A stretch of 64,000 nt of DNA from Octopus bimaculoides (lineage: Eukaryota). Where the stretch lies: positions 89,290,306 to 89,354,305 of the forward strand of contig NC_068986.1 of the NCBI RefSeq assembly GCF_001194135.2, read 5' to 3'. Made by a program: the position numbers and the translations under genes. Positions 1 to 64,000 of the stretch are shown one piece after another. Under the pieces are notes generated by a model, which was given only the letters and a program-made list of their open reading frames with translations, did not search any database and was not told the DNA's origin. Within the stretch, counting starts at the first letter, position 1, and the number at the start of each line of letters is the position of its first letter.

Positions 1-99
1 TATATATATATATACTTTTTGTGGACCAACGAGATTCGACTGTCTCAAGTATAACTGCCCGAAACAGTAACGACTTCTAGTATACTTCACTAATGAAAG

Positions 100-610
100 A
101 AGGCCACGAATGACCCACTTATGCCATGCTCACATGGTCTTAAAGGATCTGAATATGATCATCTCCAGGAAGACATTGAGAAATGAGGAAGAATCGGCAG
201 CACTGCCAGATTCCTATGGTAGTAGGAGACTTTCTTCATAGTGCCCCGTAAACCATCACGCTAAATTCTTATCTAATCTCTTCCTTAATGCTATGAGAAC
301 ACGAAAGATCTAACCTTCAGATGTAAAGGTATTTCTCGAAGAAGGTACACAGTTTGAGTATCTGTTCAGTATTACTTGTGACTTTACGGAACCTTATCTG
401 TTGTTCGGTTATATTTATTGCTTGAGGTCTTTCAGTGACTCATGCTTTGATATAGTTGCAGATTGTCTTTCTTAGGAAGCACTCGATCTTAGAGTCAGTC
501 TAACATGTGCTTGTTGAATTGTCTTATTGTACATGTTTGTATGTATGACTATTCTGGCCTCTCCAACGTGATTCCATACTTCAGTTGGAATGTTACCAAT
601 CCCTACAAAC
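100..610 (-). mobile_element. Degenerate RTE-clade LINE reverse-transcriptase remnant
   Basis: Minus-strand translation gives GIGNIPTEV..., ITEQQIRFRKVTSNTEQILKL..EKYL and FLNVFLEMI, which match RTE RT motifs. Many stops. Confidence 0.55.
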
Positions 611-796
611 TTTACCTATGAATTTTCTTGAATTATTAAATGACCGGTAGAATGAGTACGAAGTTTAAAAACATAAATACTGGGGTCCATTCGTTCGACT
701 AAAATTATTCAAGACGGTGCCTCTACATGGCCGCAGTCTAGTGCCTGAAATAAATAATATAAAAAGAATAAAGATTATCATTAGCTAACGCAGTAT

Positions 797-990
797 TCTT
801 TTCTACTCTAGCAACAAGGCCCGAAATTTTGGGGAAGGAGGCCATTCGATTAGATTGACTCCAGTACTCAACTGATACTTAATTTATCGATCCCGAAATG
901 AAAATTTGAACTCAGAATGTAAAGACAAACGAAATACCGTTAAGCATTTCGCCCGGCGTGCTAACGTTTCTGCCAGCTAGCCGCCTTGCT
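797..990 (-). mobile_element. Octopus-type SINE family 1 (head GGCGAGCTGGCAGAAACGTTAGCACGCCGGGCG)
   Basis: Reverse-complement match to the other copies in this window. Confidence 0.85.
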
Positions 991-1759
991 AACGTTTCTG
1001 CCAGCTCACCGCTTTGCGAACATAGTATTCTGTCAATGATTTTATCATCCAACTTTACATTTATTTACGTTTTCTTTCAATTTCATTTTATATTGTATCT
1101 TGAGCACGTTCCCTTATCTGTTGTAAATATTCACTCTATACTCTTTAATGTCCCCGTGCTTGTTCTAACGATTCGACCCTTGCTTCTCTTTACGTCATTG
1201 CTTATACTGTCTCATTATTTCTTTTGCTACCTTACATCGTCTGCCATCCATATTGTATAAACAAATATTAATTTTCAAGCGAGTAGACAATAAATAATTG
1301 AACGTGTGCGCATGCATTAAGTGATGGGTGATATAACAAAAAATTAATTCAATTAAATGTTAAAAATACACTTTTCACTTTCCACTCATCACCGCCATCT
1401 CCACCATTATCATGACCACCATCGCCATAGTTTTTAGTAACGAAGCTCAGTCAAAAGTGTTTGCCAAGCAAAATTATTTGCTTTCATTTCAGTTCATTTA
1501 TTTGTTTATACCTACTTCCTTGCTGTCAATACAAAGTTATTTCACTTACGTTGAAAAATCCATCTTTCTCTCATGTGTTTATCAATATCATTCTTTCTCC
1601 CGTCGACTCATCGATGTATTTGTGAATACGGGTAGATAAATCAATAGATCCACAGATAGAAGATATAGAAAATTGAATATCAAAATATTATTGTCTTGTT
1701 ATTCACAATAATACTTATATGATGTTTAAAATTTCCCTCAACGAAACACTTTATACCTT

Positions 1760-2342
1760 GCTCTCTCCCTCTCTTCTTCTCTCTACCTCCAGCTTCAATA
1801 AACCTTTTAAACATGCCATTCCCTCTTTCAAACCGTTATTGTTTCTCTCTCTCTCTTTTCACCTTTTACTTCCACATGACAGCTTAATGCATCGGTTAGA
1901 AATAATGCCACTACTCTCTCACCTCTCTCTCTTTTCTCTCCCAATCTATGTCTCCCTTTCTCTCTCCTTTCCCTTTCGTTTTCTCTCTTTATTTCCCCCC
2001 TTCTCTCTCTCTCTATCTGTCTGGCTCTCTCTCCTCTTGCTTTCCTTCTCTCCTTCATGCTGGCTCTTTCTTTCTTTCTCAATACTTCTCTCTCTCTCTC
2101 TCCTTCTCTCTCGTTTTGCCTTTTTTCATCCCCACCTTCCTGCTATACATTGTATTTCTTAGCCCTTTTTCGATAATCACTCCCTTCAACTAACTTTTTA
2201 ACTACGTAATAAATATTATGCTATCCGACCTCCCGTCATTGACACTTCTCTCTCCCTTTTTTTCTCTCTCTTCATCTTTCTTTCCGTCTTTCTCTCTCAC
2301 TCTTTGCTTCTCCTTTTTCTATCTCTCATTCTCCCGATCCCC

Positions 2343-2382
<40 letters not shown>

Positions 2383-2450
2383 CTTTCTCACTCTCTCTCT
2401 CTCTCTCTCGCTCTCTCTTCGAGTTTCCTTTCAACTAATCAGGTGACAGA
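1760..2450 (+). repeat. CT-rich low-complexity / (CT)n region
   Basis: Runs of CT and CTT. Confidence 0.9.
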
Positions 2451-2556
2451 GTAACGCATTTCGGACTTAGCGTATTAATGTAACATTCCCCGTATCTCAT
2501 GTTGTTGACACTTCTTTCTGCTTCTTTNNNNNNNNNNACCAATAGAAACAATAGTA

Positions 2557-2990
2557 AAAGGCGTCGAGCTGGCAGAAACGTTAGCACGCCGGGCGAAATG
2601 CTTAGCGGTATTTCGTCTGCCGTTACGTTCTGAGTTCAAATTCCGCCGAGGTCCACTTTGCCTTTCCTCCTTTCAGGGTCGATAAATTAAGTACCAGTTA
2701 CACACTGGGGTCAATGTAATCGACTTAATCCCTTTGTCTGTCCTTGTTTGTTCCCTCTATGTTTAGCCCCTCGTGGGCAATAAAGAAATAAGAAACAATA
2801 GTAGATGTTGTAGTACTGGTACTGTCAACTGAAACAATATTAGTTCAGGTACAAATTCCGCCGAGGTCGACTTTGCCTTTCATCCTTTCGGGGTCGATAA
2901 ATTAAGTACCAATTGCGTACTAATCGAAGTACTAATCGAAAGGGCCCCCTCCCCCAAAATGTTAGGCCTTGTGCCTAGTGTAGAAAAGAA
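2557..2990 (+). mobile_element. SINE family 1, one full and one partial copy
   Basis: Shared head and core TCTGAGTTCAAATTCCGCCGAGGTCGACTTTGCCTTTCATCC. Confidence 0.9.
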
Positions 2991-3135
2991 TATTAATTCA
3001 GGTAACCATAGTAACACAAATAGTGGTGATGGTAGTTATTTTCTAAATATACATTGAACTAGAACTCATTGTATTAGTAAAGTAGCAAGTTGTTAAAGTA
3101 TCAGTCATCACTTGCCTCTCTGTCTTTTGATTTAG

Positions 3136-3218
3136 CTGCACACAATCCAAGATCGATGCATGACAACTATAAAACGGAAGGGAATGAAGGAGCGATTAAC
3201 ATTCCTACCATTGTTTGT
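3136..3218 (+). other. Candidate upstream exon (5' UTR or alternative start MKERLTFLPLFV)
   Basis: Polypyrimidine tract + TTTAG acceptor at 3135 and GTAAGC donor at 3219. How it joins the downstream exons is unresolved. Confidence 0.35.
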
Positions 3219-3793
3219 GTAAGCGCGTGAACACATAGTCGTACTAATTCTGATGTAAATAAAGACTACGCAGCTATCCATCCCAGTGGCTTTAATAATA
3301 GTACGGTTAATGCTGAAACAGTTTGAATAACCCCGTTAATTCAGGGTTTATAATCAACACTCTCTAGTATACTGTAGTTTAGAAATAACAATACTAATCG
3401 CCAGTCGCCCCCAAAATTATGTATTACAATTTCATTTCAATAACGCTTGTTTAACTTATAACATTGTATATAAATCTAATGTAACGATTGATATGAATAA
3501 TTTTAACTATATAGGCCCGACCAGTTGTAACTTCAGAAGAAGTTTGTTTAATCACTGATTTTCTTTACAAATCGTGCTAAGGCCTGTGTTACGTCACTGA
3601 CAGAGAAGGTGTGAGAGTTGAATGATAAAAACTTTTAATTCAATAAACATCCGGAGCAATATATGGAAAACATCACTATACTCAAATAATAGATATAGGT
3701 GTACCTTTTAGTGTACTGAATTGTGTAGGATCCTTAAAATGCAAGATAGCGTTCCCAACAAAGCAAGGGAGATAAGGTTATGCTGCTTACATA

Positions 3794-3890
3794 ATGTCGA
3801 CATGCATTAGCATACTTCAAGCGTATTACATAATATGGATACATTTCCTATATAATATCTATCCATACTTACTTTTTTGGATGTTGTTGT
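3794..3890 (+). CDS. Leader exon 1: MSTCISILQAYYIIWIHFLYNIYPYLLFWMLL (hydrophobic signal/anchor)
   Basis: ATG with A at -3, in-frame upstream TAA at 3773-3775, phase-1 GTAAGA donor at 3891 in frame with all downstream exons. Confidence 0.6.
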
Positions 3891-3965
3891 GTAAGAATTA
3901 ATTGAAAATTATTACCCTGTCGTTTATACCTCGTAATTAGAAATTAACTATGTCTTCATTTTCAG

Positions 3966-4004
3966 TAATGGGAATTTTACATGCTCCACCGCATCAGTTT
4001 ACAG
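3966..4004 (+). CDS. Leader exon 2: (L)MGILHAPPHQFT
   Basis: TTTTCAG acceptor, GTATGG donor, 39 nt, phase 1-1. LHA|PP resembles a signal-peptidase site. Confidence 0.7.
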
Positions 4005-4064
4005 GTATGGTTCCTTTTTTCATTTTTATTTTATATTTTGGTTTATCAATTATTTGTTATTTAT

Positions 4065-4498
4065 TCTTTTCTACTCTAGGCACAAGGCCCGAAATATTCG
4101 GAGAGGGGGGGGCCAGTCGATTAGATCGACCCCAGTACACAACTGGTACTTAATTTATCGATCCCGAAAGGATGAAAGGCAAAGTCGACCTCGGCAGAAC
4201 TTGAACTCAGAACATAAAGACAGACGAATTACCGCTAAGCATTTCGGCCGGCGTGCTAACGTTTCTTATTTCTTTATTTCCCACAAGGGGCTAAACATAC
4301 AGGGGACAAACAAGGACGGAGAAAGGAATGAAGTCGATTACATCTATCCCAGTGCGTAACTGGTACTTAATTTATCGACCCCGAGAGGATGAAAAGCAAA
4401 GTCGACCTCGGCGGAAATTGAACTCAGAACGTAGCGGCAGACGAAATACCGCTAAGCATTTCGCCCGGCGTGCTAACGATTCTGCCAGCTCGCCGCCT
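4065..4498 (-). mobile_element. SINE family 1, two tandem copies
   Basis: Reverse-complement of the family core occurs twice. Confidence 0.9.
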
Positions 4499-5175
4499 TA
4501 CGATCTGTTATTTATTGTTTTATCTATTATTTGTTATTTATTGTTTATAATTTGTTATTTATTTTATCCCGTTTTTTTTTTTTCGTTGATCGATATATTT
4601 ACTTTTGTTTCATTTTACTCGAGGTTACATTGTTACGATTATATCTTTATATTATACAGCACTATTTACAGTGTACATGGAAAATATAAATAAATGTGTG
4701 TATATATGAGAATGCTGACATGTCTGTGTGTGTGTATGCGTTTATGTCTCTGTGCATGTATGTGTGTGCGTGTGTACTTATATATATGCGACTATATGTA
4801 TGTATATATACATATGTGATAGCATGTATATATATTATTAATACTTAGATTAGTTGCAAACAGGTATGGATGCGCTTGCTGGGCACAAAGGCATATTATT
4901 CGGGTGAGGATGAAGTTTTCTAAAGATAAGTGTGCATATTGTAAACGAGCGTTTACGTATTTATACAAATAAATAAAATTGAATTTGTTGATATGATTAG
5001 AGTCATCGAAGAGGCATCCAGCTACAGAATCGGTAGAACATTAAGGAATGCTTTACGGTATTTGTGGAGGGTTTTAAGGAACAAAAATTCAGAATAGAAT
5101 TAACTGTTTTAATCTATGTTGCATTGTGTTAGATGTCTGGAAGCGCTTAAAAATAATATTATGTCAAATTTCTAG

Positions 5176-5263
5176 GAGATTCATTGGGGAGCAACTGCAC
5201 TGAAGCATTCGATTCAAGATGTCCTAGTATAAAAAACATGTCCATGATTTCTGGCCACTGCAA
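5176..5263 (+). CDS. Module 1 exon A: GDSLGSNCTEAFDSRCPSIKNMSMISGHCK
   Basis: TTCTAG/GTACAT, 88 nt, phase 1 to 2, three Cys. Confidence 0.88.
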
Positions 5264-5782
5264 GTACATATACTTTCTTACTTCTCTTACAGTAATTTTA
5301 AATCTAATATTTACATATTTATATGTATATATCTGAAGTAATATCATCATCTGTTTCGTGCTATTATTTCTTAAGCTGGCACAGTAGTTACTCGGAGTGT
5401 AACTTTCAAATAGGGTACGGTTGTTGAGTGATACAATACCGGACTGGTATGATAATAACTGATGTAATAATAGGGAAATTGACCACATTTTGTTGGATGA
5501 TTATTTAGTATACAGCTGATTTCCAACATAGTACGAGTCATGTCCTCAATCTACCGTTCACCAATCTTCATTAGAAATTATCAAACTAATTCCGGAAAAC
5601 AGAAAGGAAAATTAGACAGGGTTAAAGTGTGCACTCAGAACGTAAGCATTGATGTTCGGCCAGATATTTTAAGCACCCTGGTGCGATGTAAACTCACTTT
5701 ATAAGTAATCCAGAATATTTCAACTATGCTAATCATTTCTACAATTCTGAAAAAATGTTCATTGATATAATTCGTATTTCAG

Positions 5783-5868
5783 ACGTTTGCTCGCATATCA
5801 AAGATGTGGTCATCCAGATGAGGAATGCAAAGGTTATTTCGAAAAAACATTTAACGTTGAATGTTGTG
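5783..5868 (+). CDS. Module 1 exon B: RLLAYQRCGHPDEECKGYFEKTFNVECC
   Basis: TTTCAG/GTAAGA, 86 nt, phase 2 to 1. Confidence 0.9.
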
Positions 5869-6531
5869 GTAAGAATTTTTTTTTTAATTTCTTTTTGAAA
5901 TATTGTGAACAAACTACTTTCGAAATAAAAAAGATTGTGACTTTCTATTCAGAAGCGTTTATTGCCCACGTATAACCTTCATATTAACATGGTATAGTCG
6001 CGGTGATATCGTGGGAAGCTGTGCACCAATCTATTCAATATTGATGGATTCTGTTGCATTATTCTTTTCTAACTTTCCAATATCATTTTGCTGTCCACTC
6101 ATCTTTTTCTCTCTGCATTTTTCTGCATTTTCTTCACCATAATTCCTTGAAGAGTAGTCTTTAAAGCTAGTGGATCTCATCGCTTACTATACAGTCTCAG
6201 TTGCCTTTTCTTCCGTGTGTAAGGAGCAATTCACGTCAAACAACATGATATTGGAGGGCTTCGCTGTTTGCTCGTTTGGATGTAGCTCAAGTACAAGATA
6301 TGAAAGCTTAGTAAATTCTACTTCAATACAGAGATACCAGAAAATATTATTCTATGTCCGTCATACGTATGAGCACATAGAGTGTATGTGCATTCACCGG
6401 AGTCTGATGTAGTAGCTGAAAGATACGTTTCTGATCTTTTGCTATTCATTTTAGTTTAGTCTGTACAGTCTTTCAGAATGAGGTTCTACGAATACTAATT
6501 CTGTCCACGGTTTTACAGCATGTATCACTGA

Positions 6532-6574
<43 letters not shown>

Positions 6575-6576
<2 letters not shown>

Positions 6577-7752
6577 CACCAATGAACTTTGCATCCATGG
6601 AGTTGGACCGAGCTAGTCAAGGAACACAACCTGGCACAAAAATCAACAAGCGAATGTCTGAGGCTCCGAATCCCGCTTCTCAACAACACCTACCTCTCGC
6701 TACTTACAGTCTGTGCTCCACGTCTAGACACATATGACTCTCTCAACGCTACCTTCCGAGCCGTTCCATGAAACGATAAACTGATCGTTCTTGGCGACCT
6801 CAATGCTAGAGCCGGTCACGGTCACCATCTCTGTCAAGGCATCCTCGGCAAATACAGGATTGGAAACCACAGGGCTAATGGGCTCTGTGCGGGAAAAACG
6901 ACCTGAACACTTAACATGACGCTATAACATTTACTGCAGACGAGGTCATCGGCTACGCAAAGCACCAGAACCAAGACTGGTTCGCTGAAAAGAGTGAAGC
7001 GATCGAACATTTGATCAATAAGAAAAGAGTAGCGCGTGTTGCTTTCGAAAACCACCTAACGAGAAGCAACAAGAAATGCAGAAGTGCCAAAGGTGCTTCA
7101 AGAAAATCCAGAACTTCTGGTGGCAAGCAAAAGCTGCTGAAATCCAGGCTACCAAAGAGACATGCGTTGCTTTTATGTAGAGACCAAGATTTTCGGCCCT
7201 GTTAGTACGTCTACTGCTGCCTTGAAAGCTGTCGATAGCTGAAACCTTACCAGAGAAGATATCATGCAACATTGGAGAGAACATTTCCATCTCCTGAAAA
7301 ACCATTCTCAAACTTCAGTTGGCCCCTTGAGAAACACTCCCAATAGACCTATCAAACTATCGACATCCCATCTTCCATCCTTCCACAAATTCATGAAAGT
7401 CATAAAACGAATGGAACCTGGAAAAGCTCCCGGTTCAGACAACATCCCATACGGTGGGTACGGATTGGGATTCAAGCTGTTCTACCTGATACTGCAAATA
7501 TGGGACACTAAGACCTTTTCGGATAACTTCAAAAACGCAAATATCATTACCATCATCAAGAAAGGAGATCAGTCAGTCTACTCAAATACCGCGGTTGTTT
7601 CCCTGCTTAGCATTGCAGGCAAGAATTTCTTTCCTTCAAGTCAACATCAGCACTCACGCCTGGGAAACAGAAGCCGCCGACCGTCTATCCTGGCGAAGAG
7701 CAATTCATTTCAACTGTCCCATTTTCGAGAAAAGAAGAAAGGCTGAAGAAGC

Positions 7753-7786
<34 letters not shown>

Positions 7787-7900
7787 GTAAAGAAAGGAGC
7801 GCAAGGTCCTGTAACTACAGCCAAGACGACCACCTGCCCTGTCATGCGATTAATGCCCGCGACTGTTCCATGTTTGACCTGGCCTTCTGAGCCATGGCAG
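6575..7900 (+). mobile_element. RTE (BovB-like) LINE remnant, endonuclease and RT fragments
   Basis: TVCAP...DKLIVLGDLNARAG...GILGKYRIG (APE) and GKAPGSDNIP...NANIITIIKKGD..SLLSIAGK (RT). Confidence 0.85.
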
Positions 7901-8501
7901 AATTAAGCATCATGGAAGCACCAGACGAACCAAATTCGAACACGNNNNNNNNNNATATATATATATATATATAATTGAATGAGCTGGAGTCATCAAGGAG
8001 AAGTGCAGTTGGACCATATATTTGTAATCACTACAATTGTTTTCACGCAACTTAGTTCTCCAGGTTCGGAGGTATTTGGTTTCGTGACAATTTCTCTGCA
8101 TTATGTGATCTAATTGTGCTTCCTCAGGTGATATAAGTATTGGTTTCGTAACCTCAAATTCTCAGCTTCAAGCTCATCCTTTCTGCCTATCACTAAGTGT
8201 ATCAAAAAATGTGGTGTGCGTGAAAGTCTGTTGATAAACTGCTTTGACTGTATGGATGGAGTAGGACAGTAGCTATGATGTTGATGTTGATATTGAAGGG
8301 AGTGTTATTTTTTTTTATTTGCGATGTTAATTTATTCTTTGTGGTTGGTTACACTTGCTATTGTCCTTGGCTGACCTTCAAGACTTCACTGGTCAATCAG
8401 TTAATAAGCTTGCATGTACAAACACATCGTTCTGTATATATCTACATGTATACGCACCCATACATGCAAGTTCCTACACACATATACATTTATATTTTGA
8501 C

Positions 8502-8730
8502 ACGGCGGCGAGCTGGCAGAAACGTTAGCACGCCGGGCGAAATGCTTAGCGGTGTTTCGTCTGCCGCTCGTTCTGAGTTCAAATTACGCCGTGGTCGACT
8601 TTGCCTTTCATCCTTTCGGGGTCGATTAAATAAGTACCAGTTACGCACTGGGGTCGATATAATCGACTTAATCCGCTTGTCTGTCCTTGTTTGTCCCCTC
8701 TGTGTGTAGCCCCTTGTGGGTAGTAAAGAA
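8502..8730 (+). mobile_element. SINE family 1
   Basis: Near-identical to 2557-2791. Confidence 0.9.
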
Positions 8731-9936
8731 ATAACACACATATACATTTATATACGTACTCGTGCTTGGACACACATATATATTTACATATATATTACAT
8801 ATTAAACATGCAAGGATTGTATGATAGTGTACATACATTCTGAATTGGTGTCTGTTAGAATACTGCCTCTCGAATACCGCCAGTCTCGAATATGTTCAGA
8901 AGGGATTGTCTTGATATCTATGTGACTCGTGTAGTATACAAATTTATGACTGGTGACGTAACTTAGATGTTGTTTTGGAATGGGTCACCCCGTATGTTTT
9001 TTGAAATATAAAGAAACCTTATATACGTATGATTTTAAAACATTCGGTGATAGGACGTATCTTTGTACTACTGTGCTCAGGAAGAGAATCATTAAAACTA
9101 TTTCGATATACAAAAATAAATAGGATTCTCAAACCGATAGATAGTTTACCATCGAGCGTTTCAAGTTTTTTTTTTCTTATTCACAGAAATGTATAGGATT
9201 TTGTTAAAAAAAGTCAACAGATGTTTTGCGATGTCAATTAGAATTAATTGGAACGTAGGTTTCATTTGTAATGTTTGTGAATGTTAATAATGTTTATACA
9301 GCATAAATATATATCCGATTGTTAAGATACTGTGGAGAGTTCATCACTATCAGTGTCATAATCAGTCACTCTTTAATAAACACGATCCACATATCAACAT
9401 CAGACAATACAAATACAACTACTAAGCAAATATGGCACATCTTTTCAGGCACTTCTCCAAAAGAAAGATCTTAGTTTCACTCAGAAGGCAAAATCATACG
9501 CGTCATACACCAACATCCTGAATCTTACATGACACTCTCGTACACTGTGCTTCCTGCATGGCACCGTGAACCAATAAATATATTCTAAAATACTAAAAAA
9601 TGGCAAAGGAGTTATGTCAATCGATATATACTTTTCAAAACTCGAAATTTTTACATATTCATAGCATCAAATATGACACCAAAAACTAGAGAAAATCCAG
9701 CATGATAATATTTATATTTTTCATTTTATATTTTTTGTTAAATATAAATGAAAAGCAATTACTGCCACGTTGTCTCCATGCAAAATATCATAAAATCTAC
9801 TTAAAAGCAGAAACTTATCCCTGCTGTCGATAATATATGGATTACAGAGAATAATTAAATATTGCAATCTAAATGCCTCGTGTAATATGTTAACGATATT
9901 GAAGAGCTTAAATTATATATTTTACTAAATTTCTAG

Positions 9937-10036
9937 GTCGTACAAAGTTAGAAAACTGCTTACAAAAGGCTCAACACACATGTAAACATGCTTTAATTCT
10001 TCATCCTATAAGTAAACCCGATAAGCATTATTGCAG
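9937..10036 (+). CDS. Module 2 exon A: GRTKLENCLQKAQHTCKHALILHPISKPDKHYCR
   Basis: TTCTAG/GTAGAT, 100 nt, C-x7-C-x16-C. Confidence 0.88.
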
Positions 10037-10402
10037 GTAGATACAATTTCTTTCTATTGTTACTGCATGTAATATTCACGTATTTTATATAACTACAGAC
10101 GTAATATATTTTCAACAGTTACTTACATCTGTAAGCACAGCTGTTTGTTTGTTTCGACGTTTCATCACTGTTACTCACAGAACTTTTAGCCGAATTTCAT
10201 ATGGAAATCCGAGACAAAACATGGAGAAAAATTTGTAAAAACGTTCTGGAGTTGTTGTTAGCACAAATCTTCGATTTAAATCGACACGACGTTCGATTCC
10301 TGAAAAGGGGATGCTACAGCTCTTCTCTATCTTCTATATCAGATAAAGTGGATCTGTCCGGCGTCACCCAGATTTCAACTAATCTTCTATTCCTTTATTC
10401 AT

Positions 10403-11225
10403 TTACTTGTTTGTCATTTGACTGCGGCCATGCTGGAGCACCACCTTTAGTCGAACAAATTGACCCCAGTACTTATTCTTTGTAAGTCTAGTACTTATTC
10501 TATTGGTTTCTTTTGCCGAACCACTAAGTTATGGGAACGTAAACACACCAACATCGGTTGTCAAGCGATGGTGGCGAGGCAAACACAGACACAAACATAT
10601 ACTCTTACTCTCTTTTACTCTTTTACTTGTTTCAGTCATTTGACTGTGACCATGCTGGAGCACTGACTTTAGTCGAGCAAATAGACCCCAGAACCTATTC
10701 TTTGTAAGCCTAGTACATATTCTATCGGTCTCTTTTGCCTAACTGCTAAGTTACGGAAACATAAACACACCAGCATCGGTTATCAAGCGATGTTGGGGGG
10801 ACAAACACAAACACATAAACATATACACACACATATATATATGTACATACATACGACGGGCTTCTTTCAGTTTCCGTCTACCAAATCCACTCACAAGGCT
10901 TTGGTCGACCCAAGGCTATAGTAGAAGACACTTGCCCAAGGTCCTACGCAGTGGGACTGAACCCGGAACCATGTGGTTCGTAAGCAAGCTACTTACCACG
11001 CAGCCACTCCTGCGCCTATATATATATGTGTTGCGTGTGTGTGTGTGTATACATATATATATATATATACGACGGGCTTTTTTCAGTTTCCATCTACACT
11101 CACATGTCTTTTGTCGGCCTGAGGCTATAGTAGAAGACACTTGCCCAAGGTGCCATGCTGTGGGACTGAACCTGGAATTATGTAGTTGGTTAGCATGCTA
11201 CTTACCACACAGCCACTCCTGCGAG
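10403..11225 (-). mobile_element. Cluster of SINE family 2 copies (head GGCGCAGGAGTGGCTGTGTGGTAAG)
   Basis: Reverse-complement matches to 32266-32685, including the internal (TA)n. Confidence 0.9.
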
Positions 11226-11539
11226 AAACTTTTGGTGAACTTATCTTAGAATTAGGGATCAAAGTCACGGGTTAGAGTGTCGGATTAAAATTAGGGTTGA
11301 AACAGTCGAACACGCATCAGTCTTTTAAAAATATAACTCGCACCTCGTCAATTATTTATTTGACTAAGCGCGCATGTATCACAGAAAAATTAAATGCTGC
11401 ACAAATTTTGCCTCAGAATGTAAAACATTGTAAATGTTACCAGATATTTTAAAGTGGTACCTAGTTTAGAAACACTAGTTGGATATAATCACCTCAGTTA
11501 TTTATTAAATGATGATATTTATTTTGCTTCACCTTCCAG

Positions 11540-11631
11540 ACGCTTGCTCGTATATGCGACATGTGCTTCTGCAATCAAAAACTATGAATGCAAAAGTTAC
11601 TTCTCTAATCTGTATTTCGGTGAATGTAAAG
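11540..11631 (+). CDS. Module 2 exon B: RLLVYATCASAIKNYECKSYFSNLYFGECK
   Basis: TTCCAG/GTAAGA, 92 nt, C-x8-C-x11-C. Confidence 0.9.
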
Positions 11632-11829
11632 GTAAGATATTTTATTATTAACGCAAGTCTTGAATTCAGAAATTAATTTTATGTTATCAAGGAAATATAC
11701 TCGAAAAATAAATTACTTTTCTGATGTTATGTAATGAGTTCATACCCAATTAATGTAGAATATTTTTAACATTTAGATTTTTAAATAAGAAACCTGTTTT
11801 TTTTTGTTTTTGTTTTTTTTGGTGTGGTG

Positions 11830-12660
11830 CCTTTGAAAATATTGTTTGCCTTGAGCCGTAGTCCACCATCATACACAAGTCTCATCTATCTTGATATCTT
11901 TGTCCCATTGACTTAATGACTTGATAGAAACGTTCTCACTGTTCATCACTTGTATCACCAATACTTTCAAGGAATTTATAAAGGTGACAGGGGAGATACT
12001 CCAGATATTTGTTCGTATTTGCTCGCAACTTTTAAAAGTTCTCTAGCATGTTGTCGACTATTTCGGCATAGTTGATTGCTTTCTTGTTCCAAGAAAATCT
12101 TTTCCAACTATTACAAATGGATTCGATGCTGATGCTTCCCAGTATTTCATTGAATGAACAAAGTTCCCATCAATCATCAATTTTTAAATCTGAGGTCGAG
12201 CAAATGCATCGACTTTATCTTTTCACTGCCCAGACGAGGAAATATGCGCCAGAGATACTAAAAGCGTGTTCCATCTTTATTCGGAGCATAAACAAACTGT
12301 TTCATTATTCCAAGTTGAATATGATGTGGTTGTAGAATCATTTTCCCCCAGCAGAAATAAAGGCTCTTCAACCACTCTCACTGCAGCCATTCTTTGATCA
12401 CCCGATGTTTTCCCTAGCTCTACTGTCCGACATGCACAAAAAACGTGGATATGTTGTTGCACCAGGAGAAAATTAAGGAAATCAAAGTCCACGCATATCA
12501 CCCACTAATGATTGTGGAGATTGGGTAGCTTGAAATATAGACGTGAGTGACAAAATGGTCTCAGCGTATCAAAAGACATTCAAATCAGATAAAATCGTCC
12601 TGACAAGAAAGTACCCGTCAGTTTGTGTTATTGATGTCTATCGACATAGTTTTATACGTA
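11830..12660 (-). mobile_element. Highly decayed L1/Tx1-like LINE fragment
   Basis: Minus-strand fragments GRFYLI and TIISGVICVDFD resemble APE motifs. No intact frame. Confidence 0.3.
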
Positions 12661-13286
12661 CTTACTTCAAAATCTCATGAAGTAGATATTGTAAGTAATG
12701 CAGCATTTCAAATAAAACATGAAAATATTAAGTGTAAAAGAATTAAGACCCTTAAACCTTAATTGAACCGCAAAAATAACGATTGTAGTAACAGAATCCA
12801 AGAAATATGCTAAAGGCAAAAAAAACTCTCCATACAGAAGGAAACCAGACTTCTGACTTGCAACAGCGGTCTTCATAAAGTGCGTTTTAAACCACGTCGA
12901 ATTTCGTAAAACGAAACGATTATTGATTTATTAATTATTAATTTATCGACATAGGTATATTACGAGAATTTCTAGATATTTGGCACCAGCTTTGCGAAAA
13001 ATTAACACTACTCACAAATTTTTCTATCAACACTGAAAATATCATTAGAATCATTTACATGTTTAAACATTCAATACTCCAAAATGCAAAAAATAATTTA
13101 AAAAGGTGTTGTTTTAATACTATTTTAAAACTATACACAACCCTATTGGTCGCCATGCAAAACAAATTCTCCAAATATTATAAATAATTTCTCTATTTTA
13201 TAATCAACCGATGTAGTTAAAATAAATACCATTGCTTCTAATGATATGAGGATTTAACCGCTGTTGCAATATTCCATCTTTTTTGT

Positions 13287-13498
13287 TAAGGCGGAACGCT
13301 AGCAGAAACGCTAGCACGCCGGGCGAAATGTTTACCGGTATTCCGTCTGTCTTTACGCTCTGAGTTCAAATTCTGCCGCGGCCGACATTGCCTTTCGTCC
13401 TTTCGGGGACGATAACTTAAGTACCAGTTGCGTAGTGGGGTCGATCTAATCGACTATCCCACCCCCAAAAAATTTCGAGCCTTGTTCTAGAGTAGAAA
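13287..13498 (+). mobile_element. SINE family 1, just upstream of module 3 exon A
   Basis: Family head and core. Confidence 0.85.
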
Positions 13499-13563
13499 AT
13501 AATACTTCATCTTTTTTGTAAGAATATTTCAAAAATTAAAGATAAAACCTTTTAATTTTGTAG

Positions 13564-13663
13564 CACACCTAGAGTCTCGACACTGCATGGCATTATACAG
13601 ACAATCTTGCTTCGAAGCTGTAAGAGATTATCCAATATCGCAACCAGATTTCGAGTACTGCAA
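13564..13663 (+). CDS. Module 3 exon A: AHLESRHCMALYRQSCFEAVRDYPISQPDFEYCK
   Basis: TTGTAG/GTACGT, 100 nt. Confidence 0.9.
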
Positions 13664-13763
13664 GTACGTATGTGTATGAAAATGTATATATATGTATGTA
13701 TATACATACATATATATTTTGTATATATATTCACCGCTACTATTATCATTGCTATCTCTAATG

Positions 13764-15520
13764 CAGTGGTTCTCAAATTTTTCAAAAAGTTTTATGCCTC
13801 GGTCTCCTTACAGTTTTTTCGATGATTCACGGTCCCCTATAAAATGCAGGATTATTACGTTGGAAAAAATGATGTACATTCGTGCACCGTATTTTCCGGA
13901 CTATGAACCGCACTGCCTATAGACCGGCAACTCTGAAAATCACAACTAAATCCTCGCAACAACCCATAGGGATACAGCAAATACACATGAAAATATGGGG
14001 AATCAGTGGAACAATTAGTTGCAACACAATTGAGAAACAAAAGCAGTCAGAAAATATACCGAGCATCTTGTATTAACAATTGTGTAAAACTGATTTATGC
14101 CTAGTTAGCAGACAGAAACCGCAAGTCATACACCGTAAACTGCGGCACATATACGTACATAACAGTGGTTCCAGAGCTTTTGATATCACCCTCCCCTTTT
14201 GCCATGTTTTGGGATGCTATTCCTCCCCACTGTCATTCCTCTTATTCATTATCCAAGAGGTGCATTTCAACGAATTTAGCTATTTTCAGCAGAAGAATTG
14301 TAACAGCATCCCAAAATGTACAGAAGTTTCTGCTAATTGGACCACTAGTGTGCACGGAAAACCACAATTTTAGTAGAACTGTCTTCTCCTCCTCTCTTGA
14401 AGCCAGCCATCTCTCTTCCTGAATCCCTGATAAATAACATGACAACAACAAAAAAGTATATAAGAAATTATTTATTTACAAACGCAGACTATTTGTTATT
14501 TTATTTACAGCAGAGTTCAGTGTGATAGATGTACCTGCTTTGCAGTGACCAGCTCTTTTATGTTCGACTCTGTTCCGGAGAGAGCAAGCCTCATTTCTGG
14601 TGTGACATCCAGTCGATTTCGTTAATTCAATTTTGATGGCAAAGAGAGTGGAAAACGCAGTCTCACACTCGTAAGTGACTAGAAATGGCATTAGTACTCC
14701 AAGAGCCATCTTTGCGACATCAGGATATGACCGTACCATTTCATTCCAAAAGTCAGAACAGCACATTTCACAGAAGAAAAAAACATTTTGTACCTCCATC
14801 GTTGACCAAATCAATGAACAGCGCTTGAATTAAATTATCTTCTATAGGCAGATCGCTAACAGAGAGTACATAGGGATTCCTGATAAAGCGGCAGTATTTG
14901 TCAGTGCTGAAGATCGGGAAAAATAAAAAGATATTTCCCTGCCAAGTACTGACATGTGTTGTTTTATGAGTTCAACGATGTCGTCACCGACTTGCAGCTC
15001 GTTCTTATCAATAAACATATTTAGTTGATGAAATGATGTAAAATTCGTTGTATCCAACTTTGGGTGCAAAAGTGCAGGCCTCATTTTGAAAGCACTTATT
15101 TTTTCATGAGAATGAAGCATAACTATATCTTTCCCTTCCCTTGCAGTGAATGATTGACGGCATTCACTGACTCGAAAATGTCCACCAAAAATGCCAAACA
15201 GATCAGAAAACGAACATGGCTTGGCATCCTCTAAAAAGTCGTTCACTTCTTTTCGTTGGAGGAAGATCCTCTTTACTATTTTTTGTCTCGGAAGTCATCT
15301 CACTTGTGAGTGCAACAGAAGAGTTTAAAATTCAAAACCTCTTTCTTTGCACAACTCGGCAAATATATGGAAGTTGAGTGTGTTCGCTTTGATGAAGTTC
15401 CCCCACTGTAATGACGTAATCTAGAACATTTTCTAATTCATTAAGCATGGTTTTCACCATTAGCAGTTAGGGATTTTTCTTTCACCAAAATCTGAAAACC
15501 GGAACGGCAACCAAGCACCG
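13764..15520 (-). mobile_element. hAT transposon remnant of the Buster/Charlie (ZBED8/FAM200-like) type
   Basis: GNFIKANTLNFHIFAELC..TLLLHSQVR.L and FWNEMVRSYPDVAKMALGVLMPFLVTYECETAFSTL (hATC dimerisation domain). CAGTGGTTCTCAA terminus at 13764. Confidence 0.85.
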
Positions 15521-15700
15521 TAACTGGTGAGGAACTAGCAGAGCAGCTTGGATTTAGTCATTGAACCATTCATCGACACCTGCGAGCTATCGGAGAAGTC
15601 AGCAAATTGGATCAATGGGTTCCTCAAAAAATTTCCGAGTCTAATCGCGCGCAGAGGGTGAATGTGTGCCCTCTTTGCTTTCATGCCACAGGAATGAACC

Positions 15701-15743
<43 letters not shown>

Positions 15744-15761
15744 TGTCTGTGTATGTATGCC

Positions 15762-15800
<39 letters not shown>

Positions 15801-16598
15801 AATAACAAAGGTGTATAAGTGTCAATTCATCTTTGTTACCCGTGTATATCTTACTCACCTACCCTTGTATTTACTATTCGGAAGTACTTGGAAAGTATCG
15901 TTATATGAATTGCATGTCTGAACAAACAAAAACGGATTTATTCACTAAGTTGGATTGTGCCATTTGCATACACAGCATAAATATTGGGTGGAAAAAATTC
16001 TATGTAGAGTTTGATACCTAATATTGTTTGAGCGTACACATAAGTTCGTCTTAGCAAGGTGCCTGAATTTAAGTACCTAATCCAACTGAATCTAAATTAC
16101 ATTATGTGTGTGTGTGTGTGTTTAATAAAATTAAAACATGAAAACACACTATCTTGAAAAGCAACACATTCTCTTTTAAATAAAAATAAGACATTTTGCC
16201 AATGCGTTTTATTTCTGCGGGAATTTTAAAATTTGATTAAAAACAAAGCTCAGGAATTATTAATCAGTCCAAAATATACATATGTAGTGGTATGAGTGAG
16301 TGTTCTATCTGAGTGTGTGCCTTAGTGTGTATCTGTGTCCACATCTTAGTGTCCGTGCATGTCTTCTACAACAGCTTTACAACTGGTGTTGGTATGTTTA
16401 GGTACCTGAAGCTTAATGGTTCGACAAATGGTGACCATTAAAATAAGGACCTGAGTCGATTTATATGAATGAACACTCTTCAAGGAGTTGTGCAGCATGG
16501 CCATAGTCTAATTGACTGTAACAAATAAAAGATAAATAATGTTTATCATCTTTTTTAAATTTTGAAATAAAAATTTGCGATTTATTTTTTTCTTCCAG

Positions 16599-16690
16599 AC
16601 GCCTTGTTGTGTTAAAACAATGTGCTGAACTAGAAAAAAACACAGTGTGTGCAGAATTCTTTAAAAAACTAATTGAGAAAAACTGCCCCC
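16599..16690 (+). CDS. Module 3 exon B: RLVVLKQCAELEKNTVCAEFFKKLIEKNCP
   Basis: TTCCAG/GTAAGA, 92 nt. Confidence 0.9.
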
Positions 16691-16762
16691 GTAAGAATAT
16701 TTTTATTAATTATATCTTATTGGATGTAATTTTGTATTGATGAACTATATTCGAAAAGATAT

Positions 16763-17112
16763 TAGGAAGGTGGGCTGAAAAGTTCATAAGCTGGCTTTGA
16801 AGGAATGACGCAGGATCTGTGAAATCATGCATGTATTAATTTCAACGATTCTTATTAATAACTGCTTTGTTTGTTTCCAGATAAACTGGCATCTTACTGT
16901 TCAAGGAAGACTTCAAATGTGATCAGTAGCAACTTCTTTTGAAAATGAACAAAATTTGGTATTGTGGTGTTATCAAGTACCTGCAGCAAAAGGATTTAGC
17001 ATTCAAGGACATTCATGTTGCTATGCTTGCTACTTTAGGGAATGGCAGTCCAGCTTTATCAACAGTGCAAAAATGGGCAGTTAAATATAGGATGTGAAGG
17101 GAAAGTCTTGAA
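16763..17112 (+). mobile_element. 5' fragment of a second mariner family
   Basis: From ATG 16945: MNKIWYCGVIKYLQQKDLAFKDIHVAMLATLGNGSPALSTVQKWAVKYRM*RESLE, a mariner N-terminal HTH. Confidence 0.75.
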
Positions 17113-17147
17113 GTATATTTTGGCATATTTACACCATTTGTGTAGCA

Positions 17148-17525
17148 GCGAGAGGAGGTGCAATGGCCCAGTGGTTAGGGCAGTGGACTCGCAGTCATAG
17201 GATTGCGGTTTCGATTCCCAGACCGGGCGTTGTGAGTGTTTATTGAGCGAAAACACCTAAAGCTCCCACGAGGCTTCGGCAGGGGATGGTGGTGAACCCT
17301 GCTGTACTCTTCCACCACAACTTTCTCTCACTATTACTTGCTGTTTTTGTTGTGCCTGTAATTCAAAGGGTCAGCCTTGTCATGCTGAATATCCCCGAGA
17401 ACTACGTTAAGGGTACACATGTCTGTGGAGTGCTCAGCCACTTGCACGTTAATTTCACGAGCAGGCTGTTCCGTTGATCGGATCAACTGGAACCCTCGAC
17501 GTGGTAAGCGACGGAGTGCCAACAA
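17148..17525 (+). mobile_element. tRNA-derived SINE, third family
   Basis: A box TGGCCCAGTGGTTAGG and B box GGTTTCGATTCCC, followed by a ~300 bp non-tRNA body. Confidence 0.75.
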
Positions 17526-18282
17526 GTAGCAGCCAGAAACTTTCTCCACGTCAAAACTCACTGAACGGCTTTCTTACGGGTTGGAATATGACTCAAGTAT
17601 ATTTGAACTGATAAAAGCTATGTATTTATACACATTCCTGCTTAAAGCTGCCACCACATAATTAGTTTGCAGTGACCCACCGATTAGCACTACCAGTCAT
17701 TGCACAATGATGAGAATATCAAATGAGAGACTGCCTCTCAGATCAACTCTCTAATTTTTATTACTGAGACGAGATAACCACTCCGAAATACTTGCATCTC
17801 AAAGTCTGGGTAGGTGACACTGAGAGCTGACTTTGGTCTATTTTCACTGTTTGACTGTAGCTGAAAGTTGCCTCCACGACAAAATACAGTAAACGGCTTT
17901 GTTAGGGATTCGAATATGAGTCAAGCATATTTGAACATTTAAAATTTTGTGTCTGCAGAAGGCACATTGTGCAGTGCCACGATACATGAACATATCTGCA
18001 TGACACGAGAATTACACAGAAATGGAAATCGAAAGACTACATCCGTATTTCTCAGTCATGCGAGTAATCAGTAAAAATCCTTTATGAACAAACCTATGCT
18101 TAGTGAAATTTACCCTCTTCTGGTATGGGAAAACAGAGATTACCAAATTGCTGGTGTCAGAAATGGAATGGCGCGCAATGTATGTATGTATCTATGTATG
18201 TATGTAGATTGATGAAGACATACCTGTATATACATATATGTAAATATACACATGCGCGCGCACACACACGTATATTATACAT

Positions 18283-18580
18283 NNNNNNNNNNNNNNNNNN
18301 NNNNNNNNNNNNNNNNNNNNNNNNNNNNNNNNNNNNNNNNNNNNNNNNNNNNNNNNNNNNNNNNNNNNNNNNNNNNNNNNNNNNNNNNNNNNNNNNNNNN
18401 NNNNNNNNNNNNNNNNNNNNNNNNNNNNNNNNNNNNNNNNNNNNNNNNNNNNNNNNNNNNNNNNNNNNNNNNNNNNNNNNNNNNNNNNNNNNNNNNNNNN
18501 NNNNNNNNNNNNNNNNNNNNNNNNNNNNNNNNNNNNNNNNNNNNNNNNNNNNNNNNNNNNNNNNNNNNNNNNNNNNNNNN
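18283..18580. other. Assembly gap (others: 2528-2537, 7945-7954, 21009-21320, 30254-30263, 45371-45647, 59938-59978)
   Basis: N runs next to microsatellites. Confidence 0.99.
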
Positions 18581-18989
18581 ATATATATATGTATGTATAT
18601 AAATCTTTTTTTGTAGGAGCGGGAATATTTGAATTTTTAAGTAAATTCATAAAGCTATATAAAATGGACATATTGGGTTCAAAATTACTTCTGTATGTGT
18701 GCGTATGTGTGTGTGAGTGTATGTGCGTGTATACATGCATACGTACACACATACATACATACAGACAGACAGACAGACAGACAGACACATACCTACAAAC
18801 ATACAGGCCTGATCAATAAGTATCCGGACTGTTGCAATAGTAACGAAGCTAAAGCATGAAGAATGAAGCCGCTTGGCACAGGTTGACCTTCAACTCCGCA
18901 GTGCAAGTGCACTAACTTTTAACATGCTTGGAAGGAAGTTGTGTAACATGTGATCGTCGCATTTACCATAACAGAGAAAGTTGTCAAAG

Positions 18990-19585
18990 TAAAACCTGTC
19001 CAGAGGCTTACGCAAGGTTGCAGAAAGTGTAATTTCTGTATGTTTTCTTTTCTTGCTCGACCTACGTGTCGATTCTGCATTCACTTGTGGTTTGGGGACC
19101 TCGAACATGTAATACCATATATCCACTGGCTCATCTTGGTATACCCTTTCTTTAATTGGTTAAAATGCCTTTAATGTTCATAATTTGATCCTTTTTCCAT
19201 GTACATTCCATTACCTAGACGTTCAGTTATATTACCTTGTTCCCAGTCCTGTTTTCCATTGTTATATATTTTAAAATACACTTCATCACCAGTGTTAAAA
19301 AATTTCGTTCGACTTCTCGAATTTTGTATTTTCCGTTTCCTACTCGGCAGAGGTTTGTCAAACACAACGAATCTTTCTGGAGAACATCAAATCTGAGGGT
19401 GACTTGCCCGAATCTGTATTTGGATATGGTGTTATTCTGTACAATTGTAATAACTTTGTCATATTTCTATCTTCAAAAGTTTATGTCTGGTCTTTCTTAA
19501 GGCTCTCATGAATGTGTCGACGAATCTTTCCACTAACGCATTTGCCCTCGGATGGTATGGCGGAGTTAATACATGCTTCATCTAC
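18990..19585 (-). mobile_element. Gypsy LTR retrotransposon integrase remnant
   Basis: TPYHPRANALVERFVDTFMRAL...GKSPSDLMFSRKIR; FNTGDEVYFKIYNNGKQDWEQGNITERLG. Confidence 0.8.
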
Positions 19586-19589
19586 ACTG

Positions 19590-19930
19590 ACTTACAAATG
19601 CACCGTCTACAACATAGTAAATAAATCCTATAGCTACTACATAGGATCTACCACAAATTTTTAAAGATATTATGTACATTTAAACTCGTTTGAATATAAA
19701 GAGAATAACAATTCTACATCGCTAGCTAGCCACATACACCATCTAATTAATGGAAAAATACAATATAGACTTTCCCGGGCTATAATAGACTCTGGTATGT
19801 TATATCAGGGCCAGTATTCCGTTTGTGGACTCTACTTAAAGGAAGCTCTCGAAATTTTAACCTATAACTAACCACAATTGCTTAACAAACACAACGAAGC
19901 CTTCACAACGTGTAAACACAAATTGTTCCG
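19590..19930 (+). mobile_element. Penelope-like element GIY-YIG endonuclease remnant
   Basis: YKCTVYNIVNKSYSYYIGSTTNF..HLNSFEYKENNNSTSLASHI...LNKHNEAFTTCKH. Confidence 0.65.
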
Positions 19931-20927
19931 TACTTTTAAATTCTTTCATAAATCTAAGTGTAAATTCGCCCCTACGAATATCACCCACATGCAAACCGCC
20001 ATGATCATTAACACATACCCATCTATATCTCTTCTATCAACCTTACCTCATCACTTTATAAGATAAAGCTTAAGTCTTTAATTTATTTTTAAAGTTTAAC
20101 CTAATAAACCTCCTAATATTTAATTCTACTACCTACTCCTAAATAATTTAACATTCAACTAGTTTCTCCATCCACGACTACCTACACACCCGTAACTCCA
20201 TTGCTAAAAATAACTCTACATCCACTGATCTTAGCCAGAACGGAAACAAGTATTTACTACTAGATTTCATCCCCCAACCCCTATAGATCATTAGAATGCT
20301 ACTGGCACCTACTATTCTCTTTAAATTCATTTCATTTTGCCCTATTCTGTTTTTTTTTGTTTTTTTTTACGTTATCTTCTTTTGCCTCCTCCTCCTCCTC
20401 TCTCTTATCTTCTTGACTATCTTTGTACACTATATTCTTAGATCGTATATTTTTATATACCTTACATTATCCTTAACGCCAATCCTTAATTCCACCTCAC
20501 TCTATCTACCTCCCTTTCTATTTATTTATTTTTCTTTCTTTTTACCACTTAATAGTCACCTCCGTTACCATTCTGTTATTGAAAGTTGATATATTCGCGT
20601 TTTTTTTTTTTCTGGATTTACGCAGGATTGCACCTAAGGACTTATGGACTTATATCTACAAGGTTGGAAAGTTAAAGTGTGAACGTTTATGCTTTTTTCT
20701 TCTCTTTCTTCATCTCCTTATTCCTTTATTCCTGTCATCTATATCGTCATTTCATTAATCTTATTTTCCCCATTTCTCTTTGATGACAGAATATGACATA
20801 CTTTGGGATGTCCCAAAAACAGCTGTCAGACATTTAATTTATTTCCAATAATGTATATGACTTAAGAAGTTTGCCTTGCCTTAATGCTTGTTGTCCTCTT
20901 TAATATACATACATACATATATATATA

Positions 20928-20928
20928 T

Positions 20929-21002
<74 letters not shown>
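20928..21002 (+). repeat. (GATA)n microsatellite; another at ~15705-15742
   Basis: Direct reading. Confidence 0.95.
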
Positions 21003-21003
<1 letters not shown>

Positions 21004-21321
21004 CACACNNNNNNNNNNNNNNNNNNNNNNNNNNNNNNNNNNNNNNNNNNNNNNNNNNNNNNNNNNNNNNNNNNNNNNNNNNNNNNNNNNNNNNNNNNNN
21101 NNNNNNNNNNNNNNNNNNNNNNNNNNNNNNNNNNNNNNNNNNNNNNNNNNNNNNNNNNNNNNNNNNNNNNNNNNNNNNNNNNNNNNNNNNNNNNNNNNNN
21201 NNNNNNNNNNNNNNNNNNNNNNNNNNNNNNNNNNNNNNNNNNNNNNNNNNNNNNNNNNNNNNNNNNNNNNNNNNNNNNNNNNNNNNNNNNNNNNNNNNNN
21301 NNNNNNNNNNNNNNNNNNNNN

Positions 21322-21357
<36 letters not shown>

Positions 21358-21547
21358 CACGAAAAGTTAAGCATATTGTTACTAAAAGTCAGCATAAGAA
21401 GAGATCTGAATTTACTCGCATGTCAATTACAGTAGTCGGAGGTTTAAGTTGATGATGGTTTAAAATGCTACACCATGAATGTAAAATGGTGATTAAAATA
21501 CAAATGCAATTATTTGATTATGTCTTTATTTCTAATACAATTAATTC

Positions 21548-21757
21548 GCCACGCTGGCAGAATCGTTAGCACGCCGGGCGAAATGTTTGGCGGTATTTCG
21601 TCTATCTTTACGTTCTGAGTTCAAATTCAACCGAGGTTGACTTTGCCTTTTATCCTTTCGGGTCTGATAAATTAAATACTAGTTGTGAACTGGGGTCGAT
21701 CTAATCGACTGCGCCGCCATCCCAAATATTTCAGGCCTTGTGCCTCTAGTAGAAACG
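21548..21757 (+). mobile_element. SINE family 1
   Basis: Family head and core. Confidence 0.85.
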
Positions 21758-22013
21758 ATTTTTTCTGATACAATATTGTGATAATTGTCACTATTTTTGT
21801 ATCAATCTAACTGAACTACCACTATCGTTTGCTACGCACAAAATTTTAAAGGCATTTCTATTTCGTTAAACCACGTAATATGTATGGCGAAAAATAACAC
21901 AGATTACGTCCGTATATAGATGCTTGAATTTATTTTGTATTATGTAATATATCATGAGGATGTCAAACGCTTTTAGGATACAATAAAAGGTGTCAAATTT
22001 GAATGTATTGCAG

Positions 22014-22104
22014 CGGCCGACAAGTGTATGATTTCTTTCAAAGAAATTTGTCCTGAAGCGGAAAAAAAGTATCCTATACTTATACCAGATACGAATTACT
22101 GCAG
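22014..22104 (+). CDS. Module 4 exon A: PADKCMISFKEICPEAEKKYPILIPDTNYCS
   Basis: TTGCAG/GTACAT, 91 nt. Confidence 0.9.
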
Positions 22105-22779
22105 GTACATATATCTTATTATCAATCTTAAAATTTATTATTTTACATGGAATGTTTGAAAGATTGTACATCTAATTACTCACTGGTACAAATTACTTCT
22201 ACTTATTACGTTATTTGCTTGGAATAAACAAGTTTCAATACGAAACAGTAATTGACAGGTGCTAACATCATCGATCTAAAATTGGCGGGTATGGACAACG
22301 GTATGTAGGGAATCAATATTTAGCCGATAAATAACTTTATGGCTAATTCCAAATATAGGCACCAGTCCACGAATGTGCACTTAAGACAGTGGTTATTGAA
22401 TAATTCACGCCAATCTTTAGAAAACTTAGAGTGATATCAGTCTTTATATCATACTTAAAGCAGACAGACGCATCATAAGCTGCAGTATTTATTTTGTGAT
22501 AACATCTCTTATAGACGTACAGCATTAAAATAAAACACATAAATACATCAGTCATAGGTGGAAATTTTCAGAAATTGTAGTGGAATTGTTATATATGTTT
22601 TTCTGTCACTCGGGATTTTGTCAAGAGCAAGTATTCACTGGCAATCGCATGTTGAGCCCGAATCAGCCGTTACTGGTGTCATCACGAAAAAAAATAACTA
22701 TTCAGAATTTTGTTATTTTTAAGTATAGTAATGACCTCATTCAGTCATGAATGGCTATGAGATTGCACTTAGATTGCAC

Positions 22780-23052
22780 TTCCAAAGCACAAGTCCAGGT
22801 AAGGTTGTTCATGGAAGACCGGCAGTTGCCCATACATACCAGCCTCCCATCTCCACGCCACCGATGCTATCCTAGGGAAAGACAGAGGCCGATACAGCTT
22901 GGCACCAGTGGTGCCACAGATAATTTCTAAAGCTGAGTGAACTGGAGCAATGTGAAATAAAGCGACTTGCTCAAAAATACAATACACAGCCCAGTCCGGG
23001 AATCGAACTCATTACCTCATGACTGTGAGCCTCACATTCTAACCACTGAGCT
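22780..23052 (-). mobile_element. tRNA-derived SINE
   Basis: Minus-strand head TAGCTCAGTGGTTAGAATGTG...GAGTTCGATTCCCGG. Confidence 0.7.
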
Positions 23053-23444
23053 ATATGTCTTCATTAGTCATGTGTATACACTTATGATTAAGTGTATTTT
23101 TTCTCTAATGTTTCACAAAACAAAAGATCATTTTCCTAACGAAATGTGCTAGTATTGTTAAACCAATAATCCTCATTGCCAGCGGTTCGATATCAATTTG
23201 CAAATTATAATTCGTCACTTGATTAAAAATTATTTTGCCTATCCCAGAAATAACAAAAACAACTTCAACCCAGTGACAGCTTAATTTCAGAATGTGAATA
23301 AGATGATTAGATACTTAAAGCTGATACACAATTTATGAGCGGTAACGAAGTTTAAATGTAGTACATGGTTAATAGAAAATATTGCCAAGTATATCTAAAA
23401 TTTTCATTTTTCTGAAATCAATTTATTTTACCTTTATATTATAG

Positions 23445-23533
23445 TCGTTTGCGCGTATATGAAGTATGTGCTTATTCGAAAAGCCACTCCTGCAAACTGC
23501 ACTTCAACGAACTCATTCATGCAATATGTGAAG
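23445..23533 (+). CDS. Module 4 exon B: RLRVYEVCAYSKSHSCKLHFNELIHAICE
   Basis: TTATAG/GTACGA, 89 nt, C-x7-C-x11-C. Confidence 0.88.
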
Positions 23534-24305
23534 GTACGATTTTTTATTTTGTGTTTTCTTTTTTTTTGTTTTTTTCTGAATGGTCGAAATAGTGCCGCTT
23601 TTAAAATCAAGGTGTAGTTCTTCGCTGAACCTGGTGAGATCTCTTTTGTGCTGTTGCAGATTGATGACATTCAAAAATTTCTCCATCGAATAATTGAATA
23701 AATATATGACGGTAATGACAGTGATGATGAAATCACAGGCAACATCAGTGTCTAACAACAAACTCACTATACCTAATATTAGCAACATCATGACAACTGT
23801 AGAAAATGAAAGCTAAACACACACAAAGGTACCATAATCGAAAAGCGTAAGACGTACGCTATCCTCTTAGACCCCCAACTTAATTTATATTTCTCTGTAG
23901 CATTGTAAACCTATAAAAAAGATTGTGAAATTTATAAAAGACAGTTGTTGAAAATGAAAATAAGTTGCATTAAATCTAAAAGTATTATTAGAATTATCAA
24001 TAATTTTCAACTACGTAAGACAAAATTTAACCCGGAATATGTATGGTCAGTATTTGAATAATTATCAACATTACTTTTATCTAATTTCAAAATTACAACA
24101 CAACTCCTATCCATTGGATGGCACAAAATCGCATAATTATGTAGATGACACCCATTCCGTCGGTTACCTCCGTATTATGGATTACAGCAGATACTATGGA
24201 TTCGCAGTAGAAGTAAATGCTTTAATTTATGGTATATCATGTAGTATTTTCGCTATATGGTAAGAATATTTTGAGAAATTAAGACGGAATATGTCACATT
24301 TGTAG

Positions 24306-24405
24306 CTCATGAAGAACAACGTGACTGCATGGAAATATACAGAACAACTTGCTTCAAGGCCTTTAACGATTATCCTGAATTGAATCCAGATACAAGCTAC
24401 TGCAA
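24306..24405 (+). CDS. Module 5 exon A: AHEEQRDCMEIYRTTCFKAFNDYPELNPDTSYCK
   Basis: TTGTAG/GTACAT, 100 nt. Confidence 0.9.
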
Positions 24406-24746
24406 GTACATATATTTACTTACTACTATCTCCTACATTATTATATTTATTTGACATTTCAATGGTCAGGAAGTGTGTTTTGCAAGAATGTGGTTACGGA
24501 TCCTGTCTCACTGCGCAGCAATTTTGACGATTACCTCTTATATAGACTCTCGCACCCGACGACTTGTGGCTGGATAAATTTGATTGATGGAAATCTTGAG
24601 TAAAATGTCGTATGTATGTATGTATGTACGTGTGAGTGTGTCTGTGTGTTTGTGTGTGTCATGACGGCGTATCCTGAGATTTTCCTTCAGCACTCGATAC
24701 ATTTTAAACTTTTGAGATAATGTAATTGTATATCTTCATCTTCCAG

Positions 24747-24838
24747 ACGCCTCTTCGTATTTCAAAAGTGTGCTGAAGGTGATGATAATAAGCACTGCAT
24801 GACTTATTTCGACGCAATCTCTAAAATCCAATGTGGCG
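24747..24838 (+). CDS. Module 5 exon B: RLFVFQKCAEGDDNKHCMTYFDAISKIQCG
   Basis: TTCCAG/GTAAGA, 92 nt. Confidence 0.9.
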
Positions 24839-25507
24839 GTAAGATCTGAGTTATTTTGCCTGAATATAACGCAATCATTAAACTATTAAATCAAACTATG
24901 TAACATGATTAATATGTCTGTCAGTAGTCTTGCCTAGTACGACATAACAAACAGGAAACATCACGAATACAAGATAGATATGCTCAGCATAGCTTATGAA
25001 ATCCTTTTCCAAGATAATGTACTCTATTACCCGCAAAACAAAAGTCTGTAGTCATAAGATAAACCATCTAGATTGTCTCTTCTTCACTACATTTCTGCAT
25101 GGCACCGTTATACAATAATGAGTTGTTAAAACACCAAATTTAACAGTTATGTAAATACAAATATATTACTCCCAACCCGAAGGTATAATATCAAAATTGA
25201 AATATTTATAATGCCAAACGCAACAGGAAAAGCAGGAAAACGGGCAGTAATATGATAGACATTTTTGCTTAAATCTTGCTGAAGTAGCCGCATTGTTTGG
25301 CATACATAAAATGGTAATATGTCGTACAGAAATTATCTTTGTCATCGTCAAACTGCATAAGATAGATTACAAATGATATGTATTAAAATCATAGTTAAAT
25401 GCTTTAATTTATATTGTATCATATAATTTTTTCTCAATTCGTCAATTATATTATGATGTAAAGAAATAAAATATCAAAATGTGTTGTAAAATCAAAATGT
25501 ATTGCAG

Positions 25508-25598
25508 AGGAAAATATATGCGTACATGAATTGCAAGTAAAATGCCCGTCAGGTGAAAAATTGTATCCGATTGGTAACCCAGATTTCAATTACTGCAA
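25508..25598 (+). CDS. Module 6 exon A: EENICVHELQVKCPSGEKLYPIGNPDFNYCK
   Basis: TTGCAG/GTACAT, 91 nt. Confidence 0.9.
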
Positions 25599-25808
25599 GT
25601 ACATATATTTTCATACTACTCTTACTATTCTTACATCTAATATTTACATGTTTATATATTTCTCACATCGATACTAATATTGACATGGTTGCTTGGAGTG
25701 TGTTACATTCAATAGAAAACAGTTAATTACAAATACTGACTACGTTGAACTGAAAATGCAACAATATCGGCAATATAACTACAATACCTTTTGGCAGATC
25801 AATAAATA

Positions 25809-27084
25809 TTGGGTTGTCCGGAAAGTTCGTGCCGATTTATAGTAGCTTACCTTTCGACTTATTTTAGAACATGGCTGAGTCCTTAAAATAGGATTTGACT
25901 ACATCTCTATTTAGAGCACAGTTTAAGCTATCTTTTCGTGGAAGAAGGTTTATGTTCCTATAACCTGTGTTAATTCTGTAACCCTTTAAAATAGAAGATG
26001 AGAAAATTCAATTTCGGCACTTGATGCTTTCTTTTTCCGTAAAAAATGCCTCATAAACAACCAAAGAAATATGCGCAGTTTACAGTGATGTTTCTTTATC
26101 CGAAAGAACTGTGCGGAAGTGGTTCGCAAGGTTCAGAGCTGGAGATTGTAGCCTTATTGATAAAGAGCAATCAAGCAGACCATCCACTAGAGATGATGAC
26201 CAAATCAAGTCATTAATTGAGAATAACCCACATTGCACAACCCGAGAATTGGCAGAAAGCCTCAATATATCAAAATCCGTCGTTCATGAACACCTGGTAA
26301 AGCTTGGGTGCACAAATCGCTGCGATGTTTGGGTACCACATGAGTTGAGTGAGAAGAACCTTTTGGATCGCATTTCCATCAGTGATTCGCTTTATAAACG
26401 GAATGAAAACGCGCCTTTTTTAAAGCAAATTGTGACAAGTGATGAGAAATGGATTATCTACCAAAATGTTCAGAGAAAGCGATCCTGGAGTAAGCGACAT
26501 GAGCCACCCTTAGCCACCCCAAAAGCGGGTCATCACTCTAAAAAACTCTTGCTTTGTGTCTGGTGGGATTGGAAAGGAATTCTGTACTATGAGCTTCTCC
26601 CAAGTAACTAGACAATTAATTCTGAGAAATACTGCATACAACTGGACGAGTTAAAAGCAGCAATTCAAGAGAAACGTCCAGAATTAGCCACAGGAAGGGT
26701 GTTGTTTTCCAACATGATAATGCAAGACCGCACGTTTCTTTGGGAACCAGACAAAAATTGCTGCAGCTCGGCTGGGATGTGTTACCCCACCCACCGTATT
26801 CACCAGATATTGCTCCTTCGGATTTTCACTTATTCAGGTCTCTGCAGAATAGTCTTAATGGTAAAAGTTTCAATTCCTTGGATGACGTAAAAAGATACCT
26901 TGATGAATTCTTTGCCATGAAACCACCTCAATTCTGGGAAGAGGATTTTTCAAGTTAAGGGAAAGATGTAGACGCATTGTGCAACAAAATGGCTCATATT
27001 TGGTTGATTGAAAATATAATAGCATGTATTTATTGACCTTTTTCTCTCCTTTAAAAATCGGCACGAACTTTCCGGACAACCCAA
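25809..27084 (+). mobile_element. Full-length decayed mariner (DD34D) transposon, 1276 bp, in the module-6 A-B intron
   Basis: Perfect 30-bp TIRs TTGGGTTGTCCGGAAAGTTCGTGCCGATTT (25809-25838; 27055-27084) flanked by TA. Motifs WVPHEL, IVTSDEKW, QHDNARPH and YSPDIAPSD are present. The ORF is broken by a stop and frameshifts. Confidence 0.96.
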
Positions 27085-27638
27085 TATATAGGTAATATCA
27101 TGTATGAGTACATTTACACAAATGCGAACTTAGGACAATGGTTCATGAAAGATCGATATCAGTCTTTAACAATATGTTATACTTTAAAAAACCTGCAGTA
27201 ATGTCGATCGTCTTGGAAAACATGCTATTTAGAATTGTGTTATTCAGAAGAAAAGTATGATAAATAAATATTTAGTTGTATCTTTTATTCTAATACTTCA
27301 TATTTAAATTAATTTTGTAAGAATTTTCCATCTGAAATGCGCTAATATCTACTTTTTATTTAGTCTTCAAGGCTCAAATTTAGAAATCAGTTTATAAAAT
27401 ATGATTCTTCACTTGATGAGTAACCATTTTACCTACCTACGAAATATATAAATTACACACAATGACAATTTGACTTCCGTATGCAAAGCTAAATATTGTT
27501 ATATAATTAAGGCTATTACAGATTATACTCCCCAGTTGTATTTAACCTCAGAGTATCAATAATCGCTAATATTGCCAAATATAATAAAAACTCATTTTTT
27601 CTAAAATAAAAATTCTCAGATTTATTCTCATTTTCCAG

Positions 27639-27727
27639 ACGCATTGCCTACTATAGAACTTGTTCTAACGACATCAGTAAGAGGTGCGAGGATTTCTTCC
27701 AACGAAGTGGTCTTGATAAATGTCCTA
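27639..27727 (+). CDS. Module 6 exon B: RIAYYRTCSNDISKRCEDFFQRSGLDKCP
   Basis: TTCCAG/GTAAGA, 89 nt. Confidence 0.9.
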
Positions 27728-28219
27728 GTAAGATTTGTTTAATTAATTAACGCGTATTGGTAGAAACGTTATACTAACAACCTAAATTCGAAACATAATA
27801 CACTTGTCAAGTTCAATTATAATACAGACATTATAATGATATCTTCCACTTCTTATCTAGTTGAAATAACATTCCACCAAAATATAGTTTCCATGTAAGC
27901 CAACTTTTATAAATAACATATCTATTTCCACGACAGACTACATATTACATTACTACATATAACAGACACCTTAGAAGGGTTATTATAATAATTATGTCTT
28001 CCTTTCACATCTAGTTGCAGTACCTCTGTCAAGTGCCGCTCACAAGCTTTCATATAGAAAGAATACACATAATCATTAGTCCACGCAATATAGATTACAA
28101 CTGCTAATGCTTACTAAGACCTGAATTAAGTTATGTAACTTATGTTGTATCATGTAACATTTACTCCATGTATCATGTCTGATACAAACGAAGAAAACAC
28201 TAAATTTGAATATTTGCAG

Positions 28220-28310
28220 AAATCGACTCGTGTATAGAAGAGGCCAAAGATATTTGTCCCGATGCGGAGAAACTATATCCCAAGCTGCCTCAAGATACGA
28301 ATTTATGCAA
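28220..28310 (+). CDS. Module 7 exon A: KIDSCIEEAKDICPDAEKLYPKLPQDTNLCK
   Basis: TTGCAG/GTACGT, 91 nt. Confidence 0.9.
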
Positions 28311-30263
28311 GTACGTGTTTCCTTACTACTCTTACAATTATTACTACATCTAATATTTGCATGCTAATATATTCAATAATATAGTGGAACATTCAAATAT
28401 CTTAGAACAATATTTCTTACATCGGCACAAACCTAGAAATGCTTACTTGAAGTATATTAGATTAAATAGGGAGCAGAAATATGTTAGAACTAACTGCATC
28501 AATTGTAAGAATGATGCATATCGACGACAATATATTGTGAGCCGACTTTTGGAAGATCAATAAGTACGTAGGTAATTCCTAATATAGGCACAAATCGACA
28601 CATATGCAGTTAGACTAATGGTTTCTGAAAGATGCGCGTTGGTTTGGATTTTCTAGTATAATGGAATTCTTTAGAAAACCTAAAGTAATGTTTAATTGTG
28701 ATCTAAAAACAGATGACAAACGGAAAAGTTGCGCGAAAAAAGTATCAATTAAAACTTGAAACGTACAGGCCAATAGATATATTAAAAAAAGCTTAAAATT
28801 GTGGAGCTGAAATTGATTTTAACTTCAATTAAATGTAAATGAATTAAACGAATACCCCTTCTTTAGGTTCTGACTCTACCTGTAAGGAACGTATCAATAT
28901 GGAGCAGCCGTTATTTCCTCCAATTAAAAATCATATAAATTGGATTATGGAGAGAACCGAAGCACTCGAATATGAAGAGATTTTGTTCTAATATGCATAT
29001 TTTTCTTCAAAGTATATTTTAATTTTGAAACATCTTTTGTTCGATTGATATTGGAATGCAAATATAAAATCGACCTATTTTATCTCATAATGTATTTTAA
29101 GATTATATCTGTTTAAAGCTCTATTCCATTGATTTATCAAATCGCAGTATATTTTTATAACTTAATGAACGTTTCTCATCATTTGTTATTTTCGTAGATT
29201 ATTTGTAACAGGAGATGTAACGATCATATTATATATTAGTAGTAATTTCGTATAAATAAAAACATATTTGTATGAAAATTTGGGTGCCATGCTTCTCATA
29301 TATGAATTAATAAGTGTTCTCAATTTTTCTTAGTAAGGTCGTTTTGTTTTGGTTGATAATGCCTCTTTCGTTTCAGATTTATATTGATGCCCTCATAGAC
29401 TATGAAATTTTCAACGCGAAATGTAGAACAAATATCAGCCACCAAAGATTGCATTTGGAGGGCTCCAGGTACATAAATACCTGACATATACTCATATGAA
29501 AAATTATGACTTCAAATTTCTGTATATTTAAATGTTTTATGTATTGTCACCAATAATATACTTCAAAGGAGTTATCATTTCACAAAATTTGACGCACAAT
29601 GATCAGAGCAGTGTAGGGCAAATTTTCGGTATTACCATTACACACCGGCCCAATCGGGATCAAGTGTTAATACTTATCATCAACAAAACATACCTACAAT
29701 ATATCCCTCATCTGATATTTGTAATAGCTTTCCAATTCCTGAATTTTTCTCTCCAATTTCCTGAAATTGAGTCCAAAACGTTTACTCTGAAATGTAGCAC
29801 CATGCCTATAGGCCGCGAAATCAAAGTAAAAAGAAATTAAATTAAAAAATAATTACAGACAATGTTCTCGTTCACACCTTTACTAAAACGAAAGTAACGA
29901 AAAATCCATCATATAAATTATAAGCTACGCTATAAATTACACTGATATACAATTATCTGTTTAAAAAAAAAACAAAGATATAAACTTCCGATATGATTCA
30001 AATCTTTCCAACTACAGTAAGCTCACAGTTATATATTGAATTACCCTTCACACAGAACTTCAATTTAAATCATAGGAGTCAAACTAAACAAAGAAACAAA
30101 TTATTATATGTATTGTTATTTTCCTTATATTTAAAATTTCATACCCAAGTCTATATTACCAACGAAAAAGGATTTTTGAATTCATTTGAATATCCTGAAT
30201 ATCACATTTGTTAACTTTGATAAAGATAATATAATTTTGTCTTCTTCCTTTCGNNNNNNNNNN

Positions 30264-30297
<34 letters not shown>

Positions 30298-30299
30298 GG

Positions 30300-31790
30300 A
30301 CCTGCATGTGAAACCCACAGACTCAGTAACGTCTTGGATATTCTTCTGAAATCCATCCTAAAACACATATAGAGCTACATACGAGACAACCTGGACGTGC
30401 TAAATCATCTACCAAAATCGACAAATGAACATAATTTGTGTTGCCTTCGCCGTTATCAACCTATACACTAATAGACCCCGTAACTACGGAATGACGGGAA
30501 TCAAATACTGGCTAGACACACCACAAATATGAACAAACGACACGAATTGAAAATTACTTCATCACTGGTAGGCTAAAATTCATCCTCCAAAACAACTGCT
30601 TTACATTCATGGTTCAGCAGGGTCACATTGGCCTGGAACTGCAATGGGAACGAAAGTAATCCCTACGTATACCAATTTAGTCATCGGATTTTATGAACTA
30701 AGGATCTACATCCAATCTCTTCTTCTCTTTGGAGATATATTCCATCCACAATTCAAAAATAATTGGAAGAGATACCTAGATGATTGCTTTAACTTATGGG
30801 AGGAAAACCAGGATACACTCACAAGATTCAACAATATACTGAACTACATAAACAACAACAACAACCAATTTACAGTGGAATTTAACACTTAGGAACTTGC
30901 CTTCCTGGATATTTCAATCACCAACAAGGATGGGAAAACAGAAACAGAATATTCTATGAACCCATGGACTCCAAACAGCATCTTCTATTCACGTCATGCC
31001 ATCCTAAACACACCAAACTGAACATTTCGTTTAACCTGGCAAAACGAATTTGTACAATAGTGTCAAACCCTTTAAATTATGAATAAAGACTGGAAGAAAT
31101 TATAAACATACTCATCCAAAGAGCATTCCCACTACGCTTAATCACCCATGGAATAGACAGGGCGAAACATACTAATATCCAGGAACTAAGGAAAATGAAA
31201 ATCAAAACAAAGAAAAATATTTGACCATATGGGTTAACCTTCAATCTTAGAAACACTGAAATTTTTTACCTCATCCACAAAACCTCCTAATTCTACTTGA
31301 AGATGAAAGTCTGAAAACGCTTCGGGAAACATACCAAATCAACAAATGCAAAAGGCAAAACACCCAAACAAATCTCCACTTGAAAAAAAAACATGTGGGA
31401 AAATACCCAACTCAACTGTGACAATATATTGAAGAACAAATTGCGGCATCAGCTTATACCTAATGGAAAGACCAACATTCAAATTTAAAGATGGATAGAC
31501 CCTTAAAGTAAAAGGAAACTCCACCTGTAACTCCGCAAACCTAATTTACGCAATAACATGCGGTGGAATCCAACAAAACACAAAGGACAGACGGGCGTTT
31601 CATTACGCAAAAGAATAACGATACCACGCCAACAGATCCGAGAGGACAAGGAAGATTCCCCTGAGAAGTCACATTGCAAACTGCGCGGGGATGATCTTGC
31701 CCAATTTTAAAAATGCGCGAACTCTTTCACCCAACAACAGAGAATATGCAACGAAAACCAATTCATCTATAAATATAAACTACAAATATC
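30300..31790 (+). mobile_element. Penelope-like element RT and GIY-YIG remnant
   Basis: GTAMGTKVIPTYTNLVIG...WKRYLDDCF..W...FTVE..ELAFLDI; later TCNSANLIYAITC. Confidence 0.85.
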
Positions 31791-32265
31791 GAAACACCCA
31801 CCGTTAATCAAGAATTAAGAACATGTCACACACATCACAATAACACACACATACAGCATTATAACACACACACAGCCAAAACATTCCTATTAAACCAAAC
31901 ACACACCACAATAACACCCACGCACCAGAAATTTCAGAACGTTTCCCCCCAAAAAAAACACATATACCCCCCACATACACTACCAAAAAATGTTTAAATA
32001 CATACACGCGTACACACGCCAGAATATATATATATATACACCACTAAAAGCATACACACACTCTACATAAAACAAACATACACACCAAACCTTTTAACAA
32101 ATTTAAAACTATAACTAAATATCTAAACACTCACCATGAATCAACAAATAAGGATGTGCCACACACACGCTCGCACACAAACACACACACTCACACACAC
32201 ACACAAAACGTCCCCACCACGATAAGACACACACAGAATTTCTCCAAAATCAAAAACACACACAA

Positions 32266-32685
32266 AGGCGCAGGAGTGGTTGTGTGGTAAGTAGCTTGCT
32301 TACCAACTACATGGTTCCGGGTTCAGTCTCACTGCGTGGCACCTTGTGCAAGTGTCTTCTATTATAGCCTCGGGACGACCAAAGCCTTGTGAGTGGATTT
32401 GGTAGACGGAAACTGAAAGAAGCCCGTCGTATATATATGTATATATATATATATATGTATGTGTGTTTGTGTATCTGTGTTTGTCCCCCCGCCATCGCTT
32501 GACATCCGATGGTGGTGTGTTTACGTCCCCGTAACATAGCGGTTCGGCAAAAGAGACCGATAGAATAAGTACTAGGCTTACAAAGAATAAGTCCTGGGGT
32601 CGATTTGCTCGATTAAAGGCGGTGCTCCAGCACGGCCGCAGTCAAATGACTGAAACAAGTAAAAGAGTAAAAGAGTAAAAGAGTA
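32266..32685 (+). mobile_element. SINE family 2, full length
   Basis: tRNA-like A/B boxes (GTGGTAAG...GGTTCAGTC), internal TA microsatellite, AAAAGAGT tail. Confidence 0.9.
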
Positions 32686-32839
32686 TACCAACCACATTAT
32701 TTCCAAAAAGCAAAAACAACACACATACACTCACTCAGACAAAACAACACACACACACATACATGCAGCTGGTCCGAATTACTGACTGCATCCCGTCAAT
32801 AGAAATAAGAGGAAAAGTAAAATAATTTCACAGTAAAGC

Positions 32840-33026
32840 CAAAACACACACACTCACACACACACACACACACACACACATGCACTCACACACAAAAACT
32901 AAAACAAATGGCAAATAATCCCACCTTAATTCTTTGAATAACCATCTATGAAATACACTTAACCATTTTCTCTCTATAGAAAAAGTAAAAAAATAATGCT
33001 TTTGACAATTTATTCCAAACACACAC

Positions 33027-33109
<83 letters not shown>

Positions 33110-33110
33110 A
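32840..33110 (+). repeat. (CA)n microsatellites
   Basis: Direct reading. Confidence 0.95.
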
Positions 33111-33225
33111 GCTGCCGAAACTATGAATAAGAGACTTCACAATTAATTCAAATGACTTCCTGAAACTAGGAACATTAAACCCCACATGAAACCTACATAG
33201 ACAAAGCATCTATAAGAAAATGACT

Positions 33226-33475
33226 AGAGCATATGGCGTAGTGGTTAAGAACGCGGGTTATTAACCCCAAGATTCCGAGTTCGATTCCAGGTAGTGACCT
33301 GAATAATAATAATAATAATAATAATAACAACATCGAAAAAATCTTAGGAATGGGAACCCAGGTTCGAAATTTCCCCCAAGGCAGCTGATGAAGGCTGGAG
33401 GGTATATCAGCCGAAACGTTGTGTTAGCAATTAAAAAGATGAGGACAAATATCCGTCAATTGTAGATAATGTAAT
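33226..33475 (+). mobile_element. tRNA-headed SINE with (AAT)n spacer and a Penelope-like tail carrying a hammerhead-like core
   Basis: TGGCGTAGTGGTTAAG...GAGTTCGATTCC head; CTGATGA-A-GGCTG/CAGCC-GAAAC at 33385-33417. Confidence 0.75.
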
Positions 33476-34751
33476 TAAAATTTGATTTGGGTACAGACAC
33501 TCACACCCCACAATTTTTTGTTTGTTTTTTCTCTGACTCGCCAAAAGATTCTTTCTAATATTTCTAATATTTGATAAGATGGATACATAGTAACTGGTTA
33601 TAAGTATGATTTTTTATTTGAATTGGAATCAACAAGGAGTACGGTTGGACAGTTATTTTTTAATCGCTACAATTGTTTCGACGCAACGTAGTTCTCGAAG
33701 AATACAGGTTCTTGATTATGCAACTGTTTGTTTGCATAATAAGATTTAGTTGTTTCATTATCGTAAATAGAATTTAAATAAGTAAAAACATAAATTTATT
33801 GTATAGACACAAAATTCAAGACATTCATAATCAGAAAAAAAGATACTCATTTACCGCTCTCATTACCCGTCGCTCCCATGAAAGTTATCTTCAATGACAC
33901 AGAATATATTAATGATCACCATCGAATTTCACATTTTGTGGCACATTTGTTATGTCGCTGTTTTCATTATTTGATTCATTTGTCTCATTTTATTCTTTTC
34001 AAAAATTTCATGTCCGCTGTATCCTTTTCTAATATAATAGAGATAAGAATATTTAAAAACATTATTGAACATTACCCTATTCCTAAGTTGAGAACTTTTG
34101 GCATAATGAGCATAATTTTTTTTATTATTTTCTAAAATTACGCAGGTATAATTTAAACACTAATTTGAAACTCATTCTTCATTATATTCAATCACTTTGG
34201 GCCTCAAATTTTCTAATGCGTCACCACTGTCAAGGTTTACAGATTTATATTTTCTTCATTGAGATCTTTTATTTTAGTGTAATTAAAATAAAAGTATGAT
34301 AAACAAATGAAGGAAACTATACTGTTTAATATTTGCATTTATGCGTTATTCTATCTTTCTACAATTTATGCTTTTCCGTAACGTTTTTTACATAGCACAT
34401 CATATTGAAATACATTTCGATATGATGGGCTACAACCATTTTATAGGAAACAGGCCGTACCTTTATTTTATTTACTTTTTTTTGGTGCAAGATTGAATCA
34501 GTAAAAGTAGTCGCGAGAAACTAAATTCTATCAATATGAATATTATTAAATCAAATTGTCATTGTTTATAATTCACATTTTATTTATTAGAATCATTACT
34601 AAACTACGTAGACAATATTCTGGGCTTTTTCTTTTAGATATTAATTTTAAAAGAAACTTTTTTTTAATCTTGCAAACGAAATGTGCTAGTATGTTTTTAA
34701 ATTTTATCTTCACTACCAGAGAGACAAGTAACCCTGTTTTCATTGCGCGTC

Positions 34752-34786
<35 letters not shown>

Positions 34787-35590
34787 ATAAAATTAAATAG
34801 AGAGATACAATAATTTATTTATATCAGAATATAACATAACATAAACAATTATTAAAACATCAAAAAGCCAACAATTTGCTTCGACTTATACACAATTTTA
34901 TATATATATAAACAATTCCTTTATATATAAGTCTCATTAGAGCCAGAGTTTAAAGATACACAAAATTCCATGTGAAAGGACAGCTGGATTGTAAAAAAAA
35001 TTGATTCAAATGTCTATGTATTATGAACGTGAGCGTTAACTATTCAATTACTTATCAATTACAATTAAAAAAGAACAAAAAAATTTTAACGGACAAAATT
35101 ATTAAGTAAGTGTAATCTACTACTATCGAAATATATTTCTATAGATCTCAAATGATATTAATCCAAACTCTTTTGTGTCTACAAGAATCTTTTGCTTTTA
35201 TAACATACGACAATAATATATATATATATGTGTATATGGTTCAGTATCAGGGTCTTGCTTTATCTAGAACTGTAATAAAACGTGTAAAAATATATAAATG
35301 ATAATTATATCTTTAATATATAATTCTTCAATTTCTTTAAAGTTATTGATATAAAAAATATTGTTTAAAGTAACTCATAGGAATGTTCTATAATTATAGT
35401 TTCTCGGATAGACAATTCCGTAATAAATATGAAGATAAACTTATATGGCTGTAAACATTATAACCTAAATACCCCATAGATATAGAGTTCGACTAAAAGG
35501 CAGTGTTCCAGCATAGCCACAGTCAAAATAACTGAAACAAAAAAGGAATAAAAGTATATATATACTTATATATATATATACTTACATATA

Positions 35591-35657
<67 letters not shown>

Positions 35658-35800
35658 CCGAGTACTATAAACTGGTACTTAATTTGTCAATCTTAGTGAG
35701 ATTTAAGCTCTATACACTAGTAATGGAAAATCTTACCTGGTATATTGTATATTCATGATCGTATTTCTGAAATGCCTTTCCTCTCGCTATTATATCCCAG

Positions 35801-35889
35801 ACGTCTCATGCTATATATCACGTGTGCTGATGAGAAGAGATACCATTGCCAAGACCACATCGTCAAAATATATCGCGAAAAATGCAGAA
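35801..35889 (+). CDS. Module 7 exon B: RLMLYITCADEKRYHCQDHIVKIYREKCR
   Basis: CCCAG/GTAAGA, 89 nt. Confidence 0.88.
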
Positions 35890-36419
35890 GTAAGATTGTC
35901 TTTATATTATTTTATTCATGCTTCAGCCAACGTAATTTCAAGCTAAAATTTCATACTACAGTAGCCTTGATTTTACTTTGAATAATTTAGTGAACCAATT
36001 ATAAATGTTTATTGTTTTACCTTCGTCTCTTAATCCTTTATGCAGTAGTACGGGTGGTTTCGTTATATTTTGTAGACTAGACTTTGAGATGTGCACCAGA
36101 TATCGTTTGTTTTTTTTTTCTATTGCTAAACAATGCAAAAACCAGTAAAAGGTTTGACTAAATAAAAATGTGCCCAAAGTAATCAGGCGCAGGAGTGGCT
36201 GTGTGGTAAGTAGCTTGCTTACCAACTATGGATGCACATTCAGAATAATCAAGCACGCAAAAAAGTTGATGCTCAGAGATTTTGTGTATTGTTTGAGAGA
36301 TCAGGCTGTAGCAATAATAGTTTATATTCAGATATTTCTGCGAGAAATAAATTCAGCAATAACCAGACTTGTACTATGTCAGCATAGATTTCAGTGATGT
36401 CGTTCATAGATTCTTATGA

Positions 36420-36900
36420 CTCACCATAAACAGCATAGAATAGGTTGACACATTATATCCTACTGTTTTACGCTAAGGCACCACCGAGTTTCTATATTTA
36501 GACACACAGTTCAGTGGATGAAAAATTTCTTATGACCAAGGTGTACGCATATGCTGACGACATTTTAAGGACTAACTGGAAATGAAGACAAATTGATAAT
36601 TTTTGCCAACCATCTACATAGTGCTTGTATGCAGTTTCGAATGGAAATCTGCGCTGGTAAAGAACAACAAAACAGTGCAGCAGTTCGGCCAAAACACGGA
36701 TACAATCATCACTGTTCACGGATAAAAACCTCAAACCGTGTATAATCCGCAGAAATAACGAGTGCACAAACCCAACTCAAGATATATGGAGACAGAAAAA
36801 ACATCACTATGTAGAACAAGAACAGCCTTTTAATTGCATTAACAAATTTTATACTACTGGTAAGTGCATATTAAACCACGTTCGAATCTGATACTGCAAA
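36420..36900 (+). mobile_element. RTE LINE RT fragment
   Basis: YADD motif followed by CMQFRMEICAGK (compare FGMEISAEKTK). Confidence 0.5.
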
Positions 36901-38538
36901 ATAATTCTTATGTGACATTTATGGTCATTATCATTAGTGAGTTTTATGAGTTGTATGTGAATCCCAAAGTTGGTTGGCACCAGGTTTGCGGAATATGACG
37001 TCATTCATAAATCTTTCTGTTGCACCTCTGTAAATAGGATCAATATCGATAGATGGATATATGAACTCTGAATCTCAGCTACCTACAATGCATCCAGTAA
37101 TGTTGAATGTATGGCAGTAGATTCTAACGCAGCATAGGAGCTGCATTGAATGCTTTTGAAGATAACTGGGTACATTGAGATTAGTTAGTATGTGTTGAAT
37201 AAATGATATATGATAGTAATGATAGTGGTAATATCACTACAAACAAATTTCAATGAGAATTTAGACCGTTTGTAATAATTGTGGTAGTATATCATAGTAA
37301 TGATGATATCAATGTTGCTGCAAACGGATCAAGTTAAGAGTCGAACATCAGGATCAGATTTATTTTTATGATTCTTCTTAAATGCATACATTATACGAAT
37401 GGTGTTAGAATGACTGGCGTTACTGGAAAATAATTTTCGTACGAAGCTACCAAAGTATCACAAGCAATCAGTGACTCTCTCGAAGCTAAGATATTTCAGA
37501 AAGATCATGACGACATATATAAATGGGCTGGAGAAAATCACATGCAATCTAATGCAAGAAAATTACAAGGCCTTTGCTAACAGACAACTTGTTCTAACAG
37601 TCCACATCAAAAATATTTGGACCAAAAGAAGTGACAATTCCAGAGTCAAACACTGCGTGATTTGGAGATTGATATGTTGCTTCGTTTCATGTACATATCC
37701 GCAAGACGGTGACAATGCGCAGGCGAATTACCAGATGGATTCTAAGAACTTTTTGGTCAAGGGAACAAGAAACTATGCTGTTCCTATGGAGGACAACCCC
37801 TTACTGTCAAATTAATAGCGGAACTTGTGTCATTTCAGCGGTGCTACACCAAGAATATTGCATCACTGAAACAATTGAACTACTTGAAGTGATAGAAAGA
37901 ATTACCACTCTACTCTACTCTACTCACTGGAGCAATGATTGGAGAGATATACATTGATATACACACGGAAGATCCTAGAGAGGCTGACAACGAACATGGA
38001 CTCCGTGTGAATTACACTGGTCTGCGAGTAGGACGAAATTGCACTTTCCCAGAAGCACCAACCTTCTAGTGTATGGTAAGAACGAGGTGCTGTAATAGCT
38101 GGGTTTTTAAAGCTCACAATTATTTGATATCTTGCCGAAATCCCAATGAATGTACATAGAGTGGAGGTAGATGTTATCAAGAAACACCTTCATCTTCAGC
38201 TATAGAAGATCCCAGATGAGACTACATGACGGAATGAACTCAAAAGCTAGTAGCACTACCAAACGCCCCTTTTCCTCAAATGCCCTACACAAGAGAATGT
38301 CAGTTGAACAGGTGATGATTATGGTGGTTCCCCCAGCATGACTACAGCCTTTGCGGGCGCGATAATGAAAGAATAATAGAATGTGTTGCATATTCTCTAC
38401 CATGCCAATTTTGCGTCAGTTACTTTGCACCAGCAGTGTAATTTCGGTTTATATTATGGATGTTTTAATTTCTTCAACTATCTTGTTCTCTATGGTAAGA
38501 ATATTTAAGAATTAAGAATCTATGTATGTAATTTGCAG

Positions 38539-38638
38539 CACCACTGGAAGCAGCTGACTGCCAAGGAGTATACAGTTCAACTTGCTATCCTGGCATAAGA
38601 GACTACCCGGTAACATATCCAGATACGAACATCTGCCC
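38539..38638 (+). CDS. Module 8 exon A: TPLEAADCQGVYSSTCYPGIRDYPVTYPDTNICP
   Basis: TTGCAG acceptor, weak GTTCGT donor at the homologous position, 100 nt. Confidence 0.83.
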
Positions 38639-39054
38639 GTTCGTATATATGTTTGCTACTCTGTTTCTATTATTACTATATCTTATATTAAAAGTTTTAT
38701 TTGTTTACATAAATCAAAAGCCGAGTCAGGTAGTTTTGCATTTAGTTTCACTGCTCAGTACATTTGAAAATGCGCTCGTATATACACAGGAATGTGTGGT
38801 TGTATATATTTGGAAAGCATGTGCTCGTCATTTACTATTTGACAACCGCTGTAGTTTTGTTTACATCCCCGTGACTTAGCGGCTCTTGAAAGAAAGGCTA
38901 ACAGAATACCTACCAGATTTAAATGAAGTAATGTGATGCATATTTTAGTATATTACTGATGTCAGACGTAGAGTAATAAACTAAGGCAATACAGCGATAT
39001 CATTGGAATGCGGTATCTCAATAGTATACTGCATCTGCTCGGTACTAAATGTCT

Positions 39055-39245
39055 TTTTTACTACAGGCACAATGCCTGAAATTTTGGGGAAGTGGGCTAG
39101 CTGATACCATCGAACCCAGTGAGTAACTGATGCTTTATTTTATCAACCACCGAAAAGGTGAGAGGTGAAGTTGACCTCGGAGACATTTGAACTCAGAACG
39201 TAAAGATGGACCAAGTGCTGCTAAGCATTTTGCCCAGCGTGCAAT
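39055..39245 (-). mobile_element. SINE family 1 (diverged)
   Basis: Reverse-complement of the core. Confidence 0.75.
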
Positions 39246-39559
39246 CGACTTTGAATTCAACGCACGTTTAGTAGTTATTAAACTCATTTGTACACAAATG
39301 CAGGGCTAGGCAACAGATTGCCAAGTGATAACTCCTGCTCCTAGCTACGAATAATTTCGTAAATACCAGATGTATGAACGGATAGTTACACATCGCACAA
39401 TATAAATAATGATTATATTGCTAAATATTTTAAACTGGAACATCTTCACTCCGAAAATTCGAAATTGTATGTGAAATTTATGATTGTTTGTTTTTTGTTT
39501 TCTTTTGTTTCTATTTTTAATTTGGAAGTAATGTTTACTGACATATTTTCCTCATCCAG

Positions 39560-39651
39560 GCGCCTTGTCGTTTTTAAAACATGTGCTGACAAATACGCAG
39601 ACAAACATTGTTTCCAGTCCTTTCAAAACGCCTATAAAGTTTATTGCCCTG
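39560..39651 (+). CDS. Module 8 exon B: RLVVFKTCADKYADKHCFQSFQNAYKVYCP
   Basis: ATCCAG/GTAAGA, 92 nt. Confidence 0.9.
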
Positions 39652-39992
39652 GTAAGATCATATTAATAATTTAGAATTGCTGACAGAAACATAGTGTCTG
39701 CGAACAATAATGGACTAGGTTAAAATATGGAAATGAGCAGTATTATAATAAGATTTTTCCTTAATTCTAAATGAGGTATCTCAACGAATTGTCAAACACA
39801 AAATCACAAACTTTCATGCAGAAAGTATCTTTGTCATAAAAATACGCAACATAGTTTACAATTCATAACACTGATTAAGACTAGACTTGAATAGATTAAT
39901 TTATGTTTTGTGATTAGATATTTCCTTAAATTTACAATTCCTAAGAATTTTAAGTATGACAAAAATAATATATCAAATTTGTATGCTTTCAG

Positions 39993-40083
39993 AGAAAGAC
40001 AGCTGCACAGATTTATTCAAAGTATATTGTCCGGAAGCCGAAGAACAGTATCCCATACGTGAAGATGATATTAATCTTTGCAA
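39993..40083 (+). CDS. Module 9 exon A: EKDSCTDLFKVYCPEAEEQYPIREDDINLCN
   Basis: TTTCAG/GTAGAT, 91 nt. Confidence 0.88.
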
Positions 40084-40176
40084 GTAGATATACTATTATT
40101 ATTATACATAATATTTGCATGTTAATATATTTACTTATACAGTGGTACTATCAACTATTACTATTTGTTACATTGG

Positions 40177-40395
40177 TAAGGCAGCGAGCAAGCAGAATCG
40201 TTACCACGCCGGACAAAAGACTCAGCGGCATTTCGTTCGTCCCTAAATTCTGAGCTCAAATTCAGCGGAGGTCGACTTTGCATTTAATCCTTTCAGGATT
40301 GATCAATTAACTATAACTATCAGTTGCACACTAGAGTTGATATAATCGACTTACCTCTCCCCCCAAAATTGCCGGTCTTGTGCCAAACTTTGAAG
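40177..40395 (+). mobile_element. SINE family 1 (diverged)
   Basis: Family head and core. Confidence 0.75.
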
Positions 40396-41045
40396 CCAAT
40401 TGTTGGATTGATGCAGACCTAGAAATGCCTGCTTAGAGTGCACTAGATGCAATAAGAAACAGTAATTTATTAGTGATAACTGCATCAATCTAAGAATAAG
40501 GTGCGTCGAGGACAATATAACTTGAAAGAACACTTGGAATTTTAATAATTATATAGATAATTCCTACTATAGCACAAGTCCTTAAATATAAAATTAGGAG
40601 TGAATTTTTTTTTAACTATTTGCGTTAGCTTTTAAATATATGCTTTAAAATGCTTTAACAACTCATAATAATATTAGTTCATCTTGAAAAACGTATTATT
40701 CTTATTGTTTCAAAGTATGATTAGGTATGTTTTACTGTCTTTGTTTTGTTTTGTTTTTTTTTTTGTCTTTTGGGGTTTTTTTTTCTTACAATTAGCATTA
40801 AAACATAATTTTCAATCAAATTTCCCCTGGAAATTCACATGTTTTAAAAAATCTTACACTTCATTATCAGAGATCCACTGGGTTAGGAATCAGATTGTAA
40901 AATATATGCATATTAGACCCTCTGGTACATAGTTTGTTACCTCTAATGCAATTGAATCACACTACGTCCATGAACAAAAATATTGCCAAATATATTTGTT
41001 TTCATTTTTGTTATTTTATAATTGTTCCCTTTTTGTATACCCCAG

Positions 41046-41134
41046 TCGCTTGCTTACATATGAAACATGTGCAATTCATAAGAAGCATAACTGCACAAAT
41101 CACTTCTACTTGACGTCTCTCGCTTTGTGTGAAG
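41046..41134 (+). CDS. Module 9 exon B: RLLTYETCAIHKKHNCTNHFYLTSLALCE
   Basis: CCCAG/GTACGA, 89 nt. Confidence 0.88.
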
Positions 41135-42169
41135 GTACGATATTTTTAATATAGTTTAAATGGCTGTGCCAACGCTGTAAATTCCAAACAGAAATAGCAT
41201 TCGTTAAGTGACGTTTACAATCAATATAAATAAATGTTTGGAAAGAAATATTGGCCTGTAACAGTGTTAGTATGCAACTCTCACTTCTTGATGGAGTCAT
41301 AAGAGCGGCTGCATATAGTGTGTGCTAAGTTTTCTGGTCACTACCACTTCTAAATTTACTAAAGCCTGTTTGTTCTTCTTCTGTGATGTTATATTTCTCA
41401 GTTCTTAATTTTTGCAAGTTCATTCTGAGTGCTACCATGCCTGTAAGACTGATGTTACTGACAGTAAAATTATTCAGATATAGTTAGTGTTCCTGCGTTA
41501 TAGAATACGATACAAGTAACTGCAATATTAAGGTATCCCAGGTAGATGAATGGAAGAAATACCTTCCATCAGTGACGACCCAACTCATAACCTCACTAAT
41601 TCCATGACCACTTTTTCTTGTTAAACCTGGGGCTAGTGGATATATAAAAACAGATTTCAGCAGTAGAAAGATTACAAATGCATAAATGGAGTACCGTAAA
41701 TTCCCAATATAGCTAGCTTGTTGGGTATACCTTCAGTTTGCTGGCTATATCGTTTTGCAATGTTCCTAATTGAAGCGGCCGGGCATTATCCGTTCGAAAT
41801 AGGAAACATTCAATGAGGATTTGGAACAGTGTTTTCAGCCTTTTTAGGAGAGAGATAGACAGCCAGACATACAGACAGAAACACAGAGAGAGAGATTTCT
41901 TTATTAGCCATGCAGAGCCCAACACAGAGGGATACAATACAATTTAGAATTTTTCTTTTTCAAAATCGATCAAAAGGGATCGAAAAACATTTTGGGACGT
42001 GTACACTAGGAAATAACAAAAATGTCGTTTTTAACAATTAGAGTTCCCAAAAGGGGGAGTGAATATAACATTGAATAGGTTTATCTGTACAAAGAAAAAC
42101 CTACGTAAAAGAGCCACGGTAACCTCGGAAACGAAAACAAAACCATAACATGAAAGCAAAGTATTCCTT

Positions 42170-43290
42170 CTCTCTTTGTATTATAGGATCATGCTGAGTG
42201 TGTTTCCATCATTCATGCGTACCATCTTTGCCACATTCACCTACATTTTGTTAACATTTTCATTAAAGAAAACCTCCCTCGCTATTCTCACCTTCCCTTT
42301 CAAGTGATGAGAGGTTGGCCAGAGAGGAAAGTGTTTGTCGCTAAACCTTTCAAACGAGTCCTCCATAACATTCTTTTATCATAGTCACCAATACTATGAA
42401 AACTGCCTTTCCTTCCCGGTTAAAGGAAAGTGGCGAGGCAATATTGACGATAGACTCGGCTGACAACTGATTTCCTCCCACGCGTGACAGCAGCCATTCC
42501 ACATAGTCTCACAGGTCTAAAATGGTTGGACATTGCACGAGTGCAGGCAGAACGGTTTCGTCGCTCTGGCCGCATCTCGGTTTCTTGAAACGTGGTTGTA
42601 GAGCTTATCTTGAATGGCCAATGCTTCCCGATAGTACTTCCAGGCCAGGGAATTCTGGAAATTGTCCATAAGTCCTAAAGTCCTAGCCCGAAAGTGTTCC
42701 TGAAGAGGCGGGTCAAGTATTCCCCGGCGACGCCCAGGGTCTCCCCCAAAACGTCGTTGCACCTCCCCTCCACTAAAACTCTATAGAACTCTTTCGTGGA
42801 ATTGAAGTCGCACAAGTGTGATCCCAGCAGAGCTGCTGGAAAGCATGGCGACACTCGCGGTTCCACTTACCCAGCCTCGGTCTCAGTTTGATCCATGATT
42901 GCAGTTCGGTCAATAAGACGAGCTGCAGGAAGACGCGTCTCACAAAAGGCGACCACACCTGTTCACCGTCGTCTATGAAATGCTGGAGATGTCGCGCATC
43001 ATCAACCACAGCATGCCCAGCCCACCATTTAGCGGATGTTGGCAGCAAATAGATCACCTGACCATCGGAAAGCTTCCCTTACACAGAAAGCGGAAGACAA
43101 TGCATTCCAGATTCGTGATTGTAGGATCGGATCAAGGCACGACGGTCAGACGGTTGTAGATAACGGATGCGATGTACGCATTCGCCACCTCAACCCGAAC
43201 TTTTAGAGATAGCCTCCTCTCGGCCCACTACCGTGTGAGAGTGGCCACCCTACACGTTATCTCATCCCAGTTCTTCTCCATGTATGTATG
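42170..43290 (-). mobile_element. L1/Tx1-clade LINE 3' remnant
   Basis: WAERRLSLKVRVEVANAYIASVIYNRLTVVP...GGLGM; zinc knuckle CPRCGQSDETVLHALVQCP. Confidence 0.85.
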
Positions 43291-44062
43291 TATGTATAAG
43301 CATCTATATATGTTCTAGTACGCTTTTGAATCTAACATTGTCATATTAAGTATATATTTTGAGTGACTGCTCTGTGAGGGAAAGATTTAAAAACAGTGTC
43401 TGACATGACATGTACTGTATCACGCTATCCTTGAAATTAAATATTAAATAGGGTTTATAAGAGAAATCTGTTCAAGCTTCGGGAACTGAAACTTTTTACT
43501 ATTGATTGGTTAATAATTTTTATTTAAAAACATAATTCGAATATTCTTGAAAAGTATTAGGAGAATGATAGCGTTATAAACACCTACATACAAAATTCTT
43601 TTCCAAACCGATTTTGTATAGAGGCAATACCCTACACAAAGAAAACATAATCAAAAAGAACATGATATGCACCATTCATCCACAACATAATGTTTATGTT
43701 ATATATCTGCATAGCATTGTAAACTAATAAGAGAATATAAATACTCACAGAAGACCTAAAACTATCATTAGAATTACCGACATTTTCAAATACACGTAAC
43801 ACCAAAATCAAGATAATGTGCAATCTTTTAATAATTATTAATTTTATTTTTATTCTACTGTTAATACTACATTAGCAGCTCAACAATTTTTTGTGCACAA
43901 CATCACAGGGTTTAATAACGTTAATGCCTTTCTCAACCACTATATTGTGGATGACGACAGATAATTTTGAAACATATTTGAATTAGATACTTAGATTTAT
44001 GGTGTATCATGTAATACTTTGTCTTTATGTTATGGCTTAATCCTAAATTATCAAATTTGTAG

Positions 44063-44162
44063 GATTTGAAGTACGAAGTGACTGCGAAAATAGATACTTG
44101 CCTCAATGCACTCAAATCTTGAAGCACTACCCATTGAAAAGTCCAGATCCGCACAGCTGCGC
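44063..44162 (+). CDS. Module 10 exon A: GFEVRSDCENRYLPQCTQILKHYPLKSPDPHSCA
   Basis: TTGTAG/GTATGT, 100 nt. Confidence 0.88.
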
Positions 44163-45646
44163 GTATGTATTCATATATTTACAACTACTATTACTTCTAC
44201 AATTAATACATATTATATTTAAATCAGTGGTTGTAACGTTAAAAAGGTCGCTGATCGGCGACGTGATTTCGGTTATAATTCCATTGCAATCGACTGATGT
44301 CTTGAATATCTGAAGCCGAAACTTTTCGGAAGACCGTTGTAGCGTATTTTTATGTGCGCGTATGCATGTGTGGTTGTGATTGTATATATATATATATGGA
44401 AGTGTATGTCTCTTACTACTTGACAGCTACACTAAGTTTGTTTACACTCCGTAATTTAGATGCTCATTAAAACAAAGACTAACAGAATACCTACCTGCTT
44501 TAAATGAGGTAACAGTACTGATATGATCAATGAGCCTACTCAAAGCTAATACCTCAAATATGGATTCGCTCCAATGACTGAAACCAGTAATAGAGTAATA
44601 CAGTGAACAATACAACGACATCGTTAACAACTAAGTCCTATTTCTTCCATTGACACAGAACTAGAAATAATTACCTGGAGCGCAGTATTTCAATAGGGTA
44701 CTGTATCCGATTTGTAATGAATATATCGACCTCAAAATGGAGTAAACCAACCACATTCAGAATTCAACACAAGTTTAGCAAAATATTAAATATAGTTGTA
44801 TCCGGTGGAAATTCCACAGTTATTTTGAAAATTATGTGTAATTTTCTGAGTCATTAAATCCTTGAGATGATGTAAAACTCCATACAAGTAGTAACAAAGG
44901 TGTAATCTCAAGATACATCTGAATGATTTTATATTCTTTCATCTACTTTCTGAGTTGTCTGTTATTTTTCACTTTGTCTTAAAAAAGTAAACAGTATTAA
45001 CTATTAAGCAAAATCAAAGATATTATCTATAATCTTATTTTGCTTCAACACATTGGTAAAATTCTAACAAATGTTAATAAGACCTTTAAAAAAAATTTTA
45101 AAAAACCTCAGCAATCTTTAACTTACCAATCTTTAACTAACACTTTTCATTCACTGTTCCCTTCAGCAAATACATTCTTTCTCTCTTATTTTCTCTACCC
45201 CTTTCTCCGTTTACTTCTTTCTTCTGTGCTAAATATTCTCTTCCATACTCTCTTTCTCTACCTCTCCCTTCAACAATTTAACCACATACCTTAATAACAA
45301 ACCTTTCCTCCTAGGTCTCGCTGCTAACCCCCCCCCCTTTCCCTGTCTCTCTCTCTCCCTTTCCTCAATANNNNNNNNNNNNNNNNNNNNNNNNNNNNNN
45401 NNNNNNNNNNNNNNNNNNNNNNNNNNNNNNNNNNNNNNNNNNNNNNNNNNNNNNNNNNNNNNNNNNNNNNNNNNNNNNNNNNNNNNNNNNNNNNNNNNNN
45501 NNNNNNNNNNNNNNNNNNNNNNNNNNNNNNNNNNNNNNNNNNNNNNNNNNNNNNNNNNNNNNNNNNNNNNNNNNNNNNNNNNNNNNNNNNNNNNNNNNNN
45601 NNNNNNNNNNNNNNNNNNNNNNNNNNNNNNNNNNNNNNNNNNNNNN

Positions 45647-45696
<50 letters not shown>

Positions 45697-46140
45697 CTTT
45701 CTTTATTTCTTTCTTTTGTCTAAGGTCTCTTCTTCTTTCTCTCGCTCCACTCCTATCTCTCATTCCACCTCCTTCTCTCACTCTCATTCTACCTCCACTA
45801 TCTATCTTTCTCTCTCTAACTAACATGTGCGGTGCGAACGATAAAACTGGTTTCTACTATATGAACAAGTATACAATTATGGAGCAGGCAATGCACTGTT
45901 AAGTATAACTCCTGCTTCTGGCTACAAATAATTTTCTTAGTACCGGAAGTATGAATGGATAGTTACAAATTGCAGTAAGGTGAGCTCACAATGTAAATAG
46001 TGACTACATTGACAGATATTTTAAACTGGTACATACTATTTTCAATACGAAAATTCGAAATATTTTCAAATTTACGGATAATGCTACGTTTCGTTTTTTA
46101 ACTTGGAAGTAATTTTTACCAATTTATTTTCCTCATTTAG

Positions 46141-46232
46141 GCGCCTTGTCCTGTACAAAACGTGTGCTCAGAAACACAAAGACCATCATTGCATGGAAGC
46201 ATTTCAAAGAAGATTTGAATCTGATTGCCCTA
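46141..46232 (+). CDS. Module 10 exon B: RLVLYKTCAQKHKDHHCMEAFQRRFESDCP
   Basis: TTTAG/GTGAGA, 92 nt. Confidence 0.9.
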
Positions 46233-46371
46233 GTGAGATTATTATATTAATATTCATTTATTAATACGATAAATATATCTTTCAATTTGTTTTATGATGT
46301 AAAGTTTTAGCAAAATTTTCAAGAACTTTAAGAAGTAAACAAATAAAATATCAAACGTTTAAACCTTTCAG

Positions 46372-46465
46372 GCAAAGACGACTGCATGGAGATATACAAA
46401 CGTTGTCCGATACCCGTAAGGGATATTCCCTTAGATGAATCAGTTATGAATGAGGAGGACTGCAA
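46372..46465 (+). CDS. Module 11 exon A: SKDDCMEIYKRCPIPVRDIPLDESVMNEEDCK
   Basis: TTTCAG/GTACAT, 94 nt, C-x6-C-x18-C. Confidence 0.87.
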
Positions 46466-46879
46466 GTACATATATATTTTTTTACTCCTCTCACTATTAT
46501 TATTACGTCTAATTACATCTAATATTTGCATGTTTATATAGTAGAATAACTAGTAAAATTTCTTACGTTGTTACAAACCTAGAAATACTTATTGAGGTGT
46601 ACTGGGGTCAAAAGGAAACAGTTATCGATCAAAGAATGGTGCATATTCAGGAAAATATCAAATGATCCAGCTTTTAACAAATCCATAAATACGTATGTAA
46701 TTTCAAATAAAATCACACGTCTTGTACTTTTAGGACAATAGTCCTTGAATGGATCGCGTTAGGTTTTAAAATATAATTCAGTGATAATGTTCGAAAGTAA
46801 TGGTCGAAAACTGGGAGTAATGTTGGAAAGACGTGTTATTCAATTTTCTTTTTATTTACAAAAAAGATCAGAAATTCTT

Positions 46880-47462
46880 TGGTTGTGTGGTAAGAGGATT
46901 GCTTCCTAGCCACATGATTCCAGGTTCAGCCCAACTGCGTGACACCTTGGACAAGTGTCTTCTATTAAAGCCGACCAAAGCCTTGTGAGTGATTTGGTAG
47001 ACGGGAACTGAAAGAAACCCGTCGTGTATACATATATATATATATAATTGTTCATAGAAAACCATGTAATCGTTACCAATATAGCAAGAGATTTCACTGC
47101 AAAAGTCTAAATTAGACTCCTTAGGGATCGTTCTTGGTTATATATCCAAAGTTTTAAATTTAAGAGAGAGATTTGACGCTATTATCCATTATTATTGTAA
47201 TTTATTCCTATGTCAACATTTCTGTATAAGGCTATATTTGACTATCAAATTTAAGTCAAACATATAAGTTGCCTTACATGTCTTCAGGGAATACATTTGG
47301 GAACAAACAAAAATCAAACAAAAGTCAAGAATAGGAGATCAATGCCACATTTCTAGGTTTCGCCCATATTTAAAACTTTGGATATATATATATCAAAAAT
47401 ATTTCAATACAAATGTATTAATTTCCGGTAAATATTGGTGCCTTGTTGTACCACTCTTCTGA

Positions 47463-47518
<56 letters not shown>

Positions 47519-47765
47519 ATGCATGTATGTTTATATATGTGTGTGTATGCATTTGAGTGTCTGTGTTTGTTCCCCCCCAATATCGCTTGACAACCGATAC
47601 TGGTGTGTTTACGTCCCCGTAACTTAGCGGTTCGGCAAAAGAAGATGATAGAATAAGTACTAGGCTTACAAAGAATAAGTCCCGGGATCGATTTGTTCGA
47701 CTAAAGGGAGTGCTCCAGCATGGTCGCAGTCAAATACTGAAGCAAGTAACAGAGTATAAAAGTAA
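46880..47765 (+). mobile_element. SINE family 2 5' part (46880-47035) and 3' part (47530-47765)
   Basis: Match to the two halves of 32266-32685. Confidence 0.8.
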
Positions 47766-48436
47766 AACAGATAATAGTATTAAAACATAATTTCAAAGAA
47801 ACATTCCATATGAAATTTGTTTGCATTTTTGTCAAGTTATATCTTCCTTTCCAGAGATCTACTTATTAGAAATTAGTTTGTAAAACATATTTCCTGTTTC
47901 ATTAGGAAATATTTTACCAATCCCGGTATAGCTGGCCAAATTAACTCCTGTCCAGATTAAACTTCGGTATTGTTTGGCCTAGGCCAGAGTATATCCGGTG
48001 GATAAACTGTCCTAGGCCAAAACTATACTTGGGGTGTAAAATAACCCAGGCTAGTCTATACCCCTCCAGGCCAAAATATTCCCGTTTAATGTTGTAGTCA
48101 ATCTCAAACAATGTCTCGTTAATTAATGCGTATCAAGAGAGTCGTGAACTGTGATTTGATTTTAACAGTAAATTGGTTGAGATTTTTAGTTGTTAGCAGA
48201 CGTGACAAATATTTGCTGTCTTTTATGAAAAAATGATCACAAACCCAGGATATTCGACCCGCTTAACTGAATCGGGGATACAAAATCTCAGTGGGTAATA
48301 AATGTATATAGTGCAAGATTTTAAACCTGCTAGATAACAAGATTGAACTACATTACATCGATGATGCAAAATATTGTCAAATATATTCAGGATTTTCTAT
48401 TTTGTGCAATGATATTCCCATATTTGTATATTGTAG

Positions 48437-48522
48437 ACGACTAGATAAATATGAAAGATGCTCAACTGAAGACCAAAGATGCAGTAATCTGTTCCAAACG
48501 ATGTTTAGTGTCTTATGTTACA
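48437..48522 (+). CDS. Module 11 exon B: RLDKYERCSTEDQRCSNLFQTMFSVLCY
   Basis: TTGTAG/GTAAGA, 86 nt, C-x6-C-x11-C. Confidence 0.87.
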
Positions 48523-48629
48523 GTAAGATTTTTTTCATTAATATATTTCATTTTATTGGCGAACAGTCAGCATCCACGTAGTAAATTCCAAACGAAAACT
48601 GCATTTGCAAAATTACATTTAGGATAACT

Positions 48630-49100
48630 TCACTTCACTTCTTACTTCCTGATCGAGCAATAGAGGAGGCCCATGAACTGAGTTCTTGATTTCTCCAGCT
48701 GACTTTGCCGTGCGCGAGATCTGGGTTTTTTTTTCTAATAACATATGTGTGTGTCCACATTACCCCTACTTATGTCTTCTTTCTACCACTCAAAGTTTCT
48801 TAAAGAATGATTTTTGCCAGGTTAGTAGATCTTTCTGAATAAGCCCACCGTCTCACATTGCTTTTACACAGAATTGTTATATTATCTACTTCGATGCTAC
48901 TGTGAGTTAGATGGGTTCGCGCACTTCTTCGGTGGTGATTTGGTCCATGTACAAGAATCATAGGAGGCTCCATCTTATTTCGATTGCATGTGTTTTTCCT
49001 TGTATCAAAGTTGTGACGATCCATATTTCGCATGTTTATGGAAGATTTCGGGTACATATGCTCTGCGGTACCTATACACTTTCTAATGTTAGTTTTCAAC
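48630..49100 (-). mobile_element. RTE LINE C-terminal remnant
   Basis: AIEIRW..YMDQITTEEVR and SERSTNLAKIIL resemble the RTE ORF C-terminus. Confidence 0.45.
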
Positions 49101-51039
49101 TTCAGACTGTAGGCTGGCAGAATCGTTAGCACGCTAGGTGAAATGGTTGGCGGTATTTTTGACTCCAGTTACTTCAACTGTTATTTATGCCTAGACTCTC
49201 ACTTTTGGAGCAAGGTATCTCTTTTGATGAAACCATTTCTACAGCTTTTATTCAAAGCTATTGGAGAACTTACCAGGGCACCGTCTAAGTCAGCCAATTT
49301 ATATATACTTACTGTCAGCTTATCAATTTTATTCAGCAAATATTAGCATTTTGATATTCGTTTCTCCGAATATACTTGTGCTTATATTATTTTAAGGGTA
49401 ACGTTTACAAATTACATAAGTCAGAGGGCGAAGAAGAAGAGCCTAGTCAGTCACTCCTAATGTGACATAAACCTCACTTTTCGTTGTTGCCTTAACTTCA
49501 AGGAGTTGCTAAAATGAATCAGCTGCTTTACCCTAATGAATATTTTTACGATGACAAATCATTAAGCTCCTTTCTAAAGTCTATGAAGACAAGCTAGAAT
49601 TTTCGTTCTTGTCCACTGTATTTCTTGTTGAAAAAGCGGTGTTGAAGACCTAATTAGTAGTACTTCTAACTTTACTGAAACCCGCCTGTTCTATAACTTT
49701 TTGAGTCGTTAATCTTTTCAGAGGGATTTTAAGTAGTATCTCGCTTGCAAGATTGGTCTTACTGATAATATGATCATTGTTGTAATGTTGGTTTTAGTAC
49801 ACTATGGAAATCAGTAACACAAAACTTCGAAATTAAGATATCTAGTATAAACGAATGGAGGAAATAACCTTCCATGAGTGACAGATTCCTATTGTCTAAC
49901 AAGGAGAACGTAGACATATGCACACAGAGGTTAGATGCTGACAGAAAAATGACTAACCTGCTTGCTAGTATCGTAAAATTCCTTTATCTCCATCATACTA
50001 GTTATCCCCACGGTTTGTAGACCATTTCTGTTTCCAACGTCCGTAATTACACCAGTCGAACGGTACCCATTGGGAATATGAAACATTCTTTGAGGATTTG
50101 AACCTTGTTTATCAGTGGAGTTTTGCATTACACTCACTTTAATTTCTATAAATACGTACACATCCATGTGCGAACTAAGAACAGAACGTGTATATGTATA
50201 TTCAAGAAAGGTTAGAATTACAGCTTTAATCTTATTGTAGTGATTACTTTCTTGCTATCCTATTTATATATGTTCCATTTTGAAGTCATACACCCCAACA
50301 GTACGGCTTGAGCACAGCTATCACAAGCACTACTTTACTGACATGCATCAATTAGAATTCGTACACATAATTCGAAAAGGGTGAGACACCATACGAAGTA
50401 AAGAAACTGCAAAGACCAAGGAATCTGCCTTCATCCTGCAATAGGATGTTCATAATTATGTATAAGACTCGTTGACATCCTATTAAAATGGCCTAGATGG
50501 ATATGTTGAGTATGAACGCCACCACACTTGTATACCTGTTTTTCTTTCTACTACAGGGGAGTAGGTCTTTTCCTGGTCTGTGATCCTCCAGTGTTTTTGC
50601 ATTCCATATGATAATTGGTCTGTCTTCAGAGAATCTCTGCCAGGTCATTTATCACATTCAGACAAATATAGTAGATATTGTTAATCTGGGTTGATACTAT
50701 TGCGGTATATAGTTACTTTTTGCTTGTTTATTTCAGTGAGCTTTTTCCTACTTACCTTTTGTTTGTTCATTTCACTTGTTTATTTCAATGAGCCAATCCT
50801 TCATTTCTCACCACAGCTTATTTCTTTCAATTAGATTGTTGAAACGAGGCTGTTTCAATTCGTTTGAGAATTTTATCCTGGCTGGTGAATTAATTTTCGA
50901 AATGATACATTGTTTGGGGGCATTTACTTTTTCCCTCCAGCTGAGTAAGAAATTTTGGGGTTAGCTGACTACCAGGGATAAACATCCACTCCGCTTAACT
51001 AGGGAGCAGTATGCCATTCATCAAAGGCACTCCTTTAAT

Positions 51040-52930
51040 TCAAAGCTACCCTATACTAAAAGCAATTATTATGGTTATTCCTGAAATCAATATTTTAGTA
51101 AACAATGGAGCGTTGAAAACACTCCTTGCAGTAGTGATTTTGGCTCATCATATCCCTAGAGTTTATCAATCGATTATCGAGTCGTGAGTTGATATGAAAC
51201 CCCACTATATGATATGGTTGTATTTAAGTTAGTATAATTGACATTAGTAATTTTGTTAAAGTTACAATTATTTTATTAGTAATTAATCTATGAAATTTAA
51301 AGGAAAACTGAGACTGCGAAAATATGAACTATTCCTGCAACTTAACTGTAATCTCAAAGGATTAATTTCAATTAAGTTATATCGGGTCGTCAAAATCTAA
51401 TTACACATTATACCACATAAGTAAACTAATCATGATTGCTAGAATCGTGGCTTTCTCCTGTTTCACAATCTTCCATGGTACTCTTTCATAGCGAATTGAT
51501 AGAAATTTGTAGCGAATTGATAGAATTCAGATTAATTGGATGAGGACACATTTGATGTGAATATATTCATAATGATATATTAGGTTTAAAGTGCATAATA
51601 AGTTTTACTTTCACAATATAACAACTTTCTTTTCAGGGTGATATATATACCTGAAGGTTGAAAATACTAGAAGTACTACTGAGGTAAGTTCTATATTTCT
51701 AACATTAATTCATCAAATCGCATTATCAATTTCATATTGCTTGTACTTCATCATTACATCTTTTTCAATTACTGGGTGTTGAAGATATGACTTTTGCAGG
51801 CCCTCAATGCAAAGTGAGCTTGATGCAGCTGGGGTTCCATTTAAATGGCTGGGGTTCAATTCCTGCAGGAAAGAGATGAGCAGGGAGAAGATTCCAAATG
51901 GCCTATGTTCTGAAGAAGAAAGATTAGGCATGATGCTGTTGTGCGAGCCAGACACAAAGGTAACGGGAGGTGAAGAGACGAGAGGCACAGGAAAGCCAAA
52001 TGGAATAGATACGGGACTAACTATCTCCGATGGTGTGAAGCTGTGATAACAGATTTAGAAAAGGCAGGGGGAGTAAACCTTTTGTATGTGGGTGATTTAA
52101 TGTCAATACTCGAATATTTGTGAGTATATACCAGCAGCAATATCCGCGGCAGAGCGTGAGCACACTATTGTAGTCCTCATTTTCACTTTACCTTGTTTAC
52201 TGTTGACATATTTTCTGGACTTGAAATAAAGAAGAGCTAATGAAGCTCCTCCACTATAATAAATCCCTTAAAATTTGGAGTGACTGTGAGGGCAGTAGCT
52301 CCCTTCTGCTCGGTTTCAGTGTGAACTCATGGTGTTTTCTCAAATAGCATATAATGTCAATGATATAGCATGGGATATATGAGCGATATCTCCTCAATGT
52401 GCCTGCTCACAACTATAATACCGCTCCGTTAATAAACATAATAAGATATATGCAATATATATTTAATATTTTGTTGTAATGTAGTTTCCATCCTACACAG
52501 CTATGTGTCAATATTAACACTAATGAAACGCCATCAAGAGATGTACGTAGGATTTCAATATAATATACAATGTCGTTACTCATGTAGTAACATGACATTT
52601 ACATATTGATTGCCATTATTATTACTTAATCGTTAATAGAATAATATCAGTGCAACGCTTCATGTAGGTATAATAGGATATGATTTAAGTTTTATAATCA
52701 GAAAGCAGATAATACCTTGACCGTTCCAAGGCCTTTGAAAGTTAGAAGGCGAGAGGAGATATTTTCAATCAGAAAACTGTATGCTTACAATAGAATGAAC
52801 TCAACTAAATGCATTTAAGAATCAATTGGTGATATCAAACTAAGTGTTTAATAGGACCGCTGTAAAAGTAACTAGAATTACATTGTGAACCAAAACATTA
52901 CTTTTTGCAATTTCATTACCAAAGTCGCAT
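51040..52930 (+). repeat. Copy 1 of a diverged ~1.9 kb direct duplication
   Basis: Collinear anchors with 56520-58390, e.g. TGCGAAAATRTGAAC, TTGGATGAGGA, CTCCTCAA..TGCCTGCT, GAAAAC..ATGCTTACAAT, TGAACCAAA.CATTAC. Confidence 0.85.
51637..51683 (+). CDS. Candidate penultimate exon; joined to module 11 it encodes R then TGA (51639-51641)
   Basis: Strong TTTCTTTTCAG acceptor and GAG/GTAAGT donor. Both sites are conserved in the paralogous copy at 57055-57095. Confidence 0.45.
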
Positions 52931-53032
52931 TAATAGATAATACTGTATTGCATAAGATAAATATACCTTCTCTATTTTAAATCACTCTTCAAAACAAATG
53001 TTTATCGCTATATTTTTCCATTCTCTTTACAG

Positions 53033-53098
53033 GTCTTATTCCGATTAGCAATCAATCCTGAAGGTTATGGCACTCAATTAAAATTCCTATAAAATAAA
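53033..53098 (+). CDS. Candidate terminal exon (SLIPISNQS* if joined directly to module 11) with AATAAA at 53093-53098
   Basis: Long polypyrimidine tract + TTTACAG acceptor, phase-1 stop at 53059-53061, AATAAA ~30 nt later, then GT-rich sequence. Confidence 0.5.
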
Positions 53099-56000
53099 AT
53101 TGAATTTTTAAATAATTACCCGTGTGTGTGTGTTATTTTGCAATCTTCTTCAAATAAGGATAGTCGGTAAAAAATTCTACATCGTTATTTGATGTTGCTG
53201 TATGTGGTAGTGAAGGCCAAAGTGTGCAAATTCAAAAGTATCAGATATTCATAATGTAGGGAATATATATTATATATTCAGATATATATATATATAATGT
53301 AGAGACCACATTATTACATAGTGTAGTGACATAATGAAGGGATTCTACATTATTTATAATAACGACTCTACATTATATATAATGTAGAGTCAACGCCAAA
53401 GTGTGTAGATTGAAAAGTTTCAGATATACATAACGTAAAACTATATAGGGTTCAGTCCTTAAGCAGAGCTTTTATTCTGTATATCTGCCGTTAAATTCAA
53501 TGACACACTTCTCTGTCCCAACTACAGTTACCATGTTTCAAAGCTACAGTAATACATATGTTAGATGCCATTGCTCGAGTAGCATGGTGTTGCTTCTGAT
53601 ATTTCTGTTCAATAGTAGGGCAATATTTCCTGTACGACTTTAACTTTTGTAGGGTGTAAAGAAAAACTGTAATTTATTTATCAGCAGAAAGGTGTTTATT
53701 GGTGAATATTTAGAACTTTTGCGTGGAAAAAAGTCTCGCATTGTAGTAAATACTAATATATCATGTTTGTCTTCTTAGTAAACTGGAACATGTAATACAT
53801 ACAAATATATCATCTTTATACTTTATCAAATACTTTTGGTCCACCTTGCAAACCAATAATGAAAGATCTTATGGTTACTGTTTAATAACTAAAGTATGTA
53901 CAAACAATAGCATTACGCTGATATATTTGTTATTTGTTTTCTTAATAGAATTCTCACGTGACAAAATAAGTGAAACTTCTCAAAATGCGTGTAATATATG
54001 TTTATTATTGTCGGAGAACACATAAATGAATTGACATTATAAAATGTTCAATTTTATTTCCAAGTGTTTAAATCGTGAATTATATCAGGCAATTTATATT
54101 TCTAATTCCGTTAAGCACTAACTTTGTGGTAGTGCTTGAGATGTGGAGATAGAACTAATAAGTATGTGAATACTTAGTCATTGATTTACACTGTTAACCT
54201 CAAGATCAATATGCTGGAAATACTGAAATAAAACGTTCCTATGAAATTACAGAGTTTGAAATCTTTAAGTTTCAAATATATCAACAAACATTAGTGAAGA
54301 AAGAGGGAGTTTATTATTTTCAAAGCAAATTGATTATAACACATTGTTATATGATATACGTAAAATGTATAAACGAAATGCAATATAGCAATCGGATTTA
54401 TCAATGTAACTATAATTTTTATATAATCACATTATCTATCAAAGAGTAAATTTGCATTTCGAGGAATTCTGGGAAGTAGTATGCATACGAATAATAAAAC
54501 GTGAACACGACTGAAAACATATCAACATGCGAAGTAATGTAGAGATTACGCAAAATCAAACAATGGGAAGGTACTAGCAACTGGTAAAAGCACACTCATC
54601 TAGTCTAAACATTACCTGGGAAATGTAAGGCGTTAGAAAATATATTGAACGCCTTGCCGAAGAGAGGACACCGTACTGACTCACTGAGTGGAAATCCGTT
54701 TTAACGGATAATATCATTAAAGTACTAACAAACATTATGTAAAGAAGAAAAAATCATAAACGATTAATACAAAATCATCATGAATATATATCTGAATATG
54801 TGTTCAGATCATATGTGAATATTCAGATCATATTCGCATCATGAATATATATCTGGTTTCGAAAAATCATTTTCAGAAGATATGAATGGATGTTGCGAAG
54901 TGTTAAATCCCAGGTAGTGTGCCTACAAGATAGTAACTAGCTGATAGTACGTGTATTCACTTTGTCCTTGAATTCTTCAAGAAAACTGCGTAAAAATTTG
55001 TAAATAATTTAAGTTCAAATTACGATAAACGCAAACAAACAAACGAAGTTTGCTTTTAGGAGCGTTGAGATGTCTTGGAAAGTTAAAGAAGTGATTTTAA
55101 ATTCTCAAACGCAGGATAATGCTAATAATATAGCCTGAACAGGATAAACTACCCCTATTTTGCAGAAAAAAAGTGTAGGCGGTTAGCTATGAGACGTAAA
55201 TAAGTTGCACTAACATCCTGCGCGTACACCGAGTACATTGGCATAGATCTAGAATTGCTTCCTTGAAGTGTACTAGATTTAACGGGAAAAAGTAACAGAT
55301 TTATGCTATCGATCTAAAAATGACACATATCGACGAAAATATGACTCGAACTAACAACTGGTGTATCATTAAATACATAGACACATGTCCACAAATGTGC
55401 GATTACAACGAGGCTTCTTAAAAGATTCACTCTAGTTATTTCTTATACTGTTTATCGGTGAGCACATGCTTTTTCATGTCAGAACATAGCAGATTTCTTC
55501 CACCTAGACGATGCCTTATTCGTAAACACGGAGCTGTTTCAATTCCTCTGGAAATATGTTTTACTCTGACCGGTGACATTGTTATGGAAAGGAATCATCC
55601 ATTGGTGACATGTTAAGTGCACATTTTATTTTGTTGTACACATCGGCAGAGTAAGAACTTAGAATTTAGCTGGCTACCATTGATAAACACCATCCTTCAA
55701 AGATACTACCTCAATTCAAGCCTGCCTTACACAATGAATAATTATTAGTAGCGGCACTCGTGAATATTTCACGGAATTAATGGTAAACCTATTTCTACAA
55801 ATTTCATTCAAAAAACCTGAAAGCGTGGCCTGTGTTGTGTTTGTATGGAAAGATAATCGCTTGTCTGCTACTCATTGAAAAGTGAAAGAAATTGGAATAC
55901 AATGATTATTTAATGCACTTTATATACACATTTTATACACTTTATGCACAATTTCATAGACTTAATACGCAGCACTCACAAAATAAAATTTGACTCTTAT

Positions 56001-56519
56001 TTTTCTGTTTTTCTCATATACAAAAAAAAATATCCCGTAAATATGATACAACCTTTAGTTAAGTTGCATATATCTGCCACGTAAATAAGCGTGAATATTT
56101 CACGGAATTGCACTTATACGCATACGTTAAGTGATAGGTGATACAAAAAAACACTTAGTACAATTTTTTAAAAATTACTTTCCCTATCCAATCACCACAA
56201 CCTCCATCACCACCATCACCGCTACCACCCCCTTCATCTCTCTCTCCCTCCTTTCTCTCCCCTCTTTCTCTTCCTCCCCTCTCTCTCTCTCTCGCCCTCT
56301 TTCTCCCCTCTCTGTCATTCTTTAACCTCCCCATCAGAACATCACCCCCTGCTAAAATCATTACTTTTCCTCTCCCTCAAGTCATGGACGCTTCTCTCTC
56401 CCTCTTTTTCTTTCTCTCTCTTTCTGTTTCACTCATCGCGTTATTCTCTTTTATTCTCTCTTTTCTTTCTCTCTTTCCTTTCAACTAACCACGTGAAAGC
56501 GTTACAATTGCATCCCCAC

Positions 56520-58390
56520 GGGCTAAGTAACGCAATAACAAGCAGAATTATTACAAGATTATCATTTCTAAAAATCAATTAATAATGTAGCACTGAAAGC
56601 ACATTTTTCAGTGGTTTTGGCCCAGTAATTTCTTTGAGTTCGTCAATTGATGTTCGAATTATAAACTGGTATGATAACCATAGACAAATTGGTATCCATA
56701 TACTAATATAAGTCCATATAATTAGCGTTAGTAATTTTAATTAAATGTACACGAATTTTATTGTACTTAATACATAAAACTTGAAATGCGAAAATGTGAA
56801 CCATCCTCAGAATTTAATTGTTCTCATACAGTCAAAGAGTTAAATCCAATTAATTTGTAAAGTTAGCCAATCGTCAGAGCCAGACCTAAATCACAAACTT
56901 ACGCATTATATTACTGATTGCATCCAATTAATATATTACAGATTCCTTGGATGAGGAGATATTTTATGTGAATATATTTATAAAGACAGTTTCTATTAGC
57001 TTATAGTTTGCATTAGCTTTCGCTTTTACAATATATCAAACTCTTTTTTTGCAGTTTGGACACAAACCTGAATATAGAAAACACTGGCTGTACAAGTGAG
57101 TTAAATACAATATTTCTAACGCTAATTCATCAACGTTACTGTGACTGTAATGTCAATTAAAGATCGCTTTGATTTCATTATAATTTTGCTAATATTTTTA
57201 GTTGCTGGGTGGAGAAGATGTGACTTTTGCTGACCCTCTGTCTTTAGTGAGTCTGGTGCCGTTGAGGGCCCATTTCAACTTTTGTATTTCGATTCCTACA
57301 GGAAAGACAAGAGACGCGGGAGAAATTCCTAATGGCTGATCTTCTGGAGTATAAGACATGATGCAGCTTCGTGAGAAAAGTAAACTGGTTGCGAGGAATG
57401 GAGAGGCAATTGAACCGGGAATGCTTGGTTGGAAGGAGTACGGGAGTAACCAGCCCCTGGAGACAAGCTTTTATAGCAGTTTTAGAAAAGACGGGGGAGG
57501 TAGGCGGGATGTCTGTGAGTGAGAGCCTAGAGCGCTTTTGTGAGTGATGTCACGCCAATTAGACGAACAGCTATCTTGAGGATGCGATCGATTACATAGA
57601 GGCAACAGTATTCCAAATACTGAGTCAATATTTCATTGTGGTCACCACTTTAGCTTTTCATTTTTAAGGGTTGAAATATTTTGTAAGCCTGAAAAGAAGA
57701 GCCTGTCTTAAGAACACTGGCCTAGTTGTGTTAAAACTGACTTCTCACCAAAGGAGAACCTCGGCGATAGTGTAGACCTCTAGAATTTGGAGCCATTGTG
57801 AGGGCTCTTGCTGAGAGCAGCTCATGTTTAGTGTGAGCATGGTATACGTGAGCGAGGTCTCCTCAAAATGCCTGCTTATAACTAACAAACCACTCAGTTA
57901 AAAAATGTGAATAAAATATGTGCAATATATATTTAATAGCCCATTATAATGTGGTTTCCATACTTCTGGAATAGCAAAGTGATTACCTCTAATACAATGA
58001 CATCAAAAGAACTAAAAAGGATATCATTATATAATAAAACTTACTCATGTGATAACACGAGATTCTATTATTGATAACTTTGATTATTCCTAAATTATTA
58101 CAAGAATATCAATGCAATGTAGTGGTACTTCACATAGTTACAATGTGATATAATTTAAGTTTTATAGTCAAGAAGAAAACAGCCCCTTGCTGTGTGAAGG
58201 CCACTGAAAGTAGTTGGAAAGGAGATATTCTCAAACCGAAAACCTGATGCTTACAATCAAGTGGATTTTACTAAAAGCATTCAAATACCAGATGGTGATG
58301 TTAAACTAAGTAAGCATTGTCATAATAAACAGCCTCTCATGATGAACCAAATCATTACCATTTGGAATATCATTACAAAAATAATACAAG
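56520..58390 (+). repeat. Copy 2 of the ~1.9 kb duplication, containing an exon-like 57055-57095
   Basis: See copy 1. Acceptor TTTTTGCAG and donor GTGAGT are retained. Confidence 0.85.
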
Positions 58391-58554
58391 CTGCGGCAAA
58401 ATGATCTGACACATTTGTAGGTTTAATAGAAGTAAAATAAAGTAAAGAACCAAAAATGGGTTTTTATTTTCGCGATGTACATATAATGCCATTTTGTTTC
58501 AATAGGTGCAATTTGTGATATTTTGTTTCATTTTGTTTTCACTTGCCGACATGT

Positions 58555-58830
58555 ATCGGACGGGTGACCATCGCGCTTTTATTTTAGAAACGTTTATCAA
58601 GAACAACGAATCCGTAACTGCAACATGAAGAGCGTTCCGTGTGCACTTAAAGTTAGGTGGACACGATCTCGTACCTATTAATTTGGGGTCCGTACTTCTT
58701 TGAAGAAGACAATGTTATAGTGACTGTGAATTCTGATTGATTTTGTGTGATGCTTGAGACTTTTCTGAAACCGAAATTGAATGAACTTGATGGGAACAAT
58801 GTTTGGTTTCAATGCCCTTCCTGAATTTCT
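58555..58830 (+). mobile_element. Internally deleted Tc1/mariner-superfamily remnant (DUF4817-type HTH)
   Basis: HRAFILETFIKNNESVTAT*RAFRVHLKLGGHDLVP fused to GPYFFEEDNVIVTVNS..MLETFLKPKL...VWFQ. Confidence 0.7.
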
Positions 58831-59749
58831 TGAATGGGATTTCTTTTCTGGTCGAGAGGTACTGGCTTCTTTATATTAGGCAAACAATGGAATTACTGTA
58901 GTCACATCACCTCAATTTACAGCTTACCGGTTTAGCCTCTCATCAATCTGGGCTTGTATTTTTGCACGTGATCATTGTGTGTCTGTTTATTTCATAATCG
59001 TGTGATTCTATAAGTCATTCCACATTCATCATTTATGGTTTTTAGGCAATTCTGTATAGCATATGTGTTGATCACTAACGTTTTCCCATATAATTTTGTT
59101 CTTTATGTTCTCGTGCAATGCTATACTTCCTGGTTATCAACACGCACTAACATCAGGAGCAATTGCATTGTACTGCACAATGCAAAATGAATTATCATGT
59201 GATTGAATAATACACAAATACGCGAGCTCTTCGCTTAATTCTCAAGCCTACTCAGCCTAACACACTATGTACCAAGGCTGCACCCATGAACTAAATGTAC
59301 AATCCAGACATGCTTTCACTGTGCCTGTTTCACTCAATTTCATTCACAGAGCTTGGATTAACTCGAGGCCTAAGTGAGAAGTACTGCTCCAAATGCCATA
59401 CAGTGGGATCAAACTTGAAACCGCATGATTACGAAGCAAACTTCTATATCTGTACCTAAAAATTGTACTCTCTGACATTCATACGCATATACAGTGGTGT
59501 GTATTCTAGAGATATACGCTTGTGATATAGCCACATTAAAATAATGTTATATTTCTGTGTCTTATTTGTACGCGTTTCATTACGATTGTATATGAGTCTG
59601 TATTTTTTTTTTTTTCGATTTTGTTGTGGGTGAATACGAACGTGAGTTTTTACGAGGTAACCAAATTCTCTGATTTCTAGTTGACTTTTCATATAACTAC
59701 TCGCAAATGGAGATATGAAATGCTTGTTATTATACACGCACAAACACTC

Positions 59750-59978
59750 ACATATACATATATATATATATATATACATGTACCTACAGGGGACATGCAC
59801 ATATATACACACATACACACACGTACACACATGCTCACACATATATACACACATGATAAAAGTAACAACGCAAAAATAAACGTATACATATATGTATGCC
59901 TGAATATATATAGGTATATATATATATATATATATATNNNNNNNNNNNNNNNNNNNNNNNNNNNNNNNNNNNNNNNNN

Positions 59979-60010
<32 letters not shown>

Positions 60011-60058
60011 CTGTGTGTATATGTGTGCCTGTGTGTGTGTACATATATAGATATATGT

Positions 60059-60093
<35 letters not shown>

Positions 60094-60134
60094 ATTATAT
60101 ATATGTGTACATATATATATGTATGTATGAACAG

Positions 60135-60173
<39 letters not shown>

Positions 60174-60265
60174 CGTGTGTGTGTACATATATGCATGAAC
60201 AGATGTATATATATACATATATACGCATGCATGTATGTATATATATACATATATATACATGTATG

Positions 60266-60330
<65 letters not shown>

Positions 60331-60380
60331 TTGTGTGAGAATATATATGCATATGTACTTATATATGTATGCATATAAAT
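59750..60380 (+). repeat. Compound (TA)n/(TG)n/(CA)n microsatellite with an assembly gap at 59938-59978
   Basis: Direct reading. Confidence 0.95.
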
Positions 60381-60629
60381 ACACATACATACAGAAAGAG
60401 AGTGAGAGAAAGAGAGAGTGAGTGGGAGAGTAATTGGGGGGGAGCCGTTTCCAAAAGTTTGCAATAACTGTCAACATACATTAAAAGAAGAGCCAGAAAG
60501 ATGGAACTTTGTAAAGAGCTTAATTTCACTTAGCCGACTAATTAAAGCAGCGCTAATCTTAATTAGGAACTGGCTTGCTGTGGAAGAAGCCGGGGTGATG
60601 ATACAGACGACAGTGGTGGAGGTTTTGAC

Positions 60630-60649
60630 AGAAGTAATGGTGGTGGTGG

Positions 60650-60680
<31 letters not shown>

Positions 60681-60900
60681 GCTGGTCCTGGTGCTGGTGA
60701 AAGGGTGACGTATACGGCGGAAGGAGCGTAGGAAAATGAAATAAAAATTTTGATGACGATGGTGGCAGTGGGTATGATGATGTGATGGTGGTGCTGGTGA
60801 TGATGAGGAGGAGGAGGACGACGACGACGACGAGGACGACGACGAAAAGAAGGAGGAGGATAGTGATGATAGTAGTGGTGGTAGTGGTGTTAGAGATGTC
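60630..60900 (+). repeat. (GGT)n/(GAT)n/(GAC)n trinucleotide low-complexity block
   Basis: Direct reading. Confidence 0.9.
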
Positions 60901-61269
60901 GATAATAAAAGGCAAGAAAACAAAAAAGCATAAAAAGATGAAGAAAGAAACATAAAGTTATGGAAAACCATGAAAAAAAAATTAGCAAAAGGAAACGAAA
61001 ATTAAAACAATTATATAAATTCAAAACAAAAAAGGAAAAGAAAGAAGAGAATATAAGAAAATATAAAAGAAAATATTAACAATTTAATGAGCAGATTATA
61101 AAGAGGAAAGCGTAGGCGAAAAGGGAGCTAGGAAGAGAAGCAAATAAAATATATAAATATAAATATATGAAAAAGTATATATTGAGAAACTAGAAAGAAA
61201 ATACATTTTGTTATAATTGAGCTGATTACGTCTGTTTTTGTCTGCTTAAAGACTCTCTCAATAATATGG

Positions 61270-61945
61270 TTTAAAGAAATTATTACATTATACCACATGG
61301 TTTTCTATGGGCCGACAATGCAGTCCTCGGGTTGCTGCTTCACCTGACATAACTCCACATGTCAGCAATGCACGAACACTGAACGAGTGTGTGCAGAACG
61401 GTTTCGTGGCTCTGCGCGCACCTCGGACAAGCCCGTCTGACAGCACATCGGTGCCTGTAGAGTTTATCTCGAACCGGTAGCGCCCCTTCCCCGGTAGCAT
61501 TACAAAGCCAAAGACATCTGGAAATTGTCCATAATAGTCTCCGACCGATAAGTCCTCCTGAACACACGTTAACCTTCTAGAAATCGGTGCAGGTGGCGCA
61601 ACCTAGGCGCATGTCTGTGCATCAAAATCCACGGCATGCCTAAGCCGCCAATCAGAGGGAGCTGGCAGCAGACAAACCCTCTGATCAGTGGAATGCATCC
61701 CTTCCTCAAGAACATGAACAAGAGACGCTCCAACTTGATCATACAGTAACTGAGGCAAGGCACAACGGTCAGACGATAAATAATAACGGATACGATGTAG
61801 GTATTCGCCATCTGTGCCCGACCTTTTAAGGACAGCTTCCTCTCTGCCTATTTCAGAGTAAGACTGGCCATCTTGTTCGACACCTCATCTCAATTCTTAT
61901 CCACCGGAAAAGCAGGACCGAACCAGACCGCAAGGGAAATTGGAA
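61270..61945 (-). mobile_element. Second L1/Tx1 LINE remnant of the same family as 42170-43290
   Basis: ANTYIVSVIIYRLTVVPC...GGLGMPW..RLRHL; CPRCAQSHETVLHTLVQC. Confidence 0.85.
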
Positions 61946-62349
61946 AGGTTTGAAATGATTTTATCAGCATTTACTTGTACTAAAGAGCACTTTTTCGATA
62001 GACAAGTTGATCTCATTAAGTATCGCGGGATGGAAATAAACGCAATTACCAAACTTTCATTGCATTATTTATTTATATTATTTATTTATTTATTTTTTCA
62101 TATATGTAAAACGACGTCCTTTATTTTTTAATCCTTATCTGCTGATATCAAAATAAGTAGTACATTGAAAAATAAAAATATTTACTAGGTGGCGGGGGCA
62201 TTTGTGACTCCAAGGTCAAAATGGGTTAAGAACCTTTGGTATAGACCATAATATAAGGTGTGAAAGGAGAACGCTTGCCGAACATTTGATAAATAGTGAC
62301 GAAGGTCTGCTACAATATACCGGGACCCATATTATTATTGATAATTTTA

Positions 62350-63600
62350 AATGTTATAGGTAGAACGATGGTGGTAATGATTATCACTGTGGTTGTGGAG
62401 GCGACACAATGCAAGCACGCTATTTATATATATATGCCAAAGATTGATTACTGCAATGAATATGTGGGCAGTTGCTGTGGTCAGATATAGTGCGTCCTTC
62501 ATCAAATGGACTAAGGAGGAAATATCAACACTGCATAAGAGGACGAGAAAGTTGATGACGCTGCATGGGGCGCTAAACCCCAAAGCAAACGTAAACAGAC
62601 TGTATATGAAAAGAAAGAATGGTGGCAGAGGACTATTCAGTATAGACCATTGTATAAGGAGTGAAAAGAGAACGCTCTCCAAGCATATCATAAATAGTGA
62701 AGACCTGCGGCAATATGCCACGAAAGATATGGGTGTAAATGCAGATGAAATGATGGGCAAGGAAGAGTTTAAACAAAGAGGTGAAGAGAAGAGAAAAGAA
62801 GACCTTCTTGAAATGAGAAGGCATGGACAATTTGAAAGGAATACACAAGACGTTAAGGATAATACAGCATCGAAGGCATGGCTTGAGCGAGGTGATTTGA
62901 AGAATACCACCGATAGCCTGTTTATTGCTGCACAAGGCCAGACTCTCGCCGCCAATTCACTGAAGTATAACATCTATAAAAGTTCTGATACCCAGAAATG
63001 CAGACTCTATGGAAAGAGTGTAGAAAATGTGACCCACTAGGTAAGTGGATGTGAGAACCTTGCACAAAAAGAATACAAGAGTCACCACGATAAAGTGTGT
63101 TTGCATCTTCATTGGCTTTGATGCTGTAAATACCAATATGAAGTAACAGGGAAGTGGTATGAGCATGTAGCAAGTAAAGTTAAGCAGGAGGATGGAAAAG
63201 TAACGATACTCTGGGGTTATGATTTTGAGACGGATCGTGTAATCGAACACCGTCGGCCGGATATTGCCATATTGAATAAGAGAGACAAATACTGTCAGAT
63301 CATTGATGTAGCCATACGAAATGGCATGAATGCTGTGAGTAAAGAGATAGAAAAAATGACCAAGTACTCCGAATTGAAAGTGGAAATAACAAGACTGTAT
63401 GGAATGCGAGAGGGTAATGTAAAAGTGATACCAGTGGTGATCGGAGCGTTGGGCTCAATCCAGTTGAAAATTCAAAACTTAAGGCAACTGGAAATCCCGT
63501 GCAAGGTTTATGTCTTGCAAAAAGCAGTTTTATAGGGCACAGCACACATCTTAAGGAAAGTATTATCTATCTGAGGTCCTTGTGGTAACTTGACAGATGA
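62350..63600 (+). mobile_element. R4/Dong-like non-LTR retrotransposon 3' part with restriction-like endonuclease
   Basis: RLYMKRKNGGRGL, HGQF, AAQGQ, CRL..ENVTH.VSGC, HDKV..LHW, RRPDI..IIDVAI..EKMTKY..L..VIPVVIGALG. Confidence 0.9.
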
Positions 63601-63869
63601 CTAAAAATTCCGGTGCATTTTTACCTACACTGTGTTGCGAAGGAATAATAATAATAATCCTATCTTCTAAAGGTACAAGGCCTGAAATTTGCGGTAAGGG
63701 GACTAGTCGATTATATCGCCCCCACTGTGTAGTGCTGTTTTTTTTGTTTTTTTGTTTTTTTTGCTGTTACCGCTTGTATTATGTGTTGAATGTGTAATGT
63801 TTTGGTTTTACGAATTGTTGGTGGAAGTTTATTTCACTGGGTAAATTTGTGAGGAGTAGGTAGTTGATG

Positions 63870-64000
63870 ACATTGATCTCAGTATTTGACTGGTACTTAA
63901 TTTATCGACCTTGAAAGGATAAAAGAATAATTCGACCTCGGCGGAATTTGAACTCAAAACGTATAGACGGACGAAATGCCGCTAAGCATATCGCCCAGCG
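63870..64000 (-). mobile_element. SINE family 1, truncated by the window end
   Basis: Reverse-complement of the core. Confidence 0.8.

Follow-up and report, generated by a model that had tools for sequence, protein, structure and literature searches.

An intact octopus gene encodes a signal peptide and eleven tandem six-cysteine modules with a weak, local resemblance to the RGM N-terminal domain

A long series of short, alternating exons on contig NC_068986.1 of Octopus bimaculoides raises two questions. First, do these exons make up one intact gene? Second, what is the repeated six-cysteine module that they encode? The answer to the first question is plain. The locus is a real and intact gene of 25 coding exons, RefSeq LOC128248050, and the RefSeq protein XP_052824402.1 (704 aa, labelled "uncharacterized protein") is the exact translation of the full spliced coding sequence, with GT..AG boundaries at all 24 introns. 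The original prediction had called the gene unannotated, which is outdated since RefSeq already carries LOC128248050 / XP_052824402.1, identical to the spliced model. The coding exons are listed below, numbered from the first letter of the window, that is, the whole 64,000-nucleotide stretch analysed. The module exons were all placed by a module HMM together with their splice sites, and exon 2 by the full spliced CDS translation.

about -3220..-3184, outside the window, +, exon 1: ATG, encodes MKYAISMCFLTV
3966..4004, +, coding exon 2, 39 nt: cag/TA..ACAG/gtatgg
5176..5263, +, module 1 exon A, 88 nt: C-x7-C-x12-C, shortened
5783..5868, +, module 1 exon B, 86 nt
9937..10036, +, module 2 exon A, 100 nt
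11540..11631, +, module 2 exon B, 92 nt
13564..13663, +, module 3 exon A, 100 nt
16599..16690, +, module 3 exon B, 92 nt
22014..22104, +, module 4 exon A, 91 nt, short type
23445..23533, +, module 4 exon B, 89 nt
24306..24405, +, module 5 exon A, 100 nt: module modelled with AlphaFold2
24747..24838, +, module 5 exon B, 92 nt: module modelled with AlphaFold2
25508..25598, +, module 6 exon A, 91 nt
27639..27727, +, module 6 exon B, 89 nt
28220..28310, +, module 7 exon A, 91 nt
35801..35889, +, module 7 exon B, 89 nt
38539..38638, +, module 8 exon A, 100 nt
39560..39651, +, module 8 exon B, 92 nt
39993..40083, +, module 9 exon A, 91 nt
41046..41134, +, module 9 exon B, 89 nt
44063..44162, +, module 10 exon A, 100 nt
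46141..46232, +, module 10 exon B, 92 nt
46372..46465, +, module 11 exon A, 94 nt: C-x6-C-x18-C variant
48437..48522, +, module 11 exon B, 86 nt
51637..51641, +, last exon, coding part: ttttcag/GGTGA, in which GG completes Arg704 and TGA follows (stop 51639-51641)

Both ends of the gene differ from those first proposed. The ATG is located 3.2 kb before the window, and exon 2 encodes (V)MGILHAPPHQFT(G), with which the signal peptide is completed (its second half) and the mature protein begins. The hydrophobic leader assigned to position 3794 lies outside the gene, because its junction with the acceptor at 5176 makes a stop codon (T+GA). At the other end, the CDS stops at 51641 (GG+TGA), equivalent to the gene end at 64862 in the comparison copy L001 (GCA_001194135.2), and not at 53061, and the protein has 704 aa instead of the claimed ~724-732. 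The part in between held: the 22 module exons, when joined, give a single stop-free frame of 677 codons with 67 cysteines, 66 of which are the core cysteines of the 11 modules.

Searching the six-frame translation with the module HMM returned exactly 22 exons, all on the plus strand and strictly alternating between A and B, with E-values of 1e-6 to 1e-11 apart from the weaker A1 (0.058) and A11 (0.038); no further module exons were found by this HMM in introns or downstream. The splice sites agree with the predicted alternation of 22 exons of 86-100 nt, each having an AG acceptor and a GT donor (22/22). A exons are entered in phase 1 and carry 2 nt out, while B exons take in 1 nt and carry 1 nt out. 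Each module is one phase-1/phase-1 A+B pair, and therefore the array grew by tandem duplication of exon pairs, the duplication unit apparently being a double module of one long and one short type. The expected spacing C-x7-C-x16-C-[K/R/x]R-x6-C-x7/8-C-x11-C was found in nine modules, whereas modules 1 (C-x7-C-x12-C) and 11 (C-x6-C-x18-C) deviate from it. Pairwise identity between modules is 20-48%, yet the six cysteines are present in every module. The linkers between modules are 4-8 aa long and contain no dibasic processing sites; the recurring K/R-R sits within helix 2, adjoining C3.

Could the gene model be a computational construct only, placed over an exon array that is unexpressed or decaying (a pseudogene), or could it be an artefact of assembly? 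RefSeq gives the model as a prediction, no transcript contig was found for the exact protein, which is carried by the genome record only, and the locus has five assembly gaps. However, all five N runs are intronic (5869-9936; two within 16691-22013; 28311-35800; 44163-46140), none of them is spanned by a reading frame, and the 704 codons over 25 exons (36% GC) contain neither a stop nor a frameshift. Moreover, the splice sites are all canonical, 66 of 66 core cysteines persist despite the low identity between modules, and the module is kept in a paralog and in related genes of two other Octopus species, so that we consider such an artefact highly improbable. The comparison copy L001 is the same assembly and so gives no independent view across the Ns. 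A second view comes from the neighbouring tandem paralog LOC128248155, whose modules 1-9 are collinear one-to-one with those of LOC128248050, with identities of 42-71% on the diagonal vs 17-49% off it. The module array predates the duplication that gave LOC128248155. Because modules 1-9 are collinear, comparison with the paralog shows no module missing where introns contain gaps; the reading frame is unaffected by the gaps, and the gene ends are now corrected.

The product of LOC128248050 consists of a signal peptide, MKYAISMCFLTVVMGILHA, and 11 tandem modules of ~60 aa each. The signal peptide is homologous to those of the relatives described below, neither a TM segment nor a GPI tail was found in the protein, and its C-terminus lies two residues past the final cysteine of the last module with no hydrophobic tail, all in keeping with the secretion proposed earlier. 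The AlphaFold2 model of a single module (module 5) has a pLDDT of 91.3, and that of two modules 86.9, both showing the same helix pattern. Helices are predicted at residues 2-15, 17-22, 32-45 and 49-63, and two of the six cysteines lie on or beside each main helix. The module is thus predicted with high confidence to be a small helical bundle with six invariant cysteines, as had been anticipated, and the cysteines probably pair as three disulfides. The check suggested with the original prediction, an AlphaFold model followed by Foldseek, gave no match of any kind in the PDB, RGM chains included.

An exhaustive profile search of 1.84 billion (1.84e9) representative proteins found 24 true relatives, all of them from Octopus (Octopus bimaculoides, O. 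vulgaris and O. sinensis). The family is apparently confined to Octopus, in line with the lineage restriction first supposed, and has expanded into two Octopus genomic clusters. Many relatives are single-module proteins that have a signal peptide and the A/B intron at the same place, and often end in a hydrophobic tail; in the single-module gene LOC128249882, the intron comes after C3+AA in the same phase as in LOC128248050. Such a C-terminal tail, present in about 10 relatives and absent from the LOC128248050 protein, probably serves as a GPI-attachment signal. The family is not described in Pfam or in the literature searched. The whole protein matches no Pfam family and, whether by sequence or by Foldseek, no solved structure, and the module is indeed an unrecognised one.

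Several known families invite comparison. The GLG1 cysteine-rich repeat (PF00839) and DUF19/CPG4 (PF01579), both named as leads at the outset, are likewise repeated or small cysteine-rich extracellular modules of comparable size, but at E<=10 Pfam shows neither of them in the LOC128248050 protein, in its relatives or in any module searched singly. The relative A0A0L8GPX5 (P0008) carries the UniRef name "GDNF/GAS1 domain-containing protein", the sole support for a GDNF/GAS1 identity; PF02351 has no match at E<=10 to P0008, the LOC128248050 protein or any of 56 modules, and no GFR-alpha or GAS1 chains are among the PDB profile matches. The GDNF/GAS1 (GFR-alpha-type) domain is all-helical, disulfide-rich and extracellular, and occurs in GPI-anchored co-receptors of the TGF-beta superfamily. 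GFR-alpha domains have ~10 cysteines in ~100 aa, compared with six in ~60 aa for the octopus module.

The arrangement of MKYAISMCFLTVVMGILHA followed by 11 modules also recalls the secreted cysteine-rich repeat proteins (SCREPs), which are defined by a signal peptide and then tandem copies of one small cysteine-rich domain (PMC6262176). SCREPs are an architectural class and not a homologous family, mostly of 2-4 knottin- or Kunitz-type repeats and from venoms, whereas the octopus protein consists of 11 helical modules whose type has no earlier description, and it is not known to be linked to venom. The protein might be a SCREP-type constituent of venom or saliva, act as a pheromone, or carry small hydrophobic ligands, largely along the lines of the original prediction, which also named immune recognition as a possible role. 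Its helical fold and conserved aromatic residues would suit such a role, as would the lineage-specific expansion of the family in tandem clusters, a pattern typical of genes for venom, reproduction and chemosensation. The logic would resemble that of helical six-cysteine odorant- or pheromone-binding proteins or Aplysia attractin. But neither Pfam nor the PDB gave a sequence or fold match to OBPs, attractin or toxin families, a 60-residue bundle of three helices and three disulfides would leave little room for a ligand cavity, and there are no inter-module cleavage sites to release single peptides. We consider this role unlikely.

A different resemblance, absent from the original prediction, emerges from single modules. 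The whole LOC128248050 protein has no match at E<=10 to the N-terminal domain of repulsive guidance molecules (RGMs) in Pfam (RGM_N, PF06535), whereas 27 of the 56 modules match it weakly when searched singly (best E 2.3e-4), and any other Pfam family is matched by two modules at most. With the non-cysteine residues shuffled and the cysteine positions fixed, none of the 56 matches RGM_N. The relative P0003, with four modules, scores 37.9 bits (E 2e-9) and is the one relative above the PF06535 gathering score of 24.2 bits. Against the PDB, each of the two family profiles has RGMB N-terminal domains as its four best matches (E 0.04-0.36), and hhalign with an alignment of RGMA/B/C N-domains gives P=0.0011 and a probability of 20%. 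RGM_N is the sole outside resemblance detected for the module, and it is weak and local, spanning ~24-30 of ~62 positions in the central C-x8-C-x7-C helix region only. The common core reads D-x2-[FY]-C-K-x-L-x2-Y-x2-C-x7-C, in which the cysteines are C3, C4 and C5 and, counted from C3, D is at -4, the aromatic residue at -1, K at +1, L at +3 and Y at +6; it also includes a hydrophobic residue at C5+4 (56 of 56 modules).

The RGM N-terminal domain is a three-helix bundle with three disulfides (PMC7354924), known for RGMA, RGMB and hemojuvelin with 4UHZ, 4UI0 and 6Z3H as reference structures, and like the octopus module as predicted it is small and extracellular, with three main helices and six cysteines, two per helix. 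The spacing in human RGMB, C-x4-C-x22-C-x8-C-x7-C-x21-C (validated against the PDB), differs from that of the octopus module at C1-C2 (x4 vs x7), C2-C3 (x22 vs x16) and C5-C6 (x21 vs x11), leaving only C3-x8-C4-x7-C5 in common, with x7 in 37 of 56 modules. Helix 3 is ~10 residues shorter in the octopus module, and the glycine of the RGD/RGN loop is missing. RGM proteins (RGMA/B/C, DRAG-1) continue from RGM_N into RGM_C and a GPI anchor; the LOC128248050 protein is without both, and RGM_C (neogenin-binding, autocleaving) has no Pfam match in it or its relatives, many of which, like the RGMs, appear to be GPI-anchored. Unlike RGM-N, which is said to be unreported in other protein families (PMC10084454), the octopus modules are found singly as well as in tandem, with as many as 11 to an array.

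These data allow two origins for the module. It may be an independent helical domain, born in octopus or too diverged to place, with a convergent likeness to RGM_N, in which case the protein could be secreted to play a structural or protective part, for instance in mucus, the egg coat, or the lining of suckers or gut, and its many stable modules would provide protease resistance and cross-linking and not the binding of specific ligands. The restriction of the family to Octopus, the local extent of the RGM_N similarity, the lack of a Foldseek match in the PDB, and the short linkers without dibasic sites, with K/R-R inside helix 2, are all consistent with this. On the other hand, the RGM_N signal is specific, given its loss in the cysteine-preserving shuffles and its standing as the sole recurrent Pfam match, and the protein lacks the stretches that matrix proteins typically have, whether low-complexity, Gly/Pro/Ser-rich or mucin-like. 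The modules are also individually kept between the paralogs, which suggests module-specific surfaces. We regard convergence as doubtful, though a possibility of some weight, and tentatively prefer the view that the modules of this intact gene are divergent relatives of the RGM N-terminal domain and its product a soluble multivalent binder.

On this preferred reading, the LOC128248050 protein would most likely be a multivalent extracellular binding protein. Its 11 rigid protein-binding modules, stapled by disulfides and strung together in soluble form, would let it serve extracellularly as a multivalent binder or scaffold, and the most concrete candidate ligands would be TGF-beta/BMP-family dimers. 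Contact may be made through the helix 2-helix 3 face, with the residue at C5+4, equivalent to RGMB Leu103, which is hydrophobic in 56 of 56 modules and Phe in 41. Ligands would be trapped or presented by those family members that are soluble and have several modules, and the GPI-anchored single-module relatives might act as co-receptors. Mutation of any one of Gly101, Leu103 and His106 of RGMB abolishes BMP/GDF binding (PMC7354924), and two of these three contact residues are missing from the octopus modules, Gly being found at the Gly101 equivalent in 5 of 56 and His at the His106 equivalent in none. Binding of the highly conserved BMPs also fits poorly with a fast-diverging, lineage-restricted and tandemly expanded family.

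The octopus clade is known for developmental and neural novelty. A bolder and improbable proposal is that the BMP-binding N-domain of RGM was freed and radiated in octopuses into GPI-anchored co-receptors of one module each and soluble traps with as many as 11, which would tune signalling by TGF-beta/BMP or other cystine-knot ligands; if so, the RGM-N fold would for the first time be known from proteins other than RGMs, and these proteins would make up a new class of morphogen modulator. Real descent from RGM_N would contradict the stated absence of RGM-N from other protein families and would indicate an octopus-specific layer of extracellular BMP/GDF regulation. Were the likeness convergent, the module would still be a clear case of a new helical fold stapled by disulfides, and a long protein built by phase-1/phase-1 exon-pair duplication would be useful for studies of domain birth and as a stable scaffold.

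LOC128248050 encodes a real, intact and secreted protein of eleven six-cysteine modules. The spliced protein is identical (100%, full length) to the RefSeq entry 'uncharacterized protein LOC128248050 [Octopus bimaculoides]' (XP_052824402.1, 704 aa), and the view of the original prediction that the gene was unannotated is therefore outdated. Translation of exon 1 together with the 24 exons of the window yields this 704-aa protein without a single difference, and each of the 24 introns is of the GT..AG type. The chromosome record of the window is CM046606.1 (GCA_001194135.2); a window position is obtained by subtracting 13221 from the position in L001, a record of the same assembly which extends further upstream. 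The exons at the two ends of the gene, the two variant module exons and the neighboring paralog are located as follows.

3.2 kb upstream of the window: exon 1, start codon and first 12 residues (MKYAISMCFLTV)
3966-4004: exon 2, 39 nt, completes the signal peptide
5176-5263, + strand: exon A of module 1, variant C-x7-C-x12-C, outside the strict pattern
46372-46465, + strand: exon A of module 11, variant C-x6-C-x18-C, outside the strict pattern
51637-51641: last coding exon, contributes GG and TGA only
L001 1-6681, upstream of the window: paralog LOC128248155, last module exons at L001 822-905, 3488-3580, 3887-3997 and 4716-4805

Both ends of the gene differ from those first proposed, a hydrophobic leader at 3794 and an end at 53061, neither of which is used. 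The segment at 3794 is unlike a signal peptide and, when joined to the acceptor at 5176, creates a TGA stop; it is further ruled out by the signal peptide actually used, which shares homology with the signal peptides of related proteins (e.g. MKDCISICLLIAG and MKATISMCLLILC).

The tandem array of six-cysteine exons, on the other hand, had been recognized essentially correctly. The window is AT-rich (~35% GC) and contains seven N runs. In a six-frame scan for the cysteine spacings, A-type and B-type segments were found on the + strand only, amid microsatellite noise, and every segment is a short open frame with a polypyrimidine-AG acceptor on one side and a GT donor on the other. The first two nucleotides of an A exon complete a codon and its last two are carried over (TGC-AA or TGC-AG before the gt), while a B exon takes in one nucleotide to encode Lys or Arg, followed by a near-invariant Arg, and carries one nucleotide out. 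Each A+B pair is therefore a phase-1/phase-1 cassette. The 22 exons, each 86-100 nt long, add up to 2034 nt and, once joined, read as 677 stop-free codons with 67 cysteines. A module profile HMM run against the six-frame translation of the window recovered exactly these 22 exons, all on the + strand and strictly alternating, and no comparable further module exon in the introns or downstream. Two weak matches, 25290-25346 (−) and 39968-40021 (+), with E values of 0.075 and 0.11, were judged to be chance; the latter runs into exon A of module 9, in a different frame.

The five N runs of the gene interval all lie in introns and so leave every reading frame uninterrupted. Modules 1-9 correspond one to one, in the same order, to modules 1-9 of the paralog (diagonal identity 42-71%, off-diagonal 17-49%), so that, relative to the paralog, no module is missing at the gapped introns; the sole other copy of the locus belongs to the same assembly and offers no independent look across the N runs. 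A literature search for a paper or expression data on this octopus family found none, and a silent gene model is considered highly improbable.

The module had been described as unrecognised, and this holds: the Pfam scan of the whole protein returned noise only (ApoM, E 0.2; Stonustoxin_helical, E 1), and phmmer with the protein retrieved no PDB sequence at E<=10. The suggested kinship with GLG1 or DUF19 found no matches, and the UniRef label 'GDNF/GAS1 domain-containing' carried by one relative was not reproduced by the Pfam or PDB searches.

The mature protein has a computed mass of ~80 kDa, a pI of ~7.1 and three N-x-S/T sites. Its modules are connected by linkers of 4-8 residues without dibasic sites; that this secreted protein serves as a venom, pheromone or carrier SCREP is unlikely. 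From an input alignment of 19 paralogous modules, AlphaFold2 confidently predicted module 5 as helical (pLDDT 91.3, pTM 0.77), with helices at residues 2-15, 17-22, 32-45 and 49-63, and the six cysteines of each module probably form three disulfides. The same helix pattern appears twice in a two-module model (pLDDT 86.9, pTM 0.55), the pTM of which leaves it uncertain how the two modules are oriented to each other. Foldseek searches of the PDB gave nothing meaningful for either model: the best E was 5.7 for the one-module model (a de novo design), and the two-module model matched only TPR-like helical repeats (TM ~0.27).

By exon length, the modules come as long (100+92 nt) and short (91+89 nt) ones. 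Identity among them is only 20-48%, yet all six cysteines are invariant. The most similar modules within the protein are those of the same type (4/7/9 and 3/5/8/10), which suggests that a long and a short module were duplicated together early on. Upstream, on the same strand, ~3.3 kb separate exon 1 from the end of the tandem paralog LOC128248155 (540/546 aa, 53% identical). In its isoform X2, module 6 is truncated (…NPDLNYY/DDKC…); a search for encoding contigs found no record for this isoform. The single-module relative LOC128249882 (L002 10001-14335, CM046618.1) has four coding exons, for the signal peptide, A, B and a hydrophobic tail, and its A/B intron, after C3+AA, matches that of LOC128248050 in codon position and phase; this makes the two-exon module the ancestral state in the family. 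Directly upstream of LOC128249882 lies another member, of 150 aa, so that small genes of the family form a second tandem cluster, on the 55.5-Mb chromosome.

When 1.84 billion representative proteins were searched exhaustively by hmmsearch with the module profile, 26 matches at E<=0.001 were obtained. The 24 true relatives all come from O. bimaculoides, O. vulgaris or O. sinensis, and by these searches the family appears restricted to Octopus, although a profile built from multi-module paralogs only may have overlooked more distant members among the cephalopods. The two others, a sponge repeat protein (P0011) and a metagenomic lipoprotein (P0022), were rejected as repeat-driven, each matching only 13-20 profile positions. 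A homologue search with a 56-module profile retained 3 proteins of 11 candidates, all previously known Octopus ones. The multi-module genes are located on the 117-Mb chromosome, and many single-module genes (80-125 aa) are clustered on the 55.5-Mb chromosome. A hydrophobic stretch closes the C terminus of about ten relatives but is absent from LOC128248050. Tails of 12-15 hydrophobic residues after small residues are present in P0003, P0006, P0008 (A0A0L8GPX5), P0014, P0017, P0018, P0019, P0023 and P0026; judged by a hydropathy heuristic alone, they are putative GPI-attachment signals, and the single-module relatives may thus be GPI-anchored.

The sole outside signal of the family is to RGM_N (PF06535), the N-terminal domain of repulsive guidance molecules. 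The four-module relative P0003 matches it with 37.9 bits (E 2e-9; gathering score 24.2), and weak RGM_N matches occur in 27 of the 56 non-redundant modules, with every other Pfam family matching at most two. When the non-cysteine residues were permuted with the cysteine positions fixed, RGM_N matches dropped to 0/56. RGMB N-domains were also the top-ranked PDB chains for both family profiles (E 0.04-0.36). With hhalign, the comparison with an alignment of RGMA/B/C (sequences validated against the PDB) and one bird sequence gave P=0.0011, but a probability of only 20% across 30 columns; this alignment is shallow, as the homologue search with the RGMB N-domain yielded two vertebrate fragments only. 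The likeness extends over helix 2 and the turn that leads to helix 3, where D-x2-[FY]-C-K-x-L-x2-Y-x2-C-x7-C is common to both, as is a hydrophobic residue four positions past C5.

RGM proteins are GPI-anchored, and their N domain binds BMP/GDF fingers, with Leu103 (RGMB numbering) inserted in a hydrophobic pocket and with Gly101 and His106 essential too (PMC7354924). The position of Leu103 is always hydrophobic in the octopus modules (Phe in 41/56), whereas Gly101 is matched in only 5/56 and His106 in none of the 56; the outer cysteine spacings differ, and the octopus proteins lack an RGM_C domain. The chance that the module is remotely related to RGM_N is roughly even. The likeliest mechanism, tentatively held, is that the LOC128248050 protein would have a multivalent binding or scaffolding role in the extracellular space; a lineage-specific secreted protein without such kinship, structural or protective in function, is somewhat less likely. 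For the binding role, TGF-beta/BMP-type ligands would be the most concrete candidate partners.

Elsewhere in the window, TA/CA-type microsatellites flank the larger N runs (18125-18788, 20881-21360, 45229-45826 and 59456-60477), which probably explains the assembly breaks there. They translate as YIYIYI or CVCVCV and are the source of most spurious long ORFs and false cysteine-pattern matches. The long ORFs in introns and downstream probably represent decayed repeats and not genes: those at 7264-7746 (+), 62393-63040 (+) and 62347-62973 (−) have no Pfam match at E<=0.01, and that at 60471-60971 (−) has a Ser/Thr-rich low-complexity translation. A mariner/Tc1-type transposase fragment (26111-26611, +; Pfam Transposase_1, E 1e-15, plus HTH domains) sits in the intron of module 6, between exons A and B.
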